Shown here: piece by piece, positions 1 through 64,000 of the stretch | Layout: every line of letters begins with the position of its first letter | How positions within the stretch are numbered: the stretch's first letter is position 1 | DNA from: Escherichia coli | GTDB taxonomy: Bacteria > Pseudomonadota > Gammaproteobacteria > Enterobacterales > Enterobacteriaceae | Length of the DNA stretch: 64,000 nt | Strand: one strand, 5' to 3' | Assembly (NCBI RefSeq): GCF_041886205.1 | Contig: NZ_CP169029.1 | Position numbers and translations under genes: made by a program | Notes under the pieces: model-generated | The model's database searches: none | Told to the model about the DNA's origin: nothing | Seen by the model: only the letters and a program-made list of their open reading frames with translations

Positions 1-22
1 CAGGCAATGGGCAAACGCTCCC

Positions 23-3000
23 TCAGTTAATCGCGAAATAACTGCTATTCACCAGCAAATCCAGCGGTTGGGCATCGGCAATCACATCACCATAAATCAG
101 ATCGACGCCGATGCCAGAAAGCGTATCCATCACTAAGGGTAAAACGACTGGCCCGGCGATGGTTTTCATCCCGAGTCGCTGAGCGTGCCCCTGAATAATC
201 GTAATCAGCATCTCATCCATCAAATTACCCTGCACGTTGGCGCATAACTCACCATCAAGTAGCAGGTAATCTGCCATATTCGCTTTCAGCGAGTTGAAGA
301 TTTGCAGATCGCGGCCCACCTGGCTGAGCACTATCCGACATCCCGCCAGCCGCAGTTTTTGCACGCTTTCTGCGTGATCTAAAATCGCTTCAGCCGGAAT
401 AATCAGATGTAATAACCGTGGTGGTAGAGGGCTATTTTCCAGCTGCTCAAGCAGATCATTCACCAGCGTGGCGCTACTCAAACCGGCAACGGAAAGGGCG
501 ATGCTTATGCCTTTACTGGCAACCGCTTTTGCGGCCTGCTGGAAAAATTCGTGGAATACCCGTCGGTCAAGAGCATGGCTAAGTGCCGGATCGCTGAAGC
601 TACGACGAAATGTTTGTTCATCAATAATCTCGCCTTCGCAACTCCAGAGCTTAAGTGAAATCAGCCACAAATTACGCGCTTCCGGGATCCGTGGCGAAGC
701 GACACCGTGGGCGATCATCATCAACTGATTCTCTTTAATCATCCGCCACTGTTCATCAAGCGACATCGCCGCCCGTTCGCTATGTGCGGCAGCTTGCTGC
801 GGTTCGTAAACCGTCACCCGGCCCCGGCCACCATTTTTGGAGGCATAACAGGCGATATCAGCCTGCGACATCACTTCTGCCGCCTGATGATTGTTGTCAT
901 CGATCAAGGTAATCCCGGCGCTGGCACCTACCCGATGTACCCGGCCTTCCCATATAAAGTGATAGTCATTCACAGCACTGATAATACGTGTAGCGATAAA
1001 ACGAGCGCTTTCAACATTGCAGTCTGGCAGCAGCAGACCAAATTCATCACCACCGAGCCGCGCCAGCACGTCACTGGAGCGCAGCATACTCAGCATCAAC
1101 GACGCCAGTTCGCGCAGCAAAGCGTCGCCCGCCGCATGCCCGGCGCTGTCATTCACCGCTTTAAAGCGATCAAGATCGATAAACACCAGGGCATGTCGCT
1201 GATGTGTACTGTTTATCGTTTGCAGCAGGATACGCAGTTGCTTCTCAAAACTGGCGCGATTGGCGAGATGCGTCAGTGCATCATGGGAGGCGCTGTAGCT
1301 CAGCTGGCGCAGCATTTTGCGTGATTCGGTAACGTCCTGAATCACCAGAACCGAACCAATATTGCTGCCGTCCAGAGTACTTAACGGCGTAATACTGTAA
1401 TGCACGTCGTAACTGCCGCCGCTCCGACAGTGCAACACCACATCTTGTTCGATCGCGGAACGTGAGGTGTCGGCACTGTAAATGTTCTCCATTAATGGTC
1501 CGTTGTCGCCAAAAGTAATATGCAACACCGTCAGGAGCGGAACACCTAACGCTTCTTCCTGCGTCCAGCCGCTCATCTTCTCCGCCACTGGATTCATAAA
1601 GGTAATTTTCATCGCCATATCAATACAGACCACGGCTTCGCCGATGGAGTCCAGCGTAATGTGCAGGCGCTCTTTTTCCTGAAACAATGCCTCGTTAAGC
1701 TGTTTAACCTCAGTCATATCCATATTAATGCCGAGGAGACGTTCGACTTCGCCTTCTTTATTCAGTACCCGGTTGGCGAGGGCGCGGATATGGCGAATAC
1801 CGTCTTTTACGGTAATGCGAAATTCCAGTTTAAAGGGCGAGCGTGATTGCAACGAATCACGAATCACTTTTTCGGCATGCTGGCGATCTTCCGGCAGCAC
1901 GCACTCGTACCACACCTGCCAGTTCGGTTTGATATGTGGAGGAATTTCATACAGCTCGAACATCCGCTTATCCCAGCTAAAAATATTCGGCTTCAACTCC
2001 CACTCCCAGATGCCAATCCCGCCCGCTTCGTTAGCCAGAGTGATGCGCTCCATCAGTTGCTGATTGACCTGTTCGGTGCGTTTTAGCTCGTTAATGTCTT
2101 CAATCTGAGCGATAAAATAGAGCGGCGTGCCATCCGTGTGGCGCACCAGAGAGACGGCAAGCAACGCCCAGACAACATCGCCATTGCGGTTGTAGTAACG
2201 TTTTTCCATTGAATAGGTGTTTATTTCACCGCTTATCAGCTTTTCAACCTGTTGGAGATCTTTATTGAGATCCTCCGGCCAGGTCAGTTGCTGAAAGGTG
2301 AATCCACGCAGCTCTTCCTGACTGTAACCGAGAAACTGGCAGAGTGCTTTGTTGGATTGCAGCCATTGTCCCTCGGTGCCCACTAATGCCATGCCGATGG
2401 CGGAATATTCCATCGCGTTTCGAAAACGGGTTTCGCTTTCGGAAATGTGTTTGCGTTCCGCACGAAAGGCATACATCACCATCGTCATGATGTTGGCGGG
2501 CAGCAGGATCAGCAAAAACGGTAGCCACGGCATATGGCTCATCAGGTACGTACGCGGCGTAGCAAGCAGGGAGGGATCCGCGGCCATCATCAGCGACACC
2601 ATCATCACCGTGGTAAGGAAGATCAAAAAGGCTTCCATTCGTGGCAGGCGCACGGCGCTCCACATCAACAGCACAATAATGAAAGTAAAAGGCCACGGCA
2701 GATACAGCATCGAAAGCCAGCTTAACGTCAGTGTGATGGCTAACGTGAGCAGCGACTCAAAAAGCAACCGTGGGTTGCGATGGCGCAGCAGATAGTGCGG
2801 TTTAAATAACAATCCCAGCGGCACCAGTGCCAGAGCGCCGATGGATTCTGACAGTACCCATATCAAAAATGCCCTGAGAGGATCGTCTCCGGGTGTCAGC
2901 AGGACAACCAGAACACCCCCCAACAGAGGTGGAACAATGGCGCTGCCGAGTGCCAGACGCAGCCAGTCAGCCAGATTTTGCAAGGGGTTATACCACGGCA

Positions 3001-3334
3001 GCAATTTACGTAGCAGCACTGCCCCGACCACGGCTTCAACAATATTGATGGTCGTCCAGGTCATGTTCAGCGAGCTGGTGGAAAAAAGCAGGATGGATGC
3101 GGCGATATTTCCCAGCGAACAGCTCAGCGCAATTCCCGGCCACATGCGCCCGGCATGGCGATAAAACGCCACCATCATGATGGACGTCGGGAACCACAGT
3201 GGGGCGAGTTGGGTGCCAAACTGCGAAAGCTCAAGCGAGAAAAGGGTAAAGATAAACGAGACTAAACCTAAACTGACCAGGTGAAGCAGCGGGTGGGGCA
3301 GGGCAATTAATACATGCTGTGATTGTTTGCTCAT
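23..3334 (-). CDS. dgcE: Diguanylate cyclase/phosphodiesterase DgcE (YegE): MASE1 membrane domain, PAS, GGDEF and EAL domains
   Basis: 1103-aa ORF starting MSKQSQHVLIALPHP; hydrophobic N-terminal third; RLGGDEF motif; C-terminal EAL-type domain; expected position divergent from udk. Confidence 0.9.
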   Translation of the reverse strand: MSKQSQHVLIALPHPLLHLVSLGLVSFIFTLFSLELSQFGTQLAPLWFPTSIMMVAFYRHAGRMWPGIALSCSLGNIAASILLFSTSSLNMTWTTINIVEAVVGAVLLRKLLPWYNPLQNLADWLRLALGSAIVPPLLGGVLVVLLTPGDDPLRAFLIWVLSESIGALALVPLGLLFKPHYLLRHRNPRLLFESLLTLAITLTLSWLSMLYLPWPFTFIIVLLMWSAVRLPRMEAFLIFLTTVMMVSLMMAADPSLLATPRTYLMSHMPWLPFLLILLPANIMTMVMYAFRAERKHISESETRFRNAMEYSAIGMALVGTEGQWLQSNKALCQFLGYSQEELRGFTFQQLTWPEDLNKDLQQVEKLISGEINTYSMEKRYYNRNGDVVWALLAVSLVRHTDGTPLYFIAQIEDINELKRTEQVNQQLMERITLANEAGGIGIWEWELKPNIFSWDKRMFELYEIPPHIKPNWQVWYECVLPEDRQHAEKVIRDSLQSRSPFKLEFRITVKDGIRHIRALANRVLNKEGEVERLLGINMDMTEVKQLNEALFQEKERLHITLDSIGEAVVCIDMAMKITFMNPVAEKMSGWTQEEALGVPLLTVLHITFGDNGPLMENIYSADTSRSAIEQDVVLHCRSGGSYDVHYSITPLSTLDGSNIGSVLVIQDVTESRKMLRQLSYSASHDALTHLANRASFEKQLRILLQTINSTHQRHALVFIDLDRFKAVNDSAGHAAGDALLRELASLMLSMLRSSDVLARLGGDEFGLLLPDCNVESARFIATRIISAVNDYHFIWEGRVHRVGASAGITLIDDNNHQAAEVMSQADIACYASKNGGRGRVTVYEPQQAAAHSERAAMSLDEQWRMIKENQLMMIAHGVASPRIPEARNLWLISLKLWSCEGEIIDEQTFRRSFSDPALSHALDRRVFHEFFQQAAKAVASKGISIALSVAGLSSATLVNDLLEQLENSPLPPRLLHLIIPAEAILDHAESVQKLRLAGCRIVLSQVGRDLQIFNSLKANMADYLLLDGELCANVQGNLMDEMLITIIQGHAQRLGMKTIAGPVVLPLVMDTLSGIGVDLIYGDVIADAQPLDLLVNSSYFAIN

Positions 3335-3651
3335 TACCGCTTTATCCGCAAGACCTGGTCGCCAGTATTCGTTTCTGTGTTTATGCTAGTACAAAAGTTT
3401 TACATTTTATATGCGAATTGCTCATAAAGTGACGTAAAGGCGGATGATTTGCGCAACTGCGTATAACATTTTTTACCTTGTATAAAACTGATCAACGTAA
3501 TTTGCCACCGGGAATTCTTCGTCAACAATTAACTCTGAGCGCACGGCAACGCTATTCGACTGGTATCAGGCGGATGAAATCCCTATAATTGCCGCGTTTG
3601 GCGCTTCGTCGCCCCCTTCCTAACATCCAGGTTAATCAGGTCGCTAAATAT

Positions 3652-4293
3652 ATGACTGATCAGTCTCATCAGTGCGTCATTATCGGTATCGCTGGCGCAT
3701 CGGCTTCCGGCAAGAGTCTTATTGCCAGTACCCTTTATCGTGAATTACGTGAGCAAGTCGGTGATGAACACATCGGCGTAATTCCCGAAGACTGCTATTA
3801 CAAAGATCAAAGCCATCTGTCGATGGAAGAACGCGTTAAGACCAACTACGACCATCCCAGCGCGATGGATCACAGCCTGCTGCTTGAGCATTTACAAGCG
3901 TTGAAACGCGGCTCGGCAATTGACCTGCCGGTTTACAGCTATGTTGAACATACGCGTATGAAAGAAACGGTGACGGTTGAGCCGAAGAAGGTCATCATTC
4001 TCGAAGGCATTTTGCTGCTGACGGATGCGCGTTTGCGTGACGAACTTAACTTCTCAATTTTCGTTGATACCCCGCTGGATATCTGCCTGATGCGCCGCAT
4101 CAAGCGTGACGTTAACGAGCGTGGGCGTTCAATGGATTCAGTGATGGCGCAATATCAAAAAACCGTGCGTCCGATGTTCCTGCAATTCATTGAGCCTTCT
4201 AAACAATATGCGGACATTATCGTGCCGCGCGGCGGGAAAAACCGCATTGCGATCGATATATTGAAAGCGAAAATAAGTCAGTTCTTTGAATAA
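3652..4293 (+). CDS. udk: Uridine/cytidine kinase
   Basis: ORF 3589-4293 contains [22 protein letters not shown] (P-loop); start placed at internal ATG 3652 to give the canonical 213-aa protein. Confidence 0.9.
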
Positions 4294-4384
4294 GCTTGAT
4301 AAATTGTGTACCGTTCAGTGATAACCTGGTATGCCCTTGACGTAATTGGCGTTAAGGGAGTGATGCGCGAAAGGAGAAAATGCC

Positions 4385-4966
4385 ATGCGTCTGTGTGACC
4401 GAGATATTGAAGCCTGGCTTGATGAAGGCCGTTTGTCGATCAACCCACGTCCGCCAGTGGAGCGTATTAACGGCGCGACGGTGGATGTACGCCTGGGCAA
4501 TAAATTTCGTACCTTCCGTGGTCACACGGCAGCGTTTATCGATCTGAGCGGTCCCAAAGATGAAGTGAGCGCCGCGCTTGACCGCGTGATGAGCGATGAG
4601 ATCGTTCTCGACGAGGGCGAGGCGTTCTATCTTCACCCAGGAGAGCTGGCGCTGGCGGTGACGCTGGAGTCGGTGACGCTGCCAGCCGATCTGGTGGGCT
4701 GGCTGGACGGGCGTTCCTCTTTGGCGCGTCTGGGGCTGATGGTGCACGTCACCGCGCACCGCATCGATCCGGGCTGGTCTGGCTGCATTGTGCTGGAGTT
4801 CTACAACTCCGGTAAGCTGCCGCTGGCGCTGCGTCCGGGCATGTTAATTGGTGCGCTGAGCTTTGAGCCGCTTTCCGGCCCGGCGGCGCGACCTTACAAC
4901 CGCCGTGAAGATGCGAAATATCGCAACCAGCAGGGCGCGGTAGCCAGCCGAATCGATAAAGACTAA
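4385..4966 (+). CDS. dcd: dCTP deaminase
   Basis: 193-aa [26 protein letters not shown], length and sequence typical of Dcd; follows udk. Confidence 0.92.
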
Positions 4967-4987
4967 TTCAGGCCCATTGAGGATACC

Positions 4988-6841
4988 ATGAGACGATTTC
5001 TGACGACGCTGATGATACTCCTGGTCGTGCTGGTGGCCGGATTATCTGCGTTAGTGTTGCTGGTGAATCCGAATGATTTCCGCGACTATATGGTCAAGCA
5101 AGTTGCTGCACGTAGCGGTTATCAATTGCAGCTCGACGGGCCACTGCGTTGGCACGTCTGGCCGCAGCTTAGTATCCTCTCCGGGCGAATGTCTCTCACC
5201 GCCCAGGGCGCGACCCAGCCACTGGTTCGCGCCGACAACATGCGCTTGGACGTGGCGCTTTTACCACTACTGAGTCATCAACTGAGCGTTAAGCAGGTGA
5301 TGCTAAAAGGGGCAGTGATCCAACTGACGCCGCAGACGGAAGCGGTGCGCAGTGAAGACGCTCCGGTTGCACCGCGCGACAATACCTTGCCGGATCTGTC
5401 AGACGATCGCGGATGGTCGTTTGATATATCCAGTCTTAAGGTGGCGGACAGCGTTCTGGTGTTCCAGCATGAAGATGACGAGCAGGTGACAATCCGCAAT
5501 ATCCGCCTGCAAATGGAACAAGATCCCCAACATCGTGGCTCATTTGAGTTCTCCGGGCGGGTTAATCGCGATCAGCGCGATCTCACGATATCCCTTAACG
5601 GTACGGTAGATGCTTCTGATTATCCGCATGATTTAACGGCGGCTATTGAACAAATTAACTGGCAGTTGCAGGGTGCAGATTTACCAAAACAAGGTATTCA
5701 GGGGCAGGGGAGTTTCCAGGCCCAGTGGCAGGAGTCACATAAACGCCTTTCATTTAACCAAATTAGTTTGACCGCCAATGACAGTACGCTGAGCGGGCAA
5801 GCACAGGTTACGCTGACAGAGAAACCGGAATGGCAGCTGAGGCTGCAATTCCCGCAACTGAATCTTGACAACCTCATCCCGCTTAATGAAACCGCGAATG
5901 GTGAAAACGGTGCCGCGCAGCAGGGGCAGAGCCAATCAACGTTGCCGCACCCGGTTATTTCTTCGCGTATTGATGAACCGGCCTATCAGGGACTGCAAGG
6001 CTTTACGGCTGATATTTTGTTGCAGGCCAGTAACGTGCGCTGGCGCGGAATGAATTTTACAGATGTTGCCACGCAAATGACCAACAAGTCGGGTCTGCTG
6101 GAAATTACTCAACTACAGGGCAAGCTTAACGGTGGACAGGTTTCACTGCCGGGCACGCTGGACGCGACATCAATAAATCCGCGGATAAACTTCCAGCCAC
6201 GGCTGGAAAACGTTGAGATTGGTACCATTCTGAAGGCGTTTAACTATCCGATTTCGTTGACCGGAAAAATGTCACTGGCTGGTGATTTCTCCGGTGCTGA
6301 CATAGATGCCGACGCATTCCGCCACAACTGGCAAGGACAGGCACATGTCGAAATGACCGACACGCGCATGGAAGGGATGAACTTCCAGCAGATGATTCAG
6401 CAAGCGGTAGAACGTAATGGTGGTGATGTGAAGGCCGCTGAAAACTTCGATAACGTAACGCGTCTTGACCGCTTTACCACCGATTTGACGTTGAAGGATG
6501 GCGTCGTGACGTTAAACGACATGCAAGGTCAATCGCCTGTGCTGGCGCTTACAGGGGAAGGCATGTTGAATCTGGCAGATCAAACCTGCGACACCCAGTT
6601 TGATATTCGGGTCGTGGGTGGCTGGAACGGGGAAAGCAAACTGATTGATTTCCTCAAAGAAACGCCAGTACCGCTGCGGGTTTATGGCAACTGGCAGCAA
6701 CTCAATTACAGTCTGCAAGTGGATCAGTTACTGCGCAAACATCTACAGGACGAAGCGAAACGTCGCCTGAATGACTGGGCCGAGCGGAATAAAGATTCCC
6801 GCAATGGCAAAGATGTGAAGAAGTTGCTGGAGAAGATGTAG
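4988..6841 (+). CDS. asmA: AsmA outer-membrane assembly protein
   Basis: 617-aa ORF with N-terminal membrane anchor MRRFLTTLMILLVVLVAGLSALVLL; conserved position after dcd. Confidence 0.9.
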   Translation: MRRFLTTLMILLVVLVAGLSALVLLVNPNDFRDYMVKQVAARSGYQLQLDGPLRWHVWPQLSILSGRMSLTAQGATQPLVRADNMRLDVALLPLLSHQLSVKQVMLKGAVIQLTPQTEAVRSEDAPVAPRDNTLPDLSDDRGWSFDISSLKVADSVLVFQHEDDEQVTIRNIRLQMEQDPQHRGSFEFSGRVNRDQRDLTISLNGTVDASDYPHDLTAAIEQINWQLQGADLPKQGIQGQGSFQAQWQESHKRLSFNQISLTANDSTLSGQAQVTLTEKPEWQLRLQFPQLNLDNLIPLNETANGENGAAQQGQSQSTLPHPVISSRIDEPAYQGLQGFTADILLQASNVRWRGMNFTDVATQMTNKSGLLEITQLQGKLNGGQVSLPGTLDATSINPRINFQPRLENVEIGTILKAFNYPISLTGKMSLAGDFSGADIDADAFRHNWQGQAHVEMTDTRMEGMNFQQMIQQAVERNGGDVKAAENFDNVTRLDRFTTDLTLKDGVVTLNDMQGQSPVLALTGEGMLNLADQTCDTQFDIRVVGGWNGESKLIDFLKETPVPLRVYGNWQQLNYSLQVDQLLRKHLQDEAKRRLNDWAERNKDSRNGKDVKKLLEKM

Positions 6842-6860
6842 GTTACCAGGTGACCTGTCC

Positions 6861-6899
6861 TGTAGGCCTGATAAGACGCGTAAAGCGTCGCATCAGGCG
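6861..6899. repeat. REP (repetitive extragenic palindromic) element downstream of asmA
   Basis: tgtaggcctgataagacgcg...cgtcgcatcaggcg palindromic REP consensus. Confidence 0.8.
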
Positions 6900-7292
6900 T
6901 TCGCGGCGGCACCATTATATTCTGAATATGTAAGATCGAAGGCTGTTCCGTTCACTTGATGTTCCTCGCTACTATGGAACGCTCAAGCCGGTGAACGTGC
7001 CAGGGTGGCTCAATCGCCACCACCCTGGCAACCCGGGCTCCCGGCGGTAAATCGCCGCTGGCGCGGTTCCCTCATCTTATTCCTTTCGGCTATCGGGTAC
7101 GGGCGCGAGGTAACATCCCTGTAAAACGCGCCCTCAGCCCACATCCATGTGGGCTGCCCCGGCCTACAGGAAACGATTCGGCGATTTACAGCCGGACCCA
7201 CACCCCCGCTGTAATGTCCATGTACCACAGACAACGCTTCATTGCTGAAGTTATAAGGCGTCACGCAGCATCGGGTAAAATGACCGATACCA

Positions 7293-8876
7293 TCACACCT
7301 CGTACTCCAACTCGCCATCCTTATGCAGCGGAATAATCTGCACCTTCTGCACGCGATGGCTTTCCACCTGCAACGTTTTAAGCAAATAATCCCCCACCTG
7401 AACTTCTTCGCCAGGTTTTGGAATACGCTGTAAATATTCCATCAACAGCCCGGCAATGGTGTGATATTCACGTTTTTCATCCAGCGGCAGCGGCACATAT
7501 TGCACTAGATCTTCCAGCGGCATATGACCATTCGCCGTCCAGGAACCGTCCGCATTCTTCTGAATATCATGGCGGGCGTCGATCTCTTCCACTTCGTTCG
7601 GTAAGTTACCGGCAATGGTTTCAGTGACGTCACTTAATGTCACAATCCCTTCCACCGAGCCAAACTCATCCACCACAAAAGCAAAGTGTGTGCGGGCATT
7701 ACGGAACTGCTCCAGGGCAGGTAACAACGGCAAGGTTTCCGGGAACACCAGCGGCTGGCGAATCAACACCCGCAGGTTGAGCGGTTCGCCGCGCAGTGAC
7801 TGTTGTAGCAGGTCGATAACGTGAACAACACCGAGCAAATCTTCTGCGTCGTCACCGTCGGTAACCACCAGCCGCGTATGCTGATTACGCTCCAGCAACT
7901 GGCGGATCTCGTCTTCCGGCGCGTTGAGATCGATATGCTCAATATCGTGGCGCGACGTCATAATGCTGCTGACGGTACGCTGGTTAAGATTAAGTACCCG
8001 CTCAATCATCCGCCGTTCCTGCGGATTAAAGATCTGCTGGTTACCATGATCCACCAGCATGGACGCGGTTTCGGCGTCCAGTTCCGCATCTTCTTTTTGC
8101 CCGCTAAGCAGGCGCATTACCGCTTCGGTAGTCCGCTGGCGCAGCGTCTGGTTAGCGGAAAGAAAACGTCGCCGGTTAAAGATAGCCAACTGATTGAGCG
8201 CCTCGATCATCACCGAGAAACCAATGGCAGCGTACAGGTAGCCTTTCGGAATGACGAAGCCGAAACCTTCTGCCACCAGGCTAAAGCCAATCATCAACAG
8301 GAAGCTTAAGCAGAGAATAACGATGGTCGGGTGACTGTTAACAAATTGCGTTAACGGCTTGCTGGCCATCAACATCAGGCTGATAGCGATAACCACGGCG
8401 GCCATCATGACCAGTAAATGGTCGACCATCCCGACGGCGGTAATCACCGAGTCGAGTGAGAAGATGGCGTCCAGTACCACAATTTGTGTCACCACCCCCC
8501 AGAACTTCGCACCTTTGCGTTGTGTGGGGTTATTGCTGTCTTTTCCTTCCAGCCGTTCGTTCAGCTCCATCGTGGCTTTGAACAACAGGAAGAAACCACC
8601 AAACAGCATGATTAAGTCGCGGGCGCTAAAGGTAAACGAGCGGAAGCTGAACAGCGGTTGAGTCAGGGTGACCAGCCAGGAGATTGACGCCAGCAGTAAC
8701 AGGCGCATTAACATCGCCAGCAGCAGCCCGGTAACCCGTGCGCGGTCGCGCTGCTTCGGCGGTAGTTTTTCGGCGAGGATGGCAATAAAGACCAGGTTAT
8801 CAATGCCGAGGACCAGTTCGATCACAATCAGCGTGATTAACCCGGCCCAGATAGACGGATCGGCAATCCATTCCAT
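7293..8876 (-). CDS. yegH: Inner membrane protein YegH (TerC-family membrane domain plus CBS/CorC-type domains)
   Basis: ORF 7293-8942; start set at internal ATG giving [30 protein letters not shown] (527 aa); C-terminal CBS pair and transporter-associated domain. Confidence 0.85.
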
Positions 8877-9117
8877 AGTAAGTACAAAACCTATTCGTTG
8901 TATGACAAATGTCACAATTCGATCATGGATAAATCGGGGCAAAAATGCAATGTTGCAGCACTATTTATCTCATATTATTTGAGGGTAATAACCTCACATT
9001 ATCCCTGAATTAAAAGTGGTAATAATAAAACATTATTTAAGAAATATCGCATGTAGAGACACTATATTAAATATTGTCAACCTAAAGAAACTCCTAAAAA
9101 CCATATTGAATGACACT

Positions 9118-9131
9118 TAATATAATTCTTA
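9118..9131. promoter_or_regulatory. Candidate RcsAB-box-like site upstream of wza
   Basis: taatataattctta (reverse complement taagaattatatta) resembles the RcsAB box consensus TaAGaatatTCctA in 10 of 14 positions; AT-rich leader of the colanic acid operon. Confidence 0.25.
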
Positions 9132-9318
9132 AAAATAGCCAATTGCCGAATTGTTACCTTGCCTGCTATTCCGTTAGCTGTAACACTTCCTCCTGCATTA
9201 TTGGAGAGCCAATATTCAATTACCATAATGTCACCTTATATTCGGAAGTTAATTTCCGCAATAACCCTTTCTCATCAACGACTGTATGTTGAGAGGGTTT
9301 TAAAAATTAAGCTAAATC

Positions 9319-9357
9319 AGTGTATTGGTAGCTAAAAAGCCAGGGGCGGTAGCGTGT
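9319..9357 (+). promoter_or_regulatory. JUMPstart element with ops (RfaH-dependent antitermination) site in wza leader
   Basis: cagtgtattggtagctaaaaagccaggGGCGGTAGcgtg; ops core GGCGGTAG at 9345-9352. Confidence 0.85.
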
Positions 9358-9534
9358 CTGGATGCCTGAAAGACCAGTCTGAATTATTCTGTCAATAGCC
9401 TGCGGATGAAATCAATTTTTTTAGGACTGATGCCAGTTAAATTTTTATTCAATTAACTGCAAGGTAAATGTGCATGGCGACATTGCTATTAATAGTGCAC
9501 AGGATAATTACTCTGCCAAAGTGATAAATAAACA

Positions 9535-10674
9535 ATGATGAAATCCAAAATGAAATTGATGCCATTATTGGTGTCAGTAACCTTGATAAGCGGTTGCACA
9601 GTACTTCCGGGCAGCAATATGTCGACGATGGGCAAAGACGTCATCAAACAGCAGGACGCTGATTTCGATCTCGACAAAATGGTGAATGTTTATCCGTTGA
9701 CCCCGCGCCTGATTGACCAATTACGTCCACGACCCAACGTAGCGCGCCCCAATATGACGCTGGAAAGCGAGATCGCGAATTACCAGTATCGCGTCGGGCC
9801 GGGGGACGTTCTTAATGTCACCGTCTGGGATCACCCGGAACTCACCACGCCAGCCGGTCAGTACCGCAGCTCCAGTGACACCGGCAACTGGGTACAGCCT
9901 GACGGCACCATGTTCTACCCGTATATCGGCAAGGTTCACGTAGTCGGGAAAACGCTCGCTGAAATCCGCAGTGATATTACCGGGCGCTTAGCGACGTACA
10001 TCGCTGACCCGCAGGTGGACGTTAATATCGCCGCCTTCCGCTCACAAAAGGCCTATATCTCAGGTCAGGTGAATAAATCCGGTCAACAGGCGATCACCAA
10101 CGTACCACTGACTATTCTCGACGCCATCAACGCCGCAGGTGGCCTGACCGACACCGCTGACTGGCGCAACGTGGTGCTAACACACAATGGTCGTGAAGAA
10201 CGCATTTCTTTGCAGGCGCTGATGCAAAACGGCGACCTCAATCAGAACCGACTGCTTTATCCCGGCGATATTCTCTACGTGCCGCGTAATGATGATCTGA
10301 AAGTATTTGTGATGGGTGAAGTGAAGAAACAGAGCACCCTGAAAATGGACTTTAGCGGCATGACCCTGACTGAAGCCCTGGGTAATGCTGAAGGCATCGA
10401 CATGACCACCTCCAACGCCAGCGGCATCTTTGTCATTCGTCCGCTGAAAGGCGAGGGCGGGCGTAATGGCAAGATTGCCAATATCTACCAGCTGGATATG
10501 TCCGATGCGACGTCGCTGGTGATGGCGACAGAATTCCGCCTGCAACCTTATGACGTGGTGTATGTCACCACCGCCCCGGTTTCCCGCTGGAACCGTCTGA
10601 TCAATCAGTTGCTGCCAACTATTAGCGGTGTCCGTTACATGACGGATACAGCCAGCGACATTCATAACTGGTAA
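9535..10674 (+). CDS. wza: Outer-membrane polysaccharide export lipoprotein Wza
   Basis: 379-aa [24 protein letters not shown] (lipobox), first gene of colanic acid cluster. Confidence 0.93.
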
Positions 10675-10679
10675 TCGTC

Positions 10680-11123
10680 ATGTTTAACAACATCTTAGTT
10701 GTCTGTGTCGGCAATATTTGCCGTTCCCCGACGGCGGAACGCTTACTGCAACGTTATCACCCGGAACTGAAAGTGGAGTCCGCTGGACTCGGCGCGCTGG
10801 TCGGTAAGGGCGCTGATCCTACCGCTATCAGCGTCGCCGCAGAACATCAACTGTCTCTGGAAGGTCACTGTGCACGGCAAATCAGCCGCCGTCTGTGTCG
10901 CAACTATGACCTGATTTTGACCATGGAAAAGCGCCATATCGAACGCTTATGCGAGATGGCACCTGAGATGCGCGGCAAAGTGATGCTGTTTGGTCACTGG
11001 GATAACGAATGTGAAATCCCCGATCCGTATCGCAAAAGCCGGGAAACGTTTGCAGCGGTGTACACATTACTTGAACGGTCTGCCCGCCAGTGGGCGCAGG
11101 CATTGAACGCAGAGCAGGTATAA
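10680..11123 (+). CDS. wzb: Low-molecular-weight protein-tyrosine phosphatase Wzb
   Basis: 147-aa ORF with CVGNICRSP active-site loop (C-X5-R). Confidence 0.93.
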   Translation: MFNNILVVCVGNICRSPTAERLLQRYHPELKVESAGLGALVGKGADPTAISVAAEHQLSLEGHCARQISRRLCRNYDLILTMEKRHIERLCEMAPEMRGKVMLFGHWDNECEIPDPYRKSRETFAAVYTLLERSARQWAQALNAEQV

Positions 11124-11125
11124 GA

Positions 11126-13288
11126 ATGACAGAAAAAGTAAAACAACATGCCGCTCCGGTAACGGGCAGTGATGAAATCGATATTGGTCGCCTGATCGGC
11201 ACCGTCATTGAAGCGCGCTGGTGGGTGATTGGCATCACCGCCGTATTTGCCCTCTGTGCCGTGGTTTACACCTTCTTCGCCACGCCGATTTATAGTGCCG
11301 ACGCACTGGTACAAATCGAGCAAAGCAGCGGCAATTCGCTGGTGCAGGATATCGGCTCGGCATTAGCCAACAAACCGCCTGCATCGGACGCCGAGATCCA
11401 GTTGATTCGTTCGCGTCTGGTGCTTGGTAAAACGGTGGACGATCTCGACCTCGATATTGCAGTGAGCAAAAACACGTTCCCGATTTTCGGTGCGGGCTGG
11501 GATCGTTTGATGGGACGTCAGAACGAGACGGTGAAAGTGACCACCTTTAACCGCCCGAAAGAGATGGCGGATCAGGTGTTTACGCTTAATGTGCTGGACG
11601 ATAAAAACTACACCCTGAGCAGTGATGGCGGCTTTAGCGCCCGTGGACAAGCGGGCCAGATGCTGAAAAAAGAAGGCGTCACGCTGATGGTTGAAGCCAT
11701 TCACGCCCGCCCGGGCAGTGAGTTTACCGTCACCAAATACTCCACGCTGGGGATGATCAATCAACTGCAAAACAGCCTGACGGTAACGGAGAACGGCAAA
11801 GACGCAGGCGTACTGAGCCTGACTTATACCGGTGAAGATCGCGAACAGATCCGCGACATTCTTAATAGCATCGCCCGTAACTATCAGGAACAAAATATTG
11901 AGCGCAAATCGGCGGAAGCGTCGAAAAGCCTCGCCTTCCTCGCGCAACAGTTACCGGAAGTACGTAGCCGCTTGGATGTTGCCGAAAACAAACTGAATGC
12001 CTTCCGTCAGGATAAAGATTCTGTTGATCTGCCGCTGGAAGCAAAAGCGGTGCTCGATTCGATGGTGAACATCGATGCGCAGTTGAACGAACTGACCTTT
12101 AAAGAGGCGGAAATCTCCAAGCTGTACACCAAAGTTCACCCGGCGTACCGCACGCTGCTGGAGAAACGTCAGGCGCTGGAAGAAGAGAAAGCCAAACTTA
12201 ACGGTCGCGTAACGGCGATGCCGAAAACCCAGCAGGAGATTGTGCGCCTGACCCGCGATGTCGAGTCTGGTCAGCAGGTCTATATGCAACTGCTGAATAA
12301 AGAGCAGGAGCTGAAAATCACCGAGGCCAGCACCGTCGGCGATGTGCGCATTGTTGACCCGGCAATCACTCAGCCTGGCGTGCTGAAACCGAAGAAAGGG
12401 CTGATTATCCTCGGCGCGATTATCCTTGGCCTGATGCTTTCTATCGTGGGTGTGCTGCTGCGCTCGTTGTTTAATCGCGGCATTGAAAGCCCGCAAGTAC
12501 TGGAAGAACACGGTATTAGCGTCTATGCCAGCATCCCGCTGTCGGAATGGCAGAAAGCGCGTGATAGCGTCAAAACCATCAAAGGGATTAAACGCTATAA
12601 ACAGAGCCAGCTACTGGCGGTGGGGAATCCAACCGATCTGGCGATTGAAGCCATCCGTAGTCTGCGTACCAGTTTGCACTTCGCGATGATGCAGGCACAG
12701 AACAATGTGTTGATGATGACTGGGGTTAGCCCGTCAATTGGTAAAACCTTTGTCTGCGCCAACCTGGCGGCGGTGATCAGCCAGACCAATAAACGCGTGT
12801 TGTTGATCGACTGCGATATGCGCAAAGGCTACACCCACGAGCTGTTGGGCACTAATAACGTTAATGGCCTGTCGGAAATTCTGATTGGTCAGGGCGATAT
12901 TACTACCGCTGCTAAACCGACCTCTATTGCCAAATTTGACCTGATCCCGCGCGGTCAGGTGCCGCCAAATCCTTCTGAACTGTTGATGAGCGAACGCTTT
13001 GCCGAACTGGTGAACTGGGCGAGTAAAAACTATGACCTGGTGTTGATTGATACGCCGCCGATTCTGGCAGTGACCGATGCGGCAATTGTTGGTCGTCATG
13101 TCGGAACCACGTTAATGGTGGCGCGTTATGCGGTCAACACATTGAAAGAAGTGGAAACCAGTCTGAGCCGCTTTGAGCAAAACGGTATTCCGGTGAAAGG
13201 GGTGATTCTGAACTCCATCTTCCGCCGCGCCAGCGCGTATCAGGATTATGGCTATTACGAATACGAATATAAGTCGGATGCGAAATAA
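11126..13288 (+). CDS. wzc: Tyrosine autokinase / polysaccharide co-polymerase Wzc
   Basis: ORF 11090-13288; canonical start MTEKVKQHAAPVTGSDEIDIGRL at 11126 (720 aa); Walker A GKT and C-terminal Tyr-rich tail YQDYGYYEYEYKSDAK. Confidence 0.93.
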   Translation: MTEKVKQHAAPVTGSDEIDIGRLIGTVIEARWWVIGITAVFALCAVVYTFFATPIYSADALVQIEQSSGNSLVQDIGSALANKPPASDAEIQLIRSRLVLGKTVDDLDLDIAVSKNTFPIFGAGWDRLMGRQNETVKVTTFNRPKEMADQVFTLNVLDDKNYTLSSDGGFSARGQAGQMLKKEGVTLMVEAIHARPGSEFTVTKYSTLGMINQLQNSLTVTENGKDAGVLSLTYTGEDREQIRDILNSIARNYQEQNIERKSAEASKSLAFLAQQLPEVRSRLDVAENKLNAFRQDKDSVDLPLEAKAVLDSMVNIDAQLNELTFKEAEISKLYTKVHPAYRTLLEKRQALEEEKAKLNGRVTAMPKTQQEIVRLTRDVESGQQVYMQLLNKEQELKITEASTVGDVRIVDPAITQPGVLKPKKGLIILGAIILGLMLSIVGVLLRSLFNRGIESPQVLEEHGISVYASIPLSEWQKARDSVKTIKGIKRYKQSQLLAVGNPTDLAIEAIRSLRTSLHFAMMQAQNNVLMMTGVSPSIGKTFVCANLAAVISQTNKRVLLIDCDMRKGYTHELLGTNNVNGLSEILIGQGDITTAAKPTSIAKFDLIPRGQVPPNPSELLMSERFAELVNWASKNYDLVLIDTPPILAVTDAAIVGRHVGTTLMVARYAVNTLKEVETSLSRFEQNGIPVKGVILNSIFRRASAYQDYGYYEYEYKSDAK

Positions 13289-13295
13289 CGAGATC

Positions 13296-13412
13296 CGTTG
13301 TCGGATGCGATGCTGACGCATCTTATCCGACCTACGTTGACGCCGCATCCGGCAAGCAAACCAGCTCCGTAGGCCGGATAAGGCGCTCACGCCGCATCCG
13401 GCAACAGAACCC
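13296..13412. repeat. REP element cluster between wzc and wcaA
   Basis: gtcggatgcgatgctgacgcatcttatccgacctac...gccgcatccggcaa palindromic REP units. Confidence 0.75.
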
Positions 13413-13465
13413 GTAAACAAGCTTATAAACCGGCAGAACATCTCGACACTCCGGGAGAACAACCT

Positions 13466-14305
13466 ATGAAAGACAATCCGCTGATCTCAATCTATATGCC
13501 GACCTGGAACCGCCAACAACTGGCGATTCGGGCGATAAAATCGGTCTTGCGCCAGGACTACAGCAACTGGGAGATGATCATCGTGGATGATTGCTCCACC
13601 TCCTGGGAACAACTGCAACAGTACGTCACCGCCCTCAACGATCCGCGTATCACTTACATTCACAACGACATTAACAGCGGGGCGTGCGCGGTACGTAACC
13701 AGGCTATTATGCTGGCGCAAGGGGAATACATTACCGGGATCGATGATGATGATGAATGGACACCCAACCGTCTGAGCGTCTTCCTCGCCCATAAACAGCA
13801 ACTGGTCACTCACGCCTTTTTGTACGCTAACGACTACGTTTGCCAGGGAGAAGTTTATTCCCAACCGGCAAGCTTACCACTGTATCCCAAATCGCCGTAC
13901 TCACGCCGCCTGTTCTATAAACGCAATATCATTGGCAATCAGGTCTTTACCTGGGCATGGCGTTTCAAAGAGTGTTTGTTCGATACCGAACTGAAAGCGG
14001 CACAGGATTACGACATCTTCCTGCGGATGGTGGTGGAGTACGGCGAACCGTGGAAAGTGGAAGAGGCGACGCAGATCCTGCATATCAATCACGGTGAAAT
14101 GCAGATCACCTCGTCACCGAAAAAATTCTCCGGATACTTCCACTTTTACCGCAAGCACAAAGACAAATTTGACCGCGCCAGCAAAAAATATCAGCTGTTT
14201 ACCCTCTACCAGATCCGCAATAAACGCATGACCTGGCGCACTTTGCTGACGCTGCTGTCGGTGCGTAACGGCAAACGTCTGGCTGATGGTATTCGGGGGC
14301 GCTAA
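13466..14305 (+). CDS. wcaA: Colanic acid glycosyltransferase WcaA (GT family 2)
   Basis: 279-aa ORF, SIYMPTWNRQ...DDCS...DDDD GT-2 motifs; cluster position. Confidence 0.88.
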   Translation: MKDNPLISIYMPTWNRQQLAIRAIKSVLRQDYSNWEMIIVDDCSTSWEQLQQYVTALNDPRITYIHNDINSGACAVRNQAIMLAQGEYITGIDDDDEWTPNRLSVFLAHKQQLVTHAFLYANDYVCQGEVYSQPASLPLYPKSPYSRRLFYKRNIIGNQVFTWAWRFKECLFDTELKAAQDYDIFLRMVVEYGEPWKVEEATQILHINHGEMQITSSPKKFSGYFHFYRKHKDKFDRASKKYQLFTLYQIRNKRMTWRTLLTLLSVRNGKRLADGIRGR

Positions 14306-14307
14306 AG

Positions 14308-14796
14308 ATGCTGGAAGATCTGCGCGCCAACAGCTGGAGTTTACGCCCGTGCTGCATGGTACTTGCCTATCGTGTTGCTCATTTTTGTTCGGTGTGGCGC
14401 AAAAAGAACGTCCTCAACAATCTGTGGGCGGCCCCGCTGCTGGTGCTGTATCGCATTATCACCGAATGCTTTTTCGGTTATGAAATCCAGGCTGCCGCGA
14501 CCATTGGCCGCCGCTTTACTATCCATCACGGTTACGCCGTAGTGATCAATAAAAACGTGGTAGCGGGGGATGATTTTACCATTCGCCACGGCGTAACTAT
14601 CGGCAATCGTGGTGCCGATAACATGGCATGTCCACACATTGGCAACAGCGTCGAACTCGGTGCCAACGTCATTATTCTTGGTGATATCACGCTTGGTAAC
14701 AACGTCACCGTGGGCGCGGGCAGCGTGGTGCTCGACTCTGTCCCGGACAACGCGCTGGTGGTGGGAGAAAAAGCGCGAGTGAAGGTAATTAAATGA
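14308..14796 (+). CDS. wcaB: Colanic acid acetyltransferase WcaB (hexapeptide-repeat)
   Basis: 162-aa ORF with left-handed beta-helix hexapeptide repeats (IGNRGAD..IGNSVELGANVIILGDITLGNNVTVGAGSVV). Confidence 0.88.
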   Translation: MLEDLRANSWSLRPCCMVLAYRVAHFCSVWRKKNVLNNLWAAPLLVLYRIITECFFGYEIQAAATIGRRFTIHHGYAVVINKNVVAGDDFTIRHGVTIGNRGADNMACPHIGNSVELGANVIILGDITLGNNVTVGAGSVVLDSVPDNALVVGEKARVKVIK

Positions 14797-16010
14797 ATAT
14801 TCTGCAATTTAATGTGCGACTGGCGGAAGGCGGGGCAGCAGGTGTGGCGTTAGATCTCCACCAGCGTGCGCTGCAACAGGGGCTGGCGTCACATTTTGTC
14901 TACGGCTACGGCAAAGGCGGCAAAGAGAGCGTCAGCCATCAGAACTATCCGCAGGTCATCAAACATACGCCGCGGATGACCGCAATGGCGAATATTGCCC
15001 TGTTTCGTCTGTTTAATCGCGATCTGTTTGGCAATTTCAATGAGTTATATCGCACCATTACTCGCACACCGGGACCGGTGGTCCTGCATTTTCATGTGCT
15101 GCACAGCTACTGGTTGAATCTTAAGAGCGTGGTGCGCTTTTGCGAAAAAGTGAAAAACCACAAACCGGATATCACTTTGGTCTGGACGTTACACGATCAC
15201 TGGAGCGTTACCGGACGCTGCGCCTTTACCGACGGTTGCGAAGGCTGGAAAAAGGGCTGCCAGAAATGCCCGACCTTAAATAATTATCCGCCGGTGAAGA
15301 TTGATCGCGCACACCAGCTGGTGGCGGGCAAACGCCAGTTATTCCGTGAGATGCTGGCGCTGGGCTGTCAGTTTATTTCCCCCAGCCAGCATGTGGCTGA
15401 TGCTTTCAATAGTCTGTACGGTCCAGGGCGTTGCCGGATTATCAATAATGGCATTGATATGGCAACCGAAGCGATTCTGGCGGACTTGCCTCCGGTGCGC
15501 GAAACTCAGGGCAAGCCGAAAATCGCGGTGGTGGCGCATGACCTGCGTTACGACGGCAAGACTAACCAGCAACTGGTGCGTGAGATGATGGCGCTGGGCG
15601 ACAAAATTGAACTGCATACCTTTGGTAAGTTCTCGCCGTTCACCGCTGGCAACGTGGTTAATCACGGCTTTGAAACTGACAAGCGCAAGTTGATGAGCGC
15701 GCTCAATCAGATGGATGCGCTGGTATTCAGTTCTCGCGTCGATAACTACCCGCTGATTTTGTGTGAGGCGCTATCGATTGGCGTGCCGGTGATTGCCACC
15801 CATAGCGACGCGGCGCGGGAAGTGCTGCAAAAATCCGGCGGTAAAACCGTCAGCGAAGAAGACGTGCTGCAACTGGTGCAGTTAAGCAAACCGGAAATCG
15901 CGCAGGCGATATTTGGTACCACGCTGGCTGAGTTCAGCCAACGCAGCCGTGCCGCCTACAGTGGACAACAGATGCTGGAGGAGTATGTCAACTTCTATCA
16001 GAATCTGTAG
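14793..16010 (+). CDS. wcaC: Colanic acid glycosyltransferase WcaC (GT family 4)
   Basis: 405-aa ORF, overlaps wcaB stop; cluster position. Confidence 0.88.
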   Translation: MNILQFNVRLAEGGAAGVALDLHQRALQQGLASHFVYGYGKGGKESVSHQNYPQVIKHTPRMTAMANIALFRLFNRDLFGNFNELYRTITRTPGPVVLHFHVLHSYWLNLKSVVRFCEKVKNHKPDITLVWTLHDHWSVTGRCAFTDGCEGWKKGCQKCPTLNNYPPVKIDRAHQLVAGKRQLFREMLALGCQFISPSQHVADAFNSLYGPGRCRIINNGIDMATEAILADLPPVRETQGKPKIAVVAHDLRYDGKTNQQLVREMMALGDKIELHTFGKFSPFTAGNVVNHGFETDKRKLMSALNQMDALVFSSRVDNYPLILCEALSIGVPVIATHSDAAREVLQKSGGKTVSEEDVLQLVQLSKPEIAQAIFGTTLAEFSQRSRAAYSGQQMLEEYVNFYQNL

Positions 16011-17202
16011 CTACCTGCTGCTGCCGCTGATTTACCTGTTGGTTAACGTCAAAATCGCCCAGCTTGGCGAAAGTTTCCCCATCACCATCGTCACTTTTTT
16101 ACCTGTCTTGTTACTGCTGTTTTTAGAACGCATCAGCGTTAAAAAATTGATGATTGCCTTAGGGATTGGCGCGGGACTCACGGCGTTTAACTACCTGTTT
16201 GGTCAGTCGTTGGATGCCAGTAAATACGTCACTTCAACCATGCTGTTTGTCTATATTGTGATCATTATTGGCATGGTGTGGAGTATTCGCTTTAAAACGA
16301 TTTCGCCACACAACCATCGCAAGATATTACGTTTCTTTTATCTGGTGGTCGGGCTGGTGGTGGCGCTGGCGGCGGTGGAGATGGCGCAAATTATCCTCAC
16401 CGGCGGCAGCAGTATTATGGAGTCGATTTCGAAATATCTGATTTACAGCAACAGCTATGTGCTGAATTTCATTAAATTCGGCGGCAAGCGCACGACAGCA
16501 CTTTATTTCGAACCGGCATTTTTTGCTCTGGCATTAATCTCAATTTGGCTCAGCATCAAACAGTTTGGTATCAAAACGCCTAAAACCGATGCTATGATTC
16601 TCGCAGGGATAATATTATCCGGATCGTTTTCAGGGGTTATGACCTTTATCCTGTTTTATTTGCTGGAGTGGGCATTTCAATATCTGAATAAAGAGGCGAT
16701 TAAGAAAAAGTTACCGTTAGCATTGATTTCTCTGGCTGTATTCCTGGTTGGTGTGGTAATTGCATTTCCTTATATTTCCACCCGTCTGGGCGATTTAGGT
16801 ACGGAAGGATCGTCATCATATTATCGTATTGTCGGTCCGCTGGTGATGGTCGGTTATTCTTTGACCCATGTTGACGGTGTAGTCAGATTTGGCTCACTTT
16901 ATGAATATGTCGCATCATTCGGAATATTTAACGGTGCGGATGTCGGAAAAACCATAGACAATGGTTTGTATCTGCTGATTATTTATTTTTCCTGGTTCGC
17001 AGTGTTTTTATCGCTGTGGTACATGGGGAAAGTGATAAAAATGATGATCAACGCTTTTGGTGATAACCGCAATTTTCGCGTGCAATTATATCTTTTTACT
17101 CCGGTATCGCTGTTTTTTACCGGTTCGATATTTAGCCCGGAATATGCATTTTTAATCGTCTGTCCGTTTATTTTGCGAAAAGCGTTAAATATTACGAGGT
17201 AA
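15985..17202 (+). CDS. wcaD: Putative colanic acid polymerase WcaD (Wzy-like)
   Basis: ORF 15913-17202; internal start [19 protein letters not shown] gives 405 aa multi-pass membrane protein. Confidence 0.85.
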
Positions 17203-17212
17203 GAATAAGAAC

Positions 17213-17959
17213 ATGTTGCTTAGCATAATCACTGTCGCGTTTCGTAACCTCGCAGGGATAGTCAAAACACACGCCTCGCTGGCGCATCTGGCGCAGGCGG
17301 ACGATATCTGCTTCGAATGGATTGTTGTCGATGGCGGTTCCAACGACGGTACCCGTGAGTACCTGGAAAATCTCAAGGGTATCTATAACCTACGCTTTGT
17401 CAGCGAGCCAGATAACGGTATCTACGACGCCATGAACAAGGGCATTGCGATGGCACAAGGCAAGTTCGCGTTGTTTCTCAACTCGGGCGATATTTTTCAT
17501 CAGGATGCCGCAAATTTTGTCCGTAAGTTAAAAATGCAAAAAGATAACGTGATGATCACCGGCGATGCGCTGCTGGATTTTGGCGACGGGCATAAAATTA
17601 AACGTAGCGCCAAACCGGGTTGGTATATTTATCACAGCCTGCCCGCCAGTCATCAGGCGATATTTTTCCCGGTATCCGGCTTGAAAAAATGGCGTTATGA
17701 CCTGGAATATAAAGTTTCTTCCGACTACGCGCTGGCGGCCAAAATGTATAAAGCCGGTTATGCTTTTAAAAAACTCAATGGCCTGGTGTCTGAATTTTCC
17801 ATGGGTGGGGTATCTACCACCAATAATATGGAATTATGTGCTGACGCCAAAAAAGTCCAACGGCAGATATTACATGTGCCTGGCTTCTGGGCAGAATTAT
17901 CCTGGCATTTACGCCAACGTACTACCTCAAAGACGAAAGCCTTATATAACAAAAGCTGA
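17213..17959 (+). CDS. wcaE: Colanic acid glycosyltransferase WcaE (GT family 2)
   Basis: 248-aa ORF; [10 protein letters not shown] and DAMNKG motifs. Confidence 0.88.
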
Positions 17960-17974
17960 ATATAAGGGAAAACG

Positions 17975-18523
17975 ATGCAGGATTTAAGTGGTTTCTCGGT
18001 GCCGAAAGGGTTCCGGGGCGGCAACGCTATTAAAGTGCAATTGTGGTGGGCAGTACAGGCAACATTATTTGCCTGGTCGCCACAAGTATTGTATCGCTGG
18101 CGGGCTTTTTTATTACGTTTATTCGGCGCAAAAATAGGAAAAAACGTAGTTATTCGTCCGTCAGTAAAAATTACCTATCCGTGGAAATTAACCTTAGGTG
18201 ATTACGCGTGGGTCGGCGATGAGGTCAATTTATATACCCTCGGTGAAATAACCATTGGCGCACATTCGGTGATATCGCAAAAAAGTTATTTATGCACCGG
18301 TAGCCACGACCATGCAAGTCAACATTTCACCATTAACGCCACGCCTATTGTGATTGGCGAGAAATGCTGGCTGGCAACCGATGTCTTTGTTGCCCCAGGC
18401 GTCACGATTGGCGACGGCACCGTCGTGGGTGCGCGAAGCAGTGTTTTTAAATCGCTTCCGGCAAATGTGGTTTGCCGGGGGAATCCCGCAGTGGTGATAC
18501 GCGAACGCGTTGAAACTGAATAA
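17975..18523 (+). CDS. wcaF: Colanic acid acetyltransferase WcaF (hexapeptide-repeat)
   Basis: 182-aa ORF with hexapeptide repeats. Confidence 0.88.
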   Translation: MQDLSGFSVPKGFRGGNAIKVQLWWAVQATLFAWSPQVLYRWRAFLLRLFGAKIGKNVVIRPSVKITYPWKLTLGDYAWVGDEVNLYTLGEITIGAHSVISQKSYLCTGSHDHASQHFTINATPIVIGEKCWLATDVFVAPGVTIGDGTVVGARSSVFKSLPANVVCRGNPAVVIRERVETE

Positions 18524-18549
18524 ATTCAAAAAATACAGAGGAATAAGAC

Positions 18550-19671
18550 ATGTCAAAAGTCGCTCTCATCACCGGTGTAACCGGACAAGACGGTTCTTAC
18601 CTGGCAGAGTTTCTGCTGGAAAAAGGTTACGAGGTGCATGGTATTAAGCGTCGTGCATCGTCATTCAACACCGAGCGCGTGGATCACATTTATCAGGATC
18701 CGCACACCTGCAACCCGAAATTCCATCTGCATTATGGCGACCTGAGTGATACCTCCAACCTGACGCGCATTTTGCGTGAAGTGCAGCCGGATGAAGTGTA
18801 CAACCTGGGCGCAATGAGCCACGTTGCGGTTTCTTTTGAGTCACCGGAATATACCGCAGACGTCGATGCGATGGGTACGCTGCGCCTGCTGGAGGCGATC
18901 CGCTTCCTCGGTCTGGAAAAGAAAACCCGTTTCTATCAGGCTTCCACCTCTGAACTGTATGGTCTGGTGCAGGAAATTCCGCAGAAAGAAACCACGCCGT
19001 TCTATCCACGCTCTCCGTATGCGGTCGCCAAACTGTATGCCTACTGGATCACCGTTAACTACCGCGAATCCTACGGCATGTATGCCTGTAACGGTATTCT
19101 CTTCAACCATGAATCCCCGCGCCGCGGCGAAACCTTCGTTACCCGCAAAATCACCCGCGCAATCGCCAACATCGCCCAGGGGCTGGAGTCGTGCCTGTAC
19201 CTCGGCAATATGGATTCCCTGCGTGACTGGGGCCATGCCAAAGACTACGTAAAAATGCAGTGGATGATGCTGCAACAGGAACAACCGGAAGATTTCGTTA
19301 TTGCTACCGGCGTTCAGTACTCCGTGCGTCAGTTCGTAGAAATGGCGGCAGCACAGCTGGGCATCAAACTGCGCTTTGAAGGCACGGGTGTTGAAGAGAA
19401 GGGTATTGTGGTTTCCGTCACCGGGCATGACGCGCCGGGCGTTAAACCGGGCGATGTGATTATCGCCGTTGACCCGCGTTACTTCCGTCCGGCAGAAGTT
19501 GAAACGCTGCTCGGCGACCCGACCAAAGCGCACGAAAAACTGGGCTGGAAACCGGAAATCACCCTCAGAGAGATGGTGTCTGAAATGGTGGCTAATGACC
19601 TCGAAGCGGCGAAAAAACACTCTCTGCTGAAATCTCACGGCTACGACGTGGCGATCGCACTGGAGTCATAA
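18550..19671 (+). CDS. gmd: GDP-mannose 4,6-dehydratase (colanic acid copy)
   Basis: 373-aa [38 protein letters not shown]; SDR Rossmann fold. Confidence 0.93.
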
Positions 19672-19673
19672 GC

Positions 19674-20639
19674 ATGAGTAAACAACGCATTTTTATTGCT
19701 GGCCATCGCGGGATGGTCGGTTCCGCCATCAGGCGGCAGCTCGAACAGCGCGGTGATGTGGAACTGGTATTACGCACCCGCGACGAGCTGAACCTGCTGG
19801 ACAGCCGCGCTGTGCATGATTTCTTTGCCAGCGAAAGCATTGACCAGGTCTATCTGGCGGCGGCGAAAGTGGGCGGCATTGTTGCCAACAACACGTATCC
19901 GGCGGATTTCATCTACCAGAACATGATGATTGAGAGCAACATCATTCACGCCGCGCATCAGAACGACGTGAACAAACTGCTGTTTCTCGGATCGTCCTGT
20001 ATCTACCCGAAACTGGCAAAACAGCCGATGGCAGAAAGCGAGTTATTGCAGGGTACGCTGGAGCCGACCAACGAGCCTTACGCCATTGCCAAAATCGCCG
20101 GGATCAAACTGTGCGAATCTTACAACCGCCAGTATGGACGCGATTACCGCTCGGTCATGCCGACCAACCTGTACGGGCCACACGACAACTTCCATCCGAG
20201 TAACTCGCATGTGATCCCAGCATTGCTGCGTCGCTTCCACGAGGCGACGGCACAGAATGCGCCGGACGTGGTGGTGTGGGGCAGCGGTACACCGATGCGT
20301 GAATTTCTGCACGTCGATGATATGGCGGCGGCGAGCATTCATGTGATGGAGCTGGCGCACGAAGTCTGGCTGGAAAACACCCAGCCGATGCTGTCACACA
20401 TTAACGTCGGCACGGGCGTTGACTGCACTATCCGCGAGCTGGCGCAAACCATCGCCAAAGTGGTGGGTTACAAAGGTCGGGTGGTTTTTGATGCTAGCAA
20501 GCCGGATGGTACGCCGCGCAAACTGCTGGATGTGACGCGCCTGCATCAGCTTGGCTGGTATCACGAAATCTCACTGGAAGTGGGGCTTGCCAGCACTTAC
20601 CAGTGGTTCCTTGAGAATCAAGACCGCTTTCGGGGGTAA
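19674..20639 (+). CDS. fcl: GDP-L-fucose synthase (colanic acid copy)
   Basis: 321-aa [22 protein letters not shown]. Confidence 0.93.
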
Positions 20640-21121
20640 TGATGTTTTTACGTCAGGAAGACTTTGCCACGGTAGTGCGCTCCACTCCGCTTGTCTCTCT
20701 CGATTTTATTGTCGAGAACAGTCGCGGCGAGTTTCTGCTTGGCAAAAGAACCAACCGCCCGGCGCAGGGTTACTGGTTTGTGCCGGGAGGGCGCGTGCAG
20801 AAAGACGAAATGCTGGAAGCCGCATTTGAGCGGCTGACGATGGCGGAACTGGGGCTGCGTCTACCGATAACAGCAGGCCAGTTTTACGGTGTCTGGCAGC
20901 ACTTTTATGACGATAACTTCTCCGGCACGGATTTCACCACTCACTATGTGGTGCTCGGTTTTCGCTTCAGAGTCGCTGAAGAAGATCTGTTACTGCCGGA
21001 TGAGCAGCATGACGATTACCGCTGGCTGACGCCGGACGCGCTGCTCGCCAGTAACGATGTTCACGCTAACAGCCGCGCCTATTTTCTCGCTGAGAAGCGT
21101 GCCGGAGTACCCGGATTATGA
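20639..21121 (+). CDS. gmm: GDP-mannose mannosyl hydrolase (Nudix; colanic acid copy)
   Basis: 160-aa ORF, Nudix fold, [26 protein letters not shown]; exact start (20639 vs 20642) uncertain. Confidence 0.88.
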
Positions 21122-22341
21122 AAATACTGGTCTACGGCATTAACTACTCGCCGGAGTTAACCGGCATCGGCAAATACACCGGAGAGATGGTTGAATGGCT
21201 GGCGGCGCAAGGTCATGAGGTGCGGGTTATTACCGCACCGCCTTACTACCCGCAGTGGCAGGTGGGCGAGAACTATTCCGCCTGGCGGTACAAACGAGAA
21301 GAGGGGGCCGCTACGGTGTGGCGCTGCCCGCTGTACGTGCCAAAACAGCCGAGCACCCTGAAACGCCTGTTGCATCTCGGCAGTTTTGCCGTCAGCAGTT
21401 TTTTCCCGTTGATGGCGCAACGTCGCTGGAAGCCGGATCGCATTATCGGCGTAGTGCCAACGCTGTTTTGCACGCCGGGAATGCGCCTGCTGGCGAAACT
21501 CTCTGGCGCGCGTACCGTGCTGCATATTCAGGATTACGAAGTGGACGCCATGCTGGGGCTGGGCCTTGCCGGAAAAGGCAAAGGCGGCAAAGTGGCACAG
21601 CTGGCAACGGCGTTCGAACGTAGCGGACTGCATAACGTCGATAACGTCTCCACGATTTCGCGTTCGATGATGAATAAAGCCATCGAAAAAGGCGTGGCGG
21701 CAGAAAACGTCATCTTCTTCCCCAACTGGTCAGAAATTGCCCGTTTTCAGCATGTCGCAGATGTCGATGTTGATGCCCTTCGTAACCAGCTTGGCCTGCC
21801 GGATAACAAAAAAATCATTCTTTACTCCGGCAATATTGGTGAAAAGCAGGGGCTGGAAAACGTTATTGAAGCTGCCGATCGCCTGCGTGATGAACCGCTG
21901 ATTTTTGCCATTGTCGGGCAGGGCGGCGGCAAAGCGCGGCTTGAAAAAATGGCGCAGCAGCGTGGACTGCACAACATGCAATTTTTTCCGCTGCAATCGT
22001 ATGACGCTTTACCCGCACTGCTGAAGATGGGCGATTGCCATCTGGTGGTGCAAAAACGCGGCGCGGCAGATGCCGTATTGCCGTCGAAACTGACCAATAT
22101 TCTGGCGGTAGGCGGTAACGCGGTGATTACCGCAGAAGCCCACACCGAACTGGGGCAGCTTTGCGAAACCTTTCCGGGCATTGCGGTTTGCGTAGAACCG
22201 GAATCGGTCGAGGCGCTGGTGGCGGGGATTCGTCAGGCGCTCCTGCTGCCCAAACACAACACGGTGGCACGTGAATATGCCGAACGCACGCTCGATAAAG
22301 AGAACGTGTTACGTCAATTTATAAATGATATTCGGGGATAA
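21118..22341 (+). CDS. wcaI: Colanic acid glycosyltransferase WcaI (GT family 4)
   Basis: 407-aa ORF; cluster position. Confidence 0.88.
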
Positions 22342-22343
22342 TT

Positions 22344-23780
22344 ATGGCGCAGTCGAAACTCTATCCAGTTGTGATGGCAGGTGGCTCCGGGAGCCGCTTA
22401 TGGCCGCTTTCCCGCGTACTTTACCCCAAGCAGTTTTTATGCCTGAAAGGCGATCTCACCATGCTGCAAACCACCATCTGCCGCCTGAACGGCGTGGAGT
22501 GCGAAAGCCCGGTGGTGATTTGCAATGAGCAGCACCGCTTTATTGTCGCGGAACAGCTGCGTCAACTGAACAAACTCACCGAGAACATTATTCTCGAACC
22601 GGCAGGGCGTAACACTGCACCGGCCATTGCGCTGGCGGCGCTGGCGGCAAAACGTCATAGCCCGGAGAGCGACCCGTTAATGCTGGTCTTGGCGGCGGAT
22701 CATGTGATTGCCGATGAAGACGCGTTCCGTGCCGCCGTGCGTAATGCCATGCCGTATGCCGAAGCGGGCAAGCTGGTGACCTTTGGCATTGTGCCGGATC
22801 TCCCTGAAACCGGATATGGCTATATTCGTCACGGTGAAGTGTCTGCGGGTGAGCAGGATACGGTGGCCTTTGAAGTGGCGCAGTTTGTCGAAAAACCGAA
22901 TCTGGAAACCGCGCAGGCCTATGTGGCAAGCGGCGAATATTACTGGAACAGCGGCATGTTCCTGTTCCGCTCCGGACGCTATCTCGAAGAACTGAAAAAA
23001 TATCGCCCGGATATCCTCGATGCCTGTGAAAAAGCGATGAGCGCCGTCGATTCGGATCTCGATTTTATTCGTGTGGATGAAGAAGCGTTTCTCGCCTGCC
23101 CGGAAGAGTCGGTGGATTACGCGGTCATGGAACGAACGGCAGATGCCGTTGTGGTGCCGATGGATGCGGGCTGGAGCGATGTCGGTTCTTGGTCTTCATT
23201 ATGGGAGATCAGCGCCCACACCGCCGAGGGCAATGTTTGCCACGGCGATGTGATTAATCACAAAACTGAAAACAGCTATGTGTATGCCGAATCTGGCCTG
23301 GTCACCACCGTCGGGGTGAAAGATTTGGTGGTAGTGCAGACCAAAGATGCAGTGCTGATTGCCGACCGTAACGCGGTGCAGGATGTGAAAAAAGTGGTCG
23401 AGCAGATCAAAGCCGATGGTCGCCATGAGCATCGGGTGCATCGCGAAGTGTATCGTCCGTGGGGCAAATATGACTCTATCGACGCGGGCGACCGCTACCA
23501 GGTGAAACGCATCACCGTGAAACCGGGCGAAGGCTTGTCGGTACAGATGCATCATCACCGCGCGGAACACTGGGTGGTTGTCGCAGGAACGGCAAAAGTC
23601 ACTATCGACGGTGATATCAAACTGCTTGGTGAAAACGAGTCCATTTATATTCCGCTGGGGGCGACGCATTGCCTGGAAAACCCGGGGAAAATTCCGCTCG
23701 ATTTAATTGAAGTGCGCTCCGGCTCTTATCTCGAAGAGGATGATGTGGTGCGCTTCGCGGATCGCTACGGACGGGTGTAA
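22344..23780 (+). CDS. cpsB: Mannose-1-phosphate guanylyltransferase (colanic acid copy)
   Basis: 478-aa [27 protein letters not shown] with C-terminal cupin domain. Confidence 0.93.
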
Positions 23781-23781
23781 A

Positions 23782-23885
<104 letters not shown>

Positions 23886-23972
23886 GAATGCGAAACCGAG
23901 ATGTAAATAACGACAAAAACAAAATTGGCCGTTTCGGTCAGGGCCAACTATTGCCTGAAAAAGGGTAACGAC

Positions 23973-25343
23973 ATGAAAAAATTAACCTGCTTTAAAGCCT
24001 ATGATATTCGCGGGAAATTAGGCGAAGAACTGAATGAAGATATCGCCTGGCGCATTGGTCGCGCCTATGGCGAATTTCTCAAACCGAAAACCATTGTGTT
24101 AGGCGGTGATGTCCGTCTCACCAGCGAAACCTTAAAACTGGCGCTGGCGAAAGGTTTACAGGATGCGGGCGTCGATGTGCTGGATATTGGCATGTCCGGC
24201 ACCGAAGAGATCTATTTCGCCACGTTCCATCTCGGCGTGGATGGCGGCATTGAAGTTACCGCCAGCCATAATCCGATGGATTATAACGGCATGAAACTGG
24301 TGCGCGAAGGGGCTCGCCCAATCAGCGGTGATACCGGACTGCGCGACGTCCAGCGTCTGGCAGAAGCCAACGACTTTCCTCCCGTCGATGAAACCAAACG
24401 CGGTCGCTATCAGCAAATCAACCTGCGTGACGCTTACGTTGATCACCTGTTCGGTTATATCAATGTCAAAAACCTCACGCCGCTCAAGCTGGTGATTAAC
24501 TCCGGGAATGGCGCAGCGGGTCCGGTGGTGGACGCCATTGAAGCCCGCTTTAAAACCCTCGGCGCGCCCGTGGAATTGATCAAAGTGCACAACACGCCCG
24601 ACGGCAATTTCCCCAACGGTATTCCTAACCCGCTGCTGCCTGAATGCCGCGACGACACCCGCAATGCGGTCATCAAACACGGCGCGGATATGGGCATTGC
24701 CTTTGATGGCGATTTTGACCGCTGTTTTCTGTTTGACGAAAAAGGGCAGTTTATCGAGGGCTACTACATTGTCGGCCTGCTGGCAGAAGCGTTCCTCGAA
24801 AAAAATCCCGGCGCGAAGATCATCCACGATCCGCGTCTCTCCTGGAACACCGTTGATGTGGTGACTGCCGCAGGCGGCACCCCGGTAATGTCGAAAACCG
24901 GACACGCCTTTATTAAAGAACGTATGCGCAAGGAAGACGCCATCTACGGTGGCGAAATGAGCGCCCACCATTACTTCCGTGATTTCGCTTACTGCGACAG
25001 CGGCATGATCCCGTGGCTGCTGGTCGCCGAACTGGTGTGCCTGAAAGGAAAAACGCTGGGCGAACTGGTGCGCGACCGGATGGCTGCGTTTCCGGCAAGC
25101 GGTGAGATCAACAGCAAACTGGCGCAACCCGTTGAGGCGATTAATCGCGTCGAACAGCATTTTAGCCGTGAGGCGCTGGCGGTGGATCGTACCGATGGCA
25201 TCAGCATGACCTTTGCCGACTGGCGCTTTAACCTGCGCTCTTCCAACACCGAACCGGTGGTGCGGTTGAATGTTGAATCGCGCGGTGATGTGCCGCTGAT
25301 GGAAGCGCGAACGCGAACTCTGCTGACGTTGCTGAATGAGTAA
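23973..25343 (+). CDS. cpsG: Phosphomannomutase (colanic acid copy)
   Basis: ORF 23925-25343; canonical start [15 protein letters not shown] (456 aa); TASHNP phosphoserine motif. Confidence 0.93.
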
Positions 25344-25397
25344 TGTCGGATCTTCCCTTACCCCACTGCGGGTAAGGGGCTAATAACAGGAACAACG

Positions 25398-26792
25398 ATG
25401 ACAAATCTAAAAAAGCGCGAGCGAGCGAAAACCAATGCATCGTTAATCTCTATGGTGCAACGCTTTTCAGATATCACCATCATGTTTGCCGGACTATGGC
25501 TGGTTTGCGAAGTCAGCGGACTGTCATTCCTCTACATGCACCTGTTGGTGGCGCTGATTACGCTGGTGGTGTTCCAGATGCTGGGCGGCATCACCGATTT
25601 TTATCGCTCATGGCGCGGTGTTCGGGCAGCGACAGAATTTGCCCTGTTGCTACAAAACTGGACCTTAAGCGTGATTTTCAGCGCCGGACTGGTGGCGTTC
25701 AACAATGATTTCGATACGCAACTGAAAATCTTGCTGGCGTGGTATGGGCTGACCAGCATCGGACTGGTGGTTTGCCGTTCATGTATTCGCATTGGGGCGG
25801 GCTGGCTGCGTAATCATGGCTATAACAAGCGTATGGTCGCCGTAGCGGGGGATTTAGCCGCCGGACAAATGCTGATGGAGAGCTTCCGTAATCAGCCGTG
25901 GTTAGGGTTTGAAGTGGTGGGTGTCTATCACGATCCGAAACCGGGCGGCGTTTCTAACGACTGGGCGGGCAATCTGCAACAGCTGGTCGAGGATGCGAAA
26001 GCGGGCAAGATTCATAACGTCTATATCGCGATGCAGATGTGCGACGGCGCGCGAGTGAAAAAACTGGTCCATCAACTGGCGGACACCACCTGTTCGGTGC
26101 TGCTGCTCCCCGACGTCTTTACCTTCAATATTCTTCATTCACGTATCGAAGAGATGAACGGCGTACCGGTGGTGCCGCTGTACGACACGCCGCTTTCCGG
26201 GGTTAACCGCCTGCTCAAACGTGCGGAAGACATTGTGCTGGCGACGCTTATCCTGCTGCTGATCTCCCCGGTGCTGTGTTGCATTGCGCTGGCGGTGAAA
26301 CTCAGTTCACCTGGGCCGGTTATTTTCCGCCAGACTCGCTACGGCATGGACGGCAAACCGATCAAAGTGTGGAAGTTCCGTTCCATGAAAGTGATGGAGA
26401 ACGACAAAGTGGTGACTCAGGCGACGCAGAACGATCCGCGCGTCACCAAAGTGGGGAATTTTCTACGCCGCACCTCGCTGGATGAATTGCCGCAGTTTAT
26501 TAATGTGCTGACCGGGGGGATGTCGATTGTCGGTCCGCGTCCGCATGCGGTGGCGCATAACGAACAGTATCGCCAGCTCATTGAAGGCTACATGCTGCGC
26601 CATAAGGTGAAACCGGGCATTACCGGCTGGGCGCAGATTAACGGCTGGCGCGGCGAAACCGACACGCTGGAGAAAATGGAAAAACGCGTCGAGTTCGACC
26701 TTGAGTACATCCGCGAATGGAGCGTCTGGTTCGATATCAAAATCGTTTTCCTGACGGTGTTCAAGGGCTTCGTTAACAAAGCGGCATATTGA
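25398..26792 (+). CDS. wcaJ: Undecaprenyl-phosphate glucose-1-phosphate transferase WcaJ
   Basis: 464-aa ORF, membrane N-terminus and C-terminal sugar transferase domain (PGITGWAQING). Confidence 0.92.
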   Translation: MTNLKKRERAKTNASLISMVQRFSDITIMFAGLWLVCEVSGLSFLYMHLLVALITLVVFQMLGGITDFYRSWRGVRAATEFALLLQNWTLSVIFSAGLVAFNNDFDTQLKILLAWYGLTSIGLVVCRSCIRIGAGWLRNHGYNKRMVAVAGDLAAGQMLMESFRNQPWLGFEVVGVYHDPKPGGVSNDWAGNLQQLVEDAKAGKIHNVYIAMQMCDGARVKKLVHQLADTTCSVLLLPDVFTFNILHSRIEEMNGVPVVPLYDTPLSGVNRLLKRAEDIVLATLILLLISPVLCCIALAVKLSSPGPVIFRQTRYGMDGKPIKVWKFRSMKVMENDKVVTQATQNDPRVTKVGNFLRRTSLDELPQFINVLTGGMSIVGPRPHAVAHNEQYRQLIEGYMLRHKVKPGITGWAQINGWRGETDTLEKMEKRVEFDLEYIREWSVWFDIKIVFLTVFKGFVNKAAY

Positions 26793-26793
26793 T

Positions 26794-28272
26794 ATGAGCT
26801 TACGTGAAAAAACCATCAGCGGCGCGAAGTGGTCGGCGATTGCCACGGTGATCATCATCGGCCTCGGGCTGGTGCAGATGACCGTGCTGGCGCGGATTAT
26901 CGACAACCACCAGTTCGGCCTGCTGACTGTGTCGCTGGTGATTATCGCGCTGGCAGATACGCTTTCTGACTTCGGTATCGCTAACTCGATTATTCAGCGA
27001 AAAGAAATCAGTCACCTTGAACTCACCACGTTGTACTGGCTGAACGTCGGGCTGGGGCTTGTGGTGTGCGTGGCGGTGTTTTTGTTGAGTGATCTCATTG
27101 GTGACGTGCTGAATAACCCGGACCTGGCACCGTTGATTAAAACATTGTCGCTGGCGTTTGTGGTGATCCCCCACGGGCAACAGTTCCGCGCGTTGATGCA
27201 GAAGGAGCTCGAGTTCAACAAAATCGGCATGATCGAAACCAGCGCGGTGCTGGCGGGCTTTACTTTTACGGTGGTTAGCGCCCATTTCTGGCCGCTGGCG
27301 ATGACCGCGATCCTCGGTTATCTGGTCAATAGTGCGGTAAGAACGCTGCTGTTTGGCTACTTTGGCCGCAAAATTTATCGCCCCGGTCTGCACTTCTCGC
27401 TGGTGTCGGTGGCACCGAACTTACGCTTTGGTGCCTGGCTGACGGCGGACAGCATCATCAACTATCTCAACACCAACCTTTCAACGCTGGTGCTGGCGCG
27501 TATTCTCGGCGCGGGCGTGGCCGGGGGATACAACCTGGCGTACAACGTGGCCGTTGTGCCGCCGATGAAGCTGAACCCGATCATCACCCGTGTGTTGTTT
27601 CCGGCATTCGCCAAAATTCAGGACGACACCGAAAAGCTGCGCGTCAACTTCTACAAGCTGCTGTCGGTGGTGGGGATTATTAACTTTCCAGCGCTGCTGG
27701 GGCTGATGGTGGTGTCGAATAACTTCGTACCGCTGGTATTCGGCGAAAAGTGGAACAGCATTATTCCGGTGCTGCAATTGCTGTGTATTGTGGGTCTGCT
27801 GCGCTCCGTGGGTAACCCGATTGGTTCGCTGCTGATGGCGAAAGCGCGGGTCGACATCAGCTTTAAATTCAACGTATTCAAAACCTTTCTGTTTATTCCG
27901 GCGATTGTTATTGGTGGGCAGATGGCGGGCGCAATCGGCGTCACGCTCGGTTTCCTGCTGGTGCAGATTATCAACACCATTCTGAGTTACTTCGTGATGA
28001 TTAAACCGGTTCTTGGTTCCAGTTATCGCCAGTACATCCTGAGTTTGTGGCTGCCGTTTTATCTCTCGCTGCCGACGCTGGTGGTCAGTTATGTGCTGGG
28101 CATTGTGCTGAAAGGGCAACTGGCGCTGGGGATGCTGCTGGCGGTGCAAATAGCCGCGGGCGTGCTGGCGTTTGTGGTGATGATTGTGCTGTCGCGCCAT
28201 CCGCTGGTGGTGGAAGTGAAGCGTCAGTTTTGTCGCAGCGAAAAAATGAAAATGCTTTTACGGGCGGGGTGA
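26794..28272 (+). CDS. wzxC: Colanic acid repeat-unit flippase WzxC
   Basis: 492-aa polytopic membrane ORF immediately after wcaJ. Confidence 0.9.
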   Translation: MSLREKTISGAKWSAIATVIIIGLGLVQMTVLARIIDNHQFGLLTVSLVIIALADTLSDFGIANSIIQRKEISHLELTTLYWLNVGLGLVVCVAVFLLSDLIGDVLNNPDLAPLIKTLSLAFVVIPHGQQFRALMQKELEFNKIGMIETSAVLAGFTFTVVSAHFWPLAMTAILGYLVNSAVRTLLFGYFGRKIYRPGLHFSLVSVAPNLRFGAWLTADSIINYLNTNLSTLVLARILGAGVAGGYNLAYNVAVVPPMKLNPIITRVLFPAFAKIQDDTEKLRVNFYKLLSVVGIINFPALLGLMVVSNNFVPLVFGEKWNSIIPVLQLLCIVGLLRSVGNPIGSLLMAKARVDISFKFNVFKTFLFIPAIVIGGQMAGAIGVTLGFLLVQIINTILSYFVMIKPVLGSSYRQYILSLWLPFYLSLPTLVVSYVLGIVLKGQLALGMLLAVQIAAGVLAFVVMIVLSRHPLVVEVKRQFCRSEKMKMLLRAG

Positions 28273-28299
28273 GTTGTTGTTTTCGGTTCCGACAACGGT

Positions 28300-28790
28300 T
28301 GCCGGGTGCAGCGTAAAACGCCTTATCCATCCTACGGTTCTGTGCTCGGGACCTGTAGGCCTGATAAGACGCGTCAGCGTCGCATCAGGCACTGAATGCC
28401 GGATGCGGCGTGAACGCCTTATCCGGCCTACGGTTCTGTGCTCGGATCTTGTAGGCCTGATAAGACGCGCCAGCGTCGCATCAGGCACTGAATGCCGGAT
28501 GCGGCGTAAAACGCCTTATCCGGCCTACGGTTCTGTGCTCGGGTCTTGTAGGCCTGATAAGACGCGTCAGCGTCGCATCAGGCACTGAATGCCGGATGCG
28601 GCGTGAACGCCTTATCCGGCCTACGGTTCTGTGCTCGGATCTTGTAGGCCTGATAAGACGCGCCAGCGTCGCATCAGGCACTGAATGCCGGATGCGGCGT
28701 GAACGCCTTATCCGGCCTACGGTTCTGTGCTCGGGTCTTGTAGGCCTGATAAGACGCGCCAGCGTCGCATCAGGCAAAAAACGGCAACGA
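28300..28790. repeat. BIME/REP array: about five tandem ~96-bp units of paired REP palindromes
   Basis: unit gccggatgcggcgtgaacgccttatccggcctacggttctgtgctcgg.tcttgtaggcctgataagacgcg.cagcgtcgcatcaggcactgaat recurring with 95-97 bp period (anchors at 28381, 28477, 28574, 28669, 28765). Confidence 0.9.
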
Positions 28791-28836
28791 ACAAAACAAA
28801 CGCAGCCTCACCTGGCATCAAATTTATGAGGAAAAA

Positions 28837-30117
28837 ATGAAATTACTTATTCTGGGCAACCACACTTGCGGCAATCGTGGCGACAGCGCCATCTTGCGTG
28901 GCTTACTTGATGCCATCAACATCCTCAATCCACACGCCGAAGTGGACGTGATGAGCCGCTATCCGGTCAGTTCTTCCTGGCTGCTCAACCGCCCGGTAAT
29001 GGGCGATCCGCTGTTCCTGCAAATGAAACAACACAACAGCGCGGCGGGCGTTGTCGGGCGCGTTAAAAAAGTCCTCCGTCGCCGCTACCAGCATCAGGTA
29101 TTGCTCTCACGCGTCACCGACACTGGCAAGCTGCGTAATATCGCCATCGCCCAGGGATTCACCGACTTCGTGCGCTTGCTGTCAGGTTACGACGCCATTA
29201 TTCAGGTCGGCGGATCGTTTTTTGTCGATCTCTATGGTGTGCCGCAGTTTGAACACGCACTTTGCACGTTTATGGCGAAAAAGCCGCTGTTTATGATTGG
29301 TCACAGCGTCGGTCCCTTCCAGGATGAGCAATTTAACCAACTGGCGAACTACGTTTTTGGTCACTGCGATGCGTTGATCCTGCGCGAATCGGTCAGCCTT
29401 GATTTGATGAAACGCAGCAATATCACCACTGCAAAAGTTGAACATGGCGTCGATACCGCGTGGCTGGTCGATCACCACACAGAAGATTTCACCGCCAGCT
29501 ATGCCGTCCAACACTGGCTGGACGTTGCCGCACAACAGAAAACGGTGGCAATTACCCTGCGCGAACTGGCACCGTTCGACAAACGCCTCGGCACCACTCA
29601 ACAAGCGTATGAAAAAGCCTTTGCCGGGGTGGTCAATCGCATTCTCGACGGAGGCTATCAGGTCATTGCGCTCTCCACCTGTACGGGCATCGACAGCTAT
29701 AACAAAGACGACCGCATGGTAGCGCTCAATCTGCGCCAGCACATCAGCGATCCTGCCCGTTACCACGTAGTGATGGATGAACTCAACGATCTGGAAATGG
29801 GCAAAATTCTCGGGGCCTGTGAACTCACCGTCGGTACGCGCCTGCACTCCGCCATTATCTCGATGAATTTTGCCACTCCGGCAATTGCCATCAACTACGA
29901 ACATAAATCCGCCGGGATTATGCAACAACTGGGGCTGCCAGAGATGGCGATTGATATCCGTCATTTACTGGACGGCAGCTTGCAAGCGATGGTTGCGGAT
30001 ACCTTAGGCCAACTTCCGGCGCTGAACGCGCGACTTAACGAAGCCGTCAGTCGTGAACGTCAGACGGGAATGCAGATGGTGCAATCTGTGCTTGAGCGCA
30101 TCGGGGAGGCGAAATGA
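28837..30117 (+). CDS. wcaK: Colanic acid pyruvyl transferase WcaK
   Basis: 426-aa ORF MKLLILGNHTCGNRGDSAI; polysaccharide pyruvyl transferase family. Confidence 0.88.
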   Translation: MKLLILGNHTCGNRGDSAILRGLLDAINILNPHAEVDVMSRYPVSSSWLLNRPVMGDPLFLQMKQHNSAAGVVGRVKKVLRRRYQHQVLLSRVTDTGKLRNIAIAQGFTDFVRLLSGYDAIIQVGGSFFVDLYGVPQFEHALCTFMAKKPLFMIGHSVGPFQDEQFNQLANYVFGHCDALILRESVSLDLMKRSNITTAKVEHGVDTAWLVDHHTEDFTASYAVQHWLDVAAQQKTVAITLRELAPFDKRLGTTQQAYEKAFAGVVNRILDGGYQVIALSTCTGIDSYNKDDRMVALNLRQHISDPARYHVVMDELNDLEMGKILGACELTVGTRLHSAIISMNFATPAIAINYEHKSAGIMQQLGLPEMAIDIRHLLDGSLQAMVADTLGQLPALNARLNEAVSRERQTGMQMVQSVLERIGEAK

Positions 30118-31334
30118 AGGTCGGCTTCTTTTTACTGAAATTTCCGCTGTCGTCGGAAACCTTCGTCCTCAATCAAATTACCGCGTTTATTGATATGGGA
30201 TTTGAGGTGGAGATCGTCGCGTTGCAAAAAGGCGATACAGAGAACACCCACGCGGCATGGACGAAATACAACCTTGCCGCCAGAACCCGCTGGTTACAGG
30301 ACGAACCTACGGGCAAAGTGGCGAAACTGCGCCACCGCGCCAGCCAGACGTTACGCGGCATACATCGTAAAAATACCTGGCAGGCGCTCAACCTCAAACG
30401 CTATGGTGCCGAGTCGCGGAACCTGATTTTGTCTGCCATTTGCGGCCAGGTCGTAGCACCGCTTCATGCCGATGTCTTTATCGCTCACTTTGGTCCCGCA
30501 GGGGTAACCGCAGCAAAACTCCGCGAACTGGGTGTCATTCGCGGCAAAATTGCCACTATCTTCCACGGTATTGATATCTCCAGTCGGGAGGTGCTCAACC
30601 ATTACACTCCCGAATATCAGCAACTGTTCCGCCGCGGCGATCTGATGCTACCAATAAGCGATCTGTGGGCCGGAAGGCTGCAAAAAATGGGCTGCCCGAG
30701 GGAAAAAATCGCCGTATCGCGCATGGGCGTGGACATGACGCGTTTTAGCCCGCGTCCGGTGAAAGCGCCCGCAACGCCGCTGGAAATCATCTCCGTCGCA
30801 CGCTTAACCGAAAAAAAAGGCCTGCATGTGGCGATCGAAGCCTGCCGTCAGTTGAAAGAGCAGGGCATGGCATTTCGCTATCGCATCCTCGGCATTGGCC
30901 CGTGGGAACGACGCCTGCGCACCCTCATCGAACAATATCAACTGGAAGATGTGGTAGATATGCCGGGCTTTAAACCGAGCCATGAAGTGAAAGAGATGCT
31001 CGATGACGCGGATGTCTTCCTGTTGCCATCGGTAACGGGCGCGGATGGCGATATGGAAGGTATTCCGGTGGCACTAATGGAAGCGATGGCGGTCGGCATT
31101 CCGGTGGTTTCTACTCTGCATAGCGGAATACCTGAATTGGTGGAGGCCGATAAATCCGGCTGGCTGGTGCCTGAGAACGATGCTCGCGCTCTGGCACAAC
31201 GTCTGGCGACGTTTAGCCAACTGGACACCGACGAACTGGCTCCGGTCGTCAAACGTGCGCGCGAAAAAGTCGAACACGATTTTAACCAGCAGGTGATCAA
31301 TCGAGAACTCGCCAGCTTGCTGCAGGCTTTATAG
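30114..31334 (+). CDS. wcaL: Colanic acid glycosyltransferase WcaL (GT family 4)
   Basis: 406-aa ORF overlapping wcaK stop. Confidence 0.88.
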
Positions 31335-31344
31335 AGGAGAACGC

Positions 31345-32739
31345 ATGCCATTTAAAAAACTCTCCCGACGCACCTTCCTGACGGCAAGCTCGGCGCTTGC
31401 CTTCCTCCATACCCCTTTCGCTCGCGCACTTCCGGCCCGACAAAGCGTTAACATTAACGACTACAATCCACACGACTGGATCGCCTCATTTAAACAAGCC
31501 TTCAGCGAAGGGCAAACGGTCGTCGTGCCTGCCGGATTGGCTTGTGACAATATCAACACCGGCATCTTTATCCCTCCCGGTAAAACGTTACACATCCTTG
31601 GAAGCCTGCGCGGCAATGGCAGAGGGCGATTTGTCTTACAGGACGGCAGCCAGGTGACAGGGGAGGAGGGCAGCAGTATGCATAACATCACCCTGGATGT
31701 GCGCGGCTCTGACTGCACCATCAAAGGTCTGGCGATGAGCGGCTTTGGCCCGGTAACGCAGATTTATATCGGCGGCAAAAACAAACGGGTCATGCGCAAC
31801 CTGACCATCGATAACCTCACTGTCAGCCACGCTAATTACGCCATCTTACGCCAGGGATTTCATAACCAGATAATCGGTGCCAACATCACCAACTGTAAGT
31901 TCAGCGACTTACAGGGCGACGCCATTGAATGGAACGTGGCAATTAACGACAGTGATATTTTGATCTCCGACCATGTCATCGAGCGCATCAACTGTACTAA
32001 CGGCAAAATCAACTGGGGCATCGGCATAGGCCTTGCGGGAAGTACCTACAATAACAATTACCCGGAAGACCAGGCAGTGAAAAACTTTGTTGTGGCGAAT
32101 ATCACAGGATCGGATTGTCGGCAGTTGATCCATGTTGAAAATGGTAAACATTTTGTTATTCGTAATATCAAAGCCAGCAATATCACGCCGGATTTCAGTA
32201 AGAAAGCAGGTATTGATAACGCGACGGTCGCTATTTACGGTTGTGAGAATTTCGTGATTGATAATATTGAAATGATTAATAGCGCCGGGATGTTAATCGG
32301 CTATGGGGTAATTAAAGGCAAATATCTCTCGATACCGCAAAATTTCCGAGTGAATAATATTCAGCTGGATAACACCCATCTTGCTTATAAATTGCGCGGT
32401 ATCCAAATCTCCGCCGGGAATGCTGTCTCCTTTGTGGCGCTGACTAACATTGAGATGAAGCGTGCCTCGCTTGAGCTACACAACAAACCGCAACATCTTT
32501 TTATGCGAAATATCAAGGTGATGCAGGAATCCTCAGTTGGACCCGCATTGAGCATGAACTTCGACATGCGCAAAGACGTTCGCGGCGTGTTTATGGCGAA
32601 AAAAGAAACACTGCTGTCTCTTGCAAATGTTCATGCGGTGAATGAAAGAGGGCAAAGCTCCGTCGATATCGACAGGATTAATCACCATATTGTTAATGTG
32701 GAAAAGATTAACTTTAGATTGCCGGAACGGAGAGAGTAG
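31345..32739 (+). CDS. wcaM: Colanic acid biosynthesis protein WcaM (secreted, beta-helix-like)
   Basis: 464-aa ORF with Tat/Sec-like N-terminus [20 protein letters not shown]. Confidence 0.88.
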
Positions 32740-32896
32740 ATTTGCGACCATTCATAAACTTACTGGATATAATGTTCTAAAAGATTATAATCCTCACACT
32801 AACTGTTAAAGCTGGGGCTGGGCAGCATTGACTACTCAGGGAAGGTACTCATCTTTATCTTGTGTTTCTTACGTAACAACCAGACTAAAGTGATTT

Positions 32897-33892
32897 ATGA
32901 ACGATAACGTTTTGCTCATAGGAGCTTCCGGATTCGTAGGAACCCGACTACTTGAAACGGCAATTGCTGACTTTAATATCAAGAACCTGGACAAACAGCA
33001 GAGCCACTTTTATCCAGAAATCACACAGATTGGTGATGTTCGTGATCAACAGGCACTCGACCAGGCGTTAGCCGGTTTTGACACTGTTGTGCTACTGGCA
33101 GCGGAACACCGCGATGACGTCAGCCCTACTTCTCTCTATTATGATGTCAACGTTCAGGGTACCCGCAATGTGCTGGCGGCCATGGAAAAAAATGGCGTTA
33201 AAAATATCATCTTTACCAGTTCCGTTGCTGTTTATGGTTTGAACAAACACAACCCTGACGAAAACCATCCACACGATCCCTTCAACCACTACGGCAAAAG
33301 TAAGTGGCAGGCAGAGGAAGTGCTGCGTGAATGGTATAACAAAGCACCAACAGAACGTTCATTAACCATCATCCGTCCTACCGTTATCTTCGGTGAACGG
33401 AACCGCGGTAACGTCTATAACTTGCTGAAACAGATCGCTGGCGGCAAGTTTATGATGGTGGGCGCAGGGACTAACTATAAGTCCATGGCTTATGTTGGAA
33501 ACATTGTTGAGTTTATCAAGTACAAACTGAAGAATGTTGCCGCAGGTTACGAGGTTTATAACTACGTTGATAAGCCAGACCTGAACATGAACCAGTTGGT
33601 TGCTGAAGTTGAACAAAGCCTGAACAAAAAGATCCCTTCTATGCACTTGCCTTACCCACTAGGAATGCTGGGTGGATATTGCTTTGATATCCTGAGCAAA
33701 ATTACGGGCAAAAAATACGCTGTCAGCTCTGTGCGCGTGAAAAAATTCTGCGCAACAACACAGTTTGACGCAACGAAAGTGCATTCTTCAGGTTTTGTGG
33801 CACCGTATACGCTGTCGCAAGGTCTGGATCGAACTCTGCAGTATGAATTCGTCCATGCCAAAAAAGACGACATAACGTTTGTTTCTGAGTAA
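32897..33892 (+). CDS. gne: NAD-dependent 4-epimerase of the Gne/Z3206 type (GlcNAc/GalNAc epimerase family)
   Basis: 331-aa SDR ORF MNDNVLLIGASGFVGTRLL with YGKSK catalytic motif; lies between wcaM and galF as in O157/O55-type loci. Confidence 0.75.
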   Translation: MNDNVLLIGASGFVGTRLLETAIADFNIKNLDKQQSHFYPEITQIGDVRDQQALDQALAGFDTVVLLAAEHRDDVSPTSLYYDVNVQGTRNVLAAMEKNGVKNIIFTSSVAVYGLNKHNPDENHPHDPFNHYGKSKWQAEEVLREWYNKAPTERSLTIIRPTVIFGERNRGNVYNLLKQIAGGKFMMVGAGTNYKSMAYVGNIVEFIKYKLKNVAAGYEVYNYVDKPDLNMNQLVAEVEQSLNKKIPSMHLPYPLGMLGGYCFDILSKITGKKYAVSSVRVKKFCATTQFDATKVHSSGFVAPYTLSQGLDRTLQYEFVHAKKDDITFVSE

Positions 33893-34134
33893 TGCAGACG
33901 AGTCAGAGAAAAAAGGACCAGGTTGGACTACGATTATTCGGAAAGAGGTACTGATTAAATTATCAGTATGTGGATTTCCGAGTAATCCGAGTAACCCAGA
34001 TGCTGATGGTGTGTAGTGTTATCGTAAGGTTTAATCAAAGTTATGCGGAACTAAGCTTTGGTATATAGCCATAACGTTTGGCTAACCTATGGCAATAATT
34101 TACGCACTATCAGCCACTTAGAGGTAGGAAAAGA

Positions 34135-35028
34135 ATGACGAATTTAAAAGCAGTTATACCGGTAGCAGGTCTTGGGATGCATATGTTGCCTGCCACTAAG
34201 GCGATTCCCAAAGAGATGCTACCGATCGTCGACAAGCCAATGATTCAGTACATTGTTGACGAGATTGTGGCTGCAGGGATCAAAGAAATCCTCCTGGTAA
34301 CTCACGCGTCCAAGAACGCAGTCGAAAACCACTTCGACACCTCTTATGAATTAGAATCTCTCCTTGAACAGCGCGTGAAGCGTCAACTACTGGCGGAAGT
34401 ACAATCTATCTGTCCGCCGGGCGTGACCATTATGAACGTGCGTCAGGGTGAACCTTTAGGTTTAGGCCACTCCATTTTATGTGCGCGACCTGCCATTGGT
34501 GACAATCCATTTGTCGTGGTGCTGCCAGACGTTGTGATCGACGACGCCAGCGCCGACCCGTTGCGTTACAACCTTGCTGCCATGATTGCGCGCTTCAATG
34601 AAACGGGCCGTAGCCAGGTGCTGGCAAAACGTATGCCGGGTGACCTCTCTGAATACTCCGTCATCCAGACCAAAGAACCGCTGGATCGTGAAGGTAAAGT
34701 CAGCCGCATTGTTGAATTTATCGAAAAACCGGATCAGCCGCAGACGCTGGACTCAGACATAATGGCCGTTGGTCGCTATGTGCTTTCTGCCGATATTTGG
34801 CCGGAACTTGAACGCACTCAGCCTGGTGCATGGGGACGTATTCAGCTGACTGATGCCATTGCTGAACTGGCGAAAAAACAGTCCGTTGATGCCATGCTGA
34901 TGACAGGTGACAGCTACGACTGCGGTAAAAAAATGGGTTATATGCAGGCGTTTGTGAAGTATGGACTACGCAACTTGAAAGAAGGGGCGAAGTTCCGCAA
35001 AGGTATCGAGAAGCTGTTAAGCGAATAA
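34135..35028 (+). CDS. galF: UTP-glucose-1-phosphate uridylyltransferase-like regulatory subunit GalF
   Basis: 297-aa [42 protein letters not shown]. Confidence 0.93.
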
Positions 35029-35254
35029 TGAAAATCTGACCGAATGTAACGGTTGATAAGGAAATAATAACGGCAGTGAAAAACTATAGATCAATAAATA
35101 TCACTGCTGTTGAGCGTTTATAATTAACTATGCTACCAATGAATAAATAGTGTGCAGATATGTATTTTTTGTTTGGTAGTCTTGTTTCTCCCTCTGAATA
35201 ATAAGATAATAAACGCTTGGAGATGATTTTTTTAACATGGATTATCATTTCGTA

Positions 35255-35288
35255 CACTGGTAGCGATTAAGCCAGGGGCGGTAGCGTG
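35255..35288 (+). promoter_or_regulatory. JUMPstart/ops element in the O-antigen cluster leader
   Basis: cactggtagcgattaagccaggGGCGGTAGcgtg; ops core at 35277-35284; second copy of the motif seen upstream of wza. Confidence 0.85.
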
Positions 35289-35346
35289 CATAAATTTTAA
35301 TGCTTATCAAAACTATTAGCATTAAAAATATATAAGAAATTCTCAA

Positions 35347-36129
35347 ATGAACAAAGAAACCGTTTCAATAATTATGCCCGTTTACAATGGGGCCAAAACT
35401 ATAATCTCATCAGTAGAATCAATTATACATCAATCTTATCAAGATTTTGTTTTGTATATCATTGACGATTGTAGCACCGATGATACATTTTCATTAATCA
35501 ACAGTCGATACAAAAACAATCAGAAAATAAGAATATTGCGTAACAAGACAAATTTAGGTGTTGCAGAAAGTCGAAATTATGGAATAGAAATGGCCACGGG
35601 GAAATATATTTCTTTTTGTGATGCGGATGATTTGTGGCACGAGAAAAAATTAGAGCGTCAAATCGAAGTGTTAAATAATGAATGTGTAGATGTGGTATGT
35701 TCTAATTATTATGTTATAGATAACAAAAGAAATATTGTTGGCGAAGTTAATGCTCCTCATGTGATAAATTATAGAAAAATGCTCATGAAAAACTACATAG
35801 GGAATTTGACAGGAATCTATAATGCCAACAAATTGGGTAAGTTTTATCAAAAAAAGATTGGTCACGAGGATTATTTGATGTGGCTGGAAATAATTAATAA
35901 AACAAATGGTGCTATTTGTATTCAAGATAATCTGGCGTATTACATGCGTTCAAATAATTCACTATCGGGTAATAAAATTAAAGCTGCAAAATGGACATGG
36001 AGTATATATAGAGAACATTTATATTTGTCCTTTCCAAAAACATTATATTATTTTTTATTATATGCTTCAAATGGAGTCATGAAAAAAATAACACATTCAC
36101 TATTAAGGAGAAAGGAGACTAAAAAGTGA
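35347..36129 (+). CDS. wbdN: O-antigen glycosyltransferase (GT family 2), O157-type WbdN
   Basis: 260-aa AT-rich ORF; SIIMPVYNG...DDCSTDDT...DADD GT-2 motifs; first gene after JUMPstart. Confidence 0.8.
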   Translation: MNKETVSIIMPVYNGAKTIISSVESIIHQSYQDFVLYIIDDCSTDDTFSLINSRYKNNQKIRILRNKTNLGVAESRNYGIEMATGKYISFCDADDLWHEKKLERQIEVLNNECVDVVCSNYYVIDNKRNIVGEVNAPHVINYRKMLMKNYIGNLTGIYNANKLGKFYQKKIGHEDYLMWLEIINKTNGAICIQDNLAYYMRSNNSLSGNKIKAAKWTWSIYREHLYLSFPKTLYYFLLYASNGVMKKITHSLLRRKETKK

Positions 36130-37310
36130 AGTCAGCGGCTAAGTTGATTTTTTTATTCCTATTTACACTTTATAGTCTCCAGTTGTATGGGGTTATCATA
36201 GATGATCGTATAACAAATTTTGATACAAAGGTATTAACTAGTATTATAATTATATTTCAGATTTTTTTTGTTTTATTATTTTATCTAACGATTATAAATG
36301 AAAGAAAACAGCAGAAAAAATTTATCGTGAACTGGGAGCTAAAGTTAATACTCGTTTTCCTTTTTGTGACTATAGAAATTGCTGCTGTAGTTTTATTTCT
36401 TAAAGAAGGTATTCCTATATTTGATGATGATCCAGGGGGGGCTAAACTTAGAATAGCTGAAGGTAATGGACTTTACATTAGATATATTAAGTATTTTGGT
36501 AATATAGTTGTGTTTGCATTAATTATTCTTTATGATGAGCATAAATTCAAACAGAGGACCATCATATTTGTATATTTTACAACGATTGCTTTATTTGGTT
36601 ATCGTTCTGAATTGGTGTTGCTCATTCTTCAATATATATTGATTACCAATATCCTGTCAAAGGATAACCGTAATCCTAAAATAAAAAGAATAATAGGGTA
36701 TTTTTTATTGGTAGGGGTTGTATGCTCGTTGTTTTATCTAAGTTTAGGACAAGACGGAGAACAAAATGACTCATATAATAATATGTTAAGGATAATTAAT
36801 AGGTTAACAATAGAGCAAGTTGAAAGTGTTCCATATGTTGTTTCTGAATCTATTAAGAACGATTTCTTTCCGACACCAGAGTTAGAAAAGGAATTAAAAG
36901 CAATAATAAATAGAATACAGGGAATAAAGCATCAAGACTTATTTTATGGAGAACGGTTACATAAACAAGTATTTGGAGACATGGGAGCAAATTTTTTATC
37001 AGTTACTACGTATGGAGCAGAACTATTAGTTTTTTTTGGTTTTCTCTGTGTATTCATTATCCCTTTAGGGATATATATACCTTTTTATCTTTTAAAGAGA
37101 ATGAAAAAAACCCATAGCTCGATAAACTGCGCATTCTATTCATATATCATTATGATTTTATTGCAATACTTAGTGGCTGGGAATGCATCGGCCTTCTTTT
37201 TTGGTCCTTTTCTCTCCGTATTGATAATGTGTACTCCTCTGATCTTATTGCATGATACGTTAAAGAGATTATCACAAAATGAAAATATCAGTTATAACTG
37301 TGACTTATAA
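36126..37310 (+). CDS. wzy: O-antigen polymerase Wzy (O157-type)
   Basis: 394-aa highly hydrophobic multi-pass ORF, GTG start, low GC. Confidence 0.78.
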   Translation: MKSAAKLIFLFLFTLYSLQLYGVIIDDRITNFDTKVLTSIIIIFQIFFVLLFYLTIINERKQQKKFIVNWELKLILVFLFVTIEIAAVVLFLKEGIPIFDDDPGGAKLRIAEGNGLYIRYIKYFGNIVVFALIILYDEHKFKQRTIIFVYFTTIALFGYRSELVLLILQYILITNILSKDNRNPKIKRIIGYFLLVGVVCSLFYLSLGQDGEQNDSYNNMLRIINRLTIEQVESVPYVVSESIKNDFFPTPELEKELKAIINRIQGIKHQDLFYGERLHKQVFGDMGANFLSVTTYGAELLVFFGFLCVFIIPLGIYIPFYLLKRMKKTHSSINCAFYSYIIMILLQYLVAGNASAFFFGPFLSVLIMCTPLILLHDTLKRLSQNENISYNCDL

Positions 37311-38025
37311 TAATGCTGAAGGGTTAGAAAAAACTTTAAGTAGTTTATCAATTTTAAAAATAAAACCTTTTGAGATTATTATAGTTGATGGCGGCTCTAC
37401 AGATGGAACGAATCGTGTCATTAGTAGATTTACTAGTATGAATATTACACATGTTTATGAAAAAGATGAAGGGATATATGATGCGATGAATAAGGGTCGA
37501 ATGTTGGCCAAAGGCGACTTAATACATTATTTAAACGCCGGCGATAGCGTAATTGGAGATATATATAAAAATATCAAAGAGCCATGTTTGATTAAAGTTG
37601 GCCTTTTCGAAAATGATAAACTTCTGGGATTTTCTTCTATAACCCATTCAAATACAGGGTATTGTCATCAAGGGGTGATTTTCCCAAAGAATCATTCAGA
37701 ATATGATCTAAGGTATAAAATATGTGCTGATTATAAGCTTATTCAAGAGGTGTTTCCTGAAGGGTTAAGATCTCTATCTTTGATTACTTCGGGTTATGTA
37801 AAATATGATATGGGGGGAGTATCTTCAAAAAAAAGAATTTTAAGAGATAAAGAGCTTGCCAAAATTATGTTTGAAAAAAACAAAAAAAACCTTATTAAGT
37901 TTATTCCAATTTCAATAATCAAAATTTTATTCCCTGAACGTTTAAGAAGAGTATTGCGGAAAATGCAATATATTTGTCTAACTTTATTCTTCATGAAGAA
38001 TAGTTCACCATATGATAATGAATAA
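37279..38025 (+). CDS. wbdO: O-antigen glycosyltransferase (GT family 2), O157-type WbdO
   Basis: 248-aa ORF MKISVITVTYNNAEGL...IVDGGSTDGT; paralogous to wcaE. Confidence 0.8.
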   Translation: MKISVITVTYNNAEGLEKTLSSLSILKIKPFEIIIVDGGSTDGTNRVISRFTSMNITHVYEKDEGIYDAMNKGRMLAKGDLIHYLNAGDSVIGDIYKNIKEPCLIKVGLFENDKLLGFSSITHSNTGYCHQGVIFPKNHSEYDLRYKICADYKLIQEVFPEGLRSLSLITSGYVKYDMGGVSSKKRILRDKELAKIMFEKNKKNLIKFIPISIIKILFPERLRRVLRKMQYICLTLFFMKNSSPYDNE

Positions 38026-39403
38026 AATCAAAAAAATACTTAAATTTTGCACTTTAAAAAAATATGATACATCAAGTGCTTTAGGTAGAGAACAGGAAAG
38101 GTACAGGATTATATCCTTGTCTGTTATTTCAAGTTTGATTAGTAAAATACTCTCACTACTTTCTCTTATATTAACTGTAAGTTTAACTTTACCTTATTTA
38201 GGACAAGAGAGATTTGGTGTATGGATGACTATTACCAGTCTTGGTGCTGCTCTGACATTTTTGGACTTAGGTATAGGAAATGCATTAACAAACAGGATCG
38301 CACATTCATTTGCGTGTGGCAAAAATTTAAAGATGAGTCGGCAAATTAGTGGTGGGCTCACTTTGCTGGCTGGATTATCGTTTGTCATAACTGCAATATG
38401 CTATATTACTTCTGGCATGATTGATTGGCAACTAGTAATAAAAGGTATAAACGAGAATGTGTATGCAGAGTTACAACACTCAATTAAAGTCTTTGTAATC
38501 ATATTTGGACTTGGAATTTATTCAAATGGTGTGCAAAAAGTTTATATGGGAATACAAAAAGCCTATATAAGTAATATTGTTAATGCCATATTTATATTGT
38601 TATCTATTATTACTCTAGTAATATCGTCGAAACTACATGCGGGACTACCAGTTTTAATTGTCAGCACTCTTGGTATTCAATACATATCGGGAATCTATTT
38701 AACAATTAATCTTATTATAAAGCGATTAATAAAGTTTACAAAAGTTAACATACATGCTAAAAGAGAAGCTCCATATTTGATATTAAATGGTTTTTTCTTT
38801 TTTATTTTACAGTTAGGCACTCTGGCAACATGGAGTGGTGATAACTTTATAATATCTATAACATTGGGTGTTACTTATGTTGCTGTTTTTAGCATTACAC
38901 AGAGATTATTTCAAATATCTACGGTCCCTCTTACGATTTATAACATCCCGTTATGGGCTGCTTATGCAGATGCTCATGCACGCAATGATACTCAATTTAT
39001 AAAAAAGACGCTCAGAACATCATTGAAAATAGTGGGTATTTTATCATTCTTATTGGCCTTCATATTAGTAGTGTTCGGTAGTGAAGTCGTTAATATTTGG
39101 ACAGAAGGAAAGATTCAGGTACCTCGAACATTCATAATAGCTTATGCTTTATGGTCTGTTATTGATGCTTTTTCGAATACATTTGCAAGCTTTTTAAATG
39201 GTTTGAACATAGTTAAACAACAAATGCTTGCTGTTGTAACATTGATATTGATCGCAATTCCAGCAAAATACATCATAGTTAGCCATTTTGGGTTAACTGT
39301 TATGTTGTACTGCTTCATTTTTATATATATTGTAAATTACTTTATATGGTATAAATGTAGTTTTAAAAAACATATCGATAGACAGTTAAATATAAGAGGA
39401 TGA
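38012..39403 (+). CDS. wzx: O-antigen flippase Wzx (O157-type)
   Basis: 463-aa polytopic membrane ORF. Confidence 0.8.
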   Translation: MIMNKIKKILKFCTLKKYDTSSALGREQERYRIISLSVISSLISKILSLLSLILTVSLTLPYLGQERFGVWMTITSLGAALTFLDLGIGNALTNRIAHSFACGKNLKMSRQISGGLTLLAGLSFVITAICYITSGMIDWQLVIKGINENVYAELQHSIKVFVIIFGLGIYSNGVQKVYMGIQKAYISNIVNAIFILLSIITLVISSKLHAGLPVLIVSTLGIQYISGIYLTINLIIKRLIKFTKVNIHAKREAPYLILNGFFFFILQLGTLATWSGDNFIISITLGVTYVAVFSITQRLFQISTVPLTIYNIPLWAAYADAHARNDTQFIKKTLRTSLKIVGILSFLLAFILVVFGSEVVNIWTEGKIQVPRTFIIAYALWSVIDAFSNTFASFLNGLNIVKQQMLAVVTLILIAIPAKYIIVSHFGLTVMLYCFIFIYIVNYFIWYKCSFKKHIDRQLNIRG

Positions 39404-39405
39404 AA

Positions 39406-40500
39406 ATGAAATATATACCAGTTTACCAACCGTCATTGACAGGAAAAGAAAAAGAATATGTAAATGAATGTCTGGACTCAACGTGGATTTCATCAAAAGG
39501 AAACTATATTCAGAAGTTTGAAAATAAATTTGCGGAACAAAACCATGTGCAATATGCAACTACTGTAAGTAATGGAACGGTTGCTCTTCATTTAGCTTTG
39601 TTAGCGTTAGGTATATCGGAAGGAGATGAAGTTATTGTTCCAACACTGACATATATAGCATCAGTTAATGCTATAAAATACACAGGAGCCACCCCCATTT
39701 TCGTTGATTCAGATAATGAAACTTGGCAAATGTCTGTTAGTGACATAGAACAAAAAATCACTAATAAAACTAAAGCTATTATGTGTGTCCATTTATACGG
39801 ACATCCATGTGATATGGAACAAATTGTAGAACTGGCCAAAAGTAGAAATTTGTTTGTAATTGAAGATTGCGCTGAAGCCTTTGGTTCTAAATATAAAGGT
39901 AAATATGTGGGAACATTTGGAGATATTTCTACTTTTAGCTTTTTTGGAAATAAAACTATTACTACAGGTGAAGGTGGAATGGTTGTCACGAATGACAAAA
40001 CACTTTATGACCGTTGTTTACATTTTAAAGGCCAAGGATTAGCTGTACATAGGCAATATTGGCATGACGTTATAGGCTACAATTATAGGATGACAAATAT
40101 CTGCGCTGCTATAGGATTAGCCCAGTTAGAACAAGCTGATGATTTTATATCACGAAAACGTGAAATTGCTGATATTTATAAAAAAAATATCAACAGTCTT
40201 GTACAAGTCCACAAGGAAAGTAAAGATGTTTTTCACACTTATTGGATGGTCTCAATTCTAACTAGGACCGCAGAGGAAAGAGAGGAATTAAGGAATCACC
40301 TTGCAGATAAACTCATCGAAACAAGGCCAGTTTTTTACCCTGTCCACACGATGCCAATGTACTCGGAAAAATATCAAAAGCACCCTATAGCTGAGGATCT
40401 TGGTTGGCGTGGAATTAATCTACCTAGTTTCCCCAGCCTATCGAATGAGCAAGTTATTTATATTTGTGAATCTATTAACGAATTTTATAGTGATAAATAG
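39406..40500 (+). CDS. per: GDP-perosamine synthase (DegT/aminotransferase family), Per/RfbE
   Basis: ORF 39400-40500; canonical MKYIPVYQPSLTGKEKEYVNECLDSTWISSKG; PLP-dependent sugar aminotransferase fold. Confidence 0.88.
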   Translation: MKYIPVYQPSLTGKEKEYVNECLDSTWISSKGNYIQKFENKFAEQNHVQYATTVSNGTVALHLALLALGISEGDEVIVPTLTYIASVNAIKYTGATPIFVDSDNETWQMSVSDIEQKITNKTKAIMCVHLYGHPCDMEQIVELAKSRNLFVIEDCAEAFGSKYKGKYVGTFGDISTFSFFGNKTITTGEGGMVVTNDKTLYDRCLHFKGQGLAVHRQYWHDVIGYNYRMTNICAAIGLAQLEQADDFISRKREIADIYKKNINSLVQVHKESKDVFHTYWMVSILTRTAEEREELRNHLADKLIETRPVFYPVHTMPMYSEKYQKHPIAEDLGWRGINLPSFPSLSNEQVIYICESINEFYSDK

Positions 40501-40524
40501 CCTAAAATATTGTAAAGGTCATTC

Positions 40525-41739
40525 ATGAAAATTGCGTTGAATTCAGATGGATTTTACGAGTGGGGCGGTGGAATTGATTTTATTAAATATATTCTGTCAA
40601 TATTAGAAACGAAACCAGAAATATGTATCGATATTCTTTTACCGAGAAATGATATACATTCTCTTATAAGAGAAAAAGCATTTCCTTTTAAAAGTATATT
40701 AAAAGCAATTTTAAAGAGGGAAAGGCCTCGATGGATTTCATTAAATAGATTTAATGAGCAATACTATAGAGATGCCTTTACACAAAATAATATAGAGACG
40801 AATCTTACCTTTATTAAAAGTAAGAGCTCTGCCTTTTATTCATATTTTGATAGTAGCGATTGTGATGTTATTCTTCCTTGCATGCGTGTTCCTTCGGGAA
40901 ATTTGAATAAAAAAGCATGGATTGGTTATATTTATGACTTTCAACACTGTTACTATCCTTCATTTTTTAGTAAGCGAGAAATAGATCAAAGGAATGTGTT
41001 TTTTAAATTGATGCTCAATTGCGCTAACAATATTATTGTTAATGCACATTCAGTTATTACCGATGCAAATAAATATGTTGGGAATTATTCTGCAAAACTA
41101 CATTCTCTTCCATTTAGTCCATGCCCTCAATTAAAATGGTTTGCTGATTACTCTGGTAATATTGCCAAATATAATATTGACAAGGATTATTTTATAATTT
41201 GCAATCAATTTTGGAAACATAAAGATCATGCAACTGCTTTTAGGGCATTTAAAATTTATACTGAATATAATCCTGATGTTTATTTAGTATGCACGGGAGC
41301 TACTCAAGATTATCGATTCCCTGGATATTTTAATGAATTGATGGTTTTGGCAAAAAAGCTCGGAATTGAATCGAAAATTAAGATATTAGGGCATATACCT
41401 AAACTTGAACAAATTGAATTAATCAAAAATTGCATTGCTGTAATACAACCAACCTTATTTGAAGGCGGGCCTGGAGGGGGGGTAACATTTGACGCTATTG
41501 CATTAGGGAAAAAAGTTATACTATCTGACATAGATGTCAATAAAGAAGTTAATTGCGGTGATGTATATTTCTTTCAGGCAAAAAACCATTATTCATTAAA
41601 TGACGCGATGGTAAAAGCTGATGAATCTAAAATTTTTTATGAACCTACAACTCTGATAGAATTGGGTCTCAAAAGACGCAATGCGTGTGCAGATTTTCTT
41701 TTAGATGTTGTGAAACAAGAAATTGAATCCCGATCTTAA
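40525..41739 (+). CDS. wbdP: O-antigen glycosyltransferase (GT family 4-like), O157-type WbdP
   Basis: 404-aa AT-rich ORF between per and gmd. Confidence 0.75.
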
Positions 41740-41758
41740 TATATTCAAGAGGTATATA

Positions 41759-42877
41759 ATGACTAAAGTCGCTCTTATTACAGGTGTAACTGGACAAGAT
41801 GGATCTTATCTAGCTGAGTTTTTGCTTGATAAAGGGTATGAAGTTCATGGTATCAAACGCCGAGCCTCATCTTTTAATACAGAACGCATAGACCATATTT
41901 ATCAAGATCCACATGGTTCTAACCCAAATTTTCACTTGCACTATGGAGATCTGACTGATTCATCTAACCTCACTAGAATTCTAAAGGAGGTACAGCCAGA
42001 TGAAGTATATAATTTAGCTGCTATGAGTCACGTAGCAGTTTCTTTTGAGTCTCCAGAATATACAGCCGATGTCGATGCAATTGGTACATTACGTTTACTG
42101 GAAGCAATTCGCTTTTTAGGATTGGAAAACAAAACGCGTTTCTATCAAGCTTCAACCTCAGAATTATATGGACTTGTTCAGGAAATCCCTCAAAAAGAAT
42201 CCACCCCTTTTTATCCTCGTTCCCCTTATGCAGTTGCAAAACTTTACGCATATTGGATCACGGTAAATTATCGAGAGTCATATGGTATTTATGCATGTAA
42301 TGGTATATTGTTCAATCATGAATCTCCACGCCGTGGAGAAACGTTTGTAACAAGGAAAATTACTCGAGGACTTGCAAATATTGCACAAGGCTTGGAATCA
42401 TGTTTGTATTTAGGGAATATGGATTCGTTACGAGATTGGGGACATGCAAAAGATTATGTTAGAATGCAATGGTTGATGTTACAACAGGAGCAACCCGAAG
42501 ATTTTGTGATTGCAACAGGAGTCCAATACTCAGTCCGTCAGTTTGTCGAAATGGCAGCAGCACAACTTGGTATTAAGATGAGCTTTGTTGGTAAAGGAAT
42601 CGAAGAAAAAGGCATTGTAGATTCGGTTGAAGGACAGGATGCTCCAGGTGTGAAACCAGGTGATGTCATTGTTGCTGTTGATCCTCGTTATTTCCGACCA
42701 GCTGAAGTTGATACTTTGCTTGGAGATCCGAGCAAAGCTAATCTCAAACTTGGTTGGAGACCAGAAATTACTCTTGCTGAAATGATTTCTGAAATGGTTG
42801 CCAAAGATCTTGAAGCCGCTAAAAAACATTCTCTTTTAAAATCGCATGGTTTTTCTGTAAGCTTAGCTCTGGAATGA
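41759..42877 (+). CDS. gmd: GDP-mannose 4,6-dehydratase (O-antigen copy)
   Basis: ORF 41723-42877; canonical start [35 protein letters not shown] (372 aa); paralog of 18550-19671 with different codon usage. Confidence 0.9.
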
Positions 42878-42879
42878 TG

Positions 42880-43845
42880 ATGAATAAGCAACGTATTTTT
42901 ATTGCTGGTCACCAAGGAATGGTTGGATCAGCTATTACCCGACGCCTCAAACAACGTGATGATGTTGAGTTGGTTTTGCGTACTCGGGATGAATTGAACT
43001 TGTTGGATAGTAGCGCTGTTTTGGATTTTTTTTCTTCACAGAAAATCGACCAGGTTTATTTGGCAGCAGCAAAAGTCGGAGGTATTTTAGCTAACAGTTC
43101 TTATCCTGCCGATTTTATATATGAGAATATAATGATAGAGGCGAATGTCATTCATGCTGCCCACAAAAATAATGTAAATAAACTGCTTTTCCTCGGTTCG
43201 TCGTGTATTTATCCTAAGTTAGCACACCAACCGATTATGGAAGACGAATTATTACAAGGGAAACTTGAGCCAACAAATGAACCTTATGCTATCGCAAAAA
43301 TTGCAGGTATTAAATTATGTGAATCTTATAACCGTCAGTTTGGGCGTGATTACCGTTCAGTAATGCCAACCAATCTTTATGGTCCAAATGACAATTTTCA
43401 TCCAAGTAATTCTCATGTGATTCCGGCGCTTTTGCGCCGCTTTCATGATGCTGTGGAAAACAATTCTCCGAATGTTGTTGTTTGGGGAAGTGGTACTCCA
43501 AAGCGTGAATTCTTACATGTAGATGATATGGCTTCTGCAAGCATTTATGTCATGGAGATGCCATACGATATATGGCAAAAAAATACTAAAGTAATGTTGT
43601 CTCATATCAATATTGGAACAGGTATTGACTGCACGATTTGTGAGCTTGCGGAAACAATAGCAAAAGTTGTAGGTTATAAAGGGCATATTACGTTCGATAC
43701 AACAAAGCCCGATGGAGCCCCTCGAAAACTACTTGATGTAACGCTTCTTCATCAACTAGGTTGGAATCATAAAATTACCCTTCACAAGGGTCTTGAAAAT
43801 ACATACAACTGGTTTCTTGAAAACCAACTTCAATATCGGGGGTAA
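42880..43845 (+). CDS. fcl: GDP-L-fucose synthase homolog (O-antigen copy; acts as GDP-4-keto-6-deoxymannose reductase/epimerase family)
   Basis: ORF 42874-43845 [19 protein letters not shown]; paralog of 19674-20639. Confidence 0.88.
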
Positions 43846-43847
43846 TA

Positions 43848-44357
43848 ATGTTTTTACATTCCCAAGACTTTGCCACAATTGTAAGGTCTACTCCTCTTAT
43901 TTCTATAGATTTGATTGTGGAAAACGAGTTTGGCGAAATTTTGCTAGGAAAACGAATCAACCGCCCGGCACAGGGCTATTGGTTCGTTCCTGGTGGTAGG
44001 GTGTTGAAAGATGAAAAATTGCAGACAGCCTTTGAACGATTGACAGAAATCGAACTAGGAATTCGTTTGCCTCTCTCTGTGGGTAAGTTTTATGGTATCT
44101 GGCAGCACTTCTACGAAGACAATAGTATGGGGGGAGACTTTTCAACGCATTATATAGTTATAGCATTCCTTCTTAAATTACAACCAAACATTTTGAAATT
44201 ACCGAAGTCACAACATAATGCTTATTGCTGGCTATCGCGAGCAAAGCTGATAAATGATGACGATGTGCATTATAATTGTCGCGCATATTTTAACAATAAA
44301 ACAAATGATGCGATTGGCTTAGATAATAAGGATATAATATGTCTGATGCGCCAATAA
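43848..44357 (+). CDS. wbdQ: GDP-mannose mannosyl hydrolase homolog (Nudix), WbdQ
   Basis: 169-aa [29 protein letters not shown], paralog of gmm. Confidence 0.85.
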
Positions 44358-45787
44358 TTGCTGTAGTTATGGCCGGTGGTACAGGCAGTCGTCTTTGGCC
44401 ACTTTCTCGTGAACTATATCCAAAGCAGTTTTTACAACTCTCTGGTGATAACACCTTGTTACAAACGACTTTGCTACGACTTTCAGGCCTATCATGTCAA
44501 AAACCATTAGTGATAACAAATGAACAGCATCGCTTTGTTGTGGCTGAACAGTTAAGGGAAATAAATAAATTAAATGGTAATATTATTCTAGAACCATGCG
44601 GGCGAAATACTGCACCAGCAATAGCGATATCTGCGTTTCATGCGTTAAAACGTAATCCTCAGGAAGATCCATTGCTTCTAGTTCTTGCGGCAGACCACGT
44701 TATAGCTAAAGAAAGTGTTTTCTGTGATGCTATTAAAAATGCAACTCCCATCGCTAATCAAGGTAAAATTGTAACGTTTGGAATTATACCAGAATATGCT
44801 GAAACTGGTTATGGGTATATTGAGAGAGGTGAACTATCTGTACCGCTTCAAGGGCATGAAAATACTGGTTTTTATTATGTAAATAAGTTTGTTGAAAAGC
44901 CTAATCGTGAAACCGCAGAATTGTATGTGACTTCTGGTAATCACTATTGGAATAGTGGAATATTCATGTTTAAGGCATCTGTTTATCTTGAGGAATTGAG
45001 AAAATTTAGACCTGACATTTACAATGTTTGTGAACAGGTTGCCTCATCCTCATACATTGATCTAGATTTTATTCGATTATCAAAAGAACAATTTCAAGAT
45101 TGTCCTGCTGAATCTATTGATTTTGCTGTAATGGAAAAAACAGAAAAATGTGTTGTATGCCCTGTTGATATTGGTTGGAGTGACGTTGGATCTTGGCAAT
45201 CGTTATGGGACATTAGTCTAAAATCGAAAACAGGAGATGTATGTAAAGGTGATATATTAACCTATGATACTAAGAATAATTATATCTACTCTGAGTCAGC
45301 GTTGGTAGCCGCCATTGGAATTGAAGATATGGTTATCGTGCAAACTAAAGATGCCGTTCTTGTGTCTAAAAAGAGTGATGTACAGCATGTAAAAAAAATA
45401 GTCGAAATGCTTAAATTGCAGCAACGTACAGAGTATATTAGTCATCGTGAAGTTTTCCGACCATGGGGAAAATTTGATTCGATTGACCAAGGTGAGCGAT
45501 ACAAAGTCAAGAAAATTATTGTGAAACCTGGTGAGGGGCTTTCTTTAAGGATGCATCACCATCGTTCTGAACATTGGATCGTGCTTTCTGGTACAGCAAA
45601 AGTAACCCTTGGCGATAAAACTAAACTAGTCACCGCAAATGAATCGATATACATTCCCCTTGGCGCAGCGTATAGTCTTGAGAATCCGGGCATAATCCCT
45701 CTTAATCTTATTGAAGTCAGTTCAGGGGATTATTTGGGAGAGGATGATATTATAAGACAGAAAGAACGTTACAAACATGAAGATTAA
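44339..45787 (+). CDS. manC: Mannose-1-phosphate guanylyltransferase (O-antigen copy)
   Basis: 482-aa [27 protein letters not shown]; paralog of cpsB. Confidence 0.92.
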
Positions 45788-45790
45788 CAT

Positions 45791-47161
45791 ATGAAATCTT
45801 TAACCTGCTTTAAAGCCTATGATATTCGCGGGAAATTAGGCGAAGAACTGAATGAAGATATTGCCTGGCGCATTGGGCGTGCCTATGGCGAATTTCTCAA
45901 ACCGAAAACCATTGTTTTAGGCGGTGATGTCCGCCTCACCAGCGAAACCTTAAAACTGGCGCTGGCGAAAGGTTTACAGGATGCGGGCGTCGATGTGCTG
46001 GATATCGGTATGTCCGGCACCGAAGAGATCTATTTCGCCACGTTCCATCTCGGCGTGGATGGCGGCATTGAAGTTACCGCCAGCCATAATCCGATGGATT
46101 ATAACGGCATGAAACTGGTGCGCGAAGGGGCTCGCCCAATCAGCGGTGATACCGGACTGCGCGACGTCCAGCGTCTGGCAGAAGCCAACGACTTTCCTCC
46201 CGTCGATGAAACCAAACGCGGTCGCTATCAGCAAATCAACCTGCGTGACGCTTACGTTGATCACCTGTTCGGTTATATCAATGTCAAAAACCTCACGCCG
46301 CTCAAGCTGGTGATTAACTCCGGGAATGGCGCAGCGGGTCCGGTGGTGGACGCCATTGAAGCCCGCTTTAAAACCCTCGGCGCGCCCGTGGAATTGATCA
46401 AAGTGCACAACACGCCCGACGGCAATTTCCCCAACGGTATTCCTAATCCGCTGCTGCCTGAATGCCGCGACGACACCCGCAATGCGGTCATCAAACACGG
46501 CGCGGATATGGGCATTGCCTTTGATGGCGATTTTGACCGCTGTTTTCTGTTTGACGAAAAAGGGCAGTTTATCGAGGGCTACTACATTGTCGGCCTGCTG
46601 GCAGAAGCGTTCCTCGAAAAAAATCCCGGCGCGAAGATCATCCACGATCCGCGTCTCTCCTGGAACACCGTTGATGTGGTGACTGCCGCAGGCGGCACCC
46701 CGGTAATGTCGAAAACCGGACACGCCTTTATTAAAGAACGTATGCGCAAGGAAGACGCCATCTACGGTGGCGAAATGAGCGCCCACCATTACTTCCGTGA
46801 TTTCGCTTACTGCGACAGCGGCATGATCCCGTGGCTGCTGGTCGCCGAACTGGTGTGCCTGAAAGGAAAAACGCTGGGCGAACTGGTGCGCGACCGGATG
46901 GCTGCGTTTCCGGCAAGCGGTGAGATCAACAGCAAACTGGCGCAACCCGTTGAGGCGATTAATCGCGTCGAACAGCATTTTAGCCGTGAGGCGCTGGCGG
47001 TGGATCGTACCGATGGCATCAGCATGACCTTTGCCGACTGGCGCTTTAACCTGCGCTCTTCCAACACCGAACCGGTGGTGCGGTTGAATGTGGAATCACG
47101 CGGTGATGTAAAGCTAATGGAAAAGAAAACTAAAGCTCTTCTTAAATTGCTAAGTGAGTGA
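45791..47161 (+). CDS. manB: Phosphomannomutase (O-antigen copy)
   Basis: 456-aa [18 protein letters not shown]; central ~1.1 kb nearly identical in DNA to cpsG. Confidence 0.92.
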
Positions 47162-47379
47162 TTATTTACATTAATCATTAAGCGTATTTAAGATTATATT
47201 AAAGTAATGTTATTGCGGTATATGATGAATATGTGGGCTTTTTTATGTATAACAACTATACCGCAACTTTATCTAGGAAAAGATTAATAGAAATAAAGTT
47301 TTGTACTGACCAATTTGCATTTCACGTCACGATTGAGACGTTCCTTTGCTTAAGACATTTTTTCATCGCTTATGTAATA

Positions 47380-48370
47380 ACAAATGTGCCTTATATAAAA
47401 AGGAGAACAAAATGGAACTTAAAATAATTGAGACAATAGATTTTTATTATCCCTGTTTACGATATTATAGCCAAAGTTGTATCCTGCATCAGTCCTGCAA
47501 TATTTCACGAGTGCTTTGTTAACTGAATACATGTCTGCCATTTTCCAGATGATAACGACGTCATCACAATTGATGGTAAAACACTTCGGCACACTTATGA
47601 CAAGAGTCGTCGCAGAGGAGTGGTTCATGTCATTAGTGTGTTTCAGCAATGCACAGTCTGGTCCTCGGATAGATCAAGACGGATGAGAAACCTAATGCGT
47701 TCACAGTTATTCATGAACTTTCTAAAATGATGGGTATTAAAGGAAAAATAATCATAACTGATGCGATGGCTTGCCAGAAAGATATTGCAGAGAAGATATA
47801 AAAACAGAGATGTGATTATTTATTCGCTGTAAAAGGAAATAAGAGTCGGCTTAATAGAGTCTTTGAGGAGATATTTACGCTGAAAGAATTAAATAATCCA
47901 AAACATAACAGTTACGCAATTAGTGAAAAGAGGCACGGCAGAGACGATGTCCGTCTTCATATTGTTTGAGATGCTCCTGATGAGCTTATTGATTTCACGT
48001 TTGAATGGAAAGGGCTGCAGAATTTATGAATGGCAGTCCACTTTCTCTCAATAATAGCAGAGCAAAAGAAAGAATCCGAAATGACGATCAAATATTATAT
48101 TAGATCTGCTGCTTTAACCGCAGAGAAGTTCGCCACAGTAAATCGAAATCACTGGCGCATGGAGAATAAGTTGCACAGTAGCCTGATGTGGTAATGAATG
48201 AAATCGACTATAATATAAGAAGGCGAGTTGCATTCGAATGATTTTCTAGAATGCGGCACATCGCTACTAATATCTGACAATGATAATGTATTCAAGGCAG
48301 GATTATCATGTAAGATGCGAAAAGCAGTCATGGACAGAAACTTCCTAGCGTCAGGCATTGCAGCGTGCGG
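47380..48370 (+). mobile_element. H-repeat / ISAs1-family transposase remnant (frameshifted, internally deleted)
   Basis: Broken frames spell MELKIIETID..., [91 protein letters not shown]: collinear with H-rpt (ISAs1) transposases but interrupted by stops. Confidence 0.85.
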
Positions 48371-48423
48371 GCTTTCATAATCTTGCATTGGTTTTGATAA
48401 GATATTTCTTTGGAGATGGGAAA

Positions 48424-49089
48424 ATGAATTTGTATGGTATTTTTGGTGCTGGAAGTTATGGTAGAGAAACAATACCCATTCTAAATCAACAAATAAAGCA
48501 AGAATGTGGTTCTGACTATGCTCTGGTTTTTGTGGATGATGTTTTGGCAGGAAAGAAAGTTAATGGTTTTGAAGTGCTTTCAACCAACTGCTTTCTAAAA
48601 GCCCCTTATTTAAAAAAGTATTTTAATGTTGCTATTGCTAATGATAAGATACGACAGAGAGTGTCTGAGTCAATATTATTACACGGGGTTGAACCAATAA
48701 CTATAAAACATCCAAATAGCGTTGTTTATGATCATACTATGATAGGTAGTGGCGCTATTATTTCTCCCTTTGTTACAATATCTACTAATACTCATATAGG
48801 GAGGTTTTTTCATGCAAACATATACTCATACGTTGCACATGATTGTCAAATAGGAGACTATGTTACATTTGCTCCTGGGGCTAAATGTAATGGATATGTT
48901 GTTATTGAAGACAATGCATATATAGGCTCGGGTGCAGTAATTAAGCAGGGTGTTCCTAATCGCCCACTTATTATTGGCGCGGGAGCCATTATAGGTATGG
49001 GGGCTGTTGTCACTAAAAGTGTTCCTGCCGGTATAACTGTGTGCGGAAATCCAGCAAGAGAAATGAAAAGATCGCCAACATCTATTTAA
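48424..49089 (+). CDS. wbdR: Perosamine N-acetyltransferase (hexapeptide-repeat), WbdR
   Basis: ORF 48358-49089; start set at MNLYGIFGAGSYGRE; hexapeptide-repeat acetyltransferase; last gene of the O cluster before gnd. Confidence 0.8.
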   Translation: MNLYGIFGAGSYGRETIPILNQQIKQECGSDYALVFVDDVLAGKKVNGFEVLSTNCFLKAPYLKKYFNVAIANDKIRQRVSESILLHGVEPITIKHPNSVVYDHTMIGSGAIISPFVTISTNTHIGRFFHANIYSYVAHDCQIGDYVTFAPGAKCNGYVVIEDNAYIGSGAVIKQGVPNRPLIIGAGAIIGMGAVVTKSVPAGITVCGNPAREMKRSPTSI

Positions 49090-49289
49090 AGGGAATGCGG
49101 AAACACGTTCCAAATGGGACTAATGTTTAAAATATATATAATTTCGCTAATTTACTAAATTATGGCTTCTTTTTAAGCTATCCTTTACTTAGTTATTACT
49201 GATACAGCATGAAATTTATAATACTCTGATACATTTTTATACGTTATTCAAGCCGCATATCTAGCGGTAACCCCTGACAGGAGTAAACA

Positions 49290-50696
49290 ATGTCAAAGCA
49301 ACAGATCGGCGTAGTCGGTATGGCAGTGATGGGGCGCAACCTAGCGCTCAACATCGAAAGCCGTGGTTATACCGTCTCTATTTTCAACCGCTCCCGTGAG
49401 AAGACGGAAGAAGTGATTGCCGAAAATCCAGGCAAGAAACTGGTTCCTTACTATACGGTGAAAGAGTTTGTTGAATCTCTGGAAACGCCTCGTCGCATCC
49501 TGTTAATGGTGAAAGCAGGTGCAGGCACGGATGCTGCTATTGATTCCCTCAAGCCGTACCTCGATAAAGGTGACATCATCATTGATGGTGGTAACACCTT
49601 CTTCCAGGACACCATTCGTCGTAACCGTGAGCTTTCTGCCGAAGGCTTTAACTTCATCGGTACCGGTGTTTCCGGCGGAGAAGAAGGCGCGCTGAAAGGT
49701 CCTTCCATTATGCCTGGTGGGCAGAAAGAAGCCTATGAACTGGTTGCGCCGATCCTGACCAAAATCGCCGCAGTGGCTGAAGACGGTGAGCCATGCGTTA
49801 CCTATATTGGTGCCGATGGCGCAGGTCACTATGTGAAGATGGTTCACAACGGTATTGAATACGGAGATATGCAACTGATTGCTGAAGCCTATTCTCTGCT
49901 TAAAGGTGGCCTGAACCTCACCAACGAAGAACTGGCGCAGACGTTTACCGAGTGGAATAACGGTGAACTGAGCAGCTACCTGATCGACATCACCAAAGAT
50001 ATCTTCACCAAAAAAGATGAAGACGGTAACTACCTGGTTGATGTGATCCTGGATGAAGCGGCTAACAAAGGTACCGGTAAATGGACCAGCCAGAGCGCAC
50101 TGGATCTCGGCGAACCGCTGTCGCTGATTACCGAGTCTGTGTTTGCACGTTATATCTCTTCTCTGAAAGATCAGCGTGTTGCCGCATCTAAAGTTCTCTC
50201 TGGCCCGCAAGCACAGCCAGCAGGCGACAAGGCTGAGTTCATCGAAAAAGTTCGCCGTGCGCTGTATCTGGGCAAAATCGTTTCTTACGCCCAGGGCTTC
50301 TCTCAGCTGCGTGCTGCGTCTGAAGAGTACAACTGGGATCTGAACTACGGCGAAATCGCGAAGATTTTCCGTGCTGGCTGCATCATTCGTGCGCAGTTCC
50401 TGCAGAAAATTACCGATGCTTATGCCGAAAATCCGCAGATCGCTAACCTGCTGCTGGCTCCGTACTTCAAGCAAATTGCCGATGATTACCAGCAGGCGCT
50501 GCGTGATGTCGTTGCTTATGCGGTACAGAACGGTATCCCGGTTCCGACCTTCGCCGCTGCGGTTGCCTATTACGATAGCTACCGTGCCGCTGTTCTGCCT
50601 GCGAACCTGATCCAGGCACAGCGTGACTATTTCGGTGCACATACTTATAAGCGCATTGATAAAGAAGGTGTGTTCCATACTGAATGGCTGGATTAA
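49290..50696 (+). CDS. gnd: 6-phosphogluconate dehydrogenase, decarboxylating
   Basis: 468-aa [30 protein letters not shown]. Confidence 0.95.
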
Positions 50697-50723
50697 TCTG
50701 ATTTAACCAACAGTAAAATTGAG

Positions 50724-50755
50724 GCCCGGCGTATATTGCACCGGGCTTTTTTTTG
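50724..50755 (+). terminator. Rho-independent terminator after gnd
   Basis: gcccggcgtatattgcaccgggc hairpin followed by a T9 run. Confidence 0.75.
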
Positions 50756-50935
50756 CCATTTATCTTATAGACTAAATTTCACTGCTTAATATTAACTTAA
50801 TAAATATCAGCTATTCTTATAAAGAAAATCTGAATTGTTTTTCGTAGCGTTGACCAGCTAATAACGTAGCGTTAAAACATTTAGCTCTTATCAGGATGCT
50901 AAAAACATCATGATTCACAGTTAAGTTAATTCTGA

Positions 50936-52111
<1,176 letters not shown>

Positions 52112-52120
52112 CATCTTGTT

Positions 52121-52143
52121 ATCAGGGCGATTTTCGCCCTGAT
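52121..52143 (+). terminator. Hairpin downstream of ugd (terminator-like)
   Basis: atcagggcgattttcgccctgat perfect 9-bp stem; weak T tract. Confidence 0.45.
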
Positions 52144-52254
52144 TGTCTGATGTTCCCTTTGTAATAATTCATTATTTTTATCATTTATCCTATAGCATTC
52201 ATGGCGATTATCGCTAAACTATGGCGACTTAAAATTATTTCGTCCGTTAGGGTA

Positions 52255-53235
52255 ATGATGAGAGTAGAAAATAATAATGTTTCTGGGCAAAACCATGACC
52301 CGGAACAGATTGATTTGATTGATTTACTGGTGCAGTTGTGGCGTGGCAAGATGACAATTATCATCTCTGTCATTGTGGCTATTGCCCTGGCTATAGGGTA
52401 TCTGGCCGTTGCCAAAGAAAAGTGGACTTCCACAGCTATCGTTACTCAACCTGATGTGGGGCAAATCGCTGGTTATAACAATGCCATAAATGTGATTTAT
52501 GGTTCGGCAGCGCCGAAAGTGTCTGAGATCCAGTCGATGTTAATTGGTCGTTTCAGCACGACATTTTCTGCATTAGCGGAAACGCTGGATAATCAGGAAG
52601 AACCTGAAAAACTGACCATTGAGCCTACCGTTAAAAATCAGTCCTTACCTTTAGCGGTTTCTTATGTTGGTGAAACAGCTGAAGGTGCGCAGAAACAGCT
52701 GGCGAAGTATATCCAGCAAGTTGACGACCAGGTAAATGAAGAACTGGAACAAGACCTGAAAGACAACATCGCGCTGCAAATGAAAAACTTGCAGGATTCT
52801 CTGAAGACGCAGGAAGTGGTTGCGCAGGAGCAGAAAGATCTGCGTATCCGTCAGATTCAGGAAGCGTTGCAGTATGCGAATCAGGCGCAGGTGACAAAGC
52901 CGCAGATTCAGCAGACACAGGACGTAACCCAGGATACTATGTTCCTTTTGGGGAGCGAAGCGCTGGAGTCGATGATTAAGCACGAGGCGACTCGTCCGTT
53001 GGTGTTCTCATCAAACTACTATCAGACTCGTCAAAACCTGCTGGATATCGACAATCTTGACGTTGATAAACTTGATATTCATGCTTACCGCTATGTAATG
53101 AAACCGACGTTACCTATTCGTCGCGATAGCCCGAAAAAGGCAATTACCTTGATTCTGGCGGTGCTGCTGGGCGGCATGGTTGGCGCGGGGATTGTGTTGG
53201 GGCGTAACGCTCTGCGTAATTACAACGCGAAGTAA
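52255..53235 (+). CDS. wzz: O-antigen chain-length determinant Wzz (Cld)
   Basis: ORF 52201-53235; start placed at MMRVENNNVSGQNHDPEQIDLIDL (326 aa); two TM segments flanking a coiled-coil periplasmic domain. Confidence 0.88.
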   Translation: MMRVENNNVSGQNHDPEQIDLIDLLVQLWRGKMTIIISVIVAIALAIGYLAVAKEKWTSTAIVTQPDVGQIAGYNNAINVIYGSAAPKVSEIQSMLIGRFSTTFSALAETLDNQEEPEKLTIEPTVKNQSLPLAVSYVGETAEGAQKQLAKYIQQVDDQVNEELEQDLKDNIALQMKNLQDSLKTQEVVAQEQKDLRIRQIQEALQYANQAQVTKPQIQQTQDVTQDTMFLLGSEALESMIKHEATRPLVFSSNYYQTRQNLLDIDNLDVDKLDIHAYRYVMKPTLPIRRDSPKKAITLILAVLLGGMVGAGIVLGRNALRNYNAK

Positions 53236-53252
53236 TCTTTGCAGCTTTAAAG

Positions 53253-53290
53253 AAAACGGGCAGGGTGGTGACACCTTGCCCGTTTTTTTT
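53253..53290. terminator. Bidirectional rho-independent terminator between convergent wzz and hisI
   Basis: aaaacgggcagggtggtgacaccttgcccgtttttttt: GC stem flanked by A-run and T-run. Confidence 0.8.
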
Positions 53291-53331
53291 GCCGGATGCG
53301 ACAACAACATCGCATCCGCTTACCCCGCAAC

Positions 53332-53943
53332 TCACTGATGCCGTTTGCGCAGGTTCTCAATCACCGTCGTTAAGTCCAGATCCTGATCCTGCAACAATAC
53401 CAGCAGGTGATACATCAAATCAGATGCCTCGTTGGTCAGCTCAAAGCGGTCATGTACCGTTGCTGCCAGTGCGGTTTCCACGCCTTCTTCGCCCACTTTT
53501 TGCGCAATGCGTTTGGTGCCGCTGGCATACAGTTTGGCAGTGTAAGAGGTTTCCGGGTCGGCAGATTTGCGTTCGGCGAGCAATTGTTCCAGTTGATACA
53601 GGAACAGCCATTGGTGAGCGGTGTCGCCGAAGCAGCTGCTGGTGCCTTTGTGGCAGGTCGGACCGATGGGATTAGCCAGCACTAATAAAGTGTCGTTGTC
53701 GCAGTCCGGTGCAATACTCACCACATTGAGGAAATTGCCCGACGTTTCGCCTTTGGTCCACAGTCGCTGTTTAGTGCGCGAGAAGAAGGTGACTTTGCCG
53801 CTTTCGATGGTTTTGTCTAAGGCTTCCGGGTTCATATAGCCCAGCATTAACACTTCGCCGGATACCGCGTGTTGCACAATCACCGGCATCAGTCCGTCGG
53901 TTTTTTCCCAGTCCAGTTCGCGACGTTGTTGTTCTGTTAACAT
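53332..53943 (-). CDS. hisI: Bifunctional phosphoribosyl-AMP cyclohydrolase / phosphoribosyl-ATP pyrophosphatase HisIE
   Basis: 203-aa [45 protein letters not shown]. Confidence 0.95.
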
Positions 53944-54278
53944 ATCCTGATCTCCACGCCCTGTGTTGCCAGGTACGCTTTTAATTCACCAATATTGATT
54001 ATTTGTTTGTGGAATACGGAAGCTGCCAGCGCGCCGTCAACGTCGGCATCACGGAAGGCTTCGAGGAAGTGTTCCATGGTGCCCGCGCCACCGGAGGCAA
54101 TTAGCGGGACGTGGCAAACTTCACGCACTTTTTTCAGTTGTTCGAGGTCGTAACCGTTACGCACGCCGTCCTGATTCATCATGTTGAGGACGATTTCTCC
54201 GGCACCGCGTTTTTGCACTTCCTGTACCCAGTCGAGCGTTTCCCACTGAGTGACGCGGGTGCGGCTTTCATCGCCCAC
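53937..54278 (-). pseudogene. hisF: 3'-terminal 113 codons of hisF (imidazole glycerol phosphate synthase cyclase subunit); 5' half replaced by the anomalous block
   Basis: Translation [74 protein letters not shown]...GVEIRIC matches the HisF C-terminus; upstream in-frame codon is a stop and the preceding sequence no longer encodes HisF. Confidence 0.85.
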
Positions 54279-59475
<5,197 letters not shown>

Positions 59476-59480
59476 GGCGA

Positions 59481-60380
59481 TCACTCCATCATCTTCTCAA
59501 TCGGCAGGACCAGGATTGAACTGGCACCCAGCGCTTTCAGTTTTTCCATGGTTTCCCAGAACAGGGTTTCGCTGCTGACCATGTGCATCGCTACGCGTTG
59601 TTGGTCACCCGCCAGCGGCAGAATAGTTGGGCGTTCGGCACCTGGCAGCAGGGCGATGACTTCATCCAGACGTTCGGTCGGTGCGTGCATCATGATGTAT
59701 TTTGATTCGCGCGCCTGGATCACACCCTGAATACGGGTCAGCAGTTTGTCGATCAGTTGCTGTTTGGATTCTTCCATTTCGCCATCGCGTTGTATCAGGC
59801 AGGCTTTCGAGCGATAGATAACTTCGACTTCGCGCAGGCCGTTAGCTTCCAGCGTGGCACCGGTGGAAACCAGATCGCAAATCGCATCCGCCAGTCCGGC
59901 ACGCGGGGCGACTTCAACAGAACCGTTCAGTAAGCAGGATTTAAAAGAGATACCTTTCTGGTCGAGATAACGCTTGAGCAGGTGAGGATAAGAGGTGGCG
60001 ATACGTTTACCGTTTAAGGAGAGCGGGCCATCCCAGGCTTCATCAACCGGCGTTGCCAGTGAAAGTCGGCAGCCGCCGAAATCCAGACGACGCAGGGTAA
60101 AGTAGCGTGGATCTTCACCCTGGGCGCGGCGGTTAAGCAGCTCTTCTTCCAGCACGTTTTCGCCGATAATCCCGAGGTCAACCACGCCGTCCATTACCAG
60201 ACCGGGAATGTCGTCGTCACGCACGCGCAGAATATCAATCGGCATGTTTTCTGCCATCGCGATCAGGCGCTGGGTGTGAAGATTGATTTTAATGCCACAG
60301 CGCGCCAGCAATTCGCGTGAGTCATCACTTAAACGGCCGGATTTCTGCATAGCTATGCGTAAACGAGTGTTGTCTGTCAT
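59481..60380 (-). CDS. hisG: ATP phosphoribosyltransferase
   Basis: ORF 59481-60419; canonical start [30 protein letters not shown] (299 aa). Confidence 0.95.
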
Positions 60381-60426
60381 TTTCTTATTCCTCTTTAAAC
60401 CTGTCTGAACCGTTATCAACCGCGCA

Positions 60427-60463
60427 ATAAAAAAGCCCCCGGAAGGTGATCTTCCGGGGGCTT
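60427..60463 (-). terminator. his attenuator terminator hairpin
   Basis: aaaaagcccccggaaggtgatcttccgggggcttt: GC-rich stem followed on the minus strand by a U-run, between hisL and hisG. Confidence 0.85.
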
Positions 60464-60525
60464 TCTCATGCGTTCATGCACCACTGGAAGATCTGAATGT
60501 CTTCCAGCACACATCGCCTGAAAGA

Positions 60526-60576
60526 CTAGTCAGGATGATGGTGATGATGGTGGTGTTTAAATTGAACGCGTGTCAT
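60526..60576 (-). CDS. hisL: his operon leader peptide (7 consecutive His codons)
   Basis: Reverse complement reads atgacacgcgttcaatttaaacaccaccatcatcaccatcatcctgactag = MTRVQFKHHHHHHHPD*. Confidence 0.95.
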   Translation of the reverse strand: MTRVQFKHHHHHHHPD

Positions 60577-60823
60577 AAAAGTCTCTGTGAATGTTTATTC
60601 AACTGATGTCTTTTAACCTAAACCACTTTCACGTTAGAAAGCAAGGGCTTTTTTATATATTTTATGGCGATGGATTTGTTTAATGAATGAGCGGGGAAAG
60701 GAGGGGGCTAAGAGGACTGTCCTCTAAGCTGACGGCACCAAAAATAGCGAAGCCTGGATTTTCGTCTCACTGACAATACCTTGATCTACAAACTAATTAA
60801 TAAATAGTTAATTAACGCCCATC

Positions 60824-60845
60824 ATTGTACAATGAACTGTACAAA
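60824..60845. promoter_or_regulatory. yefM-yoeB operator (TGTACA palindromes) overlapping the promoter
   Basis: attgtacaatgaactgtacaaa with two TGTACA half-sites spaced as in the YefM-YoeB autoregulatory site, 14 bp upstream of the yefM ATG. Confidence 0.7.
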
Positions 60846-60858
60846 AGAGGAGATTGAC

Positions 60859-61110
60859 ATGCGTACAATTAGCTACAGCGAAGCGCGTCAGAATTTGTCG
60901 GCAACAATGATGAAAGCCGTTGAAGATCATGCCCCGATCCTTATTACTCGTCAGAATGGAGAGGCTTGTGTTCTGATGTCACTCGAAGAATACAACTCCC
61001 TGGAGGAGACGGCTTATCTACTGCGTTCCCCCGCTAACGCCCGGAGATTGATGGACTCAATCGATAGCCTGAAATCTGGCAAAGGAACGGAAAAGGACAT
61101 CATTGAGTGA
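60859..61110 (+). CDS. yefM: Antitoxin YefM
   Basis: ORF 60832-61110; canonical start [50 protein letters not shown] (83 aa). Confidence 0.93.
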
Positions 61111-61361
61111 AACTAATCTGGTCTGAGGAATCATGGGACGATTATCTGTACTGGCAGGAAACAGATAAGCGAATTGTTAAAAAGATCAATGAACTTATCA
61201 AAGATACCCGCAGAACGCCATTTGAAGGTAAGGGGAAGCCAGAACCCCTGAAACATAATTTGTCAGGTTTCTGGTCCCGACGCATTACAGAGGAGCACCG
61301 TCTGGTATACGCGGTTACCGACGATTCACTGCTCATTGCAGCATGTCGTTATCATTATTGA
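61107..61361 (+). CDS. yoeB: Toxin YoeB (ribosome-dependent mRNA interferase)
   Basis: 84-aa ORF (GTG start overlapping yefM stop) [67 protein letters not shown]. Confidence 0.93.
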
Positions 61362-61443
61362 ACAGATTCATTCATAGAATGAATTGTCAGTTTTGATACG
61401 CTAGCGTAGCCTTATAGATCTAAGGTGTATCAGGAGATAACGG

Positions 61444-62268
61444 ATGAAAAAGGTCGCAATTGTCGGGTTAGGGTGGTTAGGCATGCCGCTGGCGATGTCA
61501 CTTTCAGCGCGAGGCTGGCAAGTCACCGGGAGTAAAACCACACAAGATGGTGTCGAAGCGGCCCGAATGAGTGGCATTGATAGCTATCTGCTTCGCATGG
61601 AGCCTGAGTTAGTTTGCGATTCTGACGATCTGGATGCCCTGATGGATGTCGATGCGCTGGTCATTACGCTTCCGGCACGTCGTAGCGGCCCCGGCGATGA
61701 GTTCTATTTACAAGCGGTACAAGAGTTAGTGGATAGCGCGCTGGCCCATCGTATTCCCCGCATTATTTTTACCAGCTCAACATCTGTCTATGGCGACGCG
61801 CAAGGCACGGTGAAAGAAACTACCCCGCGTAATCCGGTAACCAACAGTGGACGAGTATTAGAAGAACTCGAAGACTGGCTGCACAATTTACCCGGTACTT
61901 CGGTCGATATTCTGCGTCTTGCGGGCCTGGTCGGACCGGGGCGTCATCCCGGACGCTTCTTTGCCGGAAAAACCGCGCCTGATGGTGAACATGGTGTTAA
62001 TTTAGTCCATTTAGAAGATGTTATTGGCGCTATCACTCTGTTGTTACAGGCACCTAAAGGCGGACACATCTATAATATATGTGCGCCAGCTCACCCTGCG
62101 CGTAATGTTTTCTATCCGCAGATGGCCCGTTTACTGGGGCTGGAGCCTCCGCAGTTCAGAAATAGTCTGGACAGCGGCAAAGGTAAGATTATTGATGGCA
62201 GTCGGATTTGTAATGAACTGGGATTTGAATACCAGTATCCCGATCCGCTGGTAATGCCGCTGGAGTAA
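61444..62268 (+). CDS. yeeZ: NAD(P)-binding epimerase/dehydratase-family protein YeeZ
   Basis: 274-aa ORF MKKVAIVGLGWLGMPLAMSL (Rossmann GxGxxG). Confidence 0.85.
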   Translation: MKKVAIVGLGWLGMPLAMSLSARGWQVTGSKTTQDGVEAARMSGIDSYLLRMEPELVCDSDDLDALMDVDALVITLPARRSGPGDEFYLQAVQELVDSALAHRIPRIIFTSSTSVYGDAQGTVKETTPRNPVTNSGRVLEELEDWLHNLPGTSVDILRLAGLVGPGRHPGRFFAGKTAPDGEHGVNLVHLEDVIGAITLLLQAPKGGHIYNICAPAHPARNVFYPQMARLLGLEPPQFRNSLDSGKGKIIDGSRICNELGFEYQYPDPLVMPLE

Positions 62269-62313
62269 ACGACCACGCCAGCAGGACGCCGCATGCACTG
62301 CAAGGGGGCGTGT

Positions 62314-63243
62314 ATGAAACCACTGCTGGATGTGTTGATGATCCTCGATGCCTTAGAAAAAGAAGGCAGTTTTGCGGCGGCGTCGGCCAAACTCTATAAG
62401 ACGCCGTCCGCTCTGAGTTACACCGTTCACAAGCTGGAAAGCGACCTTAATATTCAATTGCTTGATCGTAGCGGACACCGCGCTAAATTCACCCGCACCG
62501 GAAAAATGTTATTAGAGAAAGGGCGGGAAGTTCTGCATACCGTGCGAGAACTGGAAAAGCAGGCGATCAAACTGCATGAAGGCTGGGAAAACGAACTGGT
62601 GATTGGCGTGGACGACACGTTTCCTTTTTCTCTGCTTGCGCCACTCATTGAAGCTTTTTATCAACATCATAGCGTGACGCGCCTGAAGTTTATCAATGGC
62701 GTACTCGGTGGTTCATGGGATGCCCTGACTCAGGGGCGAGCGGATATTATTGTTGGCGCGATGCATGAGCCACCATCTTCCAGTGAGTTTGGTTTCTCGC
62801 GGTTGGGCGATCTGGAACAAGTCTTTGCGGTAGCGCCTCATCATCCGTTAGCCCTGGAAGAAGAACCGTTAAACCGTCGTATCATTAAGCGATATCGGGC
62901 GATTGTGGTGGGGGACACTGCGCAGGCCGGCGCTTCTACGGCCTCACAACTTCTCGACGAACAAGAAGCCATTACCGTCTTCGATTTTAAAACCAAGCTA
63001 GAGCTGCAAATTAGCGGCCTCGGCTGCGGCTATTTACCCCGTTATCTGGCGCAACGTTTTCTCGATAGTGGCGCGTTAATCGAGAAGAAAGTGGTCGCCC
63101 AAACTCTCTTTGAACCCGTCTGGATTGGCTGGAACGAACAGACCGCAGGCCTTGCCAGCGGCTGGTGGCGAGATGAAATTTTAGCAAATAGTGCGATCGC
63201 CGGTGTTTATGCAAAATCTGATGACGGAAAATCAGCCATTTAA
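62314..63243 (+). CDS. yeeY: LysR-family transcriptional regulator YeeY
   Basis: ORF 62293-63243; start set at MKPLLDVLMILDALEKEGSFAAASAKLYKTPSALSYTVHKLE (HTH), LysR substrate-binding domain. Confidence 0.85.
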   Translation: MKPLLDVLMILDALEKEGSFAAASAKLYKTPSALSYTVHKLESDLNIQLLDRSGHRAKFTRTGKMLLEKGREVLHTVRELEKQAIKLHEGWENELVIGVDDTFPFSLLAPLIEAFYQHHSVTRLKFINGVLGGSWDALTQGRADIIVGAMHEPPSSSEFGFSRLGDLEQVFAVAPHHPLALEEEPLNRRIIKRYRAIVVGDTAQAGASTASQLLDEQEAITVFDFKTKLELQISGLGCGYLPRYLAQRFLDSGALIEKKVVAQTLFEPVWIGWNEQTAGLASGWWRDEILANSAIAGVYAKSDDGKSAI

Positions 63244-63330
63244 AGAAAAATTATTATGACAAGCCTCTCATTCTCTTGTCATTTCCCCCCCATTTAGGCA
63301 CAATGCGCCGCTGTCAAAAAATGACTAAAA

Positions 63331-63361
63331 ACCGACGTTTCATCAGCGTCGGTTATTTTTT
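63331..63361 (+). terminator. Rho-independent terminator after yeeY
   Basis: accgacgtttcatcagcgtcggt hairpin followed by ttattttttg. Confidence 0.7.
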
Positions 63362-63509
63362 GCTTCAAACCAATCATTCATACCAAGAGGCCGGGCTTCG
63401 TACCGGATAGATATTTACTAAAAATCGACAGTTGTTGTCGCTGAGGAATCCAAAAAAATGGGGCAATTTTTTGCTTACGCGACGGTTATCACCGTAAAGG
63501 AGAATGACC

Positions 63510-64000
63510 ATGTCGCATAACGTTACTCCAAACACCTCTCGCGTGGAATTGCGTAAAACGCTTACGTTAGTTCCGGTTGTAATGATGGGTCTTGCCTATA
63601 TGCAGCCGATGACGCTGTTTGATACTTTTGGTATCGTTTCAGGCCTCACGGATGGTCATGTGCCGACAGCCTATGCGTTCGCATTGATTGCGATCCTGTT
63701 TACGGCTCTGAGCTACGGGAAGCTGGTTCGCCGCTATCCTTCTGCTGGCTCTGCATACACTTACGCCCAGAAATCCATTAGCCCGACTGTCGGCTTTATG
63801 GTGGGTTGGTCTTCTCTGCTCGACTATCTGTTCGCGCCGATGATCAACATTCTGCTGGCGAAAATTTATTTTGAAGCTCTGGTGCCTTCCATCCCATCGT
63901 GGATGTTTGTGGTGGCGCTGGTGGCCTTTATGACCGCCTTTAACCTGCGTAGTCTGAAATCCGTAGCGAACTTCAACACTGTAATCGTCGTGTTGCAGGT
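63510..64000 (+). CDS. plaP: Putrescine importer PlaP (YeeF), APC-family transporter; 5' part only, runs off window end
   Basis: RBS aaaggagaa then ATG; translation [45 protein letters not shown]... hydrophobic permease N-terminus; no stop before window end. Confidence 0.85.

Follow-up and report, generated by a model that had tools for sequence, protein, structure and literature searches.

TRIP1 repeats, first described by Rudd in 1999, have five published loci in Escherichia coli, aqpZ-ybjE, putP-ycdN, yohI-yohG, alx-sstT and copA-ybaP, of which the copy between aqpZ and ybjE (lysO) is TRIP1a and the copy between alx and sstT is TRIP1d (Li et al. 2024, PMC10888264). TRIP1a and TRIP1c, the lysO and dusC copies, are also known as RRS, or Replication Risk Sequences, that is, GC-rich repeats near lysO and dusC which lie ~650 kb either side of dif (Pham, Wood, Dunbar, Cox and Goodman 2024, PMC10592627). 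Where the G-quadruplex strand of an RRS is the lagging-strand template, polymerases are blocked and gaps load RecA and SSB, and the experiments on the family so far concern an effect at the DNA level only (PMC10592627). A second described system of interest is the orphan motif TwoAYGGAY (RF01731; Weinberg et al. 2010, PMC2864571), in which a closing stem, P1, surrounds two hairpins with loops of the AYGGAY type. TwoAYGGAY RNAs were earlier predicted to bind CsrA (Gardner and Eldai, PMC4333381). The consensus obtained for CsrA by SELEX, RUACARGGAUGU, has an ACA and a GGA that do not vary, the GGA being located in a hairpin loop (PMC4347634). In the literature searched we found no paper tying TwoAYGGAY to TRIP1 or RRS.

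The DNA analysed here, referred to as the window, is a stretch of 64,000 nucleotides from an E. coli genome (GCF_041886205.1, NZ_CP169029.1), in which dcd (4385-4966, plus strand) and asmA (4988-6841, plus strand) converge on yegH (7293-8942, minus strand). Our results indicate that the sequence at 6943-7216, between asmA and yegH, is very probably a complete and non-coding member of the TRIP1/RRS family, from a divergent subfamily, and that the family as a whole is probably the GC-rich enterobacterial branch of TwoAYGGAY. An earlier note on this DNA, made from the sequence alone, had drawn attention to an unusually structured, non-coding stretch at 6920-7292, which it held to be distinct from a neighbouring REP element and could not assign to any known repeat family. 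The structured stretch is real, but the conserved unit is narrower. As defined by nhmmer with a profile of four paralogues, by an alignment of 53 copies (alignment A3) and by composition, the element occupies 6943-7216 on the minus strand (274 bp, 61% GC, non-coding) and lies 102 bp past the stop codon of asmA and 77 bp past that of yegH. In the RefSeq record of MG1655 the asmA-yegH spacer is without any annotated feature, no annotated RNA gene lies under the match in the best 30 of the thousands of matching RefSeq E. coli genomes, and a scan of 6843-7292 for sigma-70-like promoters found none inside.

The REP element lies on the asmA side, at 6865-6902 (strand not given), where it was recognised from a partial match to the REP-derived naRNA4 and by direct reading. 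It belongs to a distinct repeat family and is retained in an empty allele of the locus that is without the element, so that the separation of the structured stretch from the REP was correctly drawn. REP/BIME and ERIC (IRU) sequences are like the TRIP1/RRS family in being dispersed, structured, non-coding enterobacterial repeats of 3' intergenic regions, but have no sequence relation to it. A REP is ~35 bp long and is found in hundreds of copies, whereas members of the TRIP1/RRS family are ~270 bp long, are found in 1-12 copies and have a multi-helix fold with fixed loops.

BLASTN was run with the element against 5,426 complete genomes of E. coli, and the median number of places matched per genome was three. 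The matches away from asmA-yegH are at aqpZ-lysO, alx-sstT and proX-ygaY, the last between proX and an MFS gene. The aqpZ-lysO paralogue matches at 85.7% over 185 bp (E=9e-47) and the alx-sstT paralogue at 78% over 203 bp. These two paralogues are TRIP1a and TRIP1d (PMC10888264), and TRIP1a is an RRS; the stretch thus has a place in a known repeat family, contrary to what had been supposed from the sequence alone, and this is an outcome that the earlier note had itself named as one that would refute its view. In an alignment of four paralogues the whole of window 6943-7216 is conserved, all helices align and there are compensatory changes in each hairpin. A scan of one genome per species for a conserved 17-mer, followed by nhmmer, gave the set of 53 distinct full-length copies, which come from Escherichia, Enterobacter, Citrobacter, Kluyvera, Lelliottia, Leclercia, Silvania, Trabulsiella, Raoultella, Pseudocitrobacter and other genera. 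Taken together, nhmmer and covariance-model searches identified more than 70 copies in ~12 enterobacterial genera, and the family covariance model, R1, alone identified 76.

Orthologues in E. albertii and Escherichia sp. E1V33 share 95% identity with the window element, Enterobacter copies 82% and the proX copy of E. coli 77%. By contrast, its overall identity to TRIP1a and TRIP1d, which are 89-94% identical to each other, is only 65-68%. The window element therefore represents a second subfamily, and it clusters with the copies from Enterobacter, Lelliottia and Silvania and with the E. coli proX-ygaY copy. Neither the asmA-yegH copy nor the proX copy is among the five published TRIP1 loci (PMC10888264). 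The likeness to TRIP1 is nevertheless extensive. Besides clear sequence homology it includes size (274 bp versus 146-273 bp), GC content (61% versus 62-65%), an intergenic position tens of base pairs past a stop codon, the very stable 'double-Y' fold of TRIP1, variation in presence and orientation, and the existence of partial copies with internal deletions. What sets the window element apart from TRIP1 is its location outside the five described loci and its low overall identity to TRIP1a and TRIP1d.

Both strands of the element fold far better than shuffled sequences, which agrees with the description of the stretch as unusually structured. The minus strand has a folding energy of -137.4 kcal/mol (z = -5.15), equalled by none of 200 dinucleotide shuffles, and the plus strand one of -122.2 kcal/mol (z = -4.47 versus dinucleotide shuffles), so that the minus strand folds better by 15 kcal/mol. 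The strand that is apparently folded is the G-rich one, the minus strand of the window, which has the same sense as yegH; all helices and loops given below are on this strand. The core of the element, at 7037-7199, scores 176.5 bits with R1 and is TwoAYGGAY-like, consisting of the closing stems P0 and P1, two hairpins with GGA loops, a linker and a small hairpin. The 5' strands of P0 (CCGGC) and P1 (UAAAUCGCCG) are at 7179-7195, and their partners, the 3' strands of P1 (CGGCGAUUUA) and P0 (CGCCGG), are at 7041-7057. The P1 stem (AAAUCGCCG/CGGCGAUUU), which is lengthened by P0, covaries, with double-sided changes in seven of its eight pairs, and in the 53-copy alignment P0 alternates by subfamily between CCGGC/GCCGG and UGGCG/CGCCA. 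Within the closing stems, hairpin A (7135-7156), CAGCCCAC-AUGGAU-GUGGGCUG, has a loop of the AYGGAY or CA-N-GGA-N-G type in which the GGA is nearly invariant in the 53-copy alignment, and double-sided changes are found in seven of its eight pairs. Hairpin B (7101-7133), GGGCGCG...UUAC-AGGGAU-GUUACCU...CGCGCCC, contains the conserved 17-mer (7108-7124), and its GGA is invariant in the 53 copies.

The linker at 7065-7090, GCCGAAAGGAAUAAGAUGAGGGAACC, is mostly unpaired and has two further GGA motifs (conserved AAGGAAUAAG); it corresponds to the near-invariant columns 127-141 of alignment A3. The small hairpin, CCGCG-CCA-GCGG, is at 7055-7066 (helix 9, with double-sided changes in three of four pairs), and its family consensus is CCGC-GAA-GCGG, which includes GCGAAGC. 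Two more hairpins are found outside the core. Hairpin C (6999-7029), in which A3 pairs 205-214/232-238 covary, corresponds to the first of two inverted repeats quoted in the earlier note, CAGGGTGG (7003-7010) pairing with CCACCCTG (7022-7029). Hairpin D (6949-6997; A3 pairs 242-246/284-288), CGUUCAC...GUGAACG, has a variable loop, and its stem swaps by subfamily from GUUCAC/GUGAAC to GCUCC/GGAGC. The second quoted inverted repeat, in which CAGCCCACAT pairs with ATGTGGGCTG, is that of hairpin A at 7135-7156. Both inverted repeats are therefore present, but the spacer of the first is the 11-nt CTCAATCGCCA, and not of 8 nt as had been written.

In the 53-copy alignment RNAalifold predicts 44 pairs, 27 of which are compensated. 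Across 72 distinct sequences from ~12 genera, pairing is kept in 95.6% of cells compared with 81.1% in shuffles (R1 alignment), 32 of the 39 core base pairs have double-sided changes, and the covariation score is 0.325 compared with 0.104 in shuffles and no more than 0.05 with slid partners; the alignment behind these figures was fitted to covariance model R1, which favours structure, and the margins are large. A naive column-pair search for helices on a MAFFT alignment was too disturbed by indels, and the covariance-model alignment was used instead. The stems covary across genera, and the loop sequences stay fixed. On the G-rich strand, the minus strand of the window, G-U or U-G cells outnumber A-C or C-A cells by 53 to 12 in the model-fitted alignment and by 18 to 6 (p = 0.02) in the MAFFT alignment, which uses sequence only. 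The strand favoured by G-U is also the strand of the Rfam match and the 'G4 strand' of the RRS. Judging from these covariation statistics, the structure appears to be under selection on the G-rich strand. G-T wobble is tolerated in folded single-stranded DNA too, and the strand asymmetry is for that reason no proof of RNA. The possibility raised in the earlier note that the stretch could be a stable structured RNA gains support from the covariation, the strand asymmetry and the match to TwoAYGGAY.

That match comes from a search with the Rfam covariance models, a check that the earlier note had proposed, in which TwoAYGGAY was the best family and the only one with a notable score over the element. 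The match, at 7048-7191 on the minus strand, spans the full model (1-168) with 31.5 bits (E=0.023) and does not reach the gathering score of 43; TwoAYGGAY is the best family for the paralogues too, at 28-33 bits. A divergent copy from Pseudocitrobacter (L045 2177-2338) scores 64.1 bits with R1 and 49.2 bits with RF01731, which is above the gathering score. Reciprocally, the enterobacterial model R1 matches a Paraglaciecola locus (L110 3078-3234) with 33.6 bits (E=9e-5) where RF01731 scores 51.2 bits, although the loci with reciprocal hits, including this one, were fetched by means of a 17-mer from the element and part of the score arises by construction. The 17-mer of hairpin B is found in threshold-passing TwoAYGGAY RNAs of Paraglaciecola, and also in Thalassotalea, and the block UUACAGGGAUGUUACCU is identical in members from Alteromonadales. 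As to the loops, AUGGAU in hairpin A fits AYGGAY, and AGGGAU in hairpin B has a G at the pyrimidine position; loops of the AGGGAY type were already in the original TwoAYGGAY alignment (the Psychromonas rows) and are found in a threshold-passing Paraglaciecola member.

Like TwoAYGGAY, the window element has a P1 stem closing round two adjacent hairpins of matching order and spacing, whose loops are of the AYGGAY type in A and a variant of it in B, and both are present as several intergenic copies per genome. Unlike TwoAYGGAY, the window element is below the gathering score (31.5 versus 43 bits) and far more GC-rich, has a purine at position 2 of its second loop, AGGGAU, and has the additional 3' hairpins C and D and a small hairpin of the GNA type. 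Because of the sub-threshold match, the Pseudocitrobacter copy that passes the threshold, the reciprocal match, the shared block and the AGGGAY loops, we conclude that the TRIP1/RRS family is probably the GC-rich enterobacterial branch of TwoAYGGAY. Most of the other non-enteric matches in the 17-mer scan were due to chance or were coding, for example in a conserved Lachnospiraceae gene, and only the Alteromonadales matches are true relatives.

The possibility of recognition by CsrA is suggested by the loops. Two CANGGANG motifs (CA-N-GGA-N-G), 27-29 nt apart, are found on the G-rich strand in 48 of the 53 copies and on the other strand in none. In the window copy they are CAUGGAUG and CAGGGAUG, 28 nt apart, and in hairpin B the sequence UACAGGGAUGU agrees with the CsrA SELEX consensus (PMC4347634) at 11 of 12 positions. 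The element resembles the CsrA/Rsm-binding RNAs (CsrB, CsrC and RsmY/Z) in having hexaloop hairpins of the ACA-N-GGA-N-GU type, with two sites ~28 nt apart, a distance that suits one CsrA dimer, and with extra single-stranded GGA motifs. It differs from CsrB, CsrC and RsmY/Z in having 2-4 GGA sites and not 9-22, in being without a BarA/UvrY-type promoter or a terminator, and in its variable orientation. The element would act through its folded G-rich strand, recognised at the two GGA loops. Read-through from yegH should transcribe this strand as a 3'UTR, because the element has the same sense as yegH, lies 77 bp past its stop codon and has no terminator in between, and the folded RNA is predicted to present a two-site clamp for one CsrA dimer. 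We tentatively suggest that the window copy may be such a read-through 3'UTR of yegH with a predicted clamp for a CsrA dimer. Against an RNA function, neither a promoter nor a terminator is conserved together with the element in the 53-copy alignment and the scan, the element is inverted at asmA-yegH in two Escherichia lineages and at aqpZ-lysO in strain E69, and in only 25 of 40 copies does the G-rich strand run in the same direction as the gene upstream, so that there is no fixed orientation relative to transcription. In a table from K-12 CsrA CLIP-seq, which is at gene level only, dusC and ybjE, which adjoin the two RRS copies, have no peak, and this is weakly negative for the RRS copies.

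Comparison with the asmA-yegH region of other E. coli, also proposed in the earlier note, revealed full-length, partial, empty and inverted alleles. By BLASTN, 1,424 of the 5,426 complete genomes (26%) have the element at full length. In ~49% of genomes there is locus-specific sequence, with at least 95% identity, covering only part of the element, and in ~25% there are only paralogue-level matches and the element is absent at the locus. The asmA-yegH copy is dispensable, since it is full-length in 26% of genomes, partly deleted in ~49% and absent in ~25%. In the remnant found in K-12, 7100-7277 (178 bp) is lost, one ATTGGGTA is kept, and hairpins A and B are removed. Comparison with K-12 places the two end points of the deletion at an 8-bp direct repeat, ATCGGGTA, of which one copy, at 7092-7099, is the left end point and the other, at 7270-7277, is the right (neither assigned to a strand); the spacing of the two repeats, 178 bp, is the length of the deletion. 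The idea of a 'decayed repeat', put forward in the earlier note, thus describes the K-12 allele well but does not describe the full-length copy of the window. In the one empty allele examined the spacer is 67 bp and holds the REP only. In the inverted allele, from E. coli SCPM-O-B-8794 and Escherichia sp. E1V33, REP and element are flipped between two inverted REPs. The proX copy is present in ~10% of genomes, in place of a REP. No target-site duplications were seen when occupied and empty junctions were compared. Phages and plasmids were considered as vehicles and rejected: there was no match in the phage collection, and the plasmid matches were limited to 28 records, most of them megabase-size, chromosome-like sequences filed as plasmids and none of them genuine.

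Several other explanations of the element can be weighed against a CsrA-type function. Terminators or mRNA-stabilising hairpins for the convergent asmA and yegH, the former also a guess of the earlier note, would be consistent with the high stability of the hairpins, with the location of the element 102 bp and 77 bp past the two stop codons and with that of the family copies, which are mostly 40-130 bp past a stop codon. We consider this highly improbable, as a terminator scan of 6700-7450 on both strands gave no terminator-like sites, including within 6843-7292, and found no T-run 3' of any hairpin on either strand. Furthermore, ~25% of E. coli genomes are without locus-specific element sequence, the empty allele examined consists of the REP in its 67-bp spacer, and the family is dispersed over unrelated loci in both orientations. 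A small protein gene has next to nothing to recommend it beyond the existence of two open reading frames, one of 102 aa at 7010-7318 on the minus strand and one of 39 aa at 7005-7124 on the plus strand. The 102-aa frame has no Pfam match at E<=1, overlaps the covarying helices and is broken in K-12, where the 178-bp deletion is out of frame. The indels among paralogues are not multiples of three, and the substitutions track base-pairing and not codon structure. We therefore reject a coding function, in agreement with the earlier judgement that the stretch is non-coding and that the 102-aa frame is not a credible gene and has no recognisable family. A better case, which we hold as tentatively as that for CsrA, can be made for an inert relic of a non-autonomous, rarely moving, MITE-like repeat, the structure of which was once needed for spread and which has no host role. 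Presence and absence vary within E. coli for the window copy (full-length in 26%) and the proX copy (~10%), and TRIP1d and TRIP1e are found in 23% and 3% of genomes, respectively (PMC10888264). The loci differ by genus and are always between genes, with 1-12 copies per genome, both orientations occur at a single locus, other genera have adjacent inverted pairs and internally interrupted copies, and no protein is encoded. However, neither target-site duplications nor terminal inverted repeats are found at the occupied and empty junctions, where the element replaces or abuts a REP, and the element was not found on phages or genuine plasmids. Also against a relic, paralogues with 20-35% divergence have retained 95.6% of pairs together with invariant loops, which points to selection that is still acting, and in K-12 two members of the family are essential under certain conditions (PMC10592627).

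The element may alternatively function as DNA in the same way as an RRS. When the replisome opens the duplex, the G-rich strand would fold and block lagging-strand synthesis, and the post-replication gap would load SSB and RecA and relieve topological stress, a mechanism reported for the copies at lysO and dusC. The window element is in the same family as both RRS (TRIP1a and TRIP1c), is likewise GC-rich and hard to replicate, and selection for folding is apparently on the strand that corresponds to the 'G4 strand' of the RRS. In vitro the RRS are a barrier to Pol I, II and IV, and gaps are formed wherever the G4 strand is the lagging-strand template (PMC10592627). The instability of the locus, with a 178-bp deletion between 8-bp repeats, an inversion and an empty allele, fits structure-forming DNA, and folding at the DNA level would also explain the deletions and inversions. 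The consensus of the small hairpin in the family has GCGAAGC, which is a very stable DNA mini-hairpin. For the window copy such a function nevertheless appears unlikely. The RRS G4 motif, GGGGGTGCAGGGGGCGGCGG on the sense strand, is present in the TRIP1a and TRIP1d sequences and missing from most of the family, and it is absent in the window element, where the homologous stretch is GGGTTGCCAGGGTGGTGG. Hairpin C occupies the position homologous to the RRS G-quadruplex, and the sequence there is GGGUUGCCAGGGUGGUGG. The G4Hunter maximum is 1.20 in the window element compared with 1.84 in TRIP1a and TRIP1d. In MG1655 asmA-yegH is at 2.139 Mb with asmA on the minus strand, and the window element, unlike the RRS, is not near lysO or dusC; the distance to dusC on the K-12 map is ~90 kb. 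If the genome is collinear with MG1655, the G-rich strand of the window element would, unlike that of the RRS, be the leading-strand template, and in this orientation inverted RRS gave no gaps (PMC10592627). Only two gap sites were found in K-12 (PMC10592627), though K-12 has only the truncated asmA-yegH copy. A simple polymerase obstacle also leaves unexplained both the invariant CA-N-GGA-N-G loops on covarying stems and the AT-rich relatives in Alteromonadales. Finally, ~74% of E. coli genomes either lack the window copy or have it in broken form; in contrast to the RRS, this copy is dispensable in most strains. Because the copies of the family vary in orientation, all three of the CsrA-type, relic and RRS-like explanations stay live; for the window copy we place a CsrA-type RNA module level with an inert relic, and an RRS-like obstacle after both.

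The locus itself is ordinary; the paralogue that it holds is dispensable and comes from a repeat family described before. Compared with the TRIP1 and RRS papers, our results indicate that the family has at least two E. coli loci (asmA-yegH and proX-ygaY) beyond the five of TRIP1, and that it comprises distinct subfamilies across Enterobacteriaceae. Most members, the window copy among them, are without the G-quadruplex that is credited with the RRS phenotype. All members have kept the covarying multi-helix fold with its two fixed GGA loops on one strand, and this fold links the family to the orphan TwoAYGGAY motif, earlier predicted to be a CsrA binder. We speculate, as a doubtful but possible generalization, that the RRS and all their TRIP1 relatives are enterobacterial TwoAYGGAY elements in which the conserved feature is the strand-specific fold with two GGA hairpins, of the CsrA type, and not the G-quadruplex. 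The family would then be a module of RNA, or of single-stranded DNA, that a protein recognises, and the gap phenotype at lysO and dusC would be a lineage-specific add-on or a side effect. This raises the question of whether the effects of the RRS come from the G4, from the conserved fold or from a bound protein, and the natural alleles of asmA-yegH, full-length, inverted, internally deleted and empty, are suited to addressing it. The adjoining REP marks both the inversion and the empty alleles of the asmA-yegH spacer, and in another allele this spacer holds a toxin-antitoxin cassette with relE/parE and HTH genes.

The family element is placed with a polarity towards gene ends. Of the 45 cases counted over all family loci, which are not independent because orthologous loci entered more than once, 33 have the end of the element carrying hairpin D directed towards a stop codon whose gene is transcribed in the direction of the element, and the gap between that end and the stop codon is usually 24-130 bp. 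Orientation relative to replication appears to differ between copies. For the accessory copies at asmA-yegH (window 6943-7216), proX (locus L002) and alx (locus L004) we infer that the G-rich strand is the leading-strand template, whereas for the two near-universal RRS copies, at lysO and dusC, it would be the lagging-strand template; this contrast comprises five loci only and was drawn from K-12 gene orientation via the K-12 map.

At individual loci the element can be inverted with respect to its neighbouring genes. The asmA-yegH spacers of E. coli SCPM-O-B-8794 and of Escherichia sp. E1V33 carry the REP and the element flipped as a unit relative to both genes, matching the window (6800-7340) at 91% identity on the opposite strand (L046:8620-9170, L101:1-1389). 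Because the flipped unit in L046 is bracketed by two REPs that are inverted relative to each other, the sequence suggests that it arose by REP-mediated inversion. E. coli E69 has TRIP1a, the aqpZ-lysO copy, reversed with respect to the genes on either side (L054:3883-4154 compared with L003:2942-3213), a local flip of the entire 270-bp element.

The asmA-yegH spacer has other alleles. In one found in some E. coli, seen in strain ERL06-2497 (L129:443-1187), a cassette of a relE/parE-family toxin and an HTH antitoxin takes the place of the entire spacer, with both REP and element (the site corresponds to window 6842-7292). In the 'empty' allele of E. coli GW-AmxH19 (L128:443-509) the spacer is 67 bp, consisting of the REP and 14 bp, and comparison of this allele with the occupied one revealed no target-site duplication. 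A second unlisted family copy in E. coli, present in about 10% of genomes, lies 41 bp past the proX stop codon (L002:3000-3272). Genomes without it have REP-like sequence at that spot, between TGTGCGG and TGCGCGG (L127:745-935).

The small hairpin of the element (window 7055-7066; columns 161-175 of A3, the 53-copy family alignment) has the family consensus CCGC-GAA-GCGG, which includes GCGAAGC; the variants GCGCAGC and GCGUAGC conform to a G-N-A triloop pattern. The DNA mini-hairpin d(GCGAAGC) is exceptionally stable, and the consensus would therefore hint that the family element folds as DNA.

Klebsiella has more copies than E. coli, where they number one to seven, as 12 places match the element in Klebsiella pneumoniae CP125156.1 (H153), a chromosome filed as a plasmid record. 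The TwoAYGGAY motif in the marine gammaproteobacterium Paraglaciecola chathamensis, as in the enterobacterial family, appears from its sequence context to behave as a piece of a larger dispersed repeat. Threshold-passing copies there lie amid a nest of other direct repeats (L110:2997-5101), which are 56-89 nt long and 74-97% identical.

In genera beyond Escherichia, neighbouring family members are often paired in opposite orientation, a typical with a divergent copy, and together form a very large palindrome (L045:1961-2338, L121:393-751, L085:1592-1960, L020:5964-6377 and L021:1023-1428). In some copies the core is interrupted by about 75 nt of inserted sequence, so that the match spans about 238 nt where the model has 162 (L023:1098-1335, L105:1344-1580 and L014:3285-3523), and these still score about 140 bits.

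Follow-up and report, generated by a model that had tools for sequence, protein, structure and literature searches.

A JUMPstart element that lies after galF and marks the 5′ end of O-antigen clusters was reportedly described by Hobbs and Reeves in 1994, and for O157 by Wang and Reeves in 1998. Wehland et al. in 1999 and Wehland and Bernhard in 2000 are said to have found an RcsAB box together with a JUMPstart in the promoters of Erwinia amylovora amsG and Pantoea stewartii cpsA (wceG). Group 1 capsule clusters (Escherichia coli K30 and Klebsiella cps) share this architecture in part, with a JUMPstart that precedes wzi and a stem-loop attenuator that follows wzc. The 39-bp JUMPstart downstream of galF has since been treated as a conserved (universal) 5′ boundary of E. 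coli O-antigen clusters (DebRoy et al. 2016, PMC4732683, which cites the O157 cluster paper), and the colanic-acid (K-12 cps) operon has been described as using a JUMPstart–RfaH mechanism (PMC9976346, citing Stout 1996). In that mechanism ops is recognized as non-template DNA with a flipped T6, and a pause at T11-G12, a non-template hairpin, and leaders devoid of a Shine–Dalgarno sequence have all been reported (PMC5995543); T11-G12 is common to all validated RfaH targets (PMC5995543). In strain CFT073, RfaH ChIP-seq gave signal at the ops sites orthologous to the wza and O-antigen sites considered here (Hustmyer et al. 2022, PMC9765446). There, wza ops lies 190 nt before wza, and O-antigen ops, which is ChIP-positive in wild type, lies 67 nt past the start of the transcription unit defined by RNA-seq and 71 nt before the first gene (PMC9765446). 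Because CFT073 does not express the wza operon in rich medium, and RfaH was seen on it only once hns and stpA were deleted (delta-hns delta-stpA; PMC9765446), the RfaH "dependence" of wza is conditional on Rcs induction.

The window analyzed here, a stretch of 64,000 nucleotides, is an ordinary segment of the E. coli chromosome that carries yegH, wza…wcaM, gne, galF, the O157 O-antigen cluster, gnd, ugd, wzzB, and his, with the rfaH gene lying outside it (Table 1). Its O157 cluster is 99.5–99.6% identical to that of O157 strains across 14.5 kb. Two motifs in this his-linked polysaccharide region are, with high confidence, the standard JUMPstart/ops 5′ UTR elements of the colanic-acid and O157 O-antigen operons, presumably acting by the mechanism outlined at the end of this section.

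Table 1. Features of the polysaccharide region, in window coordinates
Feature	Position	Strand	Details
Extra GGCGGTAG 8-mer	8758..8765	+	context GGCGGTAGTTTT; inside yegH, itself on the − strand
Candidate canonical RcsAB box	9038..9051	+	TAAGAAATATCGCA; ~150 bp upstream of inferred wza TSS
RcsB-half-site-like block	9083..9096	+	TAAAGAAACTCCTA, invariant TCCTAAAA; inside conserved segment 9067–9102; colanic-type loci only
Initially annotated RcsAB-like site	9118..9131	+	TAATATAATTCTTA, invariant core TCTTAAAA; promoter-proximal, inside conserved segment 9115–9138
Inferred wza (cps) promoter	9159..9187	+	−35 TTGCCT 9159–9164, 17-nt spacer, TG 9179–9180, −10 AACACT 9182–9187
wza-leader JUMPstart	9318..9356	+	Rfam RF01707, 57.3 bits, E = 1.6e-10, model positions 1–38; ops at 9345–9356
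Colanic-acid operon wza-wzb-wzc-wcaA…wcaM	9535..32739	+	~23 kb; from ORF map, annotation of a collinear O157:H16 genome, and Wza/Wzb/Wzc orthology
REP-type inverted-repeat hairpin, wzc–wcaA spacer	13289..13465	+	MFE −70.5 kcal/mol, z = −5.7, 0/200 shuffles as stable
Extra GGCGGTAG 8-mer	22104..22111	+	context GGCGGTAGGCGG; intragenic, wcaI sense strand
galF terminator-like hairpin	35068..35112	+	AACGGCAGTGA…TCACTGCTGTT; predicted fold, T-run degraded
Inferred O-antigen promoter	35182..35210	+	−35 TTGTTT 35182–35187, 17-nt spacer, −10 GATAAT 35205–35210
O-antigen-leader JUMPstart	35251..35288	+	Rfam RF01707, 39.9 bits, E = 1.7e-05, model positions 1–38; ops at 35277–35288
O157 O-antigen gene cluster	35347..49089	+	GT2, wzy, GT, wzx, per/rfbE, GT4, gmd, fcl, gmm, manC, manB, ISAs1 remnant, perB

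The initial annotation had reported identical ops cores at 9345–9352 and 35277–35284, and its coordinates are exact: GGCGGTAG occurs on the + strand at both places and in each case extends, with 0 mismatches, to the full ops 12-mer GGCGGTAGCGTG. The two elements have in common an identical 20-nt run, AAGCCAGGGGCGGTAGCGTG, as well as TGGTAGC upstream. In the JUMPstart motif scan that the annotation had proposed, both score above the Rfam RF01707 gathering score of 35, with matches that take in the 5-bp stem, and both the wza and the O-antigen element contain the complete ops form GGCGGTAGnnTG with the T11-G12 pause. Each lies downstream of a conserved sigma-70-type promoter block for which a transcription start site (TSS) was inferred, which puts it in leader position, and each is co-oriented with the multi-gene cluster downstream, on the sense strand of the 5′ leader, with 190 nt (wza) or 70 nt (first O157 gene) from the start of ops to the first ATG. 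Formal scoring, the full ops, the sense-strand leaders, and CFT073 ChIP at orthologous sites thus argue for the proposal that both long polysaccharide operons are under RfaH antitermination; the mechanism is established for the JUMPstart family, and we infer it for the window's copies. The description of the elements as bracketing the colanic-acid cluster holds insofar as they flank it, although loosely, since the second lies 2.5 kb past wcaM, after gne and galF.

Both elements are conserved across genera, while the spacer that flanks them has diverged to ~53% identity. Within E. coli, the wza intergenic region (8943–9534, including the JUMPstart) was found in 4818/5426 complete genomes, at 97.6–100% identity in the sampled rows of those 4818, and the 318-bp galF–O157 spacer is 99.4–100% identical in the best-matching O157 genomes listed, with at least 80% of the spacer present in 305 genomes. 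The wza JUMPstart is also kept outside E. coli, in 21 colanic-type loci that come mostly from other genera. An 18-mer core occurs in at least 120 loci, nearly all from Enterobacterales, including ~24 that place it some 215 nt ahead of a wza ortholog, ~15 in which an ams/cps-type cluster comes next, and ~30 in which it directly follows galF. Compared with the K-12 cps (wza) leader and CFT073 wza ops, the window has the same locus, the same 12-mer, and the same 190-nt distance to wza; we see no substantive difference, the window copy lying in an O157-serogroup background with TSS and RcsAB box inferred. The O157 leader likewise follows other E. coli galF–JUMPstart O-antigen 5′ ends in its order (galF, promoter, JUMPstart, first gene) and in its ops, except that its promoter-to-JUMPstart spacer is shorter than in most other aligned galF–JUMPstart loci.

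The bare GGCGGTAG 8-mer by itself is non-specific, with 4 copies in the window vs. 1.1 expected and 5/100 shuffles reaching 4. The copy within yegH has neither T11-G12, nor an Rfam match, nor JUMPstart context, and is not on the yegH non-template strand because yegH is transcribed from the − strand; it is a chance occurrence outside the RfaH system. The copy within wcaI lacks the T11-G12 dinucleotide (T11 is absent) and JUMPstart context and is probably inert. In CFT073, RfaH ChIP signal was found at 0/34 coding-region ops sites (Hustmyer et al. 2022, PMC9765446).

In the alignment, segment 9150–9191, judged over 18 non-Escherichia loci, is the most conserved block of the wza spacer, and the putative promoter there parallels the conserved O-antigen promoter CTTGTTT-17-GACAAT, a block that recurs in most galF–JUMPstart spacers of other Enterobacteriaceae. 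Conservation alone would place the wza TSS at ~9194–9197 and the O-antigen TSS at ~35217, the latter putting ops ~60 nt into the transcript. Simple consensus scans chose differently in both leaders, picking for wza TGGAGA-16-CATAAT at 9202–9229, which is unconserved outside Escherichia and was rejected, and for the O-antigen leader another, unconserved hexamer pair. Upstream of the O-antigen promoter, a hairpin orthologous to the predicted galF hairpin (AACGGCAG…CTGCCGTTTT) is kept in ~30 galF–JUMPstart loci, and 3′ of ops lies an AT-rich palindrome specific to O157 (35294–35328). Neither first gene has a canonical Shine–Dalgarno sequence: wza pairs with the anti-Shine–Dalgarno at −1.6 kcal/mol, with only a GUGAU match to 16S AUCAC, and the first O157 gene, which has no Shine–Dalgarno, pairs at −1.5 kcal/mol, in each case the weakest pairing within its own operon, which agrees with the RfaH mechanism.

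Control of initiation at wza was assessed against the 14-bp RcsAB consensus TaAGaatatTCcta (conserved positions, in capitals, T1, A3, G4, T10, and C11), against the structure-derived RcsB box TN(G/A)GAN4TC(T/C)NA, and in a conservation alignment of 22 sequences (the window plus 21 loci). Three conserved box-like sites precede the wza promoter, at 9038–9051, 9083–9096, and 9118–9131. Scores at this level are not exceptional for the spacer: region 8943–9534 holds 3 sites of at least 10/14 vs. 1.48 expected from 1000 dinucleotide shuffles, 21% of which equal it (p ~0.2), and the wza leader contains no exact RcsB box, the only one in the whole window being at 51064. The initial annotation had singled out 9118–9131 as a candidate RcsAB-box-like site. 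This site fails the consensus scoring that the annotation itself had proposed, because its 10/14 (11/14 in some other genera) does not exceed chance in an AT-rich spacer, and it is without G4. In the window it departs from the RcsB box at a single position, and its conservation across genera is strong. Segments 9067–9102 and 9115–9138 retain at least 75% identity in 18 non-Escherichia loci vs. a spacer mean of 53%, and in every locus measured, whether colanic-type or a capsule locus of Erwinia, Pantoea, Mixta, or Winslowiella, exactly 31 bp separate the start of the TCYKAAA core from the CTTGYN (−35-like) block downstream. Site 9118–9131 is thus a genuinely conserved cis-element despite its chance-level consensus score. 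The middle site, 9083–9096, scores 10/14 with 2 mismatches to the RcsB box.

Judging by sequence features, 9038–9051 rather than 9118–9131 is the most likely canonical RcsAB box. Although it scores 9/14 overall, 9038–9051 matches 5/5 of the conserved positions and differs from the RcsB box at 1 position; Escherichia and Citrobacter conserve it, and it can be recognized in several other colanic-type loci, for example in Enterobacter sp. Bisph1 (L003), L088, and L094. Erwinia amsG and Pantoea cpsA (wceG) share its part order: RcsAB box, ~90–100 bp, TCYTAAAA, 31 bp, CTTGYN, JUMPstart, first gene. In these ams-type loci the full box is a near-perfect palindrome (11–13/14, 0–1 mismatches) placed 98–99 bp from the promoter-proximal element vs. 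89 bp in the window, a difference of about one helical turn, and therefore roughly on the same helical face. By position, 9038–9051 corresponds to these full boxes of the Erwinia/Pantoea ams/cps promoters. They differ from the window in having a single TCYTAAAA copy and in a first gene that is an initiating transferase, not wza.

It is the less probable view, though one that keeps real weight, that 9118–9131 is instead the canonical, experimentally defined wza RcsAB box and that 9038–9051 is secondary or irrelevant. As the most strongly conserved RcsB-box-like 14-mer of the spacer (at most 1 mismatch in 20/22 aligned sequences), it scores 10–11/14 to the consensus, agrees by eye at 12/14 positions with the Klebsiella pneumoniae galF box as quoted in the literature (TAAGATTATTCTCA), and is centered ~−70 from the inferred TSS, the classic position of a class-I activator. 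Against this, none of the 22 aligned sequences has the consensus G at position 4 (T in at least 21), and the opposite strand is without C11. The Erwinia/Pantoea counterpart of the site (TAGTCTTAATCCTA), situated at −469…−456 from amsG, mismatches at 2 positions, whereas those genera have their 0-mismatch boxes around −558…−545, in agreement with an amsG box mapping reportedly published as −555…−533. Consensus positions, spacing, and this amsG coordinate would thus make 9038–9051 the better candidate.

A different reading of the JUMPstart elements would make them mainly RNA elements, 5′-UTR hairpins acting on mRNA stability or translation and not on RfaH recruitment through non-template DNA. 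The Rfam JUMPstart model does describe a cis-regulatory RNA, 5-bp stem included, and the stem can form in both copies (UUGGU/GCCAG and CUGGU/GCCAG). However, the predicted folds are no stabler than those of shuffles (z = −1.4 and −0.1), the part of JUMPstart that does not vary is ops, which is unpaired, structural and genetic studies have ops read as non-template DNA with T6 flipped (PMC5995543), and ChIP places RfaH loading at the orthologous sites (PMC9765446), all of which leaves the RNA reading very improbable. Least probable of all, to the point of being negligible, is that neither match regulates anything in this strain today, both being inert relics or products of chance: the shuffle frequency of the bare 8-mer (5%) and the silence of the CFT073 wza operon under laboratory conditions (PMC9765446) would suit it, but two perfect 12-mers, each within a full-length Rfam match of 38 nt (E = 1e-10 and 1e-5), stand precisely where other strains are known to carry them in their leaders, and their cross-genus conservation vs. 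~53% spacer identity effectively refutes it.

With the elements taken as functional JUMPstart/ops sites, RfaH presumably has Rho, H-NS, or REP-type barriers to overcome in these operons. Sites resembling intrinsic terminators show no enrichment within them (24 vs. 23 expected, and 18 vs. 13.4 expected). GC content is 30–39% in the O157 cluster, which by composition would be typical H-NS/Rho-prone DNA, and 52–56% in most of the colanic-acid cluster. The REP-type hairpin between wzc and wcaA is a possible internal transcription barrier, and in Klebsiella group-1-type capsule clusters the corresponding place after wzc holds a stem-loop attenuator. The window thus resembles group 1 clusters in its leader JUMPstart/ops, promoter-proximal wza-wzb-wzc, and strong post-wzc hairpin; unlike theirs, this hairpin is built of REP-type repeats and has no T-run, and an attenuator role in colanic acid is putative.

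Loading of RfaH onto RNA polymerase by JUMPstart/ops at both operon starts is textbook biology, already known and with nothing new in it. In the proposed sequence of events, RNA polymerase would initiate at a sigma-70-type promoter, TTGCCT-17-AACACT (wza) or TTGTTT-17-GATAAT (O-antigen), under controls that would differ between the two, the wza promoter being preceded by Rcs-type operators and the O-antigen leader having no RcsAB-like site (best consensus score only 8/14). Polymerase would then enter the leader and pause at ops T11-G12, where non-template GGCGGTAG would fold into a small hairpin and recruit RfaH. Bound until termination, RfaH would keep out NusG and Rho and counteract H-NS filaments, and its refolded KOW domain would bring ribosomes to first genes that have no Shine–Dalgarno sequence. 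Retention of RfaH and recruitment of ribosomes would therefore allow the 23-kb and 14-kb operons to be expressed along their full length.

Two members of the known JUMPstart family lie in the window, and every sequence-level defining feature tested was found in both. The initial annotation had reported identical ops cores at 9345-9352 and 35277-35284, and we recovered GGCGGTAG on the + strand at both positions, each time within the full ops 12-mer GGCGGTAGCGTG. Both copies also share a 20-nt identical run (AAGCCAGGGGCGGTAGCGTG) and an upstream TGGTAGC, and on formal scoring both exceed the gathering score of 35 of Rfam RF01707 over the entire 38-position model. The functional feature of the family, RfaH recruitment, is supported by published data for orthologous copies. 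The 8-mer alone is weak evidence: GGCGGTAG occurs four times in the window against ~1.1 expected, and 5/100 dinucleotide shuffles also give four. Neither of the extra copies, in yegH and wcaI, has the T11-G12 pause dinucleotide or JUMPstart context. The wcaI copy can be set aside as an internal RfaH reloading site, since it lacks T11 and RfaH bound 0/34 coding-region ops sites in ChIP-seq of E. coli CFT073 (Hustmyer et al. 2022, PMC9765446).

By gene order, the first element belongs to the colanic-acid operon leader and the second to the O-antigen operon leader. The window carries dgcE, udk, dcd, asmA, yegH (− strand), wza-wzb-wzc-wcaA…wcaM, gne, galF, an O157-type O-antigen cluster, gnd, ugd, wzzB, and the his operon, and the second element lies 2.5 kb past wcaM, beyond gne and galF. 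Such a layout is ordinary for an E. coli chromosome. Of 5426 complete E. coli genomes, 4818 carry the yegH-wza intergenic region, and the O-antigen region is 99.5–99.6% identical to O157 strains over 14.5 kb. The galF-to-first-gene spacer occurs in full only in O157-type genomes (305 by megablast, for which the 39-bp JUMPstart by itself is too short a query). Exactly this arrangement has been reported from E. coli K-12, CFT073, and O157, and published work describes the 39-bp JUMPstart after galF as a conserved feature that bounds O-antigen clusters of E. coli on the 5′ side, including that of O157; as a finding this was known before and adds nothing new on RfaH or JUMPstart. The gmd, fcl, gmm, manC, manB set is present twice, once per cluster (18550-25343 and 41759-47161), with identical stretches (e.g., 24705-24726 = 46523-46544) through which the two clusters could potentially recombine. 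Between manB and perB in the O157 cluster, at ~47.4–48.4 kb, the annotation of a collinear O157:H16 genome shows a degraded ISAs1-family (H-repeat) transposase remnant.

Coordinates of features in the window
Feature	Position	Strand	Details
TCYTAAAA core copies	9092-9099 and 9127-9134		examples elsewhere: loci L058, L082, L017, L081
Putative wza promoter	−35 TTGCCT 9159-9164; −10 AACACT 9182-9187		17-nt spacer, extended −10 TG
JUMPstart, wza leader	9318-9356	+	RF01707, 57.3 bits, E=1.6e-10, 5-bp stem included
Colanic-acid operon wza-wzb-wzc-wcaA…wcaM	9535-32739
gne	32897-33892
galF	34135-35028
galF terminator hairpin	35068-35112		degraded T-run
Putative O-antigen promoter	TTGTTT 35182-35187; GATAAT 35205-35210
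JUMPstart, O-antigen leader	35251-35288	+	RF01707, 39.9 bits, E=1.7e-05, 5-bp stem included
O157-type O-antigen cluster	35347-49089
Extra 8-mer	8758	+	GGCGGTAGTTTT; inside yegH, transcribed from − strand
Extra 8-mer	22104	sense strand	GGCGGTAGGCGG; inside wcaI
algC RNA motif (Rfam RF02929)	23919-23968	+	78.2 bits; cpsB/manC-cpsG/manB spacer, colanic cluster
Four tandem REP/BIME copies (Rfam naRNA4)	28358-28717	−	between wzxC and wcaK
his operon leader (RF00514)	60427-60550	−	131.6 bits; ordinary here
STnc240 sRNA	63289-63363	+	68.2 bits; ordinary here

The sequence is consistent with the RfaH mechanism acting on both operons of this strain, as the initial annotation had proposed. At ops, RNA polymerase pauses at T11-G12 and GGCGGTAG on the non-template strand folds into a small hairpin that exposes a flipped-out T6 and recruits and activates RfaH; RfaH remains on the polymerase until termination, excluding NusG, and its refolded C-terminal domain brings 30S subunits to leaders without a Shine-Dalgarno sequence (PMC5995543). 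ChIP-seq in CFT073 detects RfaH at the O-antigen leader of the wild type and at wza-wcaM in a Δhns ΔstpA strain, and the wza ops is the identical 12-mer, 190 nt upstream of wza (PMC9765446). The JUMPstart-RfaH mechanism has been described for colanic-acid transcription. The ops-to-ATG distance of wza in the window is likewise 190 nt, and anti-SD pairing within each operon is weakest at wza and at the first O157 gene (−1.6 and −1.5 kcal/mol, respectively; for wza only a GUGAU match to 16S AUCAC). GC content is 30–39% in the O157 cluster versus 52–56% in most of the colanic cluster, and DNA of this AT-rich kind tends to attract H-NS and Rho. A search for RfaH targets among intrinsic-terminator-like sites inside the operons gave counts no higher than expected in either. 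The wzc-wcaA spacer holds a very stable REP-type hairpin formed by an inverted pair (13289-13465; −70.5 kcal/mol, z = −5.7), and an attenuator occupies the same post-wzc position in Klebsiella group-1-type capsule clusters.

Related loci for phylogenetic footprinting came from one exact-pattern scan with GCCAGGGGCGGTAGCGTG across a species-representative genome collection, which yielded at least 120 loci, nearly all from Enterobacterales among the matches listed. The motif is followed after ~215 nt by a wza ortholog (86–100% amino-acid identity) in at least ~24 loci, has ams/cps-type capsule clusters of Pantoea, Erwinia, Mixta, Brenneria, or Tatumella downstream in at least ~15, and lies directly 3′ of galF in at least ~30. 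The JUMPstart 18-mer also appears on contigs labelled Arthrobacter sp., Opitutales, Erysipelotrichia, Spirochaetaceae, Actinomycetes, and Halomonas (L054, L026, L060, L062, L066, L079). L054 is probably E. coli contamination, because its GalF is 100% identical to that of the window on a 4-kb contig with 2x coverage; the other five may reflect contamination or mis-binning.

Footprinting points to a conserved wza promoter upstream of JUMPstart. For 21 colanic-type loci we aligned the 468 nt ending at ops with those of the window. The 18 non-Escherichia loci average 53% identity to the window sequence, and five segments reach at least 75% (8918-8935, 9067-9102, 9115-9138, 9150-9191, and JUMPstart at 9315-9356). 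From its sequence, CTTGCCTG…TTAGCTG(T/C)AACA(C/A)T, we infer that 9150-9191 is the wza promoter, with a transcription start at ~9194-9197 that would place ops ~150 nt into the wza transcript. Two other candidates were rejected. TGGAGA-16-CATAAT (9202-9229), returned by a simple sigma-70 scan, is not conserved beyond Escherichia, whereas adjacent blocks are, and TATAAT at 9121-9126 is replaced by TATTAA or TCATAT in other genera, the invariant part being the downstream TCTTAAAA. Just before the wza JUMPstart comes an Escherichia-specific hairpin followed by UUUU (9263-9303, z = −2.8). Among complete genomes a single wza leader is 100% identical, that of E. coli ET734 (L122, NZ_CP100922); it has an IS1 inserted at the equivalent of 8974-8981, ~57 nt before the 9038-9051 box, where an 8-bp overlap resembles a target duplication, and it retains all mapped promoter and JUMPstart elements intact.

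The RcsAB-box-like site at 9118-9131 (TAATATAATTCTTA) named in the initial annotation proved to be part of a strongly conserved block, but its resemblance to the consensus held up less well. Two formal patterns were applied, the RcsAB consensus TaAGaatatTCcta and the structure-derived RcsB box TN(G/A)GAN4TC(T/C)NA. The site matches 10/14 on either strand with one RcsB-box mismatch, a score not above chance in the AT-rich spacer, where three sites reach at least 10/14 (1.5 expected), a result equalled by 21% of shuffles. With scores at chance level in AT-rich DNA, consensus match alone does not discriminate among RcsAB candidates and was discarded as a test. An exact RcsB-box search of the leader gave no match. 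At position 4 of the site, where the consensus has a conserved G, 21/22 aligned sequences carry T and none carries G. It is doubtful that 9118-9131 would be the canonical RcsAB box.

Judged from the aligned loci, the site appears instead to be a distinct conserved promoter-proximal element resembling an RcsB half-site. In all loci examined, capsule loci of Erwinia, Pantoea, Mixta, and Winslowiella among them, its TCTTAAAA core begins exactly 31 bp before the CTTGYN block. Colanic-type loci, and only these, repeat the core 35 bp further upstream (TCCTAAAA, within 9083-9096). No description of the TCYTAAAA element was found in the searchable literature, and the candidate 14-mers had no occurrence in a full-text literature search. 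Less probable again is that the site would belong to a separate, undescribed TCYTAAAA operator at which a second complex with RcsB, or some other factor, would bind and work with a distal RcsAB box.

For the canonical RcsAB box we lean toward 9038-9051 (TAAGAAATATCGCA), which would be the likelier candidate of the two and which matches the consensus at all five conserved positions and departs from the RcsB box at one. Erwinia/Pantoea ams-type loci carry near-perfect palindromic boxes (11–13/14, 0–1 mismatches) 98–99 bp upstream of the proximal element. The corresponding distance from 9038-9051 is 89 bp, about one helical turn less, and thus on roughly the same face. These full boxes of ams-type loci lie at −558…−545 to −580…−567 from the amsG-type ATG, in agreement with the experimentally mapped E. 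amylovora site, which we take to be at −555…−533. In the O-antigen leader we found no RcsAB-like site (best score 8/14).

The O-antigen leader follows a similar promoter plan. Across ~30 galF-JUMPstart spacers we find a conserved galF terminator hairpin (AACGGCAG…CTGCCGTTTT) and a conserved promoter, CTTGTTT-17-GACAAT. The position of the window copy would put the O-antigen start near 35217 and ops ~60 nt into the transcript, with ops 70 nt upstream of the first gene; in CFT073, the RNA-seq-defined O-antigen transcription unit starts 67 nt before ops, and ops precedes the first gene by 71 nt (PMC9765446). Taken together, both promoter blocks suggest one plan, a CTTGYYT-17-(A/G)ACA(A/C)T-type promoter and then JUMPstart. 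TTGGTA-18-AATAAT (35173-35202), from the simple sigma-70 scan, was rejected as the main promoter because it is not conserved beyond Escherichia/O157, whereas adjacent blocks are. An O157-specific AT-rich palindrome (35294-35328, z = −2.1) lies immediately 3′ of the O-antigen ops.

Downstream of ops, the wza leader contains blocks that are near-invariant across genera, at 9385-9398 (ATTATTCTGTCAAT), 9416-9443 (TTTTTTTAGGACTGATGCCAGTTA), and 9497-9534 (GCACAGGATAATTACTCTGCCAAAGTGATAAATAAACA), amid variable spacer; two GGA motifs fall within them and may hint at CsrA. A search for conserved RNA structure in this region gave a weak consensus energy (−8.5) and almost no covariation, and the only Rfam family in the wza leader was JUMPstart. 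The blocks could be an undescribed post-transcriptional control site. An atypical pre-ATG motif, AAAGTGAT, is common to gne (32880-32896) and wza (9516-9534), both without a GGAGG-type Shine-Dalgarno sequence, and the GUGAU within this motif complements 16S AUCAC.

The only mildly new product of this analysis is the footprint of the wza promoter region across genera. It sets a distal full RcsAB-type box apart from the strictly positioned proximal TCYTAAAA and flags the conserved leader blocks; that proximal element and the near-invariant blocks are the residue worth noting. For annotation, the two elements mark the 5′ leaders and likely promoters/operators of two large surface-polysaccharide operons in O157-serogroup E. 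coli, and would account for full transcription of operons of 14–23 kb, one of them very AT-rich.

Follow-up and report, generated by a model that had tools for sequence, protein, structure and literature searches.

REP elements of Escherichia coli K-12 hold 1-12 palindromes, and those that combine y and z2 REPs in tandem copies, with short linkers and a number that varies among strains, are defined as BIME-2 (the family of Gilson, Bachellier and Hofnung, summarized in Ton-Hoang et al. 2012, PMC3333891). The element described here lies at a locus where both the repeat and its polymorphism are already known. In K-12 MG1655 it is listed under the name REP144 (2118467-2118652) as a tandem-pair REP lying between the genes wzxC and wcaK, and REP sequences in the wcaK-wzxC spacer have been reported to vary in number among O157 strains, with indels at similarity junctions (Iguchi et al. 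2011, PMC3158064). Among experimental models of a combined terminator and stabilizer effect, the best is REP325, the naRNA4 array, a long Y/Z2 BIME-2 between the co-oriented and co-transcribed genes yjdM and yjdN (Qian 2015, PMC4550694). REP325 has six units of ~100 bp with linkers of 17 nt and 11 nt; the gene downstream of it is lowered 8-10 fold and the upstream message is stabilized, transcripts end as a ladder inside the array, and sensitivity to bicyclomycin (Rho) is seen with the full 12-hairpin array only, fragments of 2-4 hairpins lacking it (Harris 2026, bioRxiv 10.64898/2026.03.23.713779). In the same study no role in compacting the nucleoid was seen for REP325 or naRNA4, and REP effects were described as context dependent and often absent. 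Genome-wide, tandem gene pairs with intervening REPs show expression biased to the upstream gene. Within operons, REP hairpins at malE-malF and hisJ-hisQ shield the upstream mRNA from 3' exonucleases (Newbury 1987 and Stern 1988, cited by Iguchi et al.); those sites have one or two REPs, compared with ten in the present array.

We analyzed a 64,000-nucleotide stretch of E. coli DNA (the window), in which an earlier note had described five units of ~96 bp, each of paired REP palindromes, between wzxC and wcaK. Tandem Repeats Finder placed an array at 28300-28776 with a period of 96, 4.9 copies, 95% matches and no indels (score 852); a super-period of 193 bp fitted slightly better (96%), and a 193-bp family was also picked up by a direct-repeat search of the window. 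Together with the consensus matches described below, this bears out the five units, and Pfam and RefSeq annotation agree on the two neighboring genes. All units lie on the plus strand and share one layout: a Y-type REP, a 19-nt linker, a Z2-type REP in inverted orientation and the 5-nt CTGAA. Unit 1 (28300-28396) has a degenerate Y REP at 28300-28335, followed by the linker (28336-28354), the inverted Z2 REP (28355-28391) and CTGAA (28392-28396). In unit 2 (28397-28492) both the Y REP (28397-28431) and the inverted Z2 REP (28451-28487) match their consensus exactly, with the linker at 28432-28450 and CTGAA at 28488-28492. The Y REP of unit 3 (28493-28589) has a loop 1 nt longer (28493-28528), and is followed by the linker at 28529-28547, the inverted Z2 at 28548-28584 and CTGAA at 28585-28589. 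Unit 4 (28590-28685) consists of Y at 28590-28624, linker at 28625-28643, inverted Z2 at 28644-28680 and CTGAA at 28681-28685, and unit 5 (28686-28776) of Y at 28686-28720, linker at 28721-28739 and inverted Z2 at 28740-28776, without the trailing CTGAA.

The Y-type REP of the array measures 35-36 nt (TGCCGGATGCGGCGTGAACGCCTTATCCGGCCTAC), the 19-nt linker reads GGTTCTGTGCTCGGrTCTT and the inverted Z2-type REP, of 37 nt, reads GTAGGCCTGATAAGACGCGyCAGCGTCGCATCAGGCA. Pattern searches were run with the Y, Z1 and Z2 REP consensus sequences. These returned five copies of the inverted Z2 in the array with 0-1 mismatches and three exact copies of the 35-nt Y consensus; two further Y copies both carry a 1-nt loop insertion, the first of them with point changes too. 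The Z1 pattern had no match anywhere in the window, and the IHF consensus (WATCAANNNNTTR) was absent on either strand. Since matches to Y and Z2 alternate in inverted orientation, with neither Z1 nor the IHF consensus, the array is assigned to BIME-2, and a BIME-1 or IHF-site element is ruled out. The BIME/REP identification of the earlier note was right and can be narrowed to this class: on its sequence, the element is an ordinary, already described BIME-2 array of Y and inverted Z2 REPs. It shares with the family the alternating layout, the short linkers, the tandem copies at an extragenic site and the strain-variable number, and differs from it in nothing substantive; the 19-nt linker is specific to the locus, as is usual for BIME-2 linkers.

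REP144 of K-12 MG1655 is the ortholog of this array, with which it shares the flanks, the insertion point, the unit and the type of the first unit. It has two units in a 275-bp spacer, compared with five in 564 bp and an internally duplicated 193-bp block here. REP325 resembles the array in its long Y/Z2 structure between co-oriented genes and has a comparable folding energy per nucleotide; it differs in its linkers, and in the direction of transcription its order is Z2 then inverted Y, the reverse of that seen here. This opposite orientation makes the analogy with REP325 inexact. The earlier note had further called the array unusually long. Its length is borne out, as ten REPs lie near the top of the K-12 range of 1-12; its being unusual is not, as six units occur at the same locus in 4 of 59 sampled E. 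coli genomes and REP325 also has six. Ten REPs are long, but neither unprecedented nor the maximum for the wzxC-wcaK locus.

The placement of the array within the colanic acid operon, also proposed in the earlier note, was correct. The colanic acid genes from wza (9535) to wcaM (32739) all lie on the plus strand, and a JUMPstart/ops element upstream of wza was detected at 9318-9356 on the same strand (Rfam RF01707, 57.3 bits against a gathering score of 35), with an exact match to ops (GGCGGTAGCGTG) at 9345-9356. The ORF at 26794-28272 on the plus strand is wzxC, encoding the colanic acid flippase (Pfam Polysacc_synt, E = 1.2e-70), and that at 28837-30117, also on the plus strand, is wcaK, encoding the colanic acid pyruvyl transferase (PS_pyruv_trans, E = 2.7e-40). 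RefSeq strain GPEC548, 100% identical over the region, is annotated with the same two flanking genes; wcaL follows wcaK with a 4-nt overlap, and wcaM comes next. The array lies ~19 kb downstream of JUMPstart/ops and fills most of the 564-nt wzxC-wcaK spacer. No sigma-70-like promoter was predicted in or around this spacer, and no intrinsic terminator was predicted in 28273-28836, where the REPs are followed by CTGAA or an A-run and not by a U-tract; an internal promoter or intrinsic terminator in the spacer was rejected on these grounds. Because JUMPstart lies upstream, the genes are co-oriented and neither signal was predicted in the spacer, the array is very probably transcribed within a long wza-to-wcaM mRNA from the JUMPstart promoter region.

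To the left of the array, the plus-strand flank at 28273-28299 contains GUUGUUGUUUU (28273-28283) and CGACAACGG (28290-28298), the latter imperfectly repeated at 28782-28790. The right flank (28777-28836, plus strand) consists of the A-run, a pairing segment at 28778-28788, an unstructured leader and the wcaK Shine-Dalgarno sequence GAGG (28828-31). A target-site duplication was considered and rejected: the flanks share an imperfect CGRCAACG, but the filled allele with the array subtracted is 16 nt longer than the empty allele and aligns to it poorly. The first REP begins 27 nt past the wzxC stop codon. Liang, Rudd and Deutscher are said to have found in 2015 that REP-induced ribosome stalling requires a REP ~15 nt or less from the stop codon; at 27 nt that rule is probably inapplicable, and an effect of a stop-proximal REP on translation was set aside.

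The earlier note had proposed a comparison of copy number with other E. coli genomes. A query of 800 nt made up of the two gene flanks only was matched by 4,653 of 5,426 complete genomes, from which a spread sample of 59 informative genomes was classed by the distance between flanks; one representative per class was checked by alignment to the unit consensus, and the remainder were classed by length. The result was a set of discrete classes with 0-6 units, at frequencies that are rough because the sample was ordered by flank-identity ranking: an empty allele with a 71-bp spacer in 7 of the 59 genomes, a boxC-like allele with a 161-bp spacer in 5, a decayed unit in 1, one unit in 7 (including all sampled O157:H7), two units with a 275-bp spacer in 21 (including all sampled K-12 derivatives), three units in 6, four in 3, five in 5 and six in 4 (LF82, Nissle, PMV-1 and one other). 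Among class representatives, all BIME alleles start at spacer position 28 and finish with CATCAGGCA. The array is dispensable, given that empty and boxC-type alleles exist.

The way in which the number of units rose can be read in part from the units themselves. Linkers of both lengths (19 nt and 5 nt) are alike in every unit except for 1-3 substitutions. Units 2 and 4 are 100% identical, unit 5 shares 98.9% identity with each of these two, and the most decayed is unit 1 (88-93% identity). Identity of alternate units, together with the two-unit super-period, shows that a recent duplication of a 193-bp two-unit block gave rise to at least part of the array. A linker-centered 47-nt probe had at most five sites per genome, with a median of one, which indicates that the linker is specific to the locus and that the array grew in place. 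On these grounds, and because all BIME alleles share their start and end positions in the flanks, the array has grown in place, at least partly by duplication of the two-unit 193-bp block. Copy number was uniform within two clones, with two units in the sampled K-12 derivatives and one in the sampled O157:H7, which disfavors fast change of the kind seen in phase variation. Two ST131 genomes had 4 and 5 units, respectively; their wzxC and wcaK protein alleles also differ, so recombination is as likely as slippage to explain the difference. Hypervariability within clones was rejected on the same observations.

The RNA of the spacer is predicted to be far more structured than expected by chance. 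In the sense orientation it had a minimum free energy (MFE) of -300.7 kcal/mol, compared with a shuffle mean of -209 (z = -12.4); the antisense RNA was less stable (-270 kcal/mol). Single Y and Z2 hairpins were each worth about -21 kcal/mol, and the sense RNA is predicted to form about ten very stable hairpins. In the MFE fold, 28273-28283 pairs with 28778-28788 in one stem that closes the whole array, and the final ~50 nt of the spacer, including the wcaK Shine-Dalgarno sequence, are unpaired. The layout is thus that of REP325 in several respects, with ten predicted hairpins in a 564-nt untranslated spacer and JUMPstart upstream. By analogy with that six-unit array, we propose that the hairpins would most likely protect the upstream message against 3'-to-5' exonucleases, and would most likely cause a leaky, partly Rho-dependent loss of read-through into wcaK-wcaL-wcaM. 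Attenuation would be expected to grow with copy number and might be damped by RfaH, and at the level of the DNA the Y REPs probably bind DNA gyrase and are cleaved by it. Modest tuning, not a switch, is the expected outcome. Taken as a whole, we consider it probable that the locus is best explained as a BIME-2 array that grew in place, is co-transcribed with the operon, and acts as a leaky attenuator, decay barrier and gyrase site.

Expression data from K-12, which has the two-unit allele, speak against a strong effect. Induction by colicin M declines smoothly along the operon (wcaJ 4.82, wzxC 4.45, wcaK 4.45, wcaL 3.63, wcaM 2.71), with no step at the wzxC-wcaK spacer, and the basal RNA-seq read count of wcaK (91) exceeds that of wzxC (36). 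Only one listed Rho-binding peak adjoins REP144, and it lies on the antisense strand. The sense RNA is 27.8% C and 29.4% G; not being C-rich, it would be a poor loading site for Rho. The ops element implies that the polymerase is modified by RfaH, and RfaH-modified polymerase should resist Rho. Any function must moreover be dispensable, since a structured element is missing from this position in about one-fifth of the sampled E. coli and in 49 of 77 other species. The role as mRNA stabilizer or partial terminator that the earlier note had suggested agrees with the findings for REP325; it is reasonable by analogy, and would probably be weak for the short alleles. The length polymorphism, with 0-6 steps of ~96 bp each in addition to the empty and boxC alleles, forms a convenient natural allelic series, which could be used to test the recent claim that transcription is attenuated by long REP arrays only.

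To view the junction beyond E. coli, a WcaK probe was used to retrieve 80 loci from species representatives of many genera of the Enterobacteriaceae. The median wzxC-wcaK gap was 30.5 nt, and in 49 of 77 species it was no longer than 45 nt, holding little beyond a Shine-Dalgarno sequence (typically TTTTAAGAGGTCATT); a short spacer is likely the ancestral state. A strongly folded gap of at least 75 nt was present in 21 of 76 species and was occupied by REP, boxC-like or ERIC elements. REP/BIME sequences were found at the junction in E. coli, E. whittamii, Citrobacter amalonaticus and Citrobacter sp. Awk 4; boxC-like elements in Pseudenterobacter timonensis (271 nt, -158 kcal/mol), Pluralibacter, Lelliottia, Enterobacter sp. 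kpr-6, Buttiauxella and others; and an ERIC element in Enterobacteriaceae RIT691. The Phytobacter spacer is boxC-like by eye and was missed by the pattern used. These boxC-like and ERIC repeats are GC-rich and strongly folded, as is the array, and occupy the same junction in other strains and genera; they are unrelated to it in sequence and occur as single or double copies, compared with its five-unit tandem. Gaps of at least 75 nt were much rarer at neighboring junctions, with 3 of 75 species for wcaJ-wzxC, 0 of 80 for wcaK-wcaL (a fixed 4-nt overlap) and 0 of 75 for wcaL-wcaM; the comparison of 21/76 with the pooled 3/230 gave P = 2e-11 (Fisher's exact test), a value that is indicative only because species are not independent. 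On the simplest reading, wzxC-wcaK is the only loose junction of the distal operon, where insertion is tolerated; selection for a structured element there may have contributed but is not required. Within the Enterobacteriaceae, structured repeats have landed repeatedly at this junction, which shows where operons tolerate such elements.

Among the alternatives to an attenuator and decay barrier, the one that survives best is that the array is purely selfish or neutral DNA, amplified by a RAYT-type process or by slippage, with no measurable effect on expression. We hold this to be possible, although we lean against it. Copy number ranges from 0 to 6, with empty and boxC alleles in healthy lineages; it is clonally stable (two in K-12, one in O157:H7), unlike that of a contingency locus; K-12 expression passes across the two-unit allele without a step; and the context dependence and frequent absence of REP effects noted by Harris et al. 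would fit as well. Weighing on the other side is the 480-nt stack of predicted hairpins (z = -12) in a transcribed but untranslated spacer, which is unlikely to go unnoticed by RNases and Rho. The presence of structured repeats at wzxC-wcaK in 21 of 76 species, but at only 3 of 230 neighboring junctions, also speaks against neutrality, but is explained equally well by permissiveness of the site.

It is also conceivable, though in our view unlikely, that the array acts mainly on the DNA, as a strong gyrase site or topological insulator whose action does not depend on transcription, and eases supercoiling in an operon of ~23 kb with many genes for membrane proteins. BIME-2 elements have an excess of gyrase cleavage sites, most of them in y and fewer in z2 REPs; the enrichment is independent of transcription, and the signal rises, instead of falling, when transcription is blocked. 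REPs have been cited as topological insulators (PMC3333891), and four of the Y REPs in the array are well preserved. Cleavage in vivo has, however, been reported for only a subset of BIME-2 elements, and wzxC-wcaK is not among the loci named; the array is also absent from many strains and species. A gyrase site would be compatible with effects at the RNA level, and our preferred reading of a leaky attenuator and decay barrier includes one.

Two further proposals concern the junction itself, and both seem improbable. According to the first, wzxC-wcaK would be a slot selected for structured RNA, to which unrelated repeat families (REP/BIME, boxC-like, ERIC) have been recruited in many enterobacterial lineages, with the number of BIME-2 units in E. 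coli (0-6) as a heritable dial. We give this little credence; if true, the dial would set the wcaK-wcaL-wcaM transcript against that of the upstream genes, and with it how far the colanic acid repeat unit is pyruvylated and completed. According to the second, which we find similarly hard to credit, the REP tract would be a recombination junction that promotes exchange of the neighboring O-antigen and colanic acid segments. The REP-containing indels at wcaK-wzxC described by Iguchi et al. coincide with changes in similarity among O157 strains, and the ST131 pair differs both in unit number (4 and 5) and in wzxC and wcaK protein alleles. The authors of the published link themselves called it speculative, however, and identity between the window and K-12 changes only from 96.9% on the upstream side of the array to 95.5% on the downstream side, too little for a convincing step; a recombination junction between these two genomes was rejected.

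A role for the array as a source of naRNA4-like, nucleoid-associated small RNAs acting with HU is very improbable. Its main attraction is that four Rfam matches to naRNA4 (RF02564), a family derived from the BIME-2 array REP325, scored 78-81.7 bits, above the gathering score of 59.5, at 28358-28428, 28454-28525, 28551-28621 and 28647-28717, each covering one Z2-CTGAA-Y junction. All four fall on the minus strand and run antisense to the operon, with no promoter predicted for them, whereas on the transcribed plus strand the scores were 53.6-55.4 bits, below the threshold. The antisense placement follows from orientation, because REP325 reads Z2 then inverted Y and the present array Y then inverted Z2, and the 2026 re-examination saw no role in nucleoid compaction for either REP325 or naRNA4. 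The matches reflect REP sequence shared between the two arrays and are no sign of a small RNA gene.

The possibility of a CRISPR-like array or of small-protein coding, which the regular spacing and the ORFs of 76-104 codons on both strands might suggest, can be regarded as already refuted, as the linkers are the same in all units bar 1-3 substitutions and leave no unique spacers, the neighbors are colanic acid genes and not cas genes, and the ORFs are translated repeat. Unique, CRISPR-like spacers were what the earlier note had named as evidence against REP copies; they were looked for, and with near-identical linkers the identification stands. The note had also pointed to spurious ORFs at 28274-28588 (plus strand) and 28481-28777 (minus strand). 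Both exist, together with two others at 28596-28829 (plus) and 28258-28488 (minus). Scans of three (28274-28588, 28596-28829 and 28481-28777) gave no Pfam family above threshold, and RefSeq/PGAP annotates none of the four in the identical strain, so they were rejected as coding sequences; the short ORFs across the array are spurious translations of the repeat. Annotation pipelines should ignore both these ORFs and the antisense naRNA4 matches that the array generates.

The array itself matters little, being a textbook repeat at a catalogued locus (REP144) whose polymorphism has been published. What is added here is modest: the series of 0-6 units, the empty and boxC alleles, the explanation of the antisense naRNA4 matches by orientation, and the occupation of the same junction across genera. 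As a minor observation on detection, an inverted-repeat search of the window reported no inverted pairs, because the REP stems are interrupted every 4-8 bp and offer no exact 9-nt seed; the palindromes were visible by RNA folding and by consensus matching.

The wzxC-wcaK junction of the colanic acid operon was surveyed at 80 WcaK-probe loci from Enterobacteriaceae species representatives (L012-L091), in the spacer immediately 5′ to the wcaK match (at locus position 2501 in the majority of them). REP/BIME, boxC-like or ERIC elements were found at this junction in 21 of 76 species, against 3 of 230 cases for the three neighbouring junctions (wcaJ-wzxC, wcaK-wcaL and wcaL-wcaM). Within E. coli, 773 of 5,426 complete genomes gave no megablast match to an 800-nt wzxC/wcaK flank query. 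Two kinds of allele lacking a BIME exist in E. coli at this junction: strain 4621 (L009) has a 71-bp “empty” spacer (locus 401-471) in which the small flank hairpin is retained, while strain UID2404240040 (L008) has a 161-bp spacer (locus 401-561) containing a boxC-like element. The latter also has a different Shine-Dalgarno sequence (TTTTGAGGTCATA) and is similar to what is seen in other genera.

The five-unit BIME-2 array is bordered on both sides by an imperfect direct repeat (CGACAACGG at 28290-28298 and CGGCAACGA at 28782-28790); in the empty allele, one CCGGCAAT stands in its place. This repeat could be the footprint of an insertion, or it could have arisen by chance. Even without its array, the filled allele exceeds the empty one by 16 nt.

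REP sites also occur elsewhere in the window. Matching to the REP consensus placed a one-unit BIME-2 in the manC/cpsB-manB/cpsG spacer (Y REP, 23801-23835; inverted Z2 REP, 23847-23883), directly followed at the start of manB by an Rfam match to the algC RNA motif (23919-23968); this unit corresponds to the REP site that Iguchi 2011 (PMC3158064) places between cpsG and cpsB. The wzc-wcaA spacer holds a single Y-type REP (13369-13403, minus strand; one mismatch to the consensus), at a site that the same study reports to be conserved across all O157 strains.

A supplementary table of Harris 2026 (bioRxiv 10.64898/2026.03.23.713779) includes a peak of Rho binding in vitro (“NusG plus”) at 2118651-2118749 (+) of K-12 NC_000913.3, antisense to the operon. 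The peak overlaps the 3′ end of wzxC and 1 nt of REP144, the two-unit K-12 counterpart of the array, and its equivalent in the window lies at about 28200-28300 (−). An Rfam scan and pattern matching located JUMPstart/ops elements, both with GGCGGTAGCGTG, before wza (9318-9356) and before the O-antigen cluster (35251-35288), and any Rho-dependent effect of the array could be blunted by RfaH-type antitermination. Two ordinary features also came out of the whole-window Rfam scan: a histidine operon leader (131.6 bits) at 60427-60550 on the minus strand, and a match to the sRNA STnc240 (68.2 bits) at 63289-63363 on the plus strand.

Follow-up and report, generated by a model that had tools for sequence, protein, structure and literature searches.

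Gene content of the galF-gnd locus

Within the window, i.e., the whole stretch of 64,000 nucleotides of Escherichia coli DNA analysed here, the interval between galF and gnd contains, 3′ of a JUMPstart/ops element, 13 collinear units that are all encoded on the + strand, in the order wbdN-wzy-wbdO-wzx-per-wbdP-gmd-fcl-wbdQ-manC-manB-(ISAs1 remnant)-wbdR. Gene content and order are thereby borne out exactly as the first-pass annotation had listed them. The starts of per (39,406), gmd (41,759) and wbdR (48,424) are shifted slightly relative to the raw ORF calls. The references in the following list are O157:H16 Res13-Lact-PEA12-26 (NZ_CP062876.1; here Res13) and O157:H7 Sakai.

32,897-33,892, + strand: gnu (older name gne; Z3206 homologue), Und-PP-GlcNAc 4-epimerase (RefSeq product name; 331 aa; 0 aa differences vs Sakai and O157:H16)
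34,135-35,028, + strand: galF, left flanking gene (Pfam NTP_transferase; 18 nt differences vs O157:H16)
35,251-35,288, + strand: JUMPstart with ops, RfaH loading site (Rfam RF01707, 39.9 bits vs gathering score 35)
35,347-36,129, + strand: wbdN, GT2 beta-1,3-glucosyltransferase, Glc onto GalNAc-PP-Und (Pfam Glycos_transf_2, 3e-35; H226Y vs both references)
36,126-37,310, + strand: wzy, O157 O-antigen polymerase (TIGR04370, 44.7 bits, cut-off 40; 0 nt differences vs Res13)
37,279-38,025, + strand: wbdO, GT2, putative alpha-1,4-L-fucosyltransferase (Pfam Glycos_transf_2, 9e-15; 0 aa differences vs references)
38,012-39,403, + strand: wzx, O157 O-unit flippase (Pfam MatE, NCBIfam WZX_like; S344L vs RefSeq "O157 family O-antigen flippase")
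39,406-40,500, + strand: per (rfbE), GDP-perosamine synthase, PLP-dependent aminotransferase (Pfam DegT_DnrJ_EryC1, 4e-128)
40,525-41,739, + strand: wbdP, GT4, putative alpha-1,3-N-acetylperosaminyltransferase (Pfam Glycos_transf_1, 6e-13; 0 aa differences vs references)
41,759-42,877, + strand: gmd (TIGR01472, 588 bits, above cut-off; 0 nt differences vs O157:H16)
42,880-43,845, + strand: fcl (NF047922 Fcl, 539 bits, above cut-off; 0 nt differences vs O157:H16)
43,848-44,357, + strand: wbdQ, Nudix GDP-mannose mannosyl hydrolase (NF011963, 277 bits, cut-off 146)
44,339-45,787, + strand: manC, mannose-1-phosphate guanylyltransferase / mannose-6-phosphate isomerase (TIGR01479, 779 bits)
45,791-47,161, + strand: manB, phosphomannomutase, colanic-acid type (all four PGM_PMM Pfam domains; GC 0.54)
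47,449-48,380, + strand: ISAs1-family (H-repeat / ISEc1) transposase remnant, pseudogene, between manB and wbdR (annotated in both references)
48,424-49,089, + strand: wbdR (RefSeq name perB), GDP-perosamine N-acetyltransferase (Pfam Hexapep, PglD_N; 0 aa differences vs Sakai, L36F vs O157:H16)
49,290-50,696, + strand: gnd, O157:H16 allele (0 nt differences vs Res13, 51 vs Sakai)
50,954-51,408, + strand: right recombination junction, 5′ part of ugd (left side O157:H16-like, right side JMF1-like; for strain JMF1 see below)

Each of the 12 cluster genes is full length and free of internal stops, and outside ManB every protein differs from Sakai or Res13 by at most one amino acid. The DNA of the ISAs1 remnant is about 84.5% identical to that of intact ISAs1/ISEc1 transposase genes and has stops in all three frames; RefSeq describes the remnant as carrying a frameshift and an internal stop and lacking its N terminus, and in Sakai it is annotated as "ISEc1 Family: ISAs1 partial".

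The segment 35,029-49,289 forms a single gap-free alignment, at 99.6-99.7% identity, to O157 clusters in 305 of 5,426 complete E. coli genomes, and these 305 carry genes annotated as O157 wzx/wzy. Megablast matches to the wzy-wzx DNA are confined to the same genomes; in the remaining ones, matches to the cluster are limited to manB or the ISAs1 remnant. The previous assignment to O157 held when Wzx, Wzy and Per were compared for a match to another serogroup: the amino-acid sequences of Wzy and Per equal those of the "O157 family O-antigen polymerase" and the "GDP-perosamine synthase RfbE/PerA" of Res13, and Wzx is one residue off the O157 RefSeq protein. The O157 allele of rfbE, the standard O157 typing target, is thus present. 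The pathways to GDP-PerNAc and GDP-Fuc (manB, manC, gmd, fcl, per, wbdR) are complete, and the three glycosyltransferases are intact as well. Family searches found no ABC-transporter (wzm/wzt) or synthase genes among the 12 cluster genes, just Wzx and Wzy.

The substitutions H226Y in WbdN and S344L in Wzx are non-synonymous and absent from both references. They would be compatible with a silent or altered cluster (with a rough phenotype or a changed O unit), brought about by these private changes or by a defect elsewhere; wecA, waaL and rfaH are not encoded in the 64-kb window, nor is the core type. We consider such a cluster very unlikely, as all reading frames are intact, function is rarely lost through single conservative changes, and the two changes have persisted: an independent public assembly (GCA_036254195.1) has the identical cluster except for 1 difference over 18.5 kb, so H226Y and S344L are not sequencing errors. 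That either substitution in itself alters the O unit is a little less probable again.

Transcription signals

The ops motif, GGCGGTAGCGTG, occupies positions 35,277-35,288 of the + (non-template) strand, 59 bases 5′ of the wbdN ATG, and occurs twice in the window vs 0.1 times expected by chance. Upstream of JUMPstart we found no convincing sigma-70 promoter; the best site there (35,173-35,202) agrees at 9 of 12 positions. Across 34,900-49,400, 65 promoter-like sites were detected vs 58.6 in shuffles, and no promoter is claimed; the terminator scan of the same interval yielded 11 terminator-like sites vs 8.5. A promoter 5′ of JUMPstart would give rise to one long transcript, along which RfaH recruited at ops would suppress termination across the AT-rich operon, a mechanism well established in operons with ops.

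Relationship to O157:H16 and O157:H7

Over 35,029-45,790, the sequence differs by 4 SNPs from Res13 and by 16 from Sakai. Across the entire 35,029-49,289, only 6 SNPs outside manB separate it from Res13 (99.97% identity), although the adjacent flanks are 2-3% different. Identity of the O157:H16 type begins at the 3′ end of galF, where 18 differences within the gene are followed by none from 35,029, and reaches to about 51,408; differences resume at 51,409. Flanks 5′ of 35,029 and past 51,409 differ from Res13 by 2-10%. The per gene, with no nucleotide difference from Res13 rfbE and one from Sakai, is therefore of the "Sakai type" (Iguchi et al. 2011, PMC3158064).

The first-pass annotation took the cluster to identify the serogroup background, which is right as far as the O157 cluster goes but does not extend to an O157:H7 background. 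If the window came from the EHEC O157:H7 lineage, the cluster would mark a Shiga-toxin-producing pathogen background, and its 99.6% identity to Sakai, EDL933 and other O157:H7 strains fits this. However, the H7-lineage gnd allele and flanks are absent: gnd shows 51 differences from Sakai and none from O157:H16, and the flanks to either side are 2-7% divergent from those of Sakai. Furthermore, no O157:H7 genome is among the best flank matches, and the closest backbone belongs to JMF1, an O142 strain (O142 wzx/wzy). Because gnd allele and flanking sequence are non-H7, an O157:H7 origin was rejected as highly improbable. By these comparisons, the background is a non-H7 strain that acquired the cluster by recombination. 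With such an O157:H16-like cluster and gnd, an rfbE/wzx/wzy PCR or an in-silico serotyper would call "O157" for a strain outside the EHEC O157:H7 lineage.

Base composition

The GC content is 0.34 in 35,029-49,289 vs 0.51 in the rest of the window. In 500-base windows it ranges from 0.28 to 0.43 over 35,000-45,999 and from 0.35 to 0.38 over 47,000-48,999, flanked by galF (34,500-34,999) at 0.52 and gnd at 0.51. Leaving out manB, the island has a mean of 0.342 and a maximum of 0.416 (n = 25), compared with a mean of 0.515 outside the island (sd 0.047, n = 99). GC3 of the island genes lies between 0.22 and 0.37 vs 0.54 in both galF and gnd. Sliding windows and GC3 therefore agree with the AT-rich island and distinct codon usage noted before, but the AT-richness is not uniform, since manB is GC-rich and cpsG-like (GC 0.54, GC3 0.615). 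In the case of manC, a GC content of 0.376 identifies an island-type copy, not the colanic-acid type.

Extent of the recombined segment

Outside the island, the flanks (colanic-acid cluster and his operon) are 97-99.9% identical to E. coli genomes. Compared with JMF1, the nearest backbone relative, identity is 99.73% over 5,000-22,390 and 97.2% over 23,900-35,028. There are 70 differences over 49,270-50,953, then 1 over 50,954-54,275 and 2 over 57,600-64,000. The last difference on the right side of the island is at 50,953, and the right junction lies within ugd (50,954-51,408). Relative to JMF1, about 28.6 kb (22,391-50,953) have been replaced. A donor for the segment from 22.4 to 35 kb was sought among the 5,426 complete E. 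coli genomes, where the best match reached just 97.8%; with no close relative for this segment, the mosaic may stem from one import of 28.6 kb or from several separate events.

These alignments indicate that homologous recombination brought in the cluster as part of a fragment exceeding the island and that gnd travelled with it. The boundaries originally proposed, 35,255-49,089, are thus apt in that the first falls on JUMPstart and the second on the wbdR stop codon, but the recombined DNA reaches further, and so does the functional gene set, with gnu upstream and wzz downstream. Horizontal acquisition, also proposed at first, is supported by the composition, by near-identity to O157:H16 beside flanks that differ by 2-3%, and by the near-identical O142 backbone outside 22.4-50.95 kb. 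Across O157 lineages, the phylogeny of the cluster has been reported to conflict with that of the genome (PMC3158064). All E. coli O-antigen clusters at this locus are AT-rich, so composition alone dates no transfer, yet the alternative of an ancestral locus shaped by local mutational bias or by selection, with no horizontal acquisition, can practically be dismissed, because the cluster occurs in only 305 of 5,426 genomes and its flanks in nearly all, it is almost identical between strains whose flanks differ by 2-5%, the junctions at about 35,029 and 50,954-51,408 are sharp, and the near-identical backbone has an O142 cluster instead.

Altogether, the locus is almost certainly a complete and apparently functional, Wzx/Wzy-dependent O157 O-antigen cluster of the "Sakai-type", non-H7 (O157:H16-like) kind, situated at the galF-gnd site of a backbone close to that of an O142 strain.

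On the right flank, the his operon contains an unnaturally degraded stretch at about 54,276-57,500, which is most likely a sequence artefact. A foreign insertion was considered for this stretch and rejected: it has no match in E. coli genomes, yet it is collinear with his (z = 27 over shuffles).

Probable gene conversion between cpsG and manB

The exceptional composition of manB coincides with 97.7% identity to the window's own colanic-acid cpsG (23,973-25,344), upstream of which lies an algC RNA motif. Over 46,010-47,091 (1.08 kb), the two genes differ by a single base, at 46,447, a pattern that suggests recent gene conversion. Compared with manB of other O157 strains, in contrast, there are 37 differences (Res13) or 38 (Sakai). 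In strains with a single copy (24AR0142 and an O20:H12 strain, among others), cpsG is 99.4-99.8% identical to the tract, and manB genes of other O157 strains are about 3% off; conversion in the reverse direction, from manB to cpsG, was rejected on these grounds. The evidence points to the resident colanic-acid cpsG, 22 kb upstream, as having replaced at least 1.08 kb of manB after the cluster had arrived.

A more specific history may be proposed, namely a recent serogroup switch in which a single event exchanged about 28.6 kb of a JMF1-like O142 backbone, bringing in gnu, galF, the O157 cluster and gnd along with half of the colanic-acid cluster. The cpsG-to-manB conversion, at least 1.08 kb long, would have followed very recently. 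For this full sequence of events we see the chances as evenly balanced. If true, it would be a clean natural case in which concerted evolution followed the replacement of an O antigen, though still one more example of processes that are on record for O157 (PMC3158064).

Predicted assembly of the O unit

Pathway roles of the O157 gene products have been described (PMC7685785, PMC3682973). ManB, ManC and Gmd would supply the intermediate GDP-4-keto-6-deoxymannose, which Fcl would convert to GDP-L-fucose, and Per followed by WbdR to GDP-N-acetylperosamine. WecA, encoded elsewhere, would form Und-PP-GlcNAc, to be epimerised by Gnu to Und-PP-GalNAc, the first sugar; this function of Gnu and its supply of Und-PP-GalNAc for O157 are documented (PMC3682973, PMC7685785). 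Although required for the O157 unit, gnu is located upstream of galF, outside 35,255-49,089. WbdN would then add beta-1,3-Glc, in line with the biochemistry of Gao et al. 2012 as cited in PMC7685785. WbdO probably is the alpha-1,4-L-fucosyltransferase, as GT2 is an inverting family, and WbdP probably the alpha-1,3-N-acetylperosaminyltransferase, as GT4 is a retaining family; they would add alpha-L-Fuc and alpha-D-PerNAc, respectively. The resulting tetrasaccharide unit would be flipped by Wzx and polymerised by Wzy, with the chain length set by Wzz (52,2xx-53,235).

Comparison with known systems

The cluster is textbook biology and not a new system, as the first-pass annotation had correctly judged; both the manB/cpsG conversion and large-fragment transfer in O157 were described by Iguchi et al. 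2011 (PMC3158064). The locus illustrates three known processes, i.e., large-fragment O-antigen switching, hitch-hiking of gnd and manB-cpsG concerted evolution, and opens no new question.

Res13 has the same 12 genes and ISAs1 remnant, ordered and spaced alike, as well as an identical gnd, and its differences in manB stem from the lineage-specific cpsG conversion found here. Sakai and EDL933 share the organisation of the cluster, which Wang and Reeves reportedly set out for O157:H7 in 1998. The amino-acid sequences of Per, WbdO, WbdP, Gmd, Fcl, WbdQ and WbdR are identical between Sakai and the cluster described here, but the genomic background is another one. Beyond E. coli O157, Per-based GDP-perosamine pathways exist in Salmonella enterica O30, Vibrio cholerae O1, Brucella and Yersinia enterocolitica O9, which show serological cross-reaction with O157.

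Inside the window, the colanic-acid genes gmd-fcl-gmm-cpsB-cpsG (about 18,550-25,344) are the counterpart, as they likewise encode GDP-mannose and GDP-fucose enzymes that are paralogous to those of the O157 cluster. However, colanic-acid gmd-fcl-gmm and the AT-rich O-antigen gmd-fcl-wbdQ are only 71.7% identical, and cpsB and manC gave no BLAST alignment at E 1e-10. Within the O157 cluster, it is manB alone that is of the colanic-acid type.

Gene content and identity of the O157 O-antigen cluster

The island between galF and gnd, read in the first-pass annotation as the O157 O-antigen cluster (35,255-49,089), contains a train of ORFs with exactly the content and order listed there. Family scans returned, in order, a GT2, a TIGR04370 repeat-unit polymerase (match exceeding the model cut-off), a second GT2, a MatE/Wzx-like flippase, a DegT-family aminotransferase and a GT4, followed by Gmd, Fcl, a Nudix GDP-mannose mannosyl hydrolase, ManC, a four-domain phosphomannomutase and a hexapeptide acetyltransferase. 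For per, gmd and wbdR, mechanical ORF starts (39400, 41723 and 48358) give longer ORFs than the annotated starts (39,406, 41,759 and 48,424), and wzz is annotated with 325-326 aa vs a 344-aa ORF (mechanical start 52201); the island coordinates are unaffected by these shifts. The proposed JUMPstart was independently confirmed by Rfam, and the leader comprises the following features:

35,251-35,288, JUMPstart, Rfam RF01707, 39.9 bits vs a gathering score of 35
35,277-35,288, ops motif GGCGGTAGCGTG, inside JUMPstart

A second, stronger JUMPstart/ops (57.3 bits) is located at 9318-9356, where it precedes wza and heads the colanic-acid cluster.

We searched 5,426 complete E. coli genomes by megablast with 35,029-49,289 as the query. 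A single full-length alignment with 99.6-99.7% identity was obtained in 305 of them, including the O157:H7 reference Sakai, EDL933 and O157:H16 strains; the remaining genomes matched only manB (as its colanic-acid paralogue cpsG) or the ISAs1 remnant. RefSeq names in the matched genomes include “O157 family O-antigen polymerase”, “O157 family O-antigen flippase”, “GDP-perosamine synthase RfbE/PerA” and “GDP-perosamine N-acetyltransferase”. In a gene-by-gene comparison, all cluster genes were full length without internal stops. The amino-acid sequences of Wzy, WbdO, Per, WbdP, Gmd, Fcl, WbdQ and ManC are the same as in the O157:H16 reference strain Res13-Lact-PEA12-26 (NZ_CP062876.1; Res13), and single changes occur in WbdN (H226Y), Wzx (S344L) and WbdR (L36F, the Sakai state). 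A check for Wzx, Wzy or Per matching another serogroup found no such case: Wzy and Per are the same as in Res13 and Wzx carries only S344L, so that, judged from sequence, the assignment to serogroup O157 stands.

Base composition and conversion of manB

The GC content is 0.52 at the 3′ end of galF (34,500-34,999), drops sharply to 0.28-0.36 across 35,000-41,999, runs at 0.36-0.43 to 45,999 and at 0.35-0.38 at 47,000-48,999, and is ~0.51 again in gnd. In windows of 500 bases, the mean is 0.342 inside the island without manB (maximum 0.416, n=25) vs 0.515 outside (sd 0.047, n=99), which bears out the AT-richness noted initially. The distinct codon usage is real as well, because GC3 is 0.22-0.37 in the island genes vs 0.54 in both galF and gnd. 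AT-richness extends to all genes of the island except manB (45,791-47,161), the sole exception, with a GC of 0.54, a GC3 of 0.615 and 500-base windows of up to 0.56 GC (n=2).

O-antigen manB and the window's own cpsG (23,973-25,344) are 97.7% identical. Ten mismatches fall within the gene's first 219 bases and 21 within its last 70, and only one, at 46,447, in gene positions 220-1,301 (window 46,010-47,091). At 46,447, the window manB has T, whereas C is found in every copy of cpsG and manB that was compared, as well as in L007, an independent public assembly (GCA_036254195.1, contig JAYLPW010000014.1); T is therefore a SNP private to the window. Across 18.5 kb (35,791-54,275), L007 differs at no other position, and the sequence of the island is therefore reliable. 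Over the central 950 bases, manB has 31-32 differences from H16 and Sakai manB, and within H16 and Sakai the strain's own manB and cpsG differ at 22-30 positions. The tract matches cpsG at 99.8% in A12, 2018-05-5CC and 24AR0142 and at 99.4% in an O20:H12 strain, and several of these genomes hold one gene copy only. Being near-identical to cpsG, also in such single-copy genomes, the tract thus represents a circulating colanic-acid allele, and manB was the recipient of conversion by cpsG. Conversion by cpsG explains both the GC-rich patch within the island and why, of the 43 mismatches that separate 35,029-50,953 from Res13, 37 are concentrated in manB. For O157 manB in general, conversion by cpsG is also the conclusion of Iguchi et al. 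(PMC3158064), citing Samuel et al.

An algC RNA motif (78 bits) lies at 23919-23968, directly upstream of cpsG; O-antigen manB cannot be preceded by one because it starts only 4 bases past the end of manC.

Subtype, background and extent of the replaced block

Outside manB, we counted 6 differences from Res13 across 35,029-49,289 (4 in 35,029-45,790 and 2 in 47,162-49,289) and 16 from Sakai across 35,029-45,790. Gene per differs from Res13 and Sakai at 0 and 1 positions, and gnd at 0 and 51, respectively. The cluster belongs to the “Sakai type” of Iguchi et al. (PMC3158064), which was found in eae-negative H16, H43 and H10 strains. An O157:H7 lineage background was rejected on gnd and flanking sequence; cluster and gnd are O157:H16-like.

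No complete genome matches the flanks better than about 98% overall, a ceiling that turns out to reflect a mosaic. The nearest backbone relative, the O142 strain JMF1, carries O142 wzx/wzy in its galF-gnd locus. Identity to JMF1 is 99.73% over 5,000-22,390, with 1 difference over 50,954-54,275 and 2 over 57,600-64,000, but only 97.2% over 23,900-35,028. On the right side, JMF1 differences end at 50,953 and O157:H16 differences restart at 51,409, which places the crossover in the 5′ part of ugd. On the left side, divergence from JMF1 starts at ~22,391, within colanic-acid cpsB, and O157:H16-type identity starts only at 35,029. A close relative of the 22.4-35 kb segment was not found among complete E. 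coli genomes (best 97.8%); therefore, either its donor has not been sampled or it is a mosaic itself. By these boundaries, ~28.6 kb (22,391-50,953, from within cpsB into the 5′ part of ugd) are replaced relative to JMF1, in one event or several. Horizontal acquisition, as read in the first-pass annotation, is supported, but the replaced block is larger than the 35,255-49,089 given there.

Further divergence from JMF1 was observed at 1-5000 (dgcE/yegE region, minus strand ORF 23-3334; 9-35 differences per kb), which forms a further recombination patch at the window's left edge; the colanic-acid cluster holds smaller patches near 13 kb and 15-16 kb. Four tandem copies of naRNA4 (REP/BIME-type, Rfam), ~96 bases apart, lie between wzxC and wcaK (28358-28717, minus strand) and cause offset self-alignments against JMF1. 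At the same intergenic site, REP copy number varies, coinciding with recombination junctions (Iguchi et al., PMC3158064).

A degraded his segment outside the island

The stretch at ~54,276-57,500 (minus strand), comprising the 5′ part of hisF, hisA, hisH, hisB and the 3′ end of hisC, is abnormal. Within 54,276-56,650, BLAST found no match to the his operon or any E. coli genome (n=5,426), no HisA or HisH similarity was detectable and ORFs are fragmented. This part is collinear with the JMF1 his region (global alignment z = 27 over shuffles), with flat ~60% identity, many indels and a length of 2,375 bases vs 2,428. From 56,650 to 57,500, identity to collinear E. coli sequence is ~72-91%, again with many indels, and both outer edges of the segment jump abruptly to ~100%. 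In L007, hisF, hisA, hisH and hisB are intact. Natural decay was rejected, as 40% divergence stands beside perfectly conserved neighbours; most likely, the segment reflects an artefact of sequence quality or assembly, or an artificial corruption of this copy, not biology. The anomaly has no effect on the O157 cluster.

Proposed function

Organised as a standard Wzx/Wzy-dependent O-antigen operon, the locus has intact genes, an ops/JUMPstart leader, gnu upstream and wzz downstream. As a functional set, 35,255-49,089 includes the cluster genes but not gnu. Transcription would start from a promoter upstream of 35,251, with RfaH as the presumed anti-terminator at ops; a consensus promoter scan around the cluster was uninformative. 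The beta-1,3-glucosyltransferase activity of WbdN has been characterised biochemically (Gao et al. 2012, as cited in PMC7685785). Donor and product anomeric configurations suggest that WbdO (GT2, inverting) acts as the alpha-L-fucosyltransferase and WbdP (GT4, retaining) as the alpha-D-PerNAc transferase. The unit is flipped by Wzx and polymerised by Wzy, with chain length regulated by Wzz (PMC7685785).

Comparison with published O157 clusters

The cluster and its organisation, AT-richness, H-repeat remnant, hitch-hiking of gnd and manB/cpsG gene conversion have all been published for O157, and nearly identical O157 clusters are widespread in unrelated lineages via large-fragment transfer whose junctions lie in the wca and his flanks (PMC3158064, PMC7685785). 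The first reading, which itself held this to be known biology, identified the cluster correctly, and its interpretation is supported with four refinements: the converted GC-rich manB, the non-H7 background, the larger transferred block and the position of gnu outside the coordinates. Specific to this window is the combination of an O157:H16-type cluster and gnd on an O142-like backbone with a very fresh conversion tract.

Follow-up and report, generated by a model that had tools for sequence, protein, structure and literature searches.

Why does the phosphomannomutase gene manB of an E. coli O157 O-antigen cluster share most of its DNA sequence, almost base for base, with cpsG, the corresponding gene of the colanic-acid cluster? 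Both genes lie in a stretch of 64,000 nucleotides (contig NZ_CP169029.1 of assembly GCF_041886205.1), here called the window, which comes from an E. coli O157 strain and spans its colanic-acid, O157 O-antigen and his loci. The O157 cluster occupies 35.3-49.1 kb in the order wbdN, wzy, wbdO, wzx, per, wbdP, gmd, fcl, gmm, manC, manB, ISAs1 remnant and perB/wbdR, flanked by the colanic-acid cluster on the left and by gnd-ugd-wzz-his on the right. The ISAs1-family (H-repeat) transposase remnant between manB and perB/wbdR, at the flank of the cluster (47449..48380, + strand), has coordinates taken over from the RefSeq annotation of an O157:H16 strain (offset +20383) and is annotated in O157:H7 Sakai as 'ISEc1 Family: ISAs1 partial'.

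The colanic-acid gene cpsG (23973..25343) sits between cpsB and wcaJ; manB (45791..47161) follows the low-GC manC. Both are 1,371 bp long and on the + strand, with an offset of 21,818 bp. In composition manB stands apart from the adjoining manC, with a GC content of 0.54 (GC3 0.61) against 0.38. The four PGM_PMM domains I-IV (PF02878, PF02879, PF02880 and PF00408) score above the Pfam gathering threshold in CpsG and ManB alike. The active-site motifs of this family are the phosphoserine loop TASHNP, the metal loop DGDFDR and the sugar loop GEMSAHH, and all three are present in both translations. By annotation, the two products are predicted to be the same phosphomannomutase, converting mannose-6-P to mannose-1-P; in Sakai and in the O157:H16 strain the gene at the manB position is itself annotated cpsG/phosphomannomutase. 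The proteins differ at 8 of 456 residues.

Further to the right, the his operon of the window contains an anomalous, junk-like block (54276-57250). The draft assembly GCA_036254195.1 matches the window up to 54275, after which there are 2.4 kb without similarity to hisF, hisA, hisH or hisB and with runs of CA, TG and TC, and a further ~0.7 kb that is 79% identical to hisB/hisC with many indels. The block is unrelated to the relationship between cpsG and manB, and it means that the window is not uniformly trustworthy.

Pairwise alignment of 23966-25304 with 45785-47122 (blastn) yields 98.58% identity over 1,339 bp, with 18 mismatches and one gap, clear of the ~95% below which the initial annotation would have given up its claim of near-identity. 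The gap falls at the extreme 5' edge, and gene-to-gene the comparison is ungapped. The repeat reported there as about 1.1 kb long is real and extends further than claimed. Its most similar part had been placed correctly, at ~24200-25290 and ~46020-47110: across gene positions 220-1301 (24192-25273 / 46010-47091; 1,082 bp, below called the core) there is one mismatch, at position 657 (24629/46447), and the two longest stretches free of mismatches measure 437 and 644 bp. Identity decays from gene position 1302 and reaches ~60% at 1320-1371. Divergence had been described at both ends; it is confined to the last ~50-70 bp on the 3' side, as the 5' ~200 bp are still 95% identical. Gene positions 1-219 hold 10 mismatches (95.4% identity), located in codon 3 (AAA in cpsG vs TCT in manB) and at positions 72, 87, 90, 126, 144, 216 and 219. 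Ahead of the ATG and past the stop codon, cpsG and manB lie in unrelated sequence. A recombination junction between the two clusters, as had been suggested, describes this less well, since no crossover joins them and both loci retain their own flanks.

The other paralog pairs in the two clusters are very different, as had been observed, with DNA identities of 70.9% for gmd, 69.9% for fcl, 58.7% for gmm and 60.7% for manC/cpsB, and with longest exact runs of 14, 14, 13 and 12 bp, respectively. Codon usage separates them as well: the O-cluster copies have a GC3 of 0.25-0.36 and the colanic-acid copies one of 0.61-0.69, with manB (0.61) as the exception. Among other cpsG-type alleles, the core differs at 14-42 sites. 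With 35 mismatches expected, the probability of finding at most one is 2e-14, so the near-identity of cpsG and manB is not due to chance.

The core also carries a long antisense open reading frame on the - strand (45974..46978, with its twin at 24156-25160). The twins differ, as reported, at about three residues (exactly 3). We reject them as genes: they have no Pfam match, the frame is broken by one or two stop codons in the Sakai and O157:H16 alleles, and 85 of the 97 variable sites among cpsG-type sequences fall at third codon positions of the sense frame. They are by-products.

To place the core among related alleles, we compared cpsG and manB of the window, Sakai and the O157:H16 strain, together with cpsG of O36, O23 and O7 strains. 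The manB of the O36 strain was discarded as an unconverted control, because this gene comes from another lineage of phosphomannomutases (21% amino-acid and 46% DNA identity). Outside manB, the O157 cluster of the window differs from Sakai at 19 of 12,372 sites (~0.15%) and from the O157:H16 strain at 6 (~0.05%). The core of manB differs from that of each of these two strains at 35 sites, and from its own cpsG at one. Relative to the remaining sites of the cluster, the manB core is thus 21- to 67-fold more divergent from these strains (Fisher p = 1e-25 for Sakai and 8e-33 for O157:H16). Within their own genomes, the manB and cpsG cores of Sakai differ at 34 sites (96.9% identity) and those of O157:H16 at 23 (97.9%), compared with 99.9% identity in the window. 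Paralogs in one genome that are closer to each other than orthologs in close relatives are a hallmark of gene conversion, the process that had been proposed for this pair. A second hallmark is a discrete tract, here bordered on one side by locus-specific signatures (positions 7-9, 126 and 144) and on the other by a locus-specific tail (1320-1371). We conclude that most of manB has very probably been overwritten recently by cpsG through gene conversion, leaving a mosaic of three layers; the sequence behind this reading is that of two assemblies, taken at the assembly level.

The first layer is a candidate native remnant of the original O157 manB at the 3' end (47110..47161, + strand; gene positions 1320-1371), which encodes 16 residues. 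It is identical in four O157 manB genes (window, Sakai, O157:H16 and a further locus, L034), differs from every cpsG compared at ~20 sites, and is low in GC, with 0.37 over the last 70 bp of manB vs 0.56 in cpsG. Matches to the remnant together with the DNA downstream of it are confined to 307 O157-type genomes. The second layer is an older cpsG-type segment at the 5' end (45791..46009, + strand), which is separated by just 2-3 mismatches from manB of Sakai and O157:H16, as opposed to 10 from cpsG of the window. It carries the signature common to all O157 manB genes compared (TCT at codon 3, and positions 126 and 144). The third layer is the putative recent conversion tract, at gene positions 220-1301 (46010..47091, + strand), whose counterpart in cpsG, at the same offset of 21,818 bp, is the donor segment 24192..25273 (+ strand). 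The 3' end of the tract falls between positions 1270 and 1301. Its 5' end falls between 220 and 264, or at 145-157 if positions 216 and 219 represent an unconverted patch. Positions 157 and 159 look converted and 216 and 219 unconverted, which means that the tract may be patchy or the product of two events.

The single core mismatch (46447, + strand; gene position 657) is a T private to manB of the window. All 10 other cpsG-type sequences tabulated, among them manB of GCA_036254195.1, have a C at this position, so the substitution postdates the conversion. The complete manB allele of the window was not found in 5,426 complete E. coli genomes, where the best match is 98.2% identical. A search for a native, full-length manB of the O157 type with a wobble-degenerate pattern of the C-terminal peptide gave 0 matches in a collection of one genome per species, in which Salmonella O30 and Citrobacter F90 are not expected.

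When and where the overwriting took place is less certain than the overwriting itself. The two copies could have been inherited together, already converted, from the strain that donated the O157 cluster, in which case nothing would have happened in the present lineage. The left backbone of the window (1-9000) is 100% identical to that of an O36 chicken isolate, and this perfect match runs on up to cpsG position 725 (window ~24698) only, giving way to 2-5% divergence through wcaM. The 3' half of cpsG and everything downstream of it may have arrived with the O157 cluster. Over positions 220-725, however, the backbone type and the imported type of cpsG are the same, which is compatible with either order of events, and joint inheritance would alter the timing of the conversion and not its mechanism. 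We regard it as a serious possibility, although not the one we favour; conversion of manB by cpsG is the preferred account under both timings.

A near-perfect repeat of this kind also raises the question whether it exists in the cell at all. During assembly or polishing, reads of one copy could have been used to build or correct the other, erasing a true divergence of ~3%. A perfect repeat of ~1 kb is beyond the resolution of short-read methods, and the stretch at 54276-57250 points to uneven assembly quality in the window. Against this, GCA_036254195.1 independently has the same converted manB and carries the two loci together on a single 114-kb contig. The cpsG of this assembly agrees with that of the window at 100% of its bases, and its manB core likewise agrees at 100% with the cpsG beside it, with 0 mismatches in the tract; the near-identity is hence not peculiar to the window. 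Furthermore, the 10 differences in the first 219 bp were kept at spacings of 3-72 bp, and an assembler that resolves these should also resolve a core that is 3% divergent. The mismatch at position 657 indicates that the copies were called separately, and the tract ends at informative and biologically sensible sites. An artefact is in our judgement highly unlikely.

Three lines of evidence identify cpsG as the donor and manB as the recipient of the conversion. The core is colanic-type in composition (GC 0.56; GC3 of manB 0.61), the core allele is the ordinary cpsG of strains without a cpsG-like manB, and the two copies in the window have a private state at position 876 in common. The initial annotation had proposed a comparison with other serogroups to find the donor, and this comparison points to cpsG, as the allele is found at the cpsG locus in O23, O7 and other strains. 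An O23 strain, which has no manB, carries a cpsG that agrees with the window copy at every base between position 220 and the stop codon other than 876, and the agreement extends 371 bp into wcaJ. Eight further loci of varied O types have the same core allele, and the cpsG of an O7 strain also departs from the window copy over this stretch at 876 alone. Compared with these manB-free and other strains, the cpsG core of the window is unaltered bar position 876, as a non-reciprocal transfer out of cpsG predicts. Position 876 itself (46666 in manB and 24848 in cpsG, + strand) is especially informative. All nine loci of the same cpsG allele family differ there from both copies in the window, and it is their sole core difference. 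Since this lineage-private state sits in both copies, the copying appears to have taken place within one genome.

Copying in the reverse direction, with manB overwriting the cpsG core in the window strain, is not without precedent. Over 21.4 kb, assembly GCA_002539225.1 and the window are 99.92% identical, and the cpsG of this assembly equals that of the window except at positions 433 and 582 and in a patch at 583-669, which is base for base the state of the O157:H16-type manB. Short conversions from manB into cpsG thus seem to occur as well. For the core of the window, however, such a direction is scarcely credible: with one mismatch, the allele shared by both copies occupies the cpsG locus, contiguous with wcaJ, in O23, O7 and further strains; it differs at 35 sites from the manB alleles transmitted along with the O157 cluster; and its GC content is of the colanic-acid type. 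We give next to no credence to the idea that cpsG was recently duplicated or inserted into the O-antigen cluster of this lineage, in place of conversion of an existing manB, although this could account for two near-identical copies 21.8 kb apart. In the other O157 clusters examined, manB agrees in position, length, reading frame, 5' signature and native 3' tail; relatives carry an older copy, 3% diverged, at the same site; and identity ends inside the gene on both sides with neither a target duplication nor a mobile-element boundary.

Conversion of manB by cpsG, as we favour it, would have built on an older exchange. In an old event common to all O157 clusters compared, cpsG-type DNA would have replaced nearly all of the native low-GC manB, leaving codon 3 and the last ~52 bp. 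The GC content, the 3' remnant and literature cited second-hand argue for this replacement. The cpsG-type manB would then have diverged by ~3% from resident cpsG alleles while the cluster moved between lineages. In the recent step, a non-reciprocal exchange would have put ~1.05-1.15 kb of the resident cpsG into manB and erased the accumulated differences, either in the lineage of the strain or in the immediate donor of the cluster; one point mutation would have followed. The layers would accordingly number at least two in time, the old replacement in all O157 clusters and the recent, lineage-specific re-homogenisation.

Probably, one direct repeat invaded the other in a RecA-dependent manner, within a single chromosome or across sister chromosomes, and the resulting heteroduplex was then resolved by mismatch repair or by replication. 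Recombination in E. coli needs roughly 20-30 bp of homology. Exact runs of 437-644 bp in cpsG/manB vs 12-14 bp in the other paralog pairs would explain why conversion is confined to this pair. Neither the cpsG nor the manB copy contains a Chi site, so the tract ends have no Chi-based account. The conversion is likely to be functionally near-neutral, because both genes encode the same enzyme with few differing residues; the 85 third-position sites among the 97 variable ones are in keeping with this.

The initial annotation had also recognised the direct repeat as a substrate for deletion, and the repeat has the properties expected of one, namely the same orientation and long uninterrupted identity (437 and 644 bp). 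Between the repeats lies 25344..45790 (+ strand) with wcaJ, wzxC, wcaK, wcaL, wcaM, gne, galF and the O157 genes wbdN to manC. Unequal crossing-over across the 1.3-kb repeat would remove wcaJ through manC and leave one hybrid gene, and this loss would abolish the O157 antigen and colanic acid together. We searched all complete E. coli genomes with a synthetic deletion product, composed of the end of cpsB, the hybrid gene and the DNA downstream of manB. Two records match 100% of the query in one piece: O157:H7 7.1_Anguil, from cattle in Argentina, and CEC13002, from a human in Japan. Both are O157:H7 genomes and distinct from the strain of the window. Their gene order is cpsB, one hybrid gene of 1,371 bp, ISAs1 remnant, perB and gnd, with wcaJ to manC absent. 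Judged against 68 informative sites in Sakai, each hybrid is a clean single crossover, at gene positions 1113-1123 in one and 1260-1320 in the other, with flanks 100% identical to Sakai. As these are single crossovers at different points, the two genomes represent two independent deletions of 21.4 kb. The 7.1_Anguil assembly was built from PacBio reads of a 30-kb library (PMC8553066), which makes a collapsed repeat unlikely in this genome. By term search, the loss of the rfb region is not mentioned in two papers on 7.1_Anguil and CEC13002.

A further reading would see a selected function in this arrangement. Repeated re-homogenisation of manB by cpsG could keep a high-frequency 'eject' switch armed and be selected for evolvability, an idea we hold to be very doubtful. 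If it were true, O clusters with a cpsG-like manB could shed O-antigen and colanic acid in one RecA event, which could be useful, for example, under phage or antibody pressure. Selection for evolvability would then explain the presence of cpsG-type manB in many unrelated O clusters, and the two O157:H7 deletion genomes would be examples of the switch.

The conversion has already been published for this gene pair and serogroup, and the deletion for the gene pair. Iguchi et al. (2011, PMC3158064) identified manB as the only gene that diverges between O157 clusters, with an identity to cpsG above 95% and no positive selection (dN/dS 0.045), and attributed its diversity to gene conversion with the genomic homolog cpsG. 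The original replacement of manB by the colanic-acid gene is credited there to Samuel et al. (2004, J Bacteriol 186:6536). These accounts, the earlier one as cited in the later, concern the same two genes in the same serogroup and reach the same conclusion. The window differs from them as an extreme and very recent case, with a core identity of 99.9% as opposed to 96.9% in Sakai and 97.9% in O157:H16. In the long-term evolution experiment (LTEE), where manB and cpsG are 96% identical, the manB-cpsG region was deleted in 10 of 12 populations, and in 7 of these the deletion arose from recombination of one gene with the other (Raeside et al. 2014, PMC4173774). Chimeric phosphomannomutase products have been described in a 2026 preprint (bioRxiv 10.64898/2026.06.14.732165). 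As in the present case, manB/cpsG direct repeats ~22-23 kb apart recombined in the LTEE, O-antigen and colanic-acid genes were lost and a chimeric gene was left. The LTEE, however, concerns laboratory E. coli B with an O7-type cluster, whereas the substrate here is an O157 cluster and the same deletion product is present in two sequenced O157:H7 isolates.

RecA-dependent gene conversion drives the concerted evolution of bacterial paralogs such as Salmonella tufA/tufB and the rRNA operons. The cpsG/manB pair resembles these systems in its non-reciprocal transfer, its sharp tract ends and in having paralogs closer than orthologs. In tufA/tufB and the rRNA operons, however, both copies are ancient residents that are continuously kept alike, whereas manB belongs to a horizontally mobile cluster and meets a new resident partner after each transfer. 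Concerted evolution by gene conversion has reportedly been reviewed by Santoyo and Romero (2005, FEMS Microbiol Rev 29:169).

Other O clusters show a similar architecture. The manB genes of the O7 strain A12 and of the loci L030, L031 and L039 have a high-GC body of the cpsG type, adjoin a low-GC manC (0.35-0.42) and end in a diverged, AT-rich 3' tail. Their junctions differ, at around position 1300 or, in L039, around 1100, and so do the 5' ends of manB in other serogroups, with a two-codon deletion in O7. Their identity to cpsG is 95-97%, compared with 99.9% in the core of the window. On a rough estimate from the excess of matched places over genomes, a second cpsG-like copy may be present in about one genome in five. 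A paper on Salmonella O antigens (PMC3715488) contains nothing on exchange between cpsG and manB.

What the present analysis adds is a very fresh instance of conversion with its tract limits, its direction and a private site shared by both copies, together with a probable reverse patch in a sister strain and two sequenced O157:H7 genomes that carry the predicted deletion. Both of these genomes, whose sequences are widely used or published, are missing the rfb region via the manB/cpsG route, apparently unremarked. The cpsG/manB repeat is also a trap for short-read assembly and variant filters. As manB tracks the cpsG of its host and not the cluster in which it resides, it is an unreliable marker for O157 typing and phylogeny. 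Strains that have been freshly homogenised, with exact runs of 437 and 644 bp in place of the scattered mismatches of Sakai, are expected to shed the O157 antigen and colanic acid more easily, which bears on serotype-based detection and on the keeping of strain stocks.

Two complete O157:H7-lineage genomes, 7.1_Anguil (O157:H7) and CEC13002, lack everything from wcaJ through manC, and each carries a single hybrid cpsG/manB gene in place of the two copies (positions 9974-11344 of the extracted locus in both, on NZ_CP076232.1 and NZ_AP026116.1, respectively). The hybrid crossovers in 7.1_Anguil and CEC13002 fall within gene positions 1113-1123 and 1260-1320. In their sequenced form, both genomes therefore retain perB as their only O157 antigen gene, and their colanic-acid cluster is incomplete. 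The publications on these two strains, when searched by term, yielded no mention of the deletion.

In the window, cpsG contains a recombination junction. The window and the O36 strain VTB97420v are essentially identical from position 1 to ∼24698 (gene position 725/726), and from there through wcaM they differ by 2-5%. The O-antigen region has been replaced in either the window strain or VTB97420v, and the left boundary of this replacement is the cpsG junction at ∼24698. GCA_002539225.1, a sister strain that shares the wca/O157 segment, has a cpsG (2629-3999 of its locus) equal to that of the window apart from two single sites (433 and 582 of the gene) and a patch spanning 583-669. This patch is identical to O157:H16-type manB, suggesting that a short tract was converted the other way, from manB to cpsG.

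A truncated and frameshifted ISAs1-family (H-repeat) transposase remnant is located between manB and perB (47449-48380) and is kept in the O157 clusters examined. When E. coli genomes were searched for the 3' remnant of O157 manB, one of the 307 matches fell on a plasmid-labelled record. In the wzxC-wcaK spacer (28300-28776), BLAST alignments are shifted by ∼96-97 bp, which indicates that a unit of about 97 bp is repeated in tandem, with a copy number that varies among strains. These units are probably the REP-containing repeats described in this spacer by Iguchi et al. (PMC3158064).

The his operon contains an anomalous block (54276-57250), which is covered by none of the complete E. coli genomes. 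An independent assembly (GCA_036254195.1) matches the window at 99.995% as far as 54275, where similarity ends within hisF. The following 2,375 bp (54276-56650) resemble none of hisF, hisA, hisH and hisB at either the nucleotide or the protein level. Their ORFs do not exceed 123 aa, and they include CA/TG/TC dinucleotide runs. Further downstream, 56651-57365 aligns to hisB/hisC at ∼79% identity with 62 gap columns, and the encoded HisC reaches only 85.6% identity. The block could reflect a poor or chimeric assembly, contaminating DNA, or an insertion.

Beyond O157, the manB genes of four loci from other O-antigen clusters (L030, 3468-4838; L031, 3467-4837; L039, 674-2044; and L005, apparently O7 strain A12, 24422-25786) have cpsG-type bodies of about 95-97% identity with native AT-rich 3' tails, and each adjoins a low-GC manC. 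In L039, the junction between cpsG-type and native sequence lies near position 1100 instead of 1300 as elsewhere, and this displacement implies that cpsG-type replacement of manB happened as separate events.

Follow-up and report, generated by a model that had tools for sequence, protein, structure and literature searches.

We analysed a 64,000-nt stretch of the Escherichia coli contig NZ_CP169029.1 (assembly GCF_041886205.1), which is called the window here. It contains the colanic-acid genes, galF, the O-antigen cluster of E. coli O157, gnd, ugd, wzz and the his operon. For gene order and gene products we relied on the RefSeq annotation of two near-identical genomes, O157:H16 Res13-Lact-PEA12-26 (99.9%) and O157:H7 Balcarce_14.2 (99.6%). 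In the O-antigen cluster, manB and perB (also named wbdR) are separated by a gap of 1262 bp. This gap holds the remnant of an insertion sequence (IS), and its position between the two genes agrees with that given by the initial annotation, which was made from the letters of the window. The locus is a local mosaic in which the GC content changes in steps, from 54% in manB to 24% in the following spacer and then to 37% in the remnant and 37% in perB. The features and their coordinates are collected in Table 1.

Table 1. Features of the manB-perB region and of the compared Salmonella locus (window coordinates unless another contig is named)
Feature	Position	Strand	Basis or remark
manC	44339-45787		
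manB (phosphomannomutase), upstream neighbour	45791-47161	+	GC 54%
AT-rich spacer, 111 bp, from the manB stop to the left end of the IS	47162-47272	.	GC 24%; only in O157 clusters
H-repeat (ISEc1-like, ISAs1) remnant, whole	47273-48390	+	global alignment, blastn
Decayed left terminal repeat CTAGGAAAAGAT (ISEc1: CAGGGAAAGAT)	47273-47284	+	alignment to ISEc1
Native RBS (AAGGAG), ATG 47413 and first ~6 transposase codons (MELK..)	47399-47430	+	retained
Internal-deletion junction, exact breakpoints ambiguous	47430-47448	+	alignment to ISEc1
Transposase pseudogene body (DDE_Tnp_1)	47449-48380	+	RefSeq annotation
Decayed right terminal repeat AATCTTGCATTG (ISEc1: AATCTTGCCCTG)	48379-48390	+	alignment to ISEc1
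Non-IS spacer, 33 bp, with the perB Shine-Dalgarno GGAG (48412-48415)	48391-48423	+	
perB/wbdR, GDP-perosamine N-acetyltransferase, 221 aa (NeuD/PglB/VioB family)	48424-49089	+	
gnd	49290-50696		
IS5-family remnant beside the Salmonella O30 perB orthologue	L010 7655-8832		GCA_006054515.1

The remnant is a decayed ISEc1-like copy of the H-repeat, a member of the ISAs1 family, and it lies in the same sense as the O-antigen operon. For comparison, the intact ISEc1 was defined from K-12-type yhhI and ydcC copies, which have exactly 1291 bp in common, bounded by CAGGGAAAGAT and ATCTTGCCCTG. Global alignment to nucleotides 1-1291 of this element gave the limits shown in Table 1. From end to end, the 1118 bp of the remnant are ~84% identical to ISEc1 at the DNA level, and the retained codons are 71% identical at the amino acid level. 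In a blastn search against PLSDB, the alignment of nucleotides 3-1114 of the remnant (1112 nt) fell into two parts, which together span 1286 bp of intact ISEc1 copies. A megablast search detected ISEc1/ISEc5 copies that are ~85% identical to the remnant in 5329 of the 5426 complete E. coli genomes, and the median number of places occupied by ISEc1 copies was 4 per genome. The initial annotation had proposed a TBLASTN search with an intact ISAs1 transposase. Run with YhhI of K-12, it returned two segments with E = 8e-101 (aa 118-378) and E = 4e-29 (aa 68-132). The Pfam domain PF01609 (DDE_Tnp_1) was recognised already on the raw fragment (E = 3.3e-12) and more clearly on the translation repaired in the ISEc1 codon register (E = 2.7e-19; 70 bits with a cut-off of 23). 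On the same repaired translation, the NCBIfam model NF033564 (transpos_ISAs1, cut-off 70 bits) scored 237.3 bits (E = 2.2e-70) over profile positions 34-313 of 314. The assignment to ISAs1/H-repeat transposases, made earlier without database searches, is thus borne out by the tblastn, NCBIfam and megablast results. Spurious or AT-rich low-complexity similarity is ruled out by the same tblastn and NCBIfam values and by the collinearity over 1112 nt. We also rejected a chimera of two IS copies, which the difference between the 5' part (~75% identity) and the body (~85%) might imitate, because both parts are collinear with a single ISEc1 and the 5' non-coding part diverges faster between intact ISEc1 copies as well.

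In K-12, ISEc1 (H-rpt) is represented by yhhI in RhsB, by ydcC and by ybfL. The O157 remnant resembles these copies in its 5' UTR, ribosome-binding site (RBS), start codon, DDE_Tnp_1 domain, stop codon and CAGGG-type ends. It differs from them in its length (1118 vs 1291 bp), in the deletion of the N-terminal domain, in its stops and frameshifts, and in its terminal repeats, whose mutual match has fallen from 10/11 to 7/11. ISEc1 nucleotides ~163-344 are gone from the remnant, and this internal deletion of ~174 bp corresponds to transposase residues 7 to ~67. Both flanks of the gap are collinear with ISEc1, which shows that the internal deletion suspected earlier is real. The deleted stretch covers most of PF13808, the N-terminal DDE_Tnp_1-associated domain (aa 8-94 in intact YhhI). 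A Pfam search of the frame-repaired translation gave no match to PF13808, and the codons on either side of the gap are still collinear with ISEc1. The absence of this domain is a loss by deletion; it marks a remnant and not a non-member of ISAs1. In the three-frame translation of 47380-48383, the collinear H-repeat transposase peptides hop between frames and are interrupted by stops, as the initial annotation described. We found six in-register stops (at 47524, 47670, 47799, 47967, 48027 and 48239) and four 1-nt deletions (after 47642, 48184, 48272 and 48278). The original transposase stop codon TAA is still there at 48378-48380. Owing to the deleted N-terminal domain, the six stops, the four frameshifts and the erosion of both terminal repeats, the remnant can neither transpose nor give rise to a transposase.

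RefSeq flags the transposase pseudogene as frameshifted, containing an internal stop, incomplete and missing its N-terminus in O157:H7, O157:H16 and a third lineage. The last flag is inaccurate. Since the left end, the 5' UTR and the start codon persist upstream of the internal deletion (47273-47430), the pseudogene is internally deleted and not 5'-truncated. The region that keeps the left end, 5' UTR, RBS and ATG 47413 scores 93, and the maximum in shuffles was 39. Within this 5' region, which is otherwise ~75% identical to ISEc1, a 26-nt stretch at the RBS and ATG is nearly identical to it. This preservation could be due to chance, or translation at this site could lessen polarity on perB. 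ATG 47413 opens a 36-codon open reading frame, MELKIIETIDFYYPCLRYYSQSCILHQSCNISRVLC (window 47399-47522). The interval 47380-48370, to which the remnant had been assigned earlier, has the decayed left end, the 5' UTR and the native RBS with ATG 47413 before it or at its border. That interval overlaps the element and is too short by ~107 bp on the left and 20 bp on the right (~130 bp in total).

The terminal inverted repeats of intact ISEc1 (CAGGGAAAGAT and CAGGGCAAGAT) match at 10 of 11 positions and are of the CAGGG type. The corresponding ends of the remnant (CTAGGAAAAGAT and CAATGCAAGAT) match each other at 7 of 11 positions. A search for terminal inverted repeats had been suggested together with the TBLASTN search, and its outcome was mixed: the ends can be recognised by alignment to ISEc1 and only in this way. 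The de novo inverted-repeat search of 47200-48450 did not recover them because they are too decayed, and the 27 pairs that it returned look like AT-rich noise. A perfect 10-bp inverted repeat (TTGCGGTATA at 47213-47222 and TATACCGCAA at 47257-47266, 34 nt apart) is present in the spacer between manB and the IS. We found no target-site duplication flanking the remnant. It turned out that three intact ISEc1/ISEc5 copies, the ISEc1 of K-12 included, have no target-site duplication either. Therefore, its absence cannot separate a simple insertion from an IS-mediated rearrangement.

The remnant differs from ISEc1 at 13.1%, 12.2% and 19.7% of the first, second and third codon positions, respectively. 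Between intact ISEc1 copies, the corresponding differences number 2, 3 and 28 sites. The near-even distribution in the remnant indicates that most of its substitutions arose without selection on the protein. The substitutions are biased from GC to AT (89 vs 54). We compared four O157 clusters, namely those of the window, O157:H7, O157:H16 and STECUZB006. Up to 12 of 1118 sites differed in the remnant, 5 of 1449 in manC and 4 of 666 in perB; the 33-bp spacer before perB was invariant in all four. The four sequences can be compared position for position without length differences, so the deletion and the frameshifts appear to be common to them. STECUZB006 lacks two of the six stops, those at 47670 and 47967. 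Judging by the even substitution across codon positions and by the higher polymorphism than in the flanking genes among O157 lineages, the remnant is unconstrained DNA that has long been drifting neutrally and is still decaying. Most of the decay preceded the expansion of the cluster within E. coli, by which time the element was already dead.

The full 1262-bp interval was found in only 307 of the 5426 complete E. coli genomes, the same number as carry perB. RefSeq lists an ISAs1 family transposase pseudogene in all 307. This pseudogene is the same object in the same position (99.6-99.9% identity to the O157:H7 and O157:H16 genomes), but its annotated span is 47449-48380 only, whereas the element occupies 47273-48390. 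No complete genome with perB lacks the remnant, which is a stable marker of the O157 cluster. "A remnant H-repeat unit" in the O157 O-antigen cluster is said to have been reported by Wang and Reeves in 1998 (Infect Immun 66:3545). The feature is thus already known, being annotated in RefSeq and apparently reported when the cluster was first sequenced; our result is a confirmation with refined boundaries, and its significance is small beyond bookkeeping. In a full-text literature search on H-repeat and O157, only Reeves et al. 2013 was found, which covers the remnant of Salmonella D2 (PMC3715488). The study of O157 clusters by Iguchi et al. 2011 does not mention the remnant. We also searched one genome per species (GTDB; no O157 strain) with a 20-mer across the deletion junction, and the same remnant was not seen, although the demand for an exact match makes this a weak test. 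Three matches of the 20-mer (in Pontibacter, Phocaeicola and a Pseudomonadota MAG) are due to chance and have no further homology to the window. In PLSDB, the E. coli "plasmid" NZ_CP114132.1 (438,722 bp, pig gut) carries the O157 remnant at 99.6% identity at 136237-137354 and accounts for the single match of perB on plasmids. The record is likely to be a piece of chromosome or a replicon with the wrong label.

The product of perB, an acetyltransferase of the NeuD/PglB/VioB type with a left-handed beta-helix, is 100% identical to a protein cluster named GDP-perosamine N-acetyltransferase [Escherichia coli]; the gene is called perB in RefSeq, and the protein scores 171 bits with TIGR03570 (cut-off 160.8). 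When the open reading frame of wbdR is called mechanically, it begins with TTG 48358 and has an extension of 22 codons ahead of ATG 48424. This extension is an artefact of ORF calling. The true start is ATG 48424, because RefSeq starts the gene there, GGAG is found 8 nt upstream, and the homology with Salmonella begins at 48420. In annotation, the TTG-extended ORF should not be called. According to the initial annotation, the extension (48358-48423) reads through remnant sequence. This is correct for its first 33 nt (48358-48390), which belong to the IS; the other half (48391-48423) is the non-IS spacer.

Outside E. coli, the closest PerB (72% aa identity) is found in Salmonella enterica O:30 serovars (Nijmegen, Ago, Urbana and others). 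The order in Salmonella O30 is gmd-fcl-nudix-manC-manB-gnd-wbdR-[1.18 kb]-ugd-wzz-his, and nothing at this perB locus is homologous to ISAs1. The 1.18-kb gap after wbdR is taken up to about 70% by a decayed IS5-family element. Over ~800 bp, this IS5 remnant shares ~70% identity with IS5-family transposase genes of E. coli, and no gene is called in it. Many Salmonella O30 assemblies break in the first codons of the perB orthologue, giving partial proteins of 195-214 aa at contig ends. In Salmonella O30 as in O157, the acetyltransferase gene is separated from the rest of the cluster and has a decayed IS next to it. The two loci differ in the IS family (IS5 vs ISAs1), in its side (downstream vs upstream of the gene) and in location (gnd-ugd vs manB-gnd). 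Two short enterobacterial contigs from Logan, ERR13656168 (L014) and SRR33471205 (L015), encode PerB homologues with 65% and 63% aa identity. In both contigs, the gene lies between the 3' end of gnd and ugd, and there is no trace of ISAs1. In L015, the perB homologue is followed by a MaoC-dehydratase-like gene. Among the arrangements compared, perB is upstream of gnd only in E. coli O157, and the three non-E. coli arrangements have the order gnd-perB-ugd.

The account that we consider probable is that the remnant is a dead and neutral H-repeat, that it is a scar left by the relocation of perB, and that perB is expressed by read-through. On this view, the remnant would have been left behind when perB came to lie upstream of gnd, at the 3' end of the cluster. 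The claim of the initial annotation that the remnant marks a past recombination or assembly point is likewise inferential. It gains support from the position of perB after gnd without ISAs1 in Salmonella O30 and in the two contigs, since, among the arrangements compared, O157 alone has perB upstream of gnd and the H-repeat lies exactly at that junction. We infer the direction of the rearrangement from the three non-E. coli arrangements only. In the O-antigen cluster of Salmonella enterica group D2, an H-repeat remnant is found at the D1/E junction, and it has been proposed that this cluster arose by a recombination which the H-repeat mediated (Reeves et al. 2013, PMC3715488). The D2 cluster can be proposed, by analogy, as a precedent for an H-repeat at an assembly junction. 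Both systems have a decayed H-repeat within an O-antigen cluster, at the boundary of segments of different ancestry. They differ in that both parental clusters of D2 are known and are near-identical to its flanks, whereas for O157 no parental junction is available, and a mediating role of its remnant is a proposal. The donor junction cannot be traced, because the perB regions of E. coli and Salmonella are homologous only within the coding sequence (48420-49055). With homology limited in this way, and with target duplications absent even from intact copies, an IS that caused the rearrangement and an IS that arrived later as a neighbour would look the same.

An active H-repeat could have inserted into a manB-perB gap that already existed in O157 and then decayed, with no part in the placement of perB. 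A donor for such an insertion was at hand, since ISEc1 is ubiquitous in E. coli. Both ends of the element are present, as after a simple insertion, and non-IS spacers persist on both sides (111 bp and 33 bp). However, the position of perB after gnd in the three non-E. coli arrangements means that some rearrangement did happen here. Moreover, the divergence of ~12-13% at codon positions 1 and 2, compared with a polymorphism of at most 1.1% among O157 clusters, means that the element had existed long before the cluster expanded in E. coli. We therefore regard an insertion unconnected with the placement of perB as unlikely. If the remnant is the scar of the relocation, it records how the gene for N-acetyl-perosamine, which is serogroup-defining, entered the galF-gnd interval in E. 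coli, as opposed to a position beyond gnd in Salmonella O30.

Antitermination by RfaH and ops operates in O-antigen operons. We found two exact ops elements (GGCGGTAGCGTG) in the window, with ~0.1 expected by chance. One of them (9345-9356) is upstream of the colanic-acid genes, and the other (35277-35288) is between galF and the first gene of the O157 cluster. The established role of RfaH and ops makes read-through the simplest model: perB would now be expressed from the operon promoter by read-through of the 1.26-kb untranslated gap, and RfaH recruited at ops 35277 would suppress polarity across it. Inside the element there are two weak terminator-like hairpins (0.7 expected by chance), which count against read-through. 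The promoter scan of 47100-48500 gave 6 sigma-70-like sites, with 5.7 expected from shuffled sequence, and none was convincingly placed before perB, which is in line with read-through.

It is also conceivable that the 3' end of the remnant (its last ~270 bp), either by itself or with the 33-bp spacer, was co-opted as a perB promoter and that the element has been kept for this reason. The wbdR clone of Martinez-Gomez et al. 2018 included 300 bp upstream of the gene, described as "containing its promoter" (PMC5981137). The forward primer used, gaagttcgccacagtaaatcgaa, corresponds to window sequence from 48124 onwards, within the remnant, so that all of the upstream DNA except 33 bp is remnant. 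A single-copy Tn7 insertion of this construct made N-acetyl-perosamine in Brucella (PMC5981137), which agrees with a promoter in this segment, as does the invariance of the 33-bp spacer in the four O157 clusters. However, the promoter in the Brucella construct was assumed and not mapped, and read-through from the vector is possible. Sigma-70-like sites are no more common here than in shuffled sequence, and the best promoter candidate found by hand, which spans the IS end, matches at 8 of 12 positions. In addition, the remnant gains polymorphism faster than the flanking genes. Such co-option is thus quite improbable, and read-through from the operon promoter is the model that we prefer.

The window manB is 97.7% identical to the resident colanic-acid cpsG (23973-25344), and this homology ends at the stop codon. 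Compared with O157:H16 Res13, manB differs at 37 sites, while manC and gnd show 0 differences. At 36 of these 37 sites, manB is the same as the cpsG of the window itself, and the tract lies within 45947-47059. It looks as if manB has recently been gene-converted by the resident cpsG. The gnd gene matches that of an O157:H16 strain exactly, but 51 of its 1407 sites differ from O157:H7 and 61 from STECUZB006, so the window comes from a non-H7 O157 lineage. Among these clusters, gnd is far more polymorphic than the adjoining O-antigen genes.
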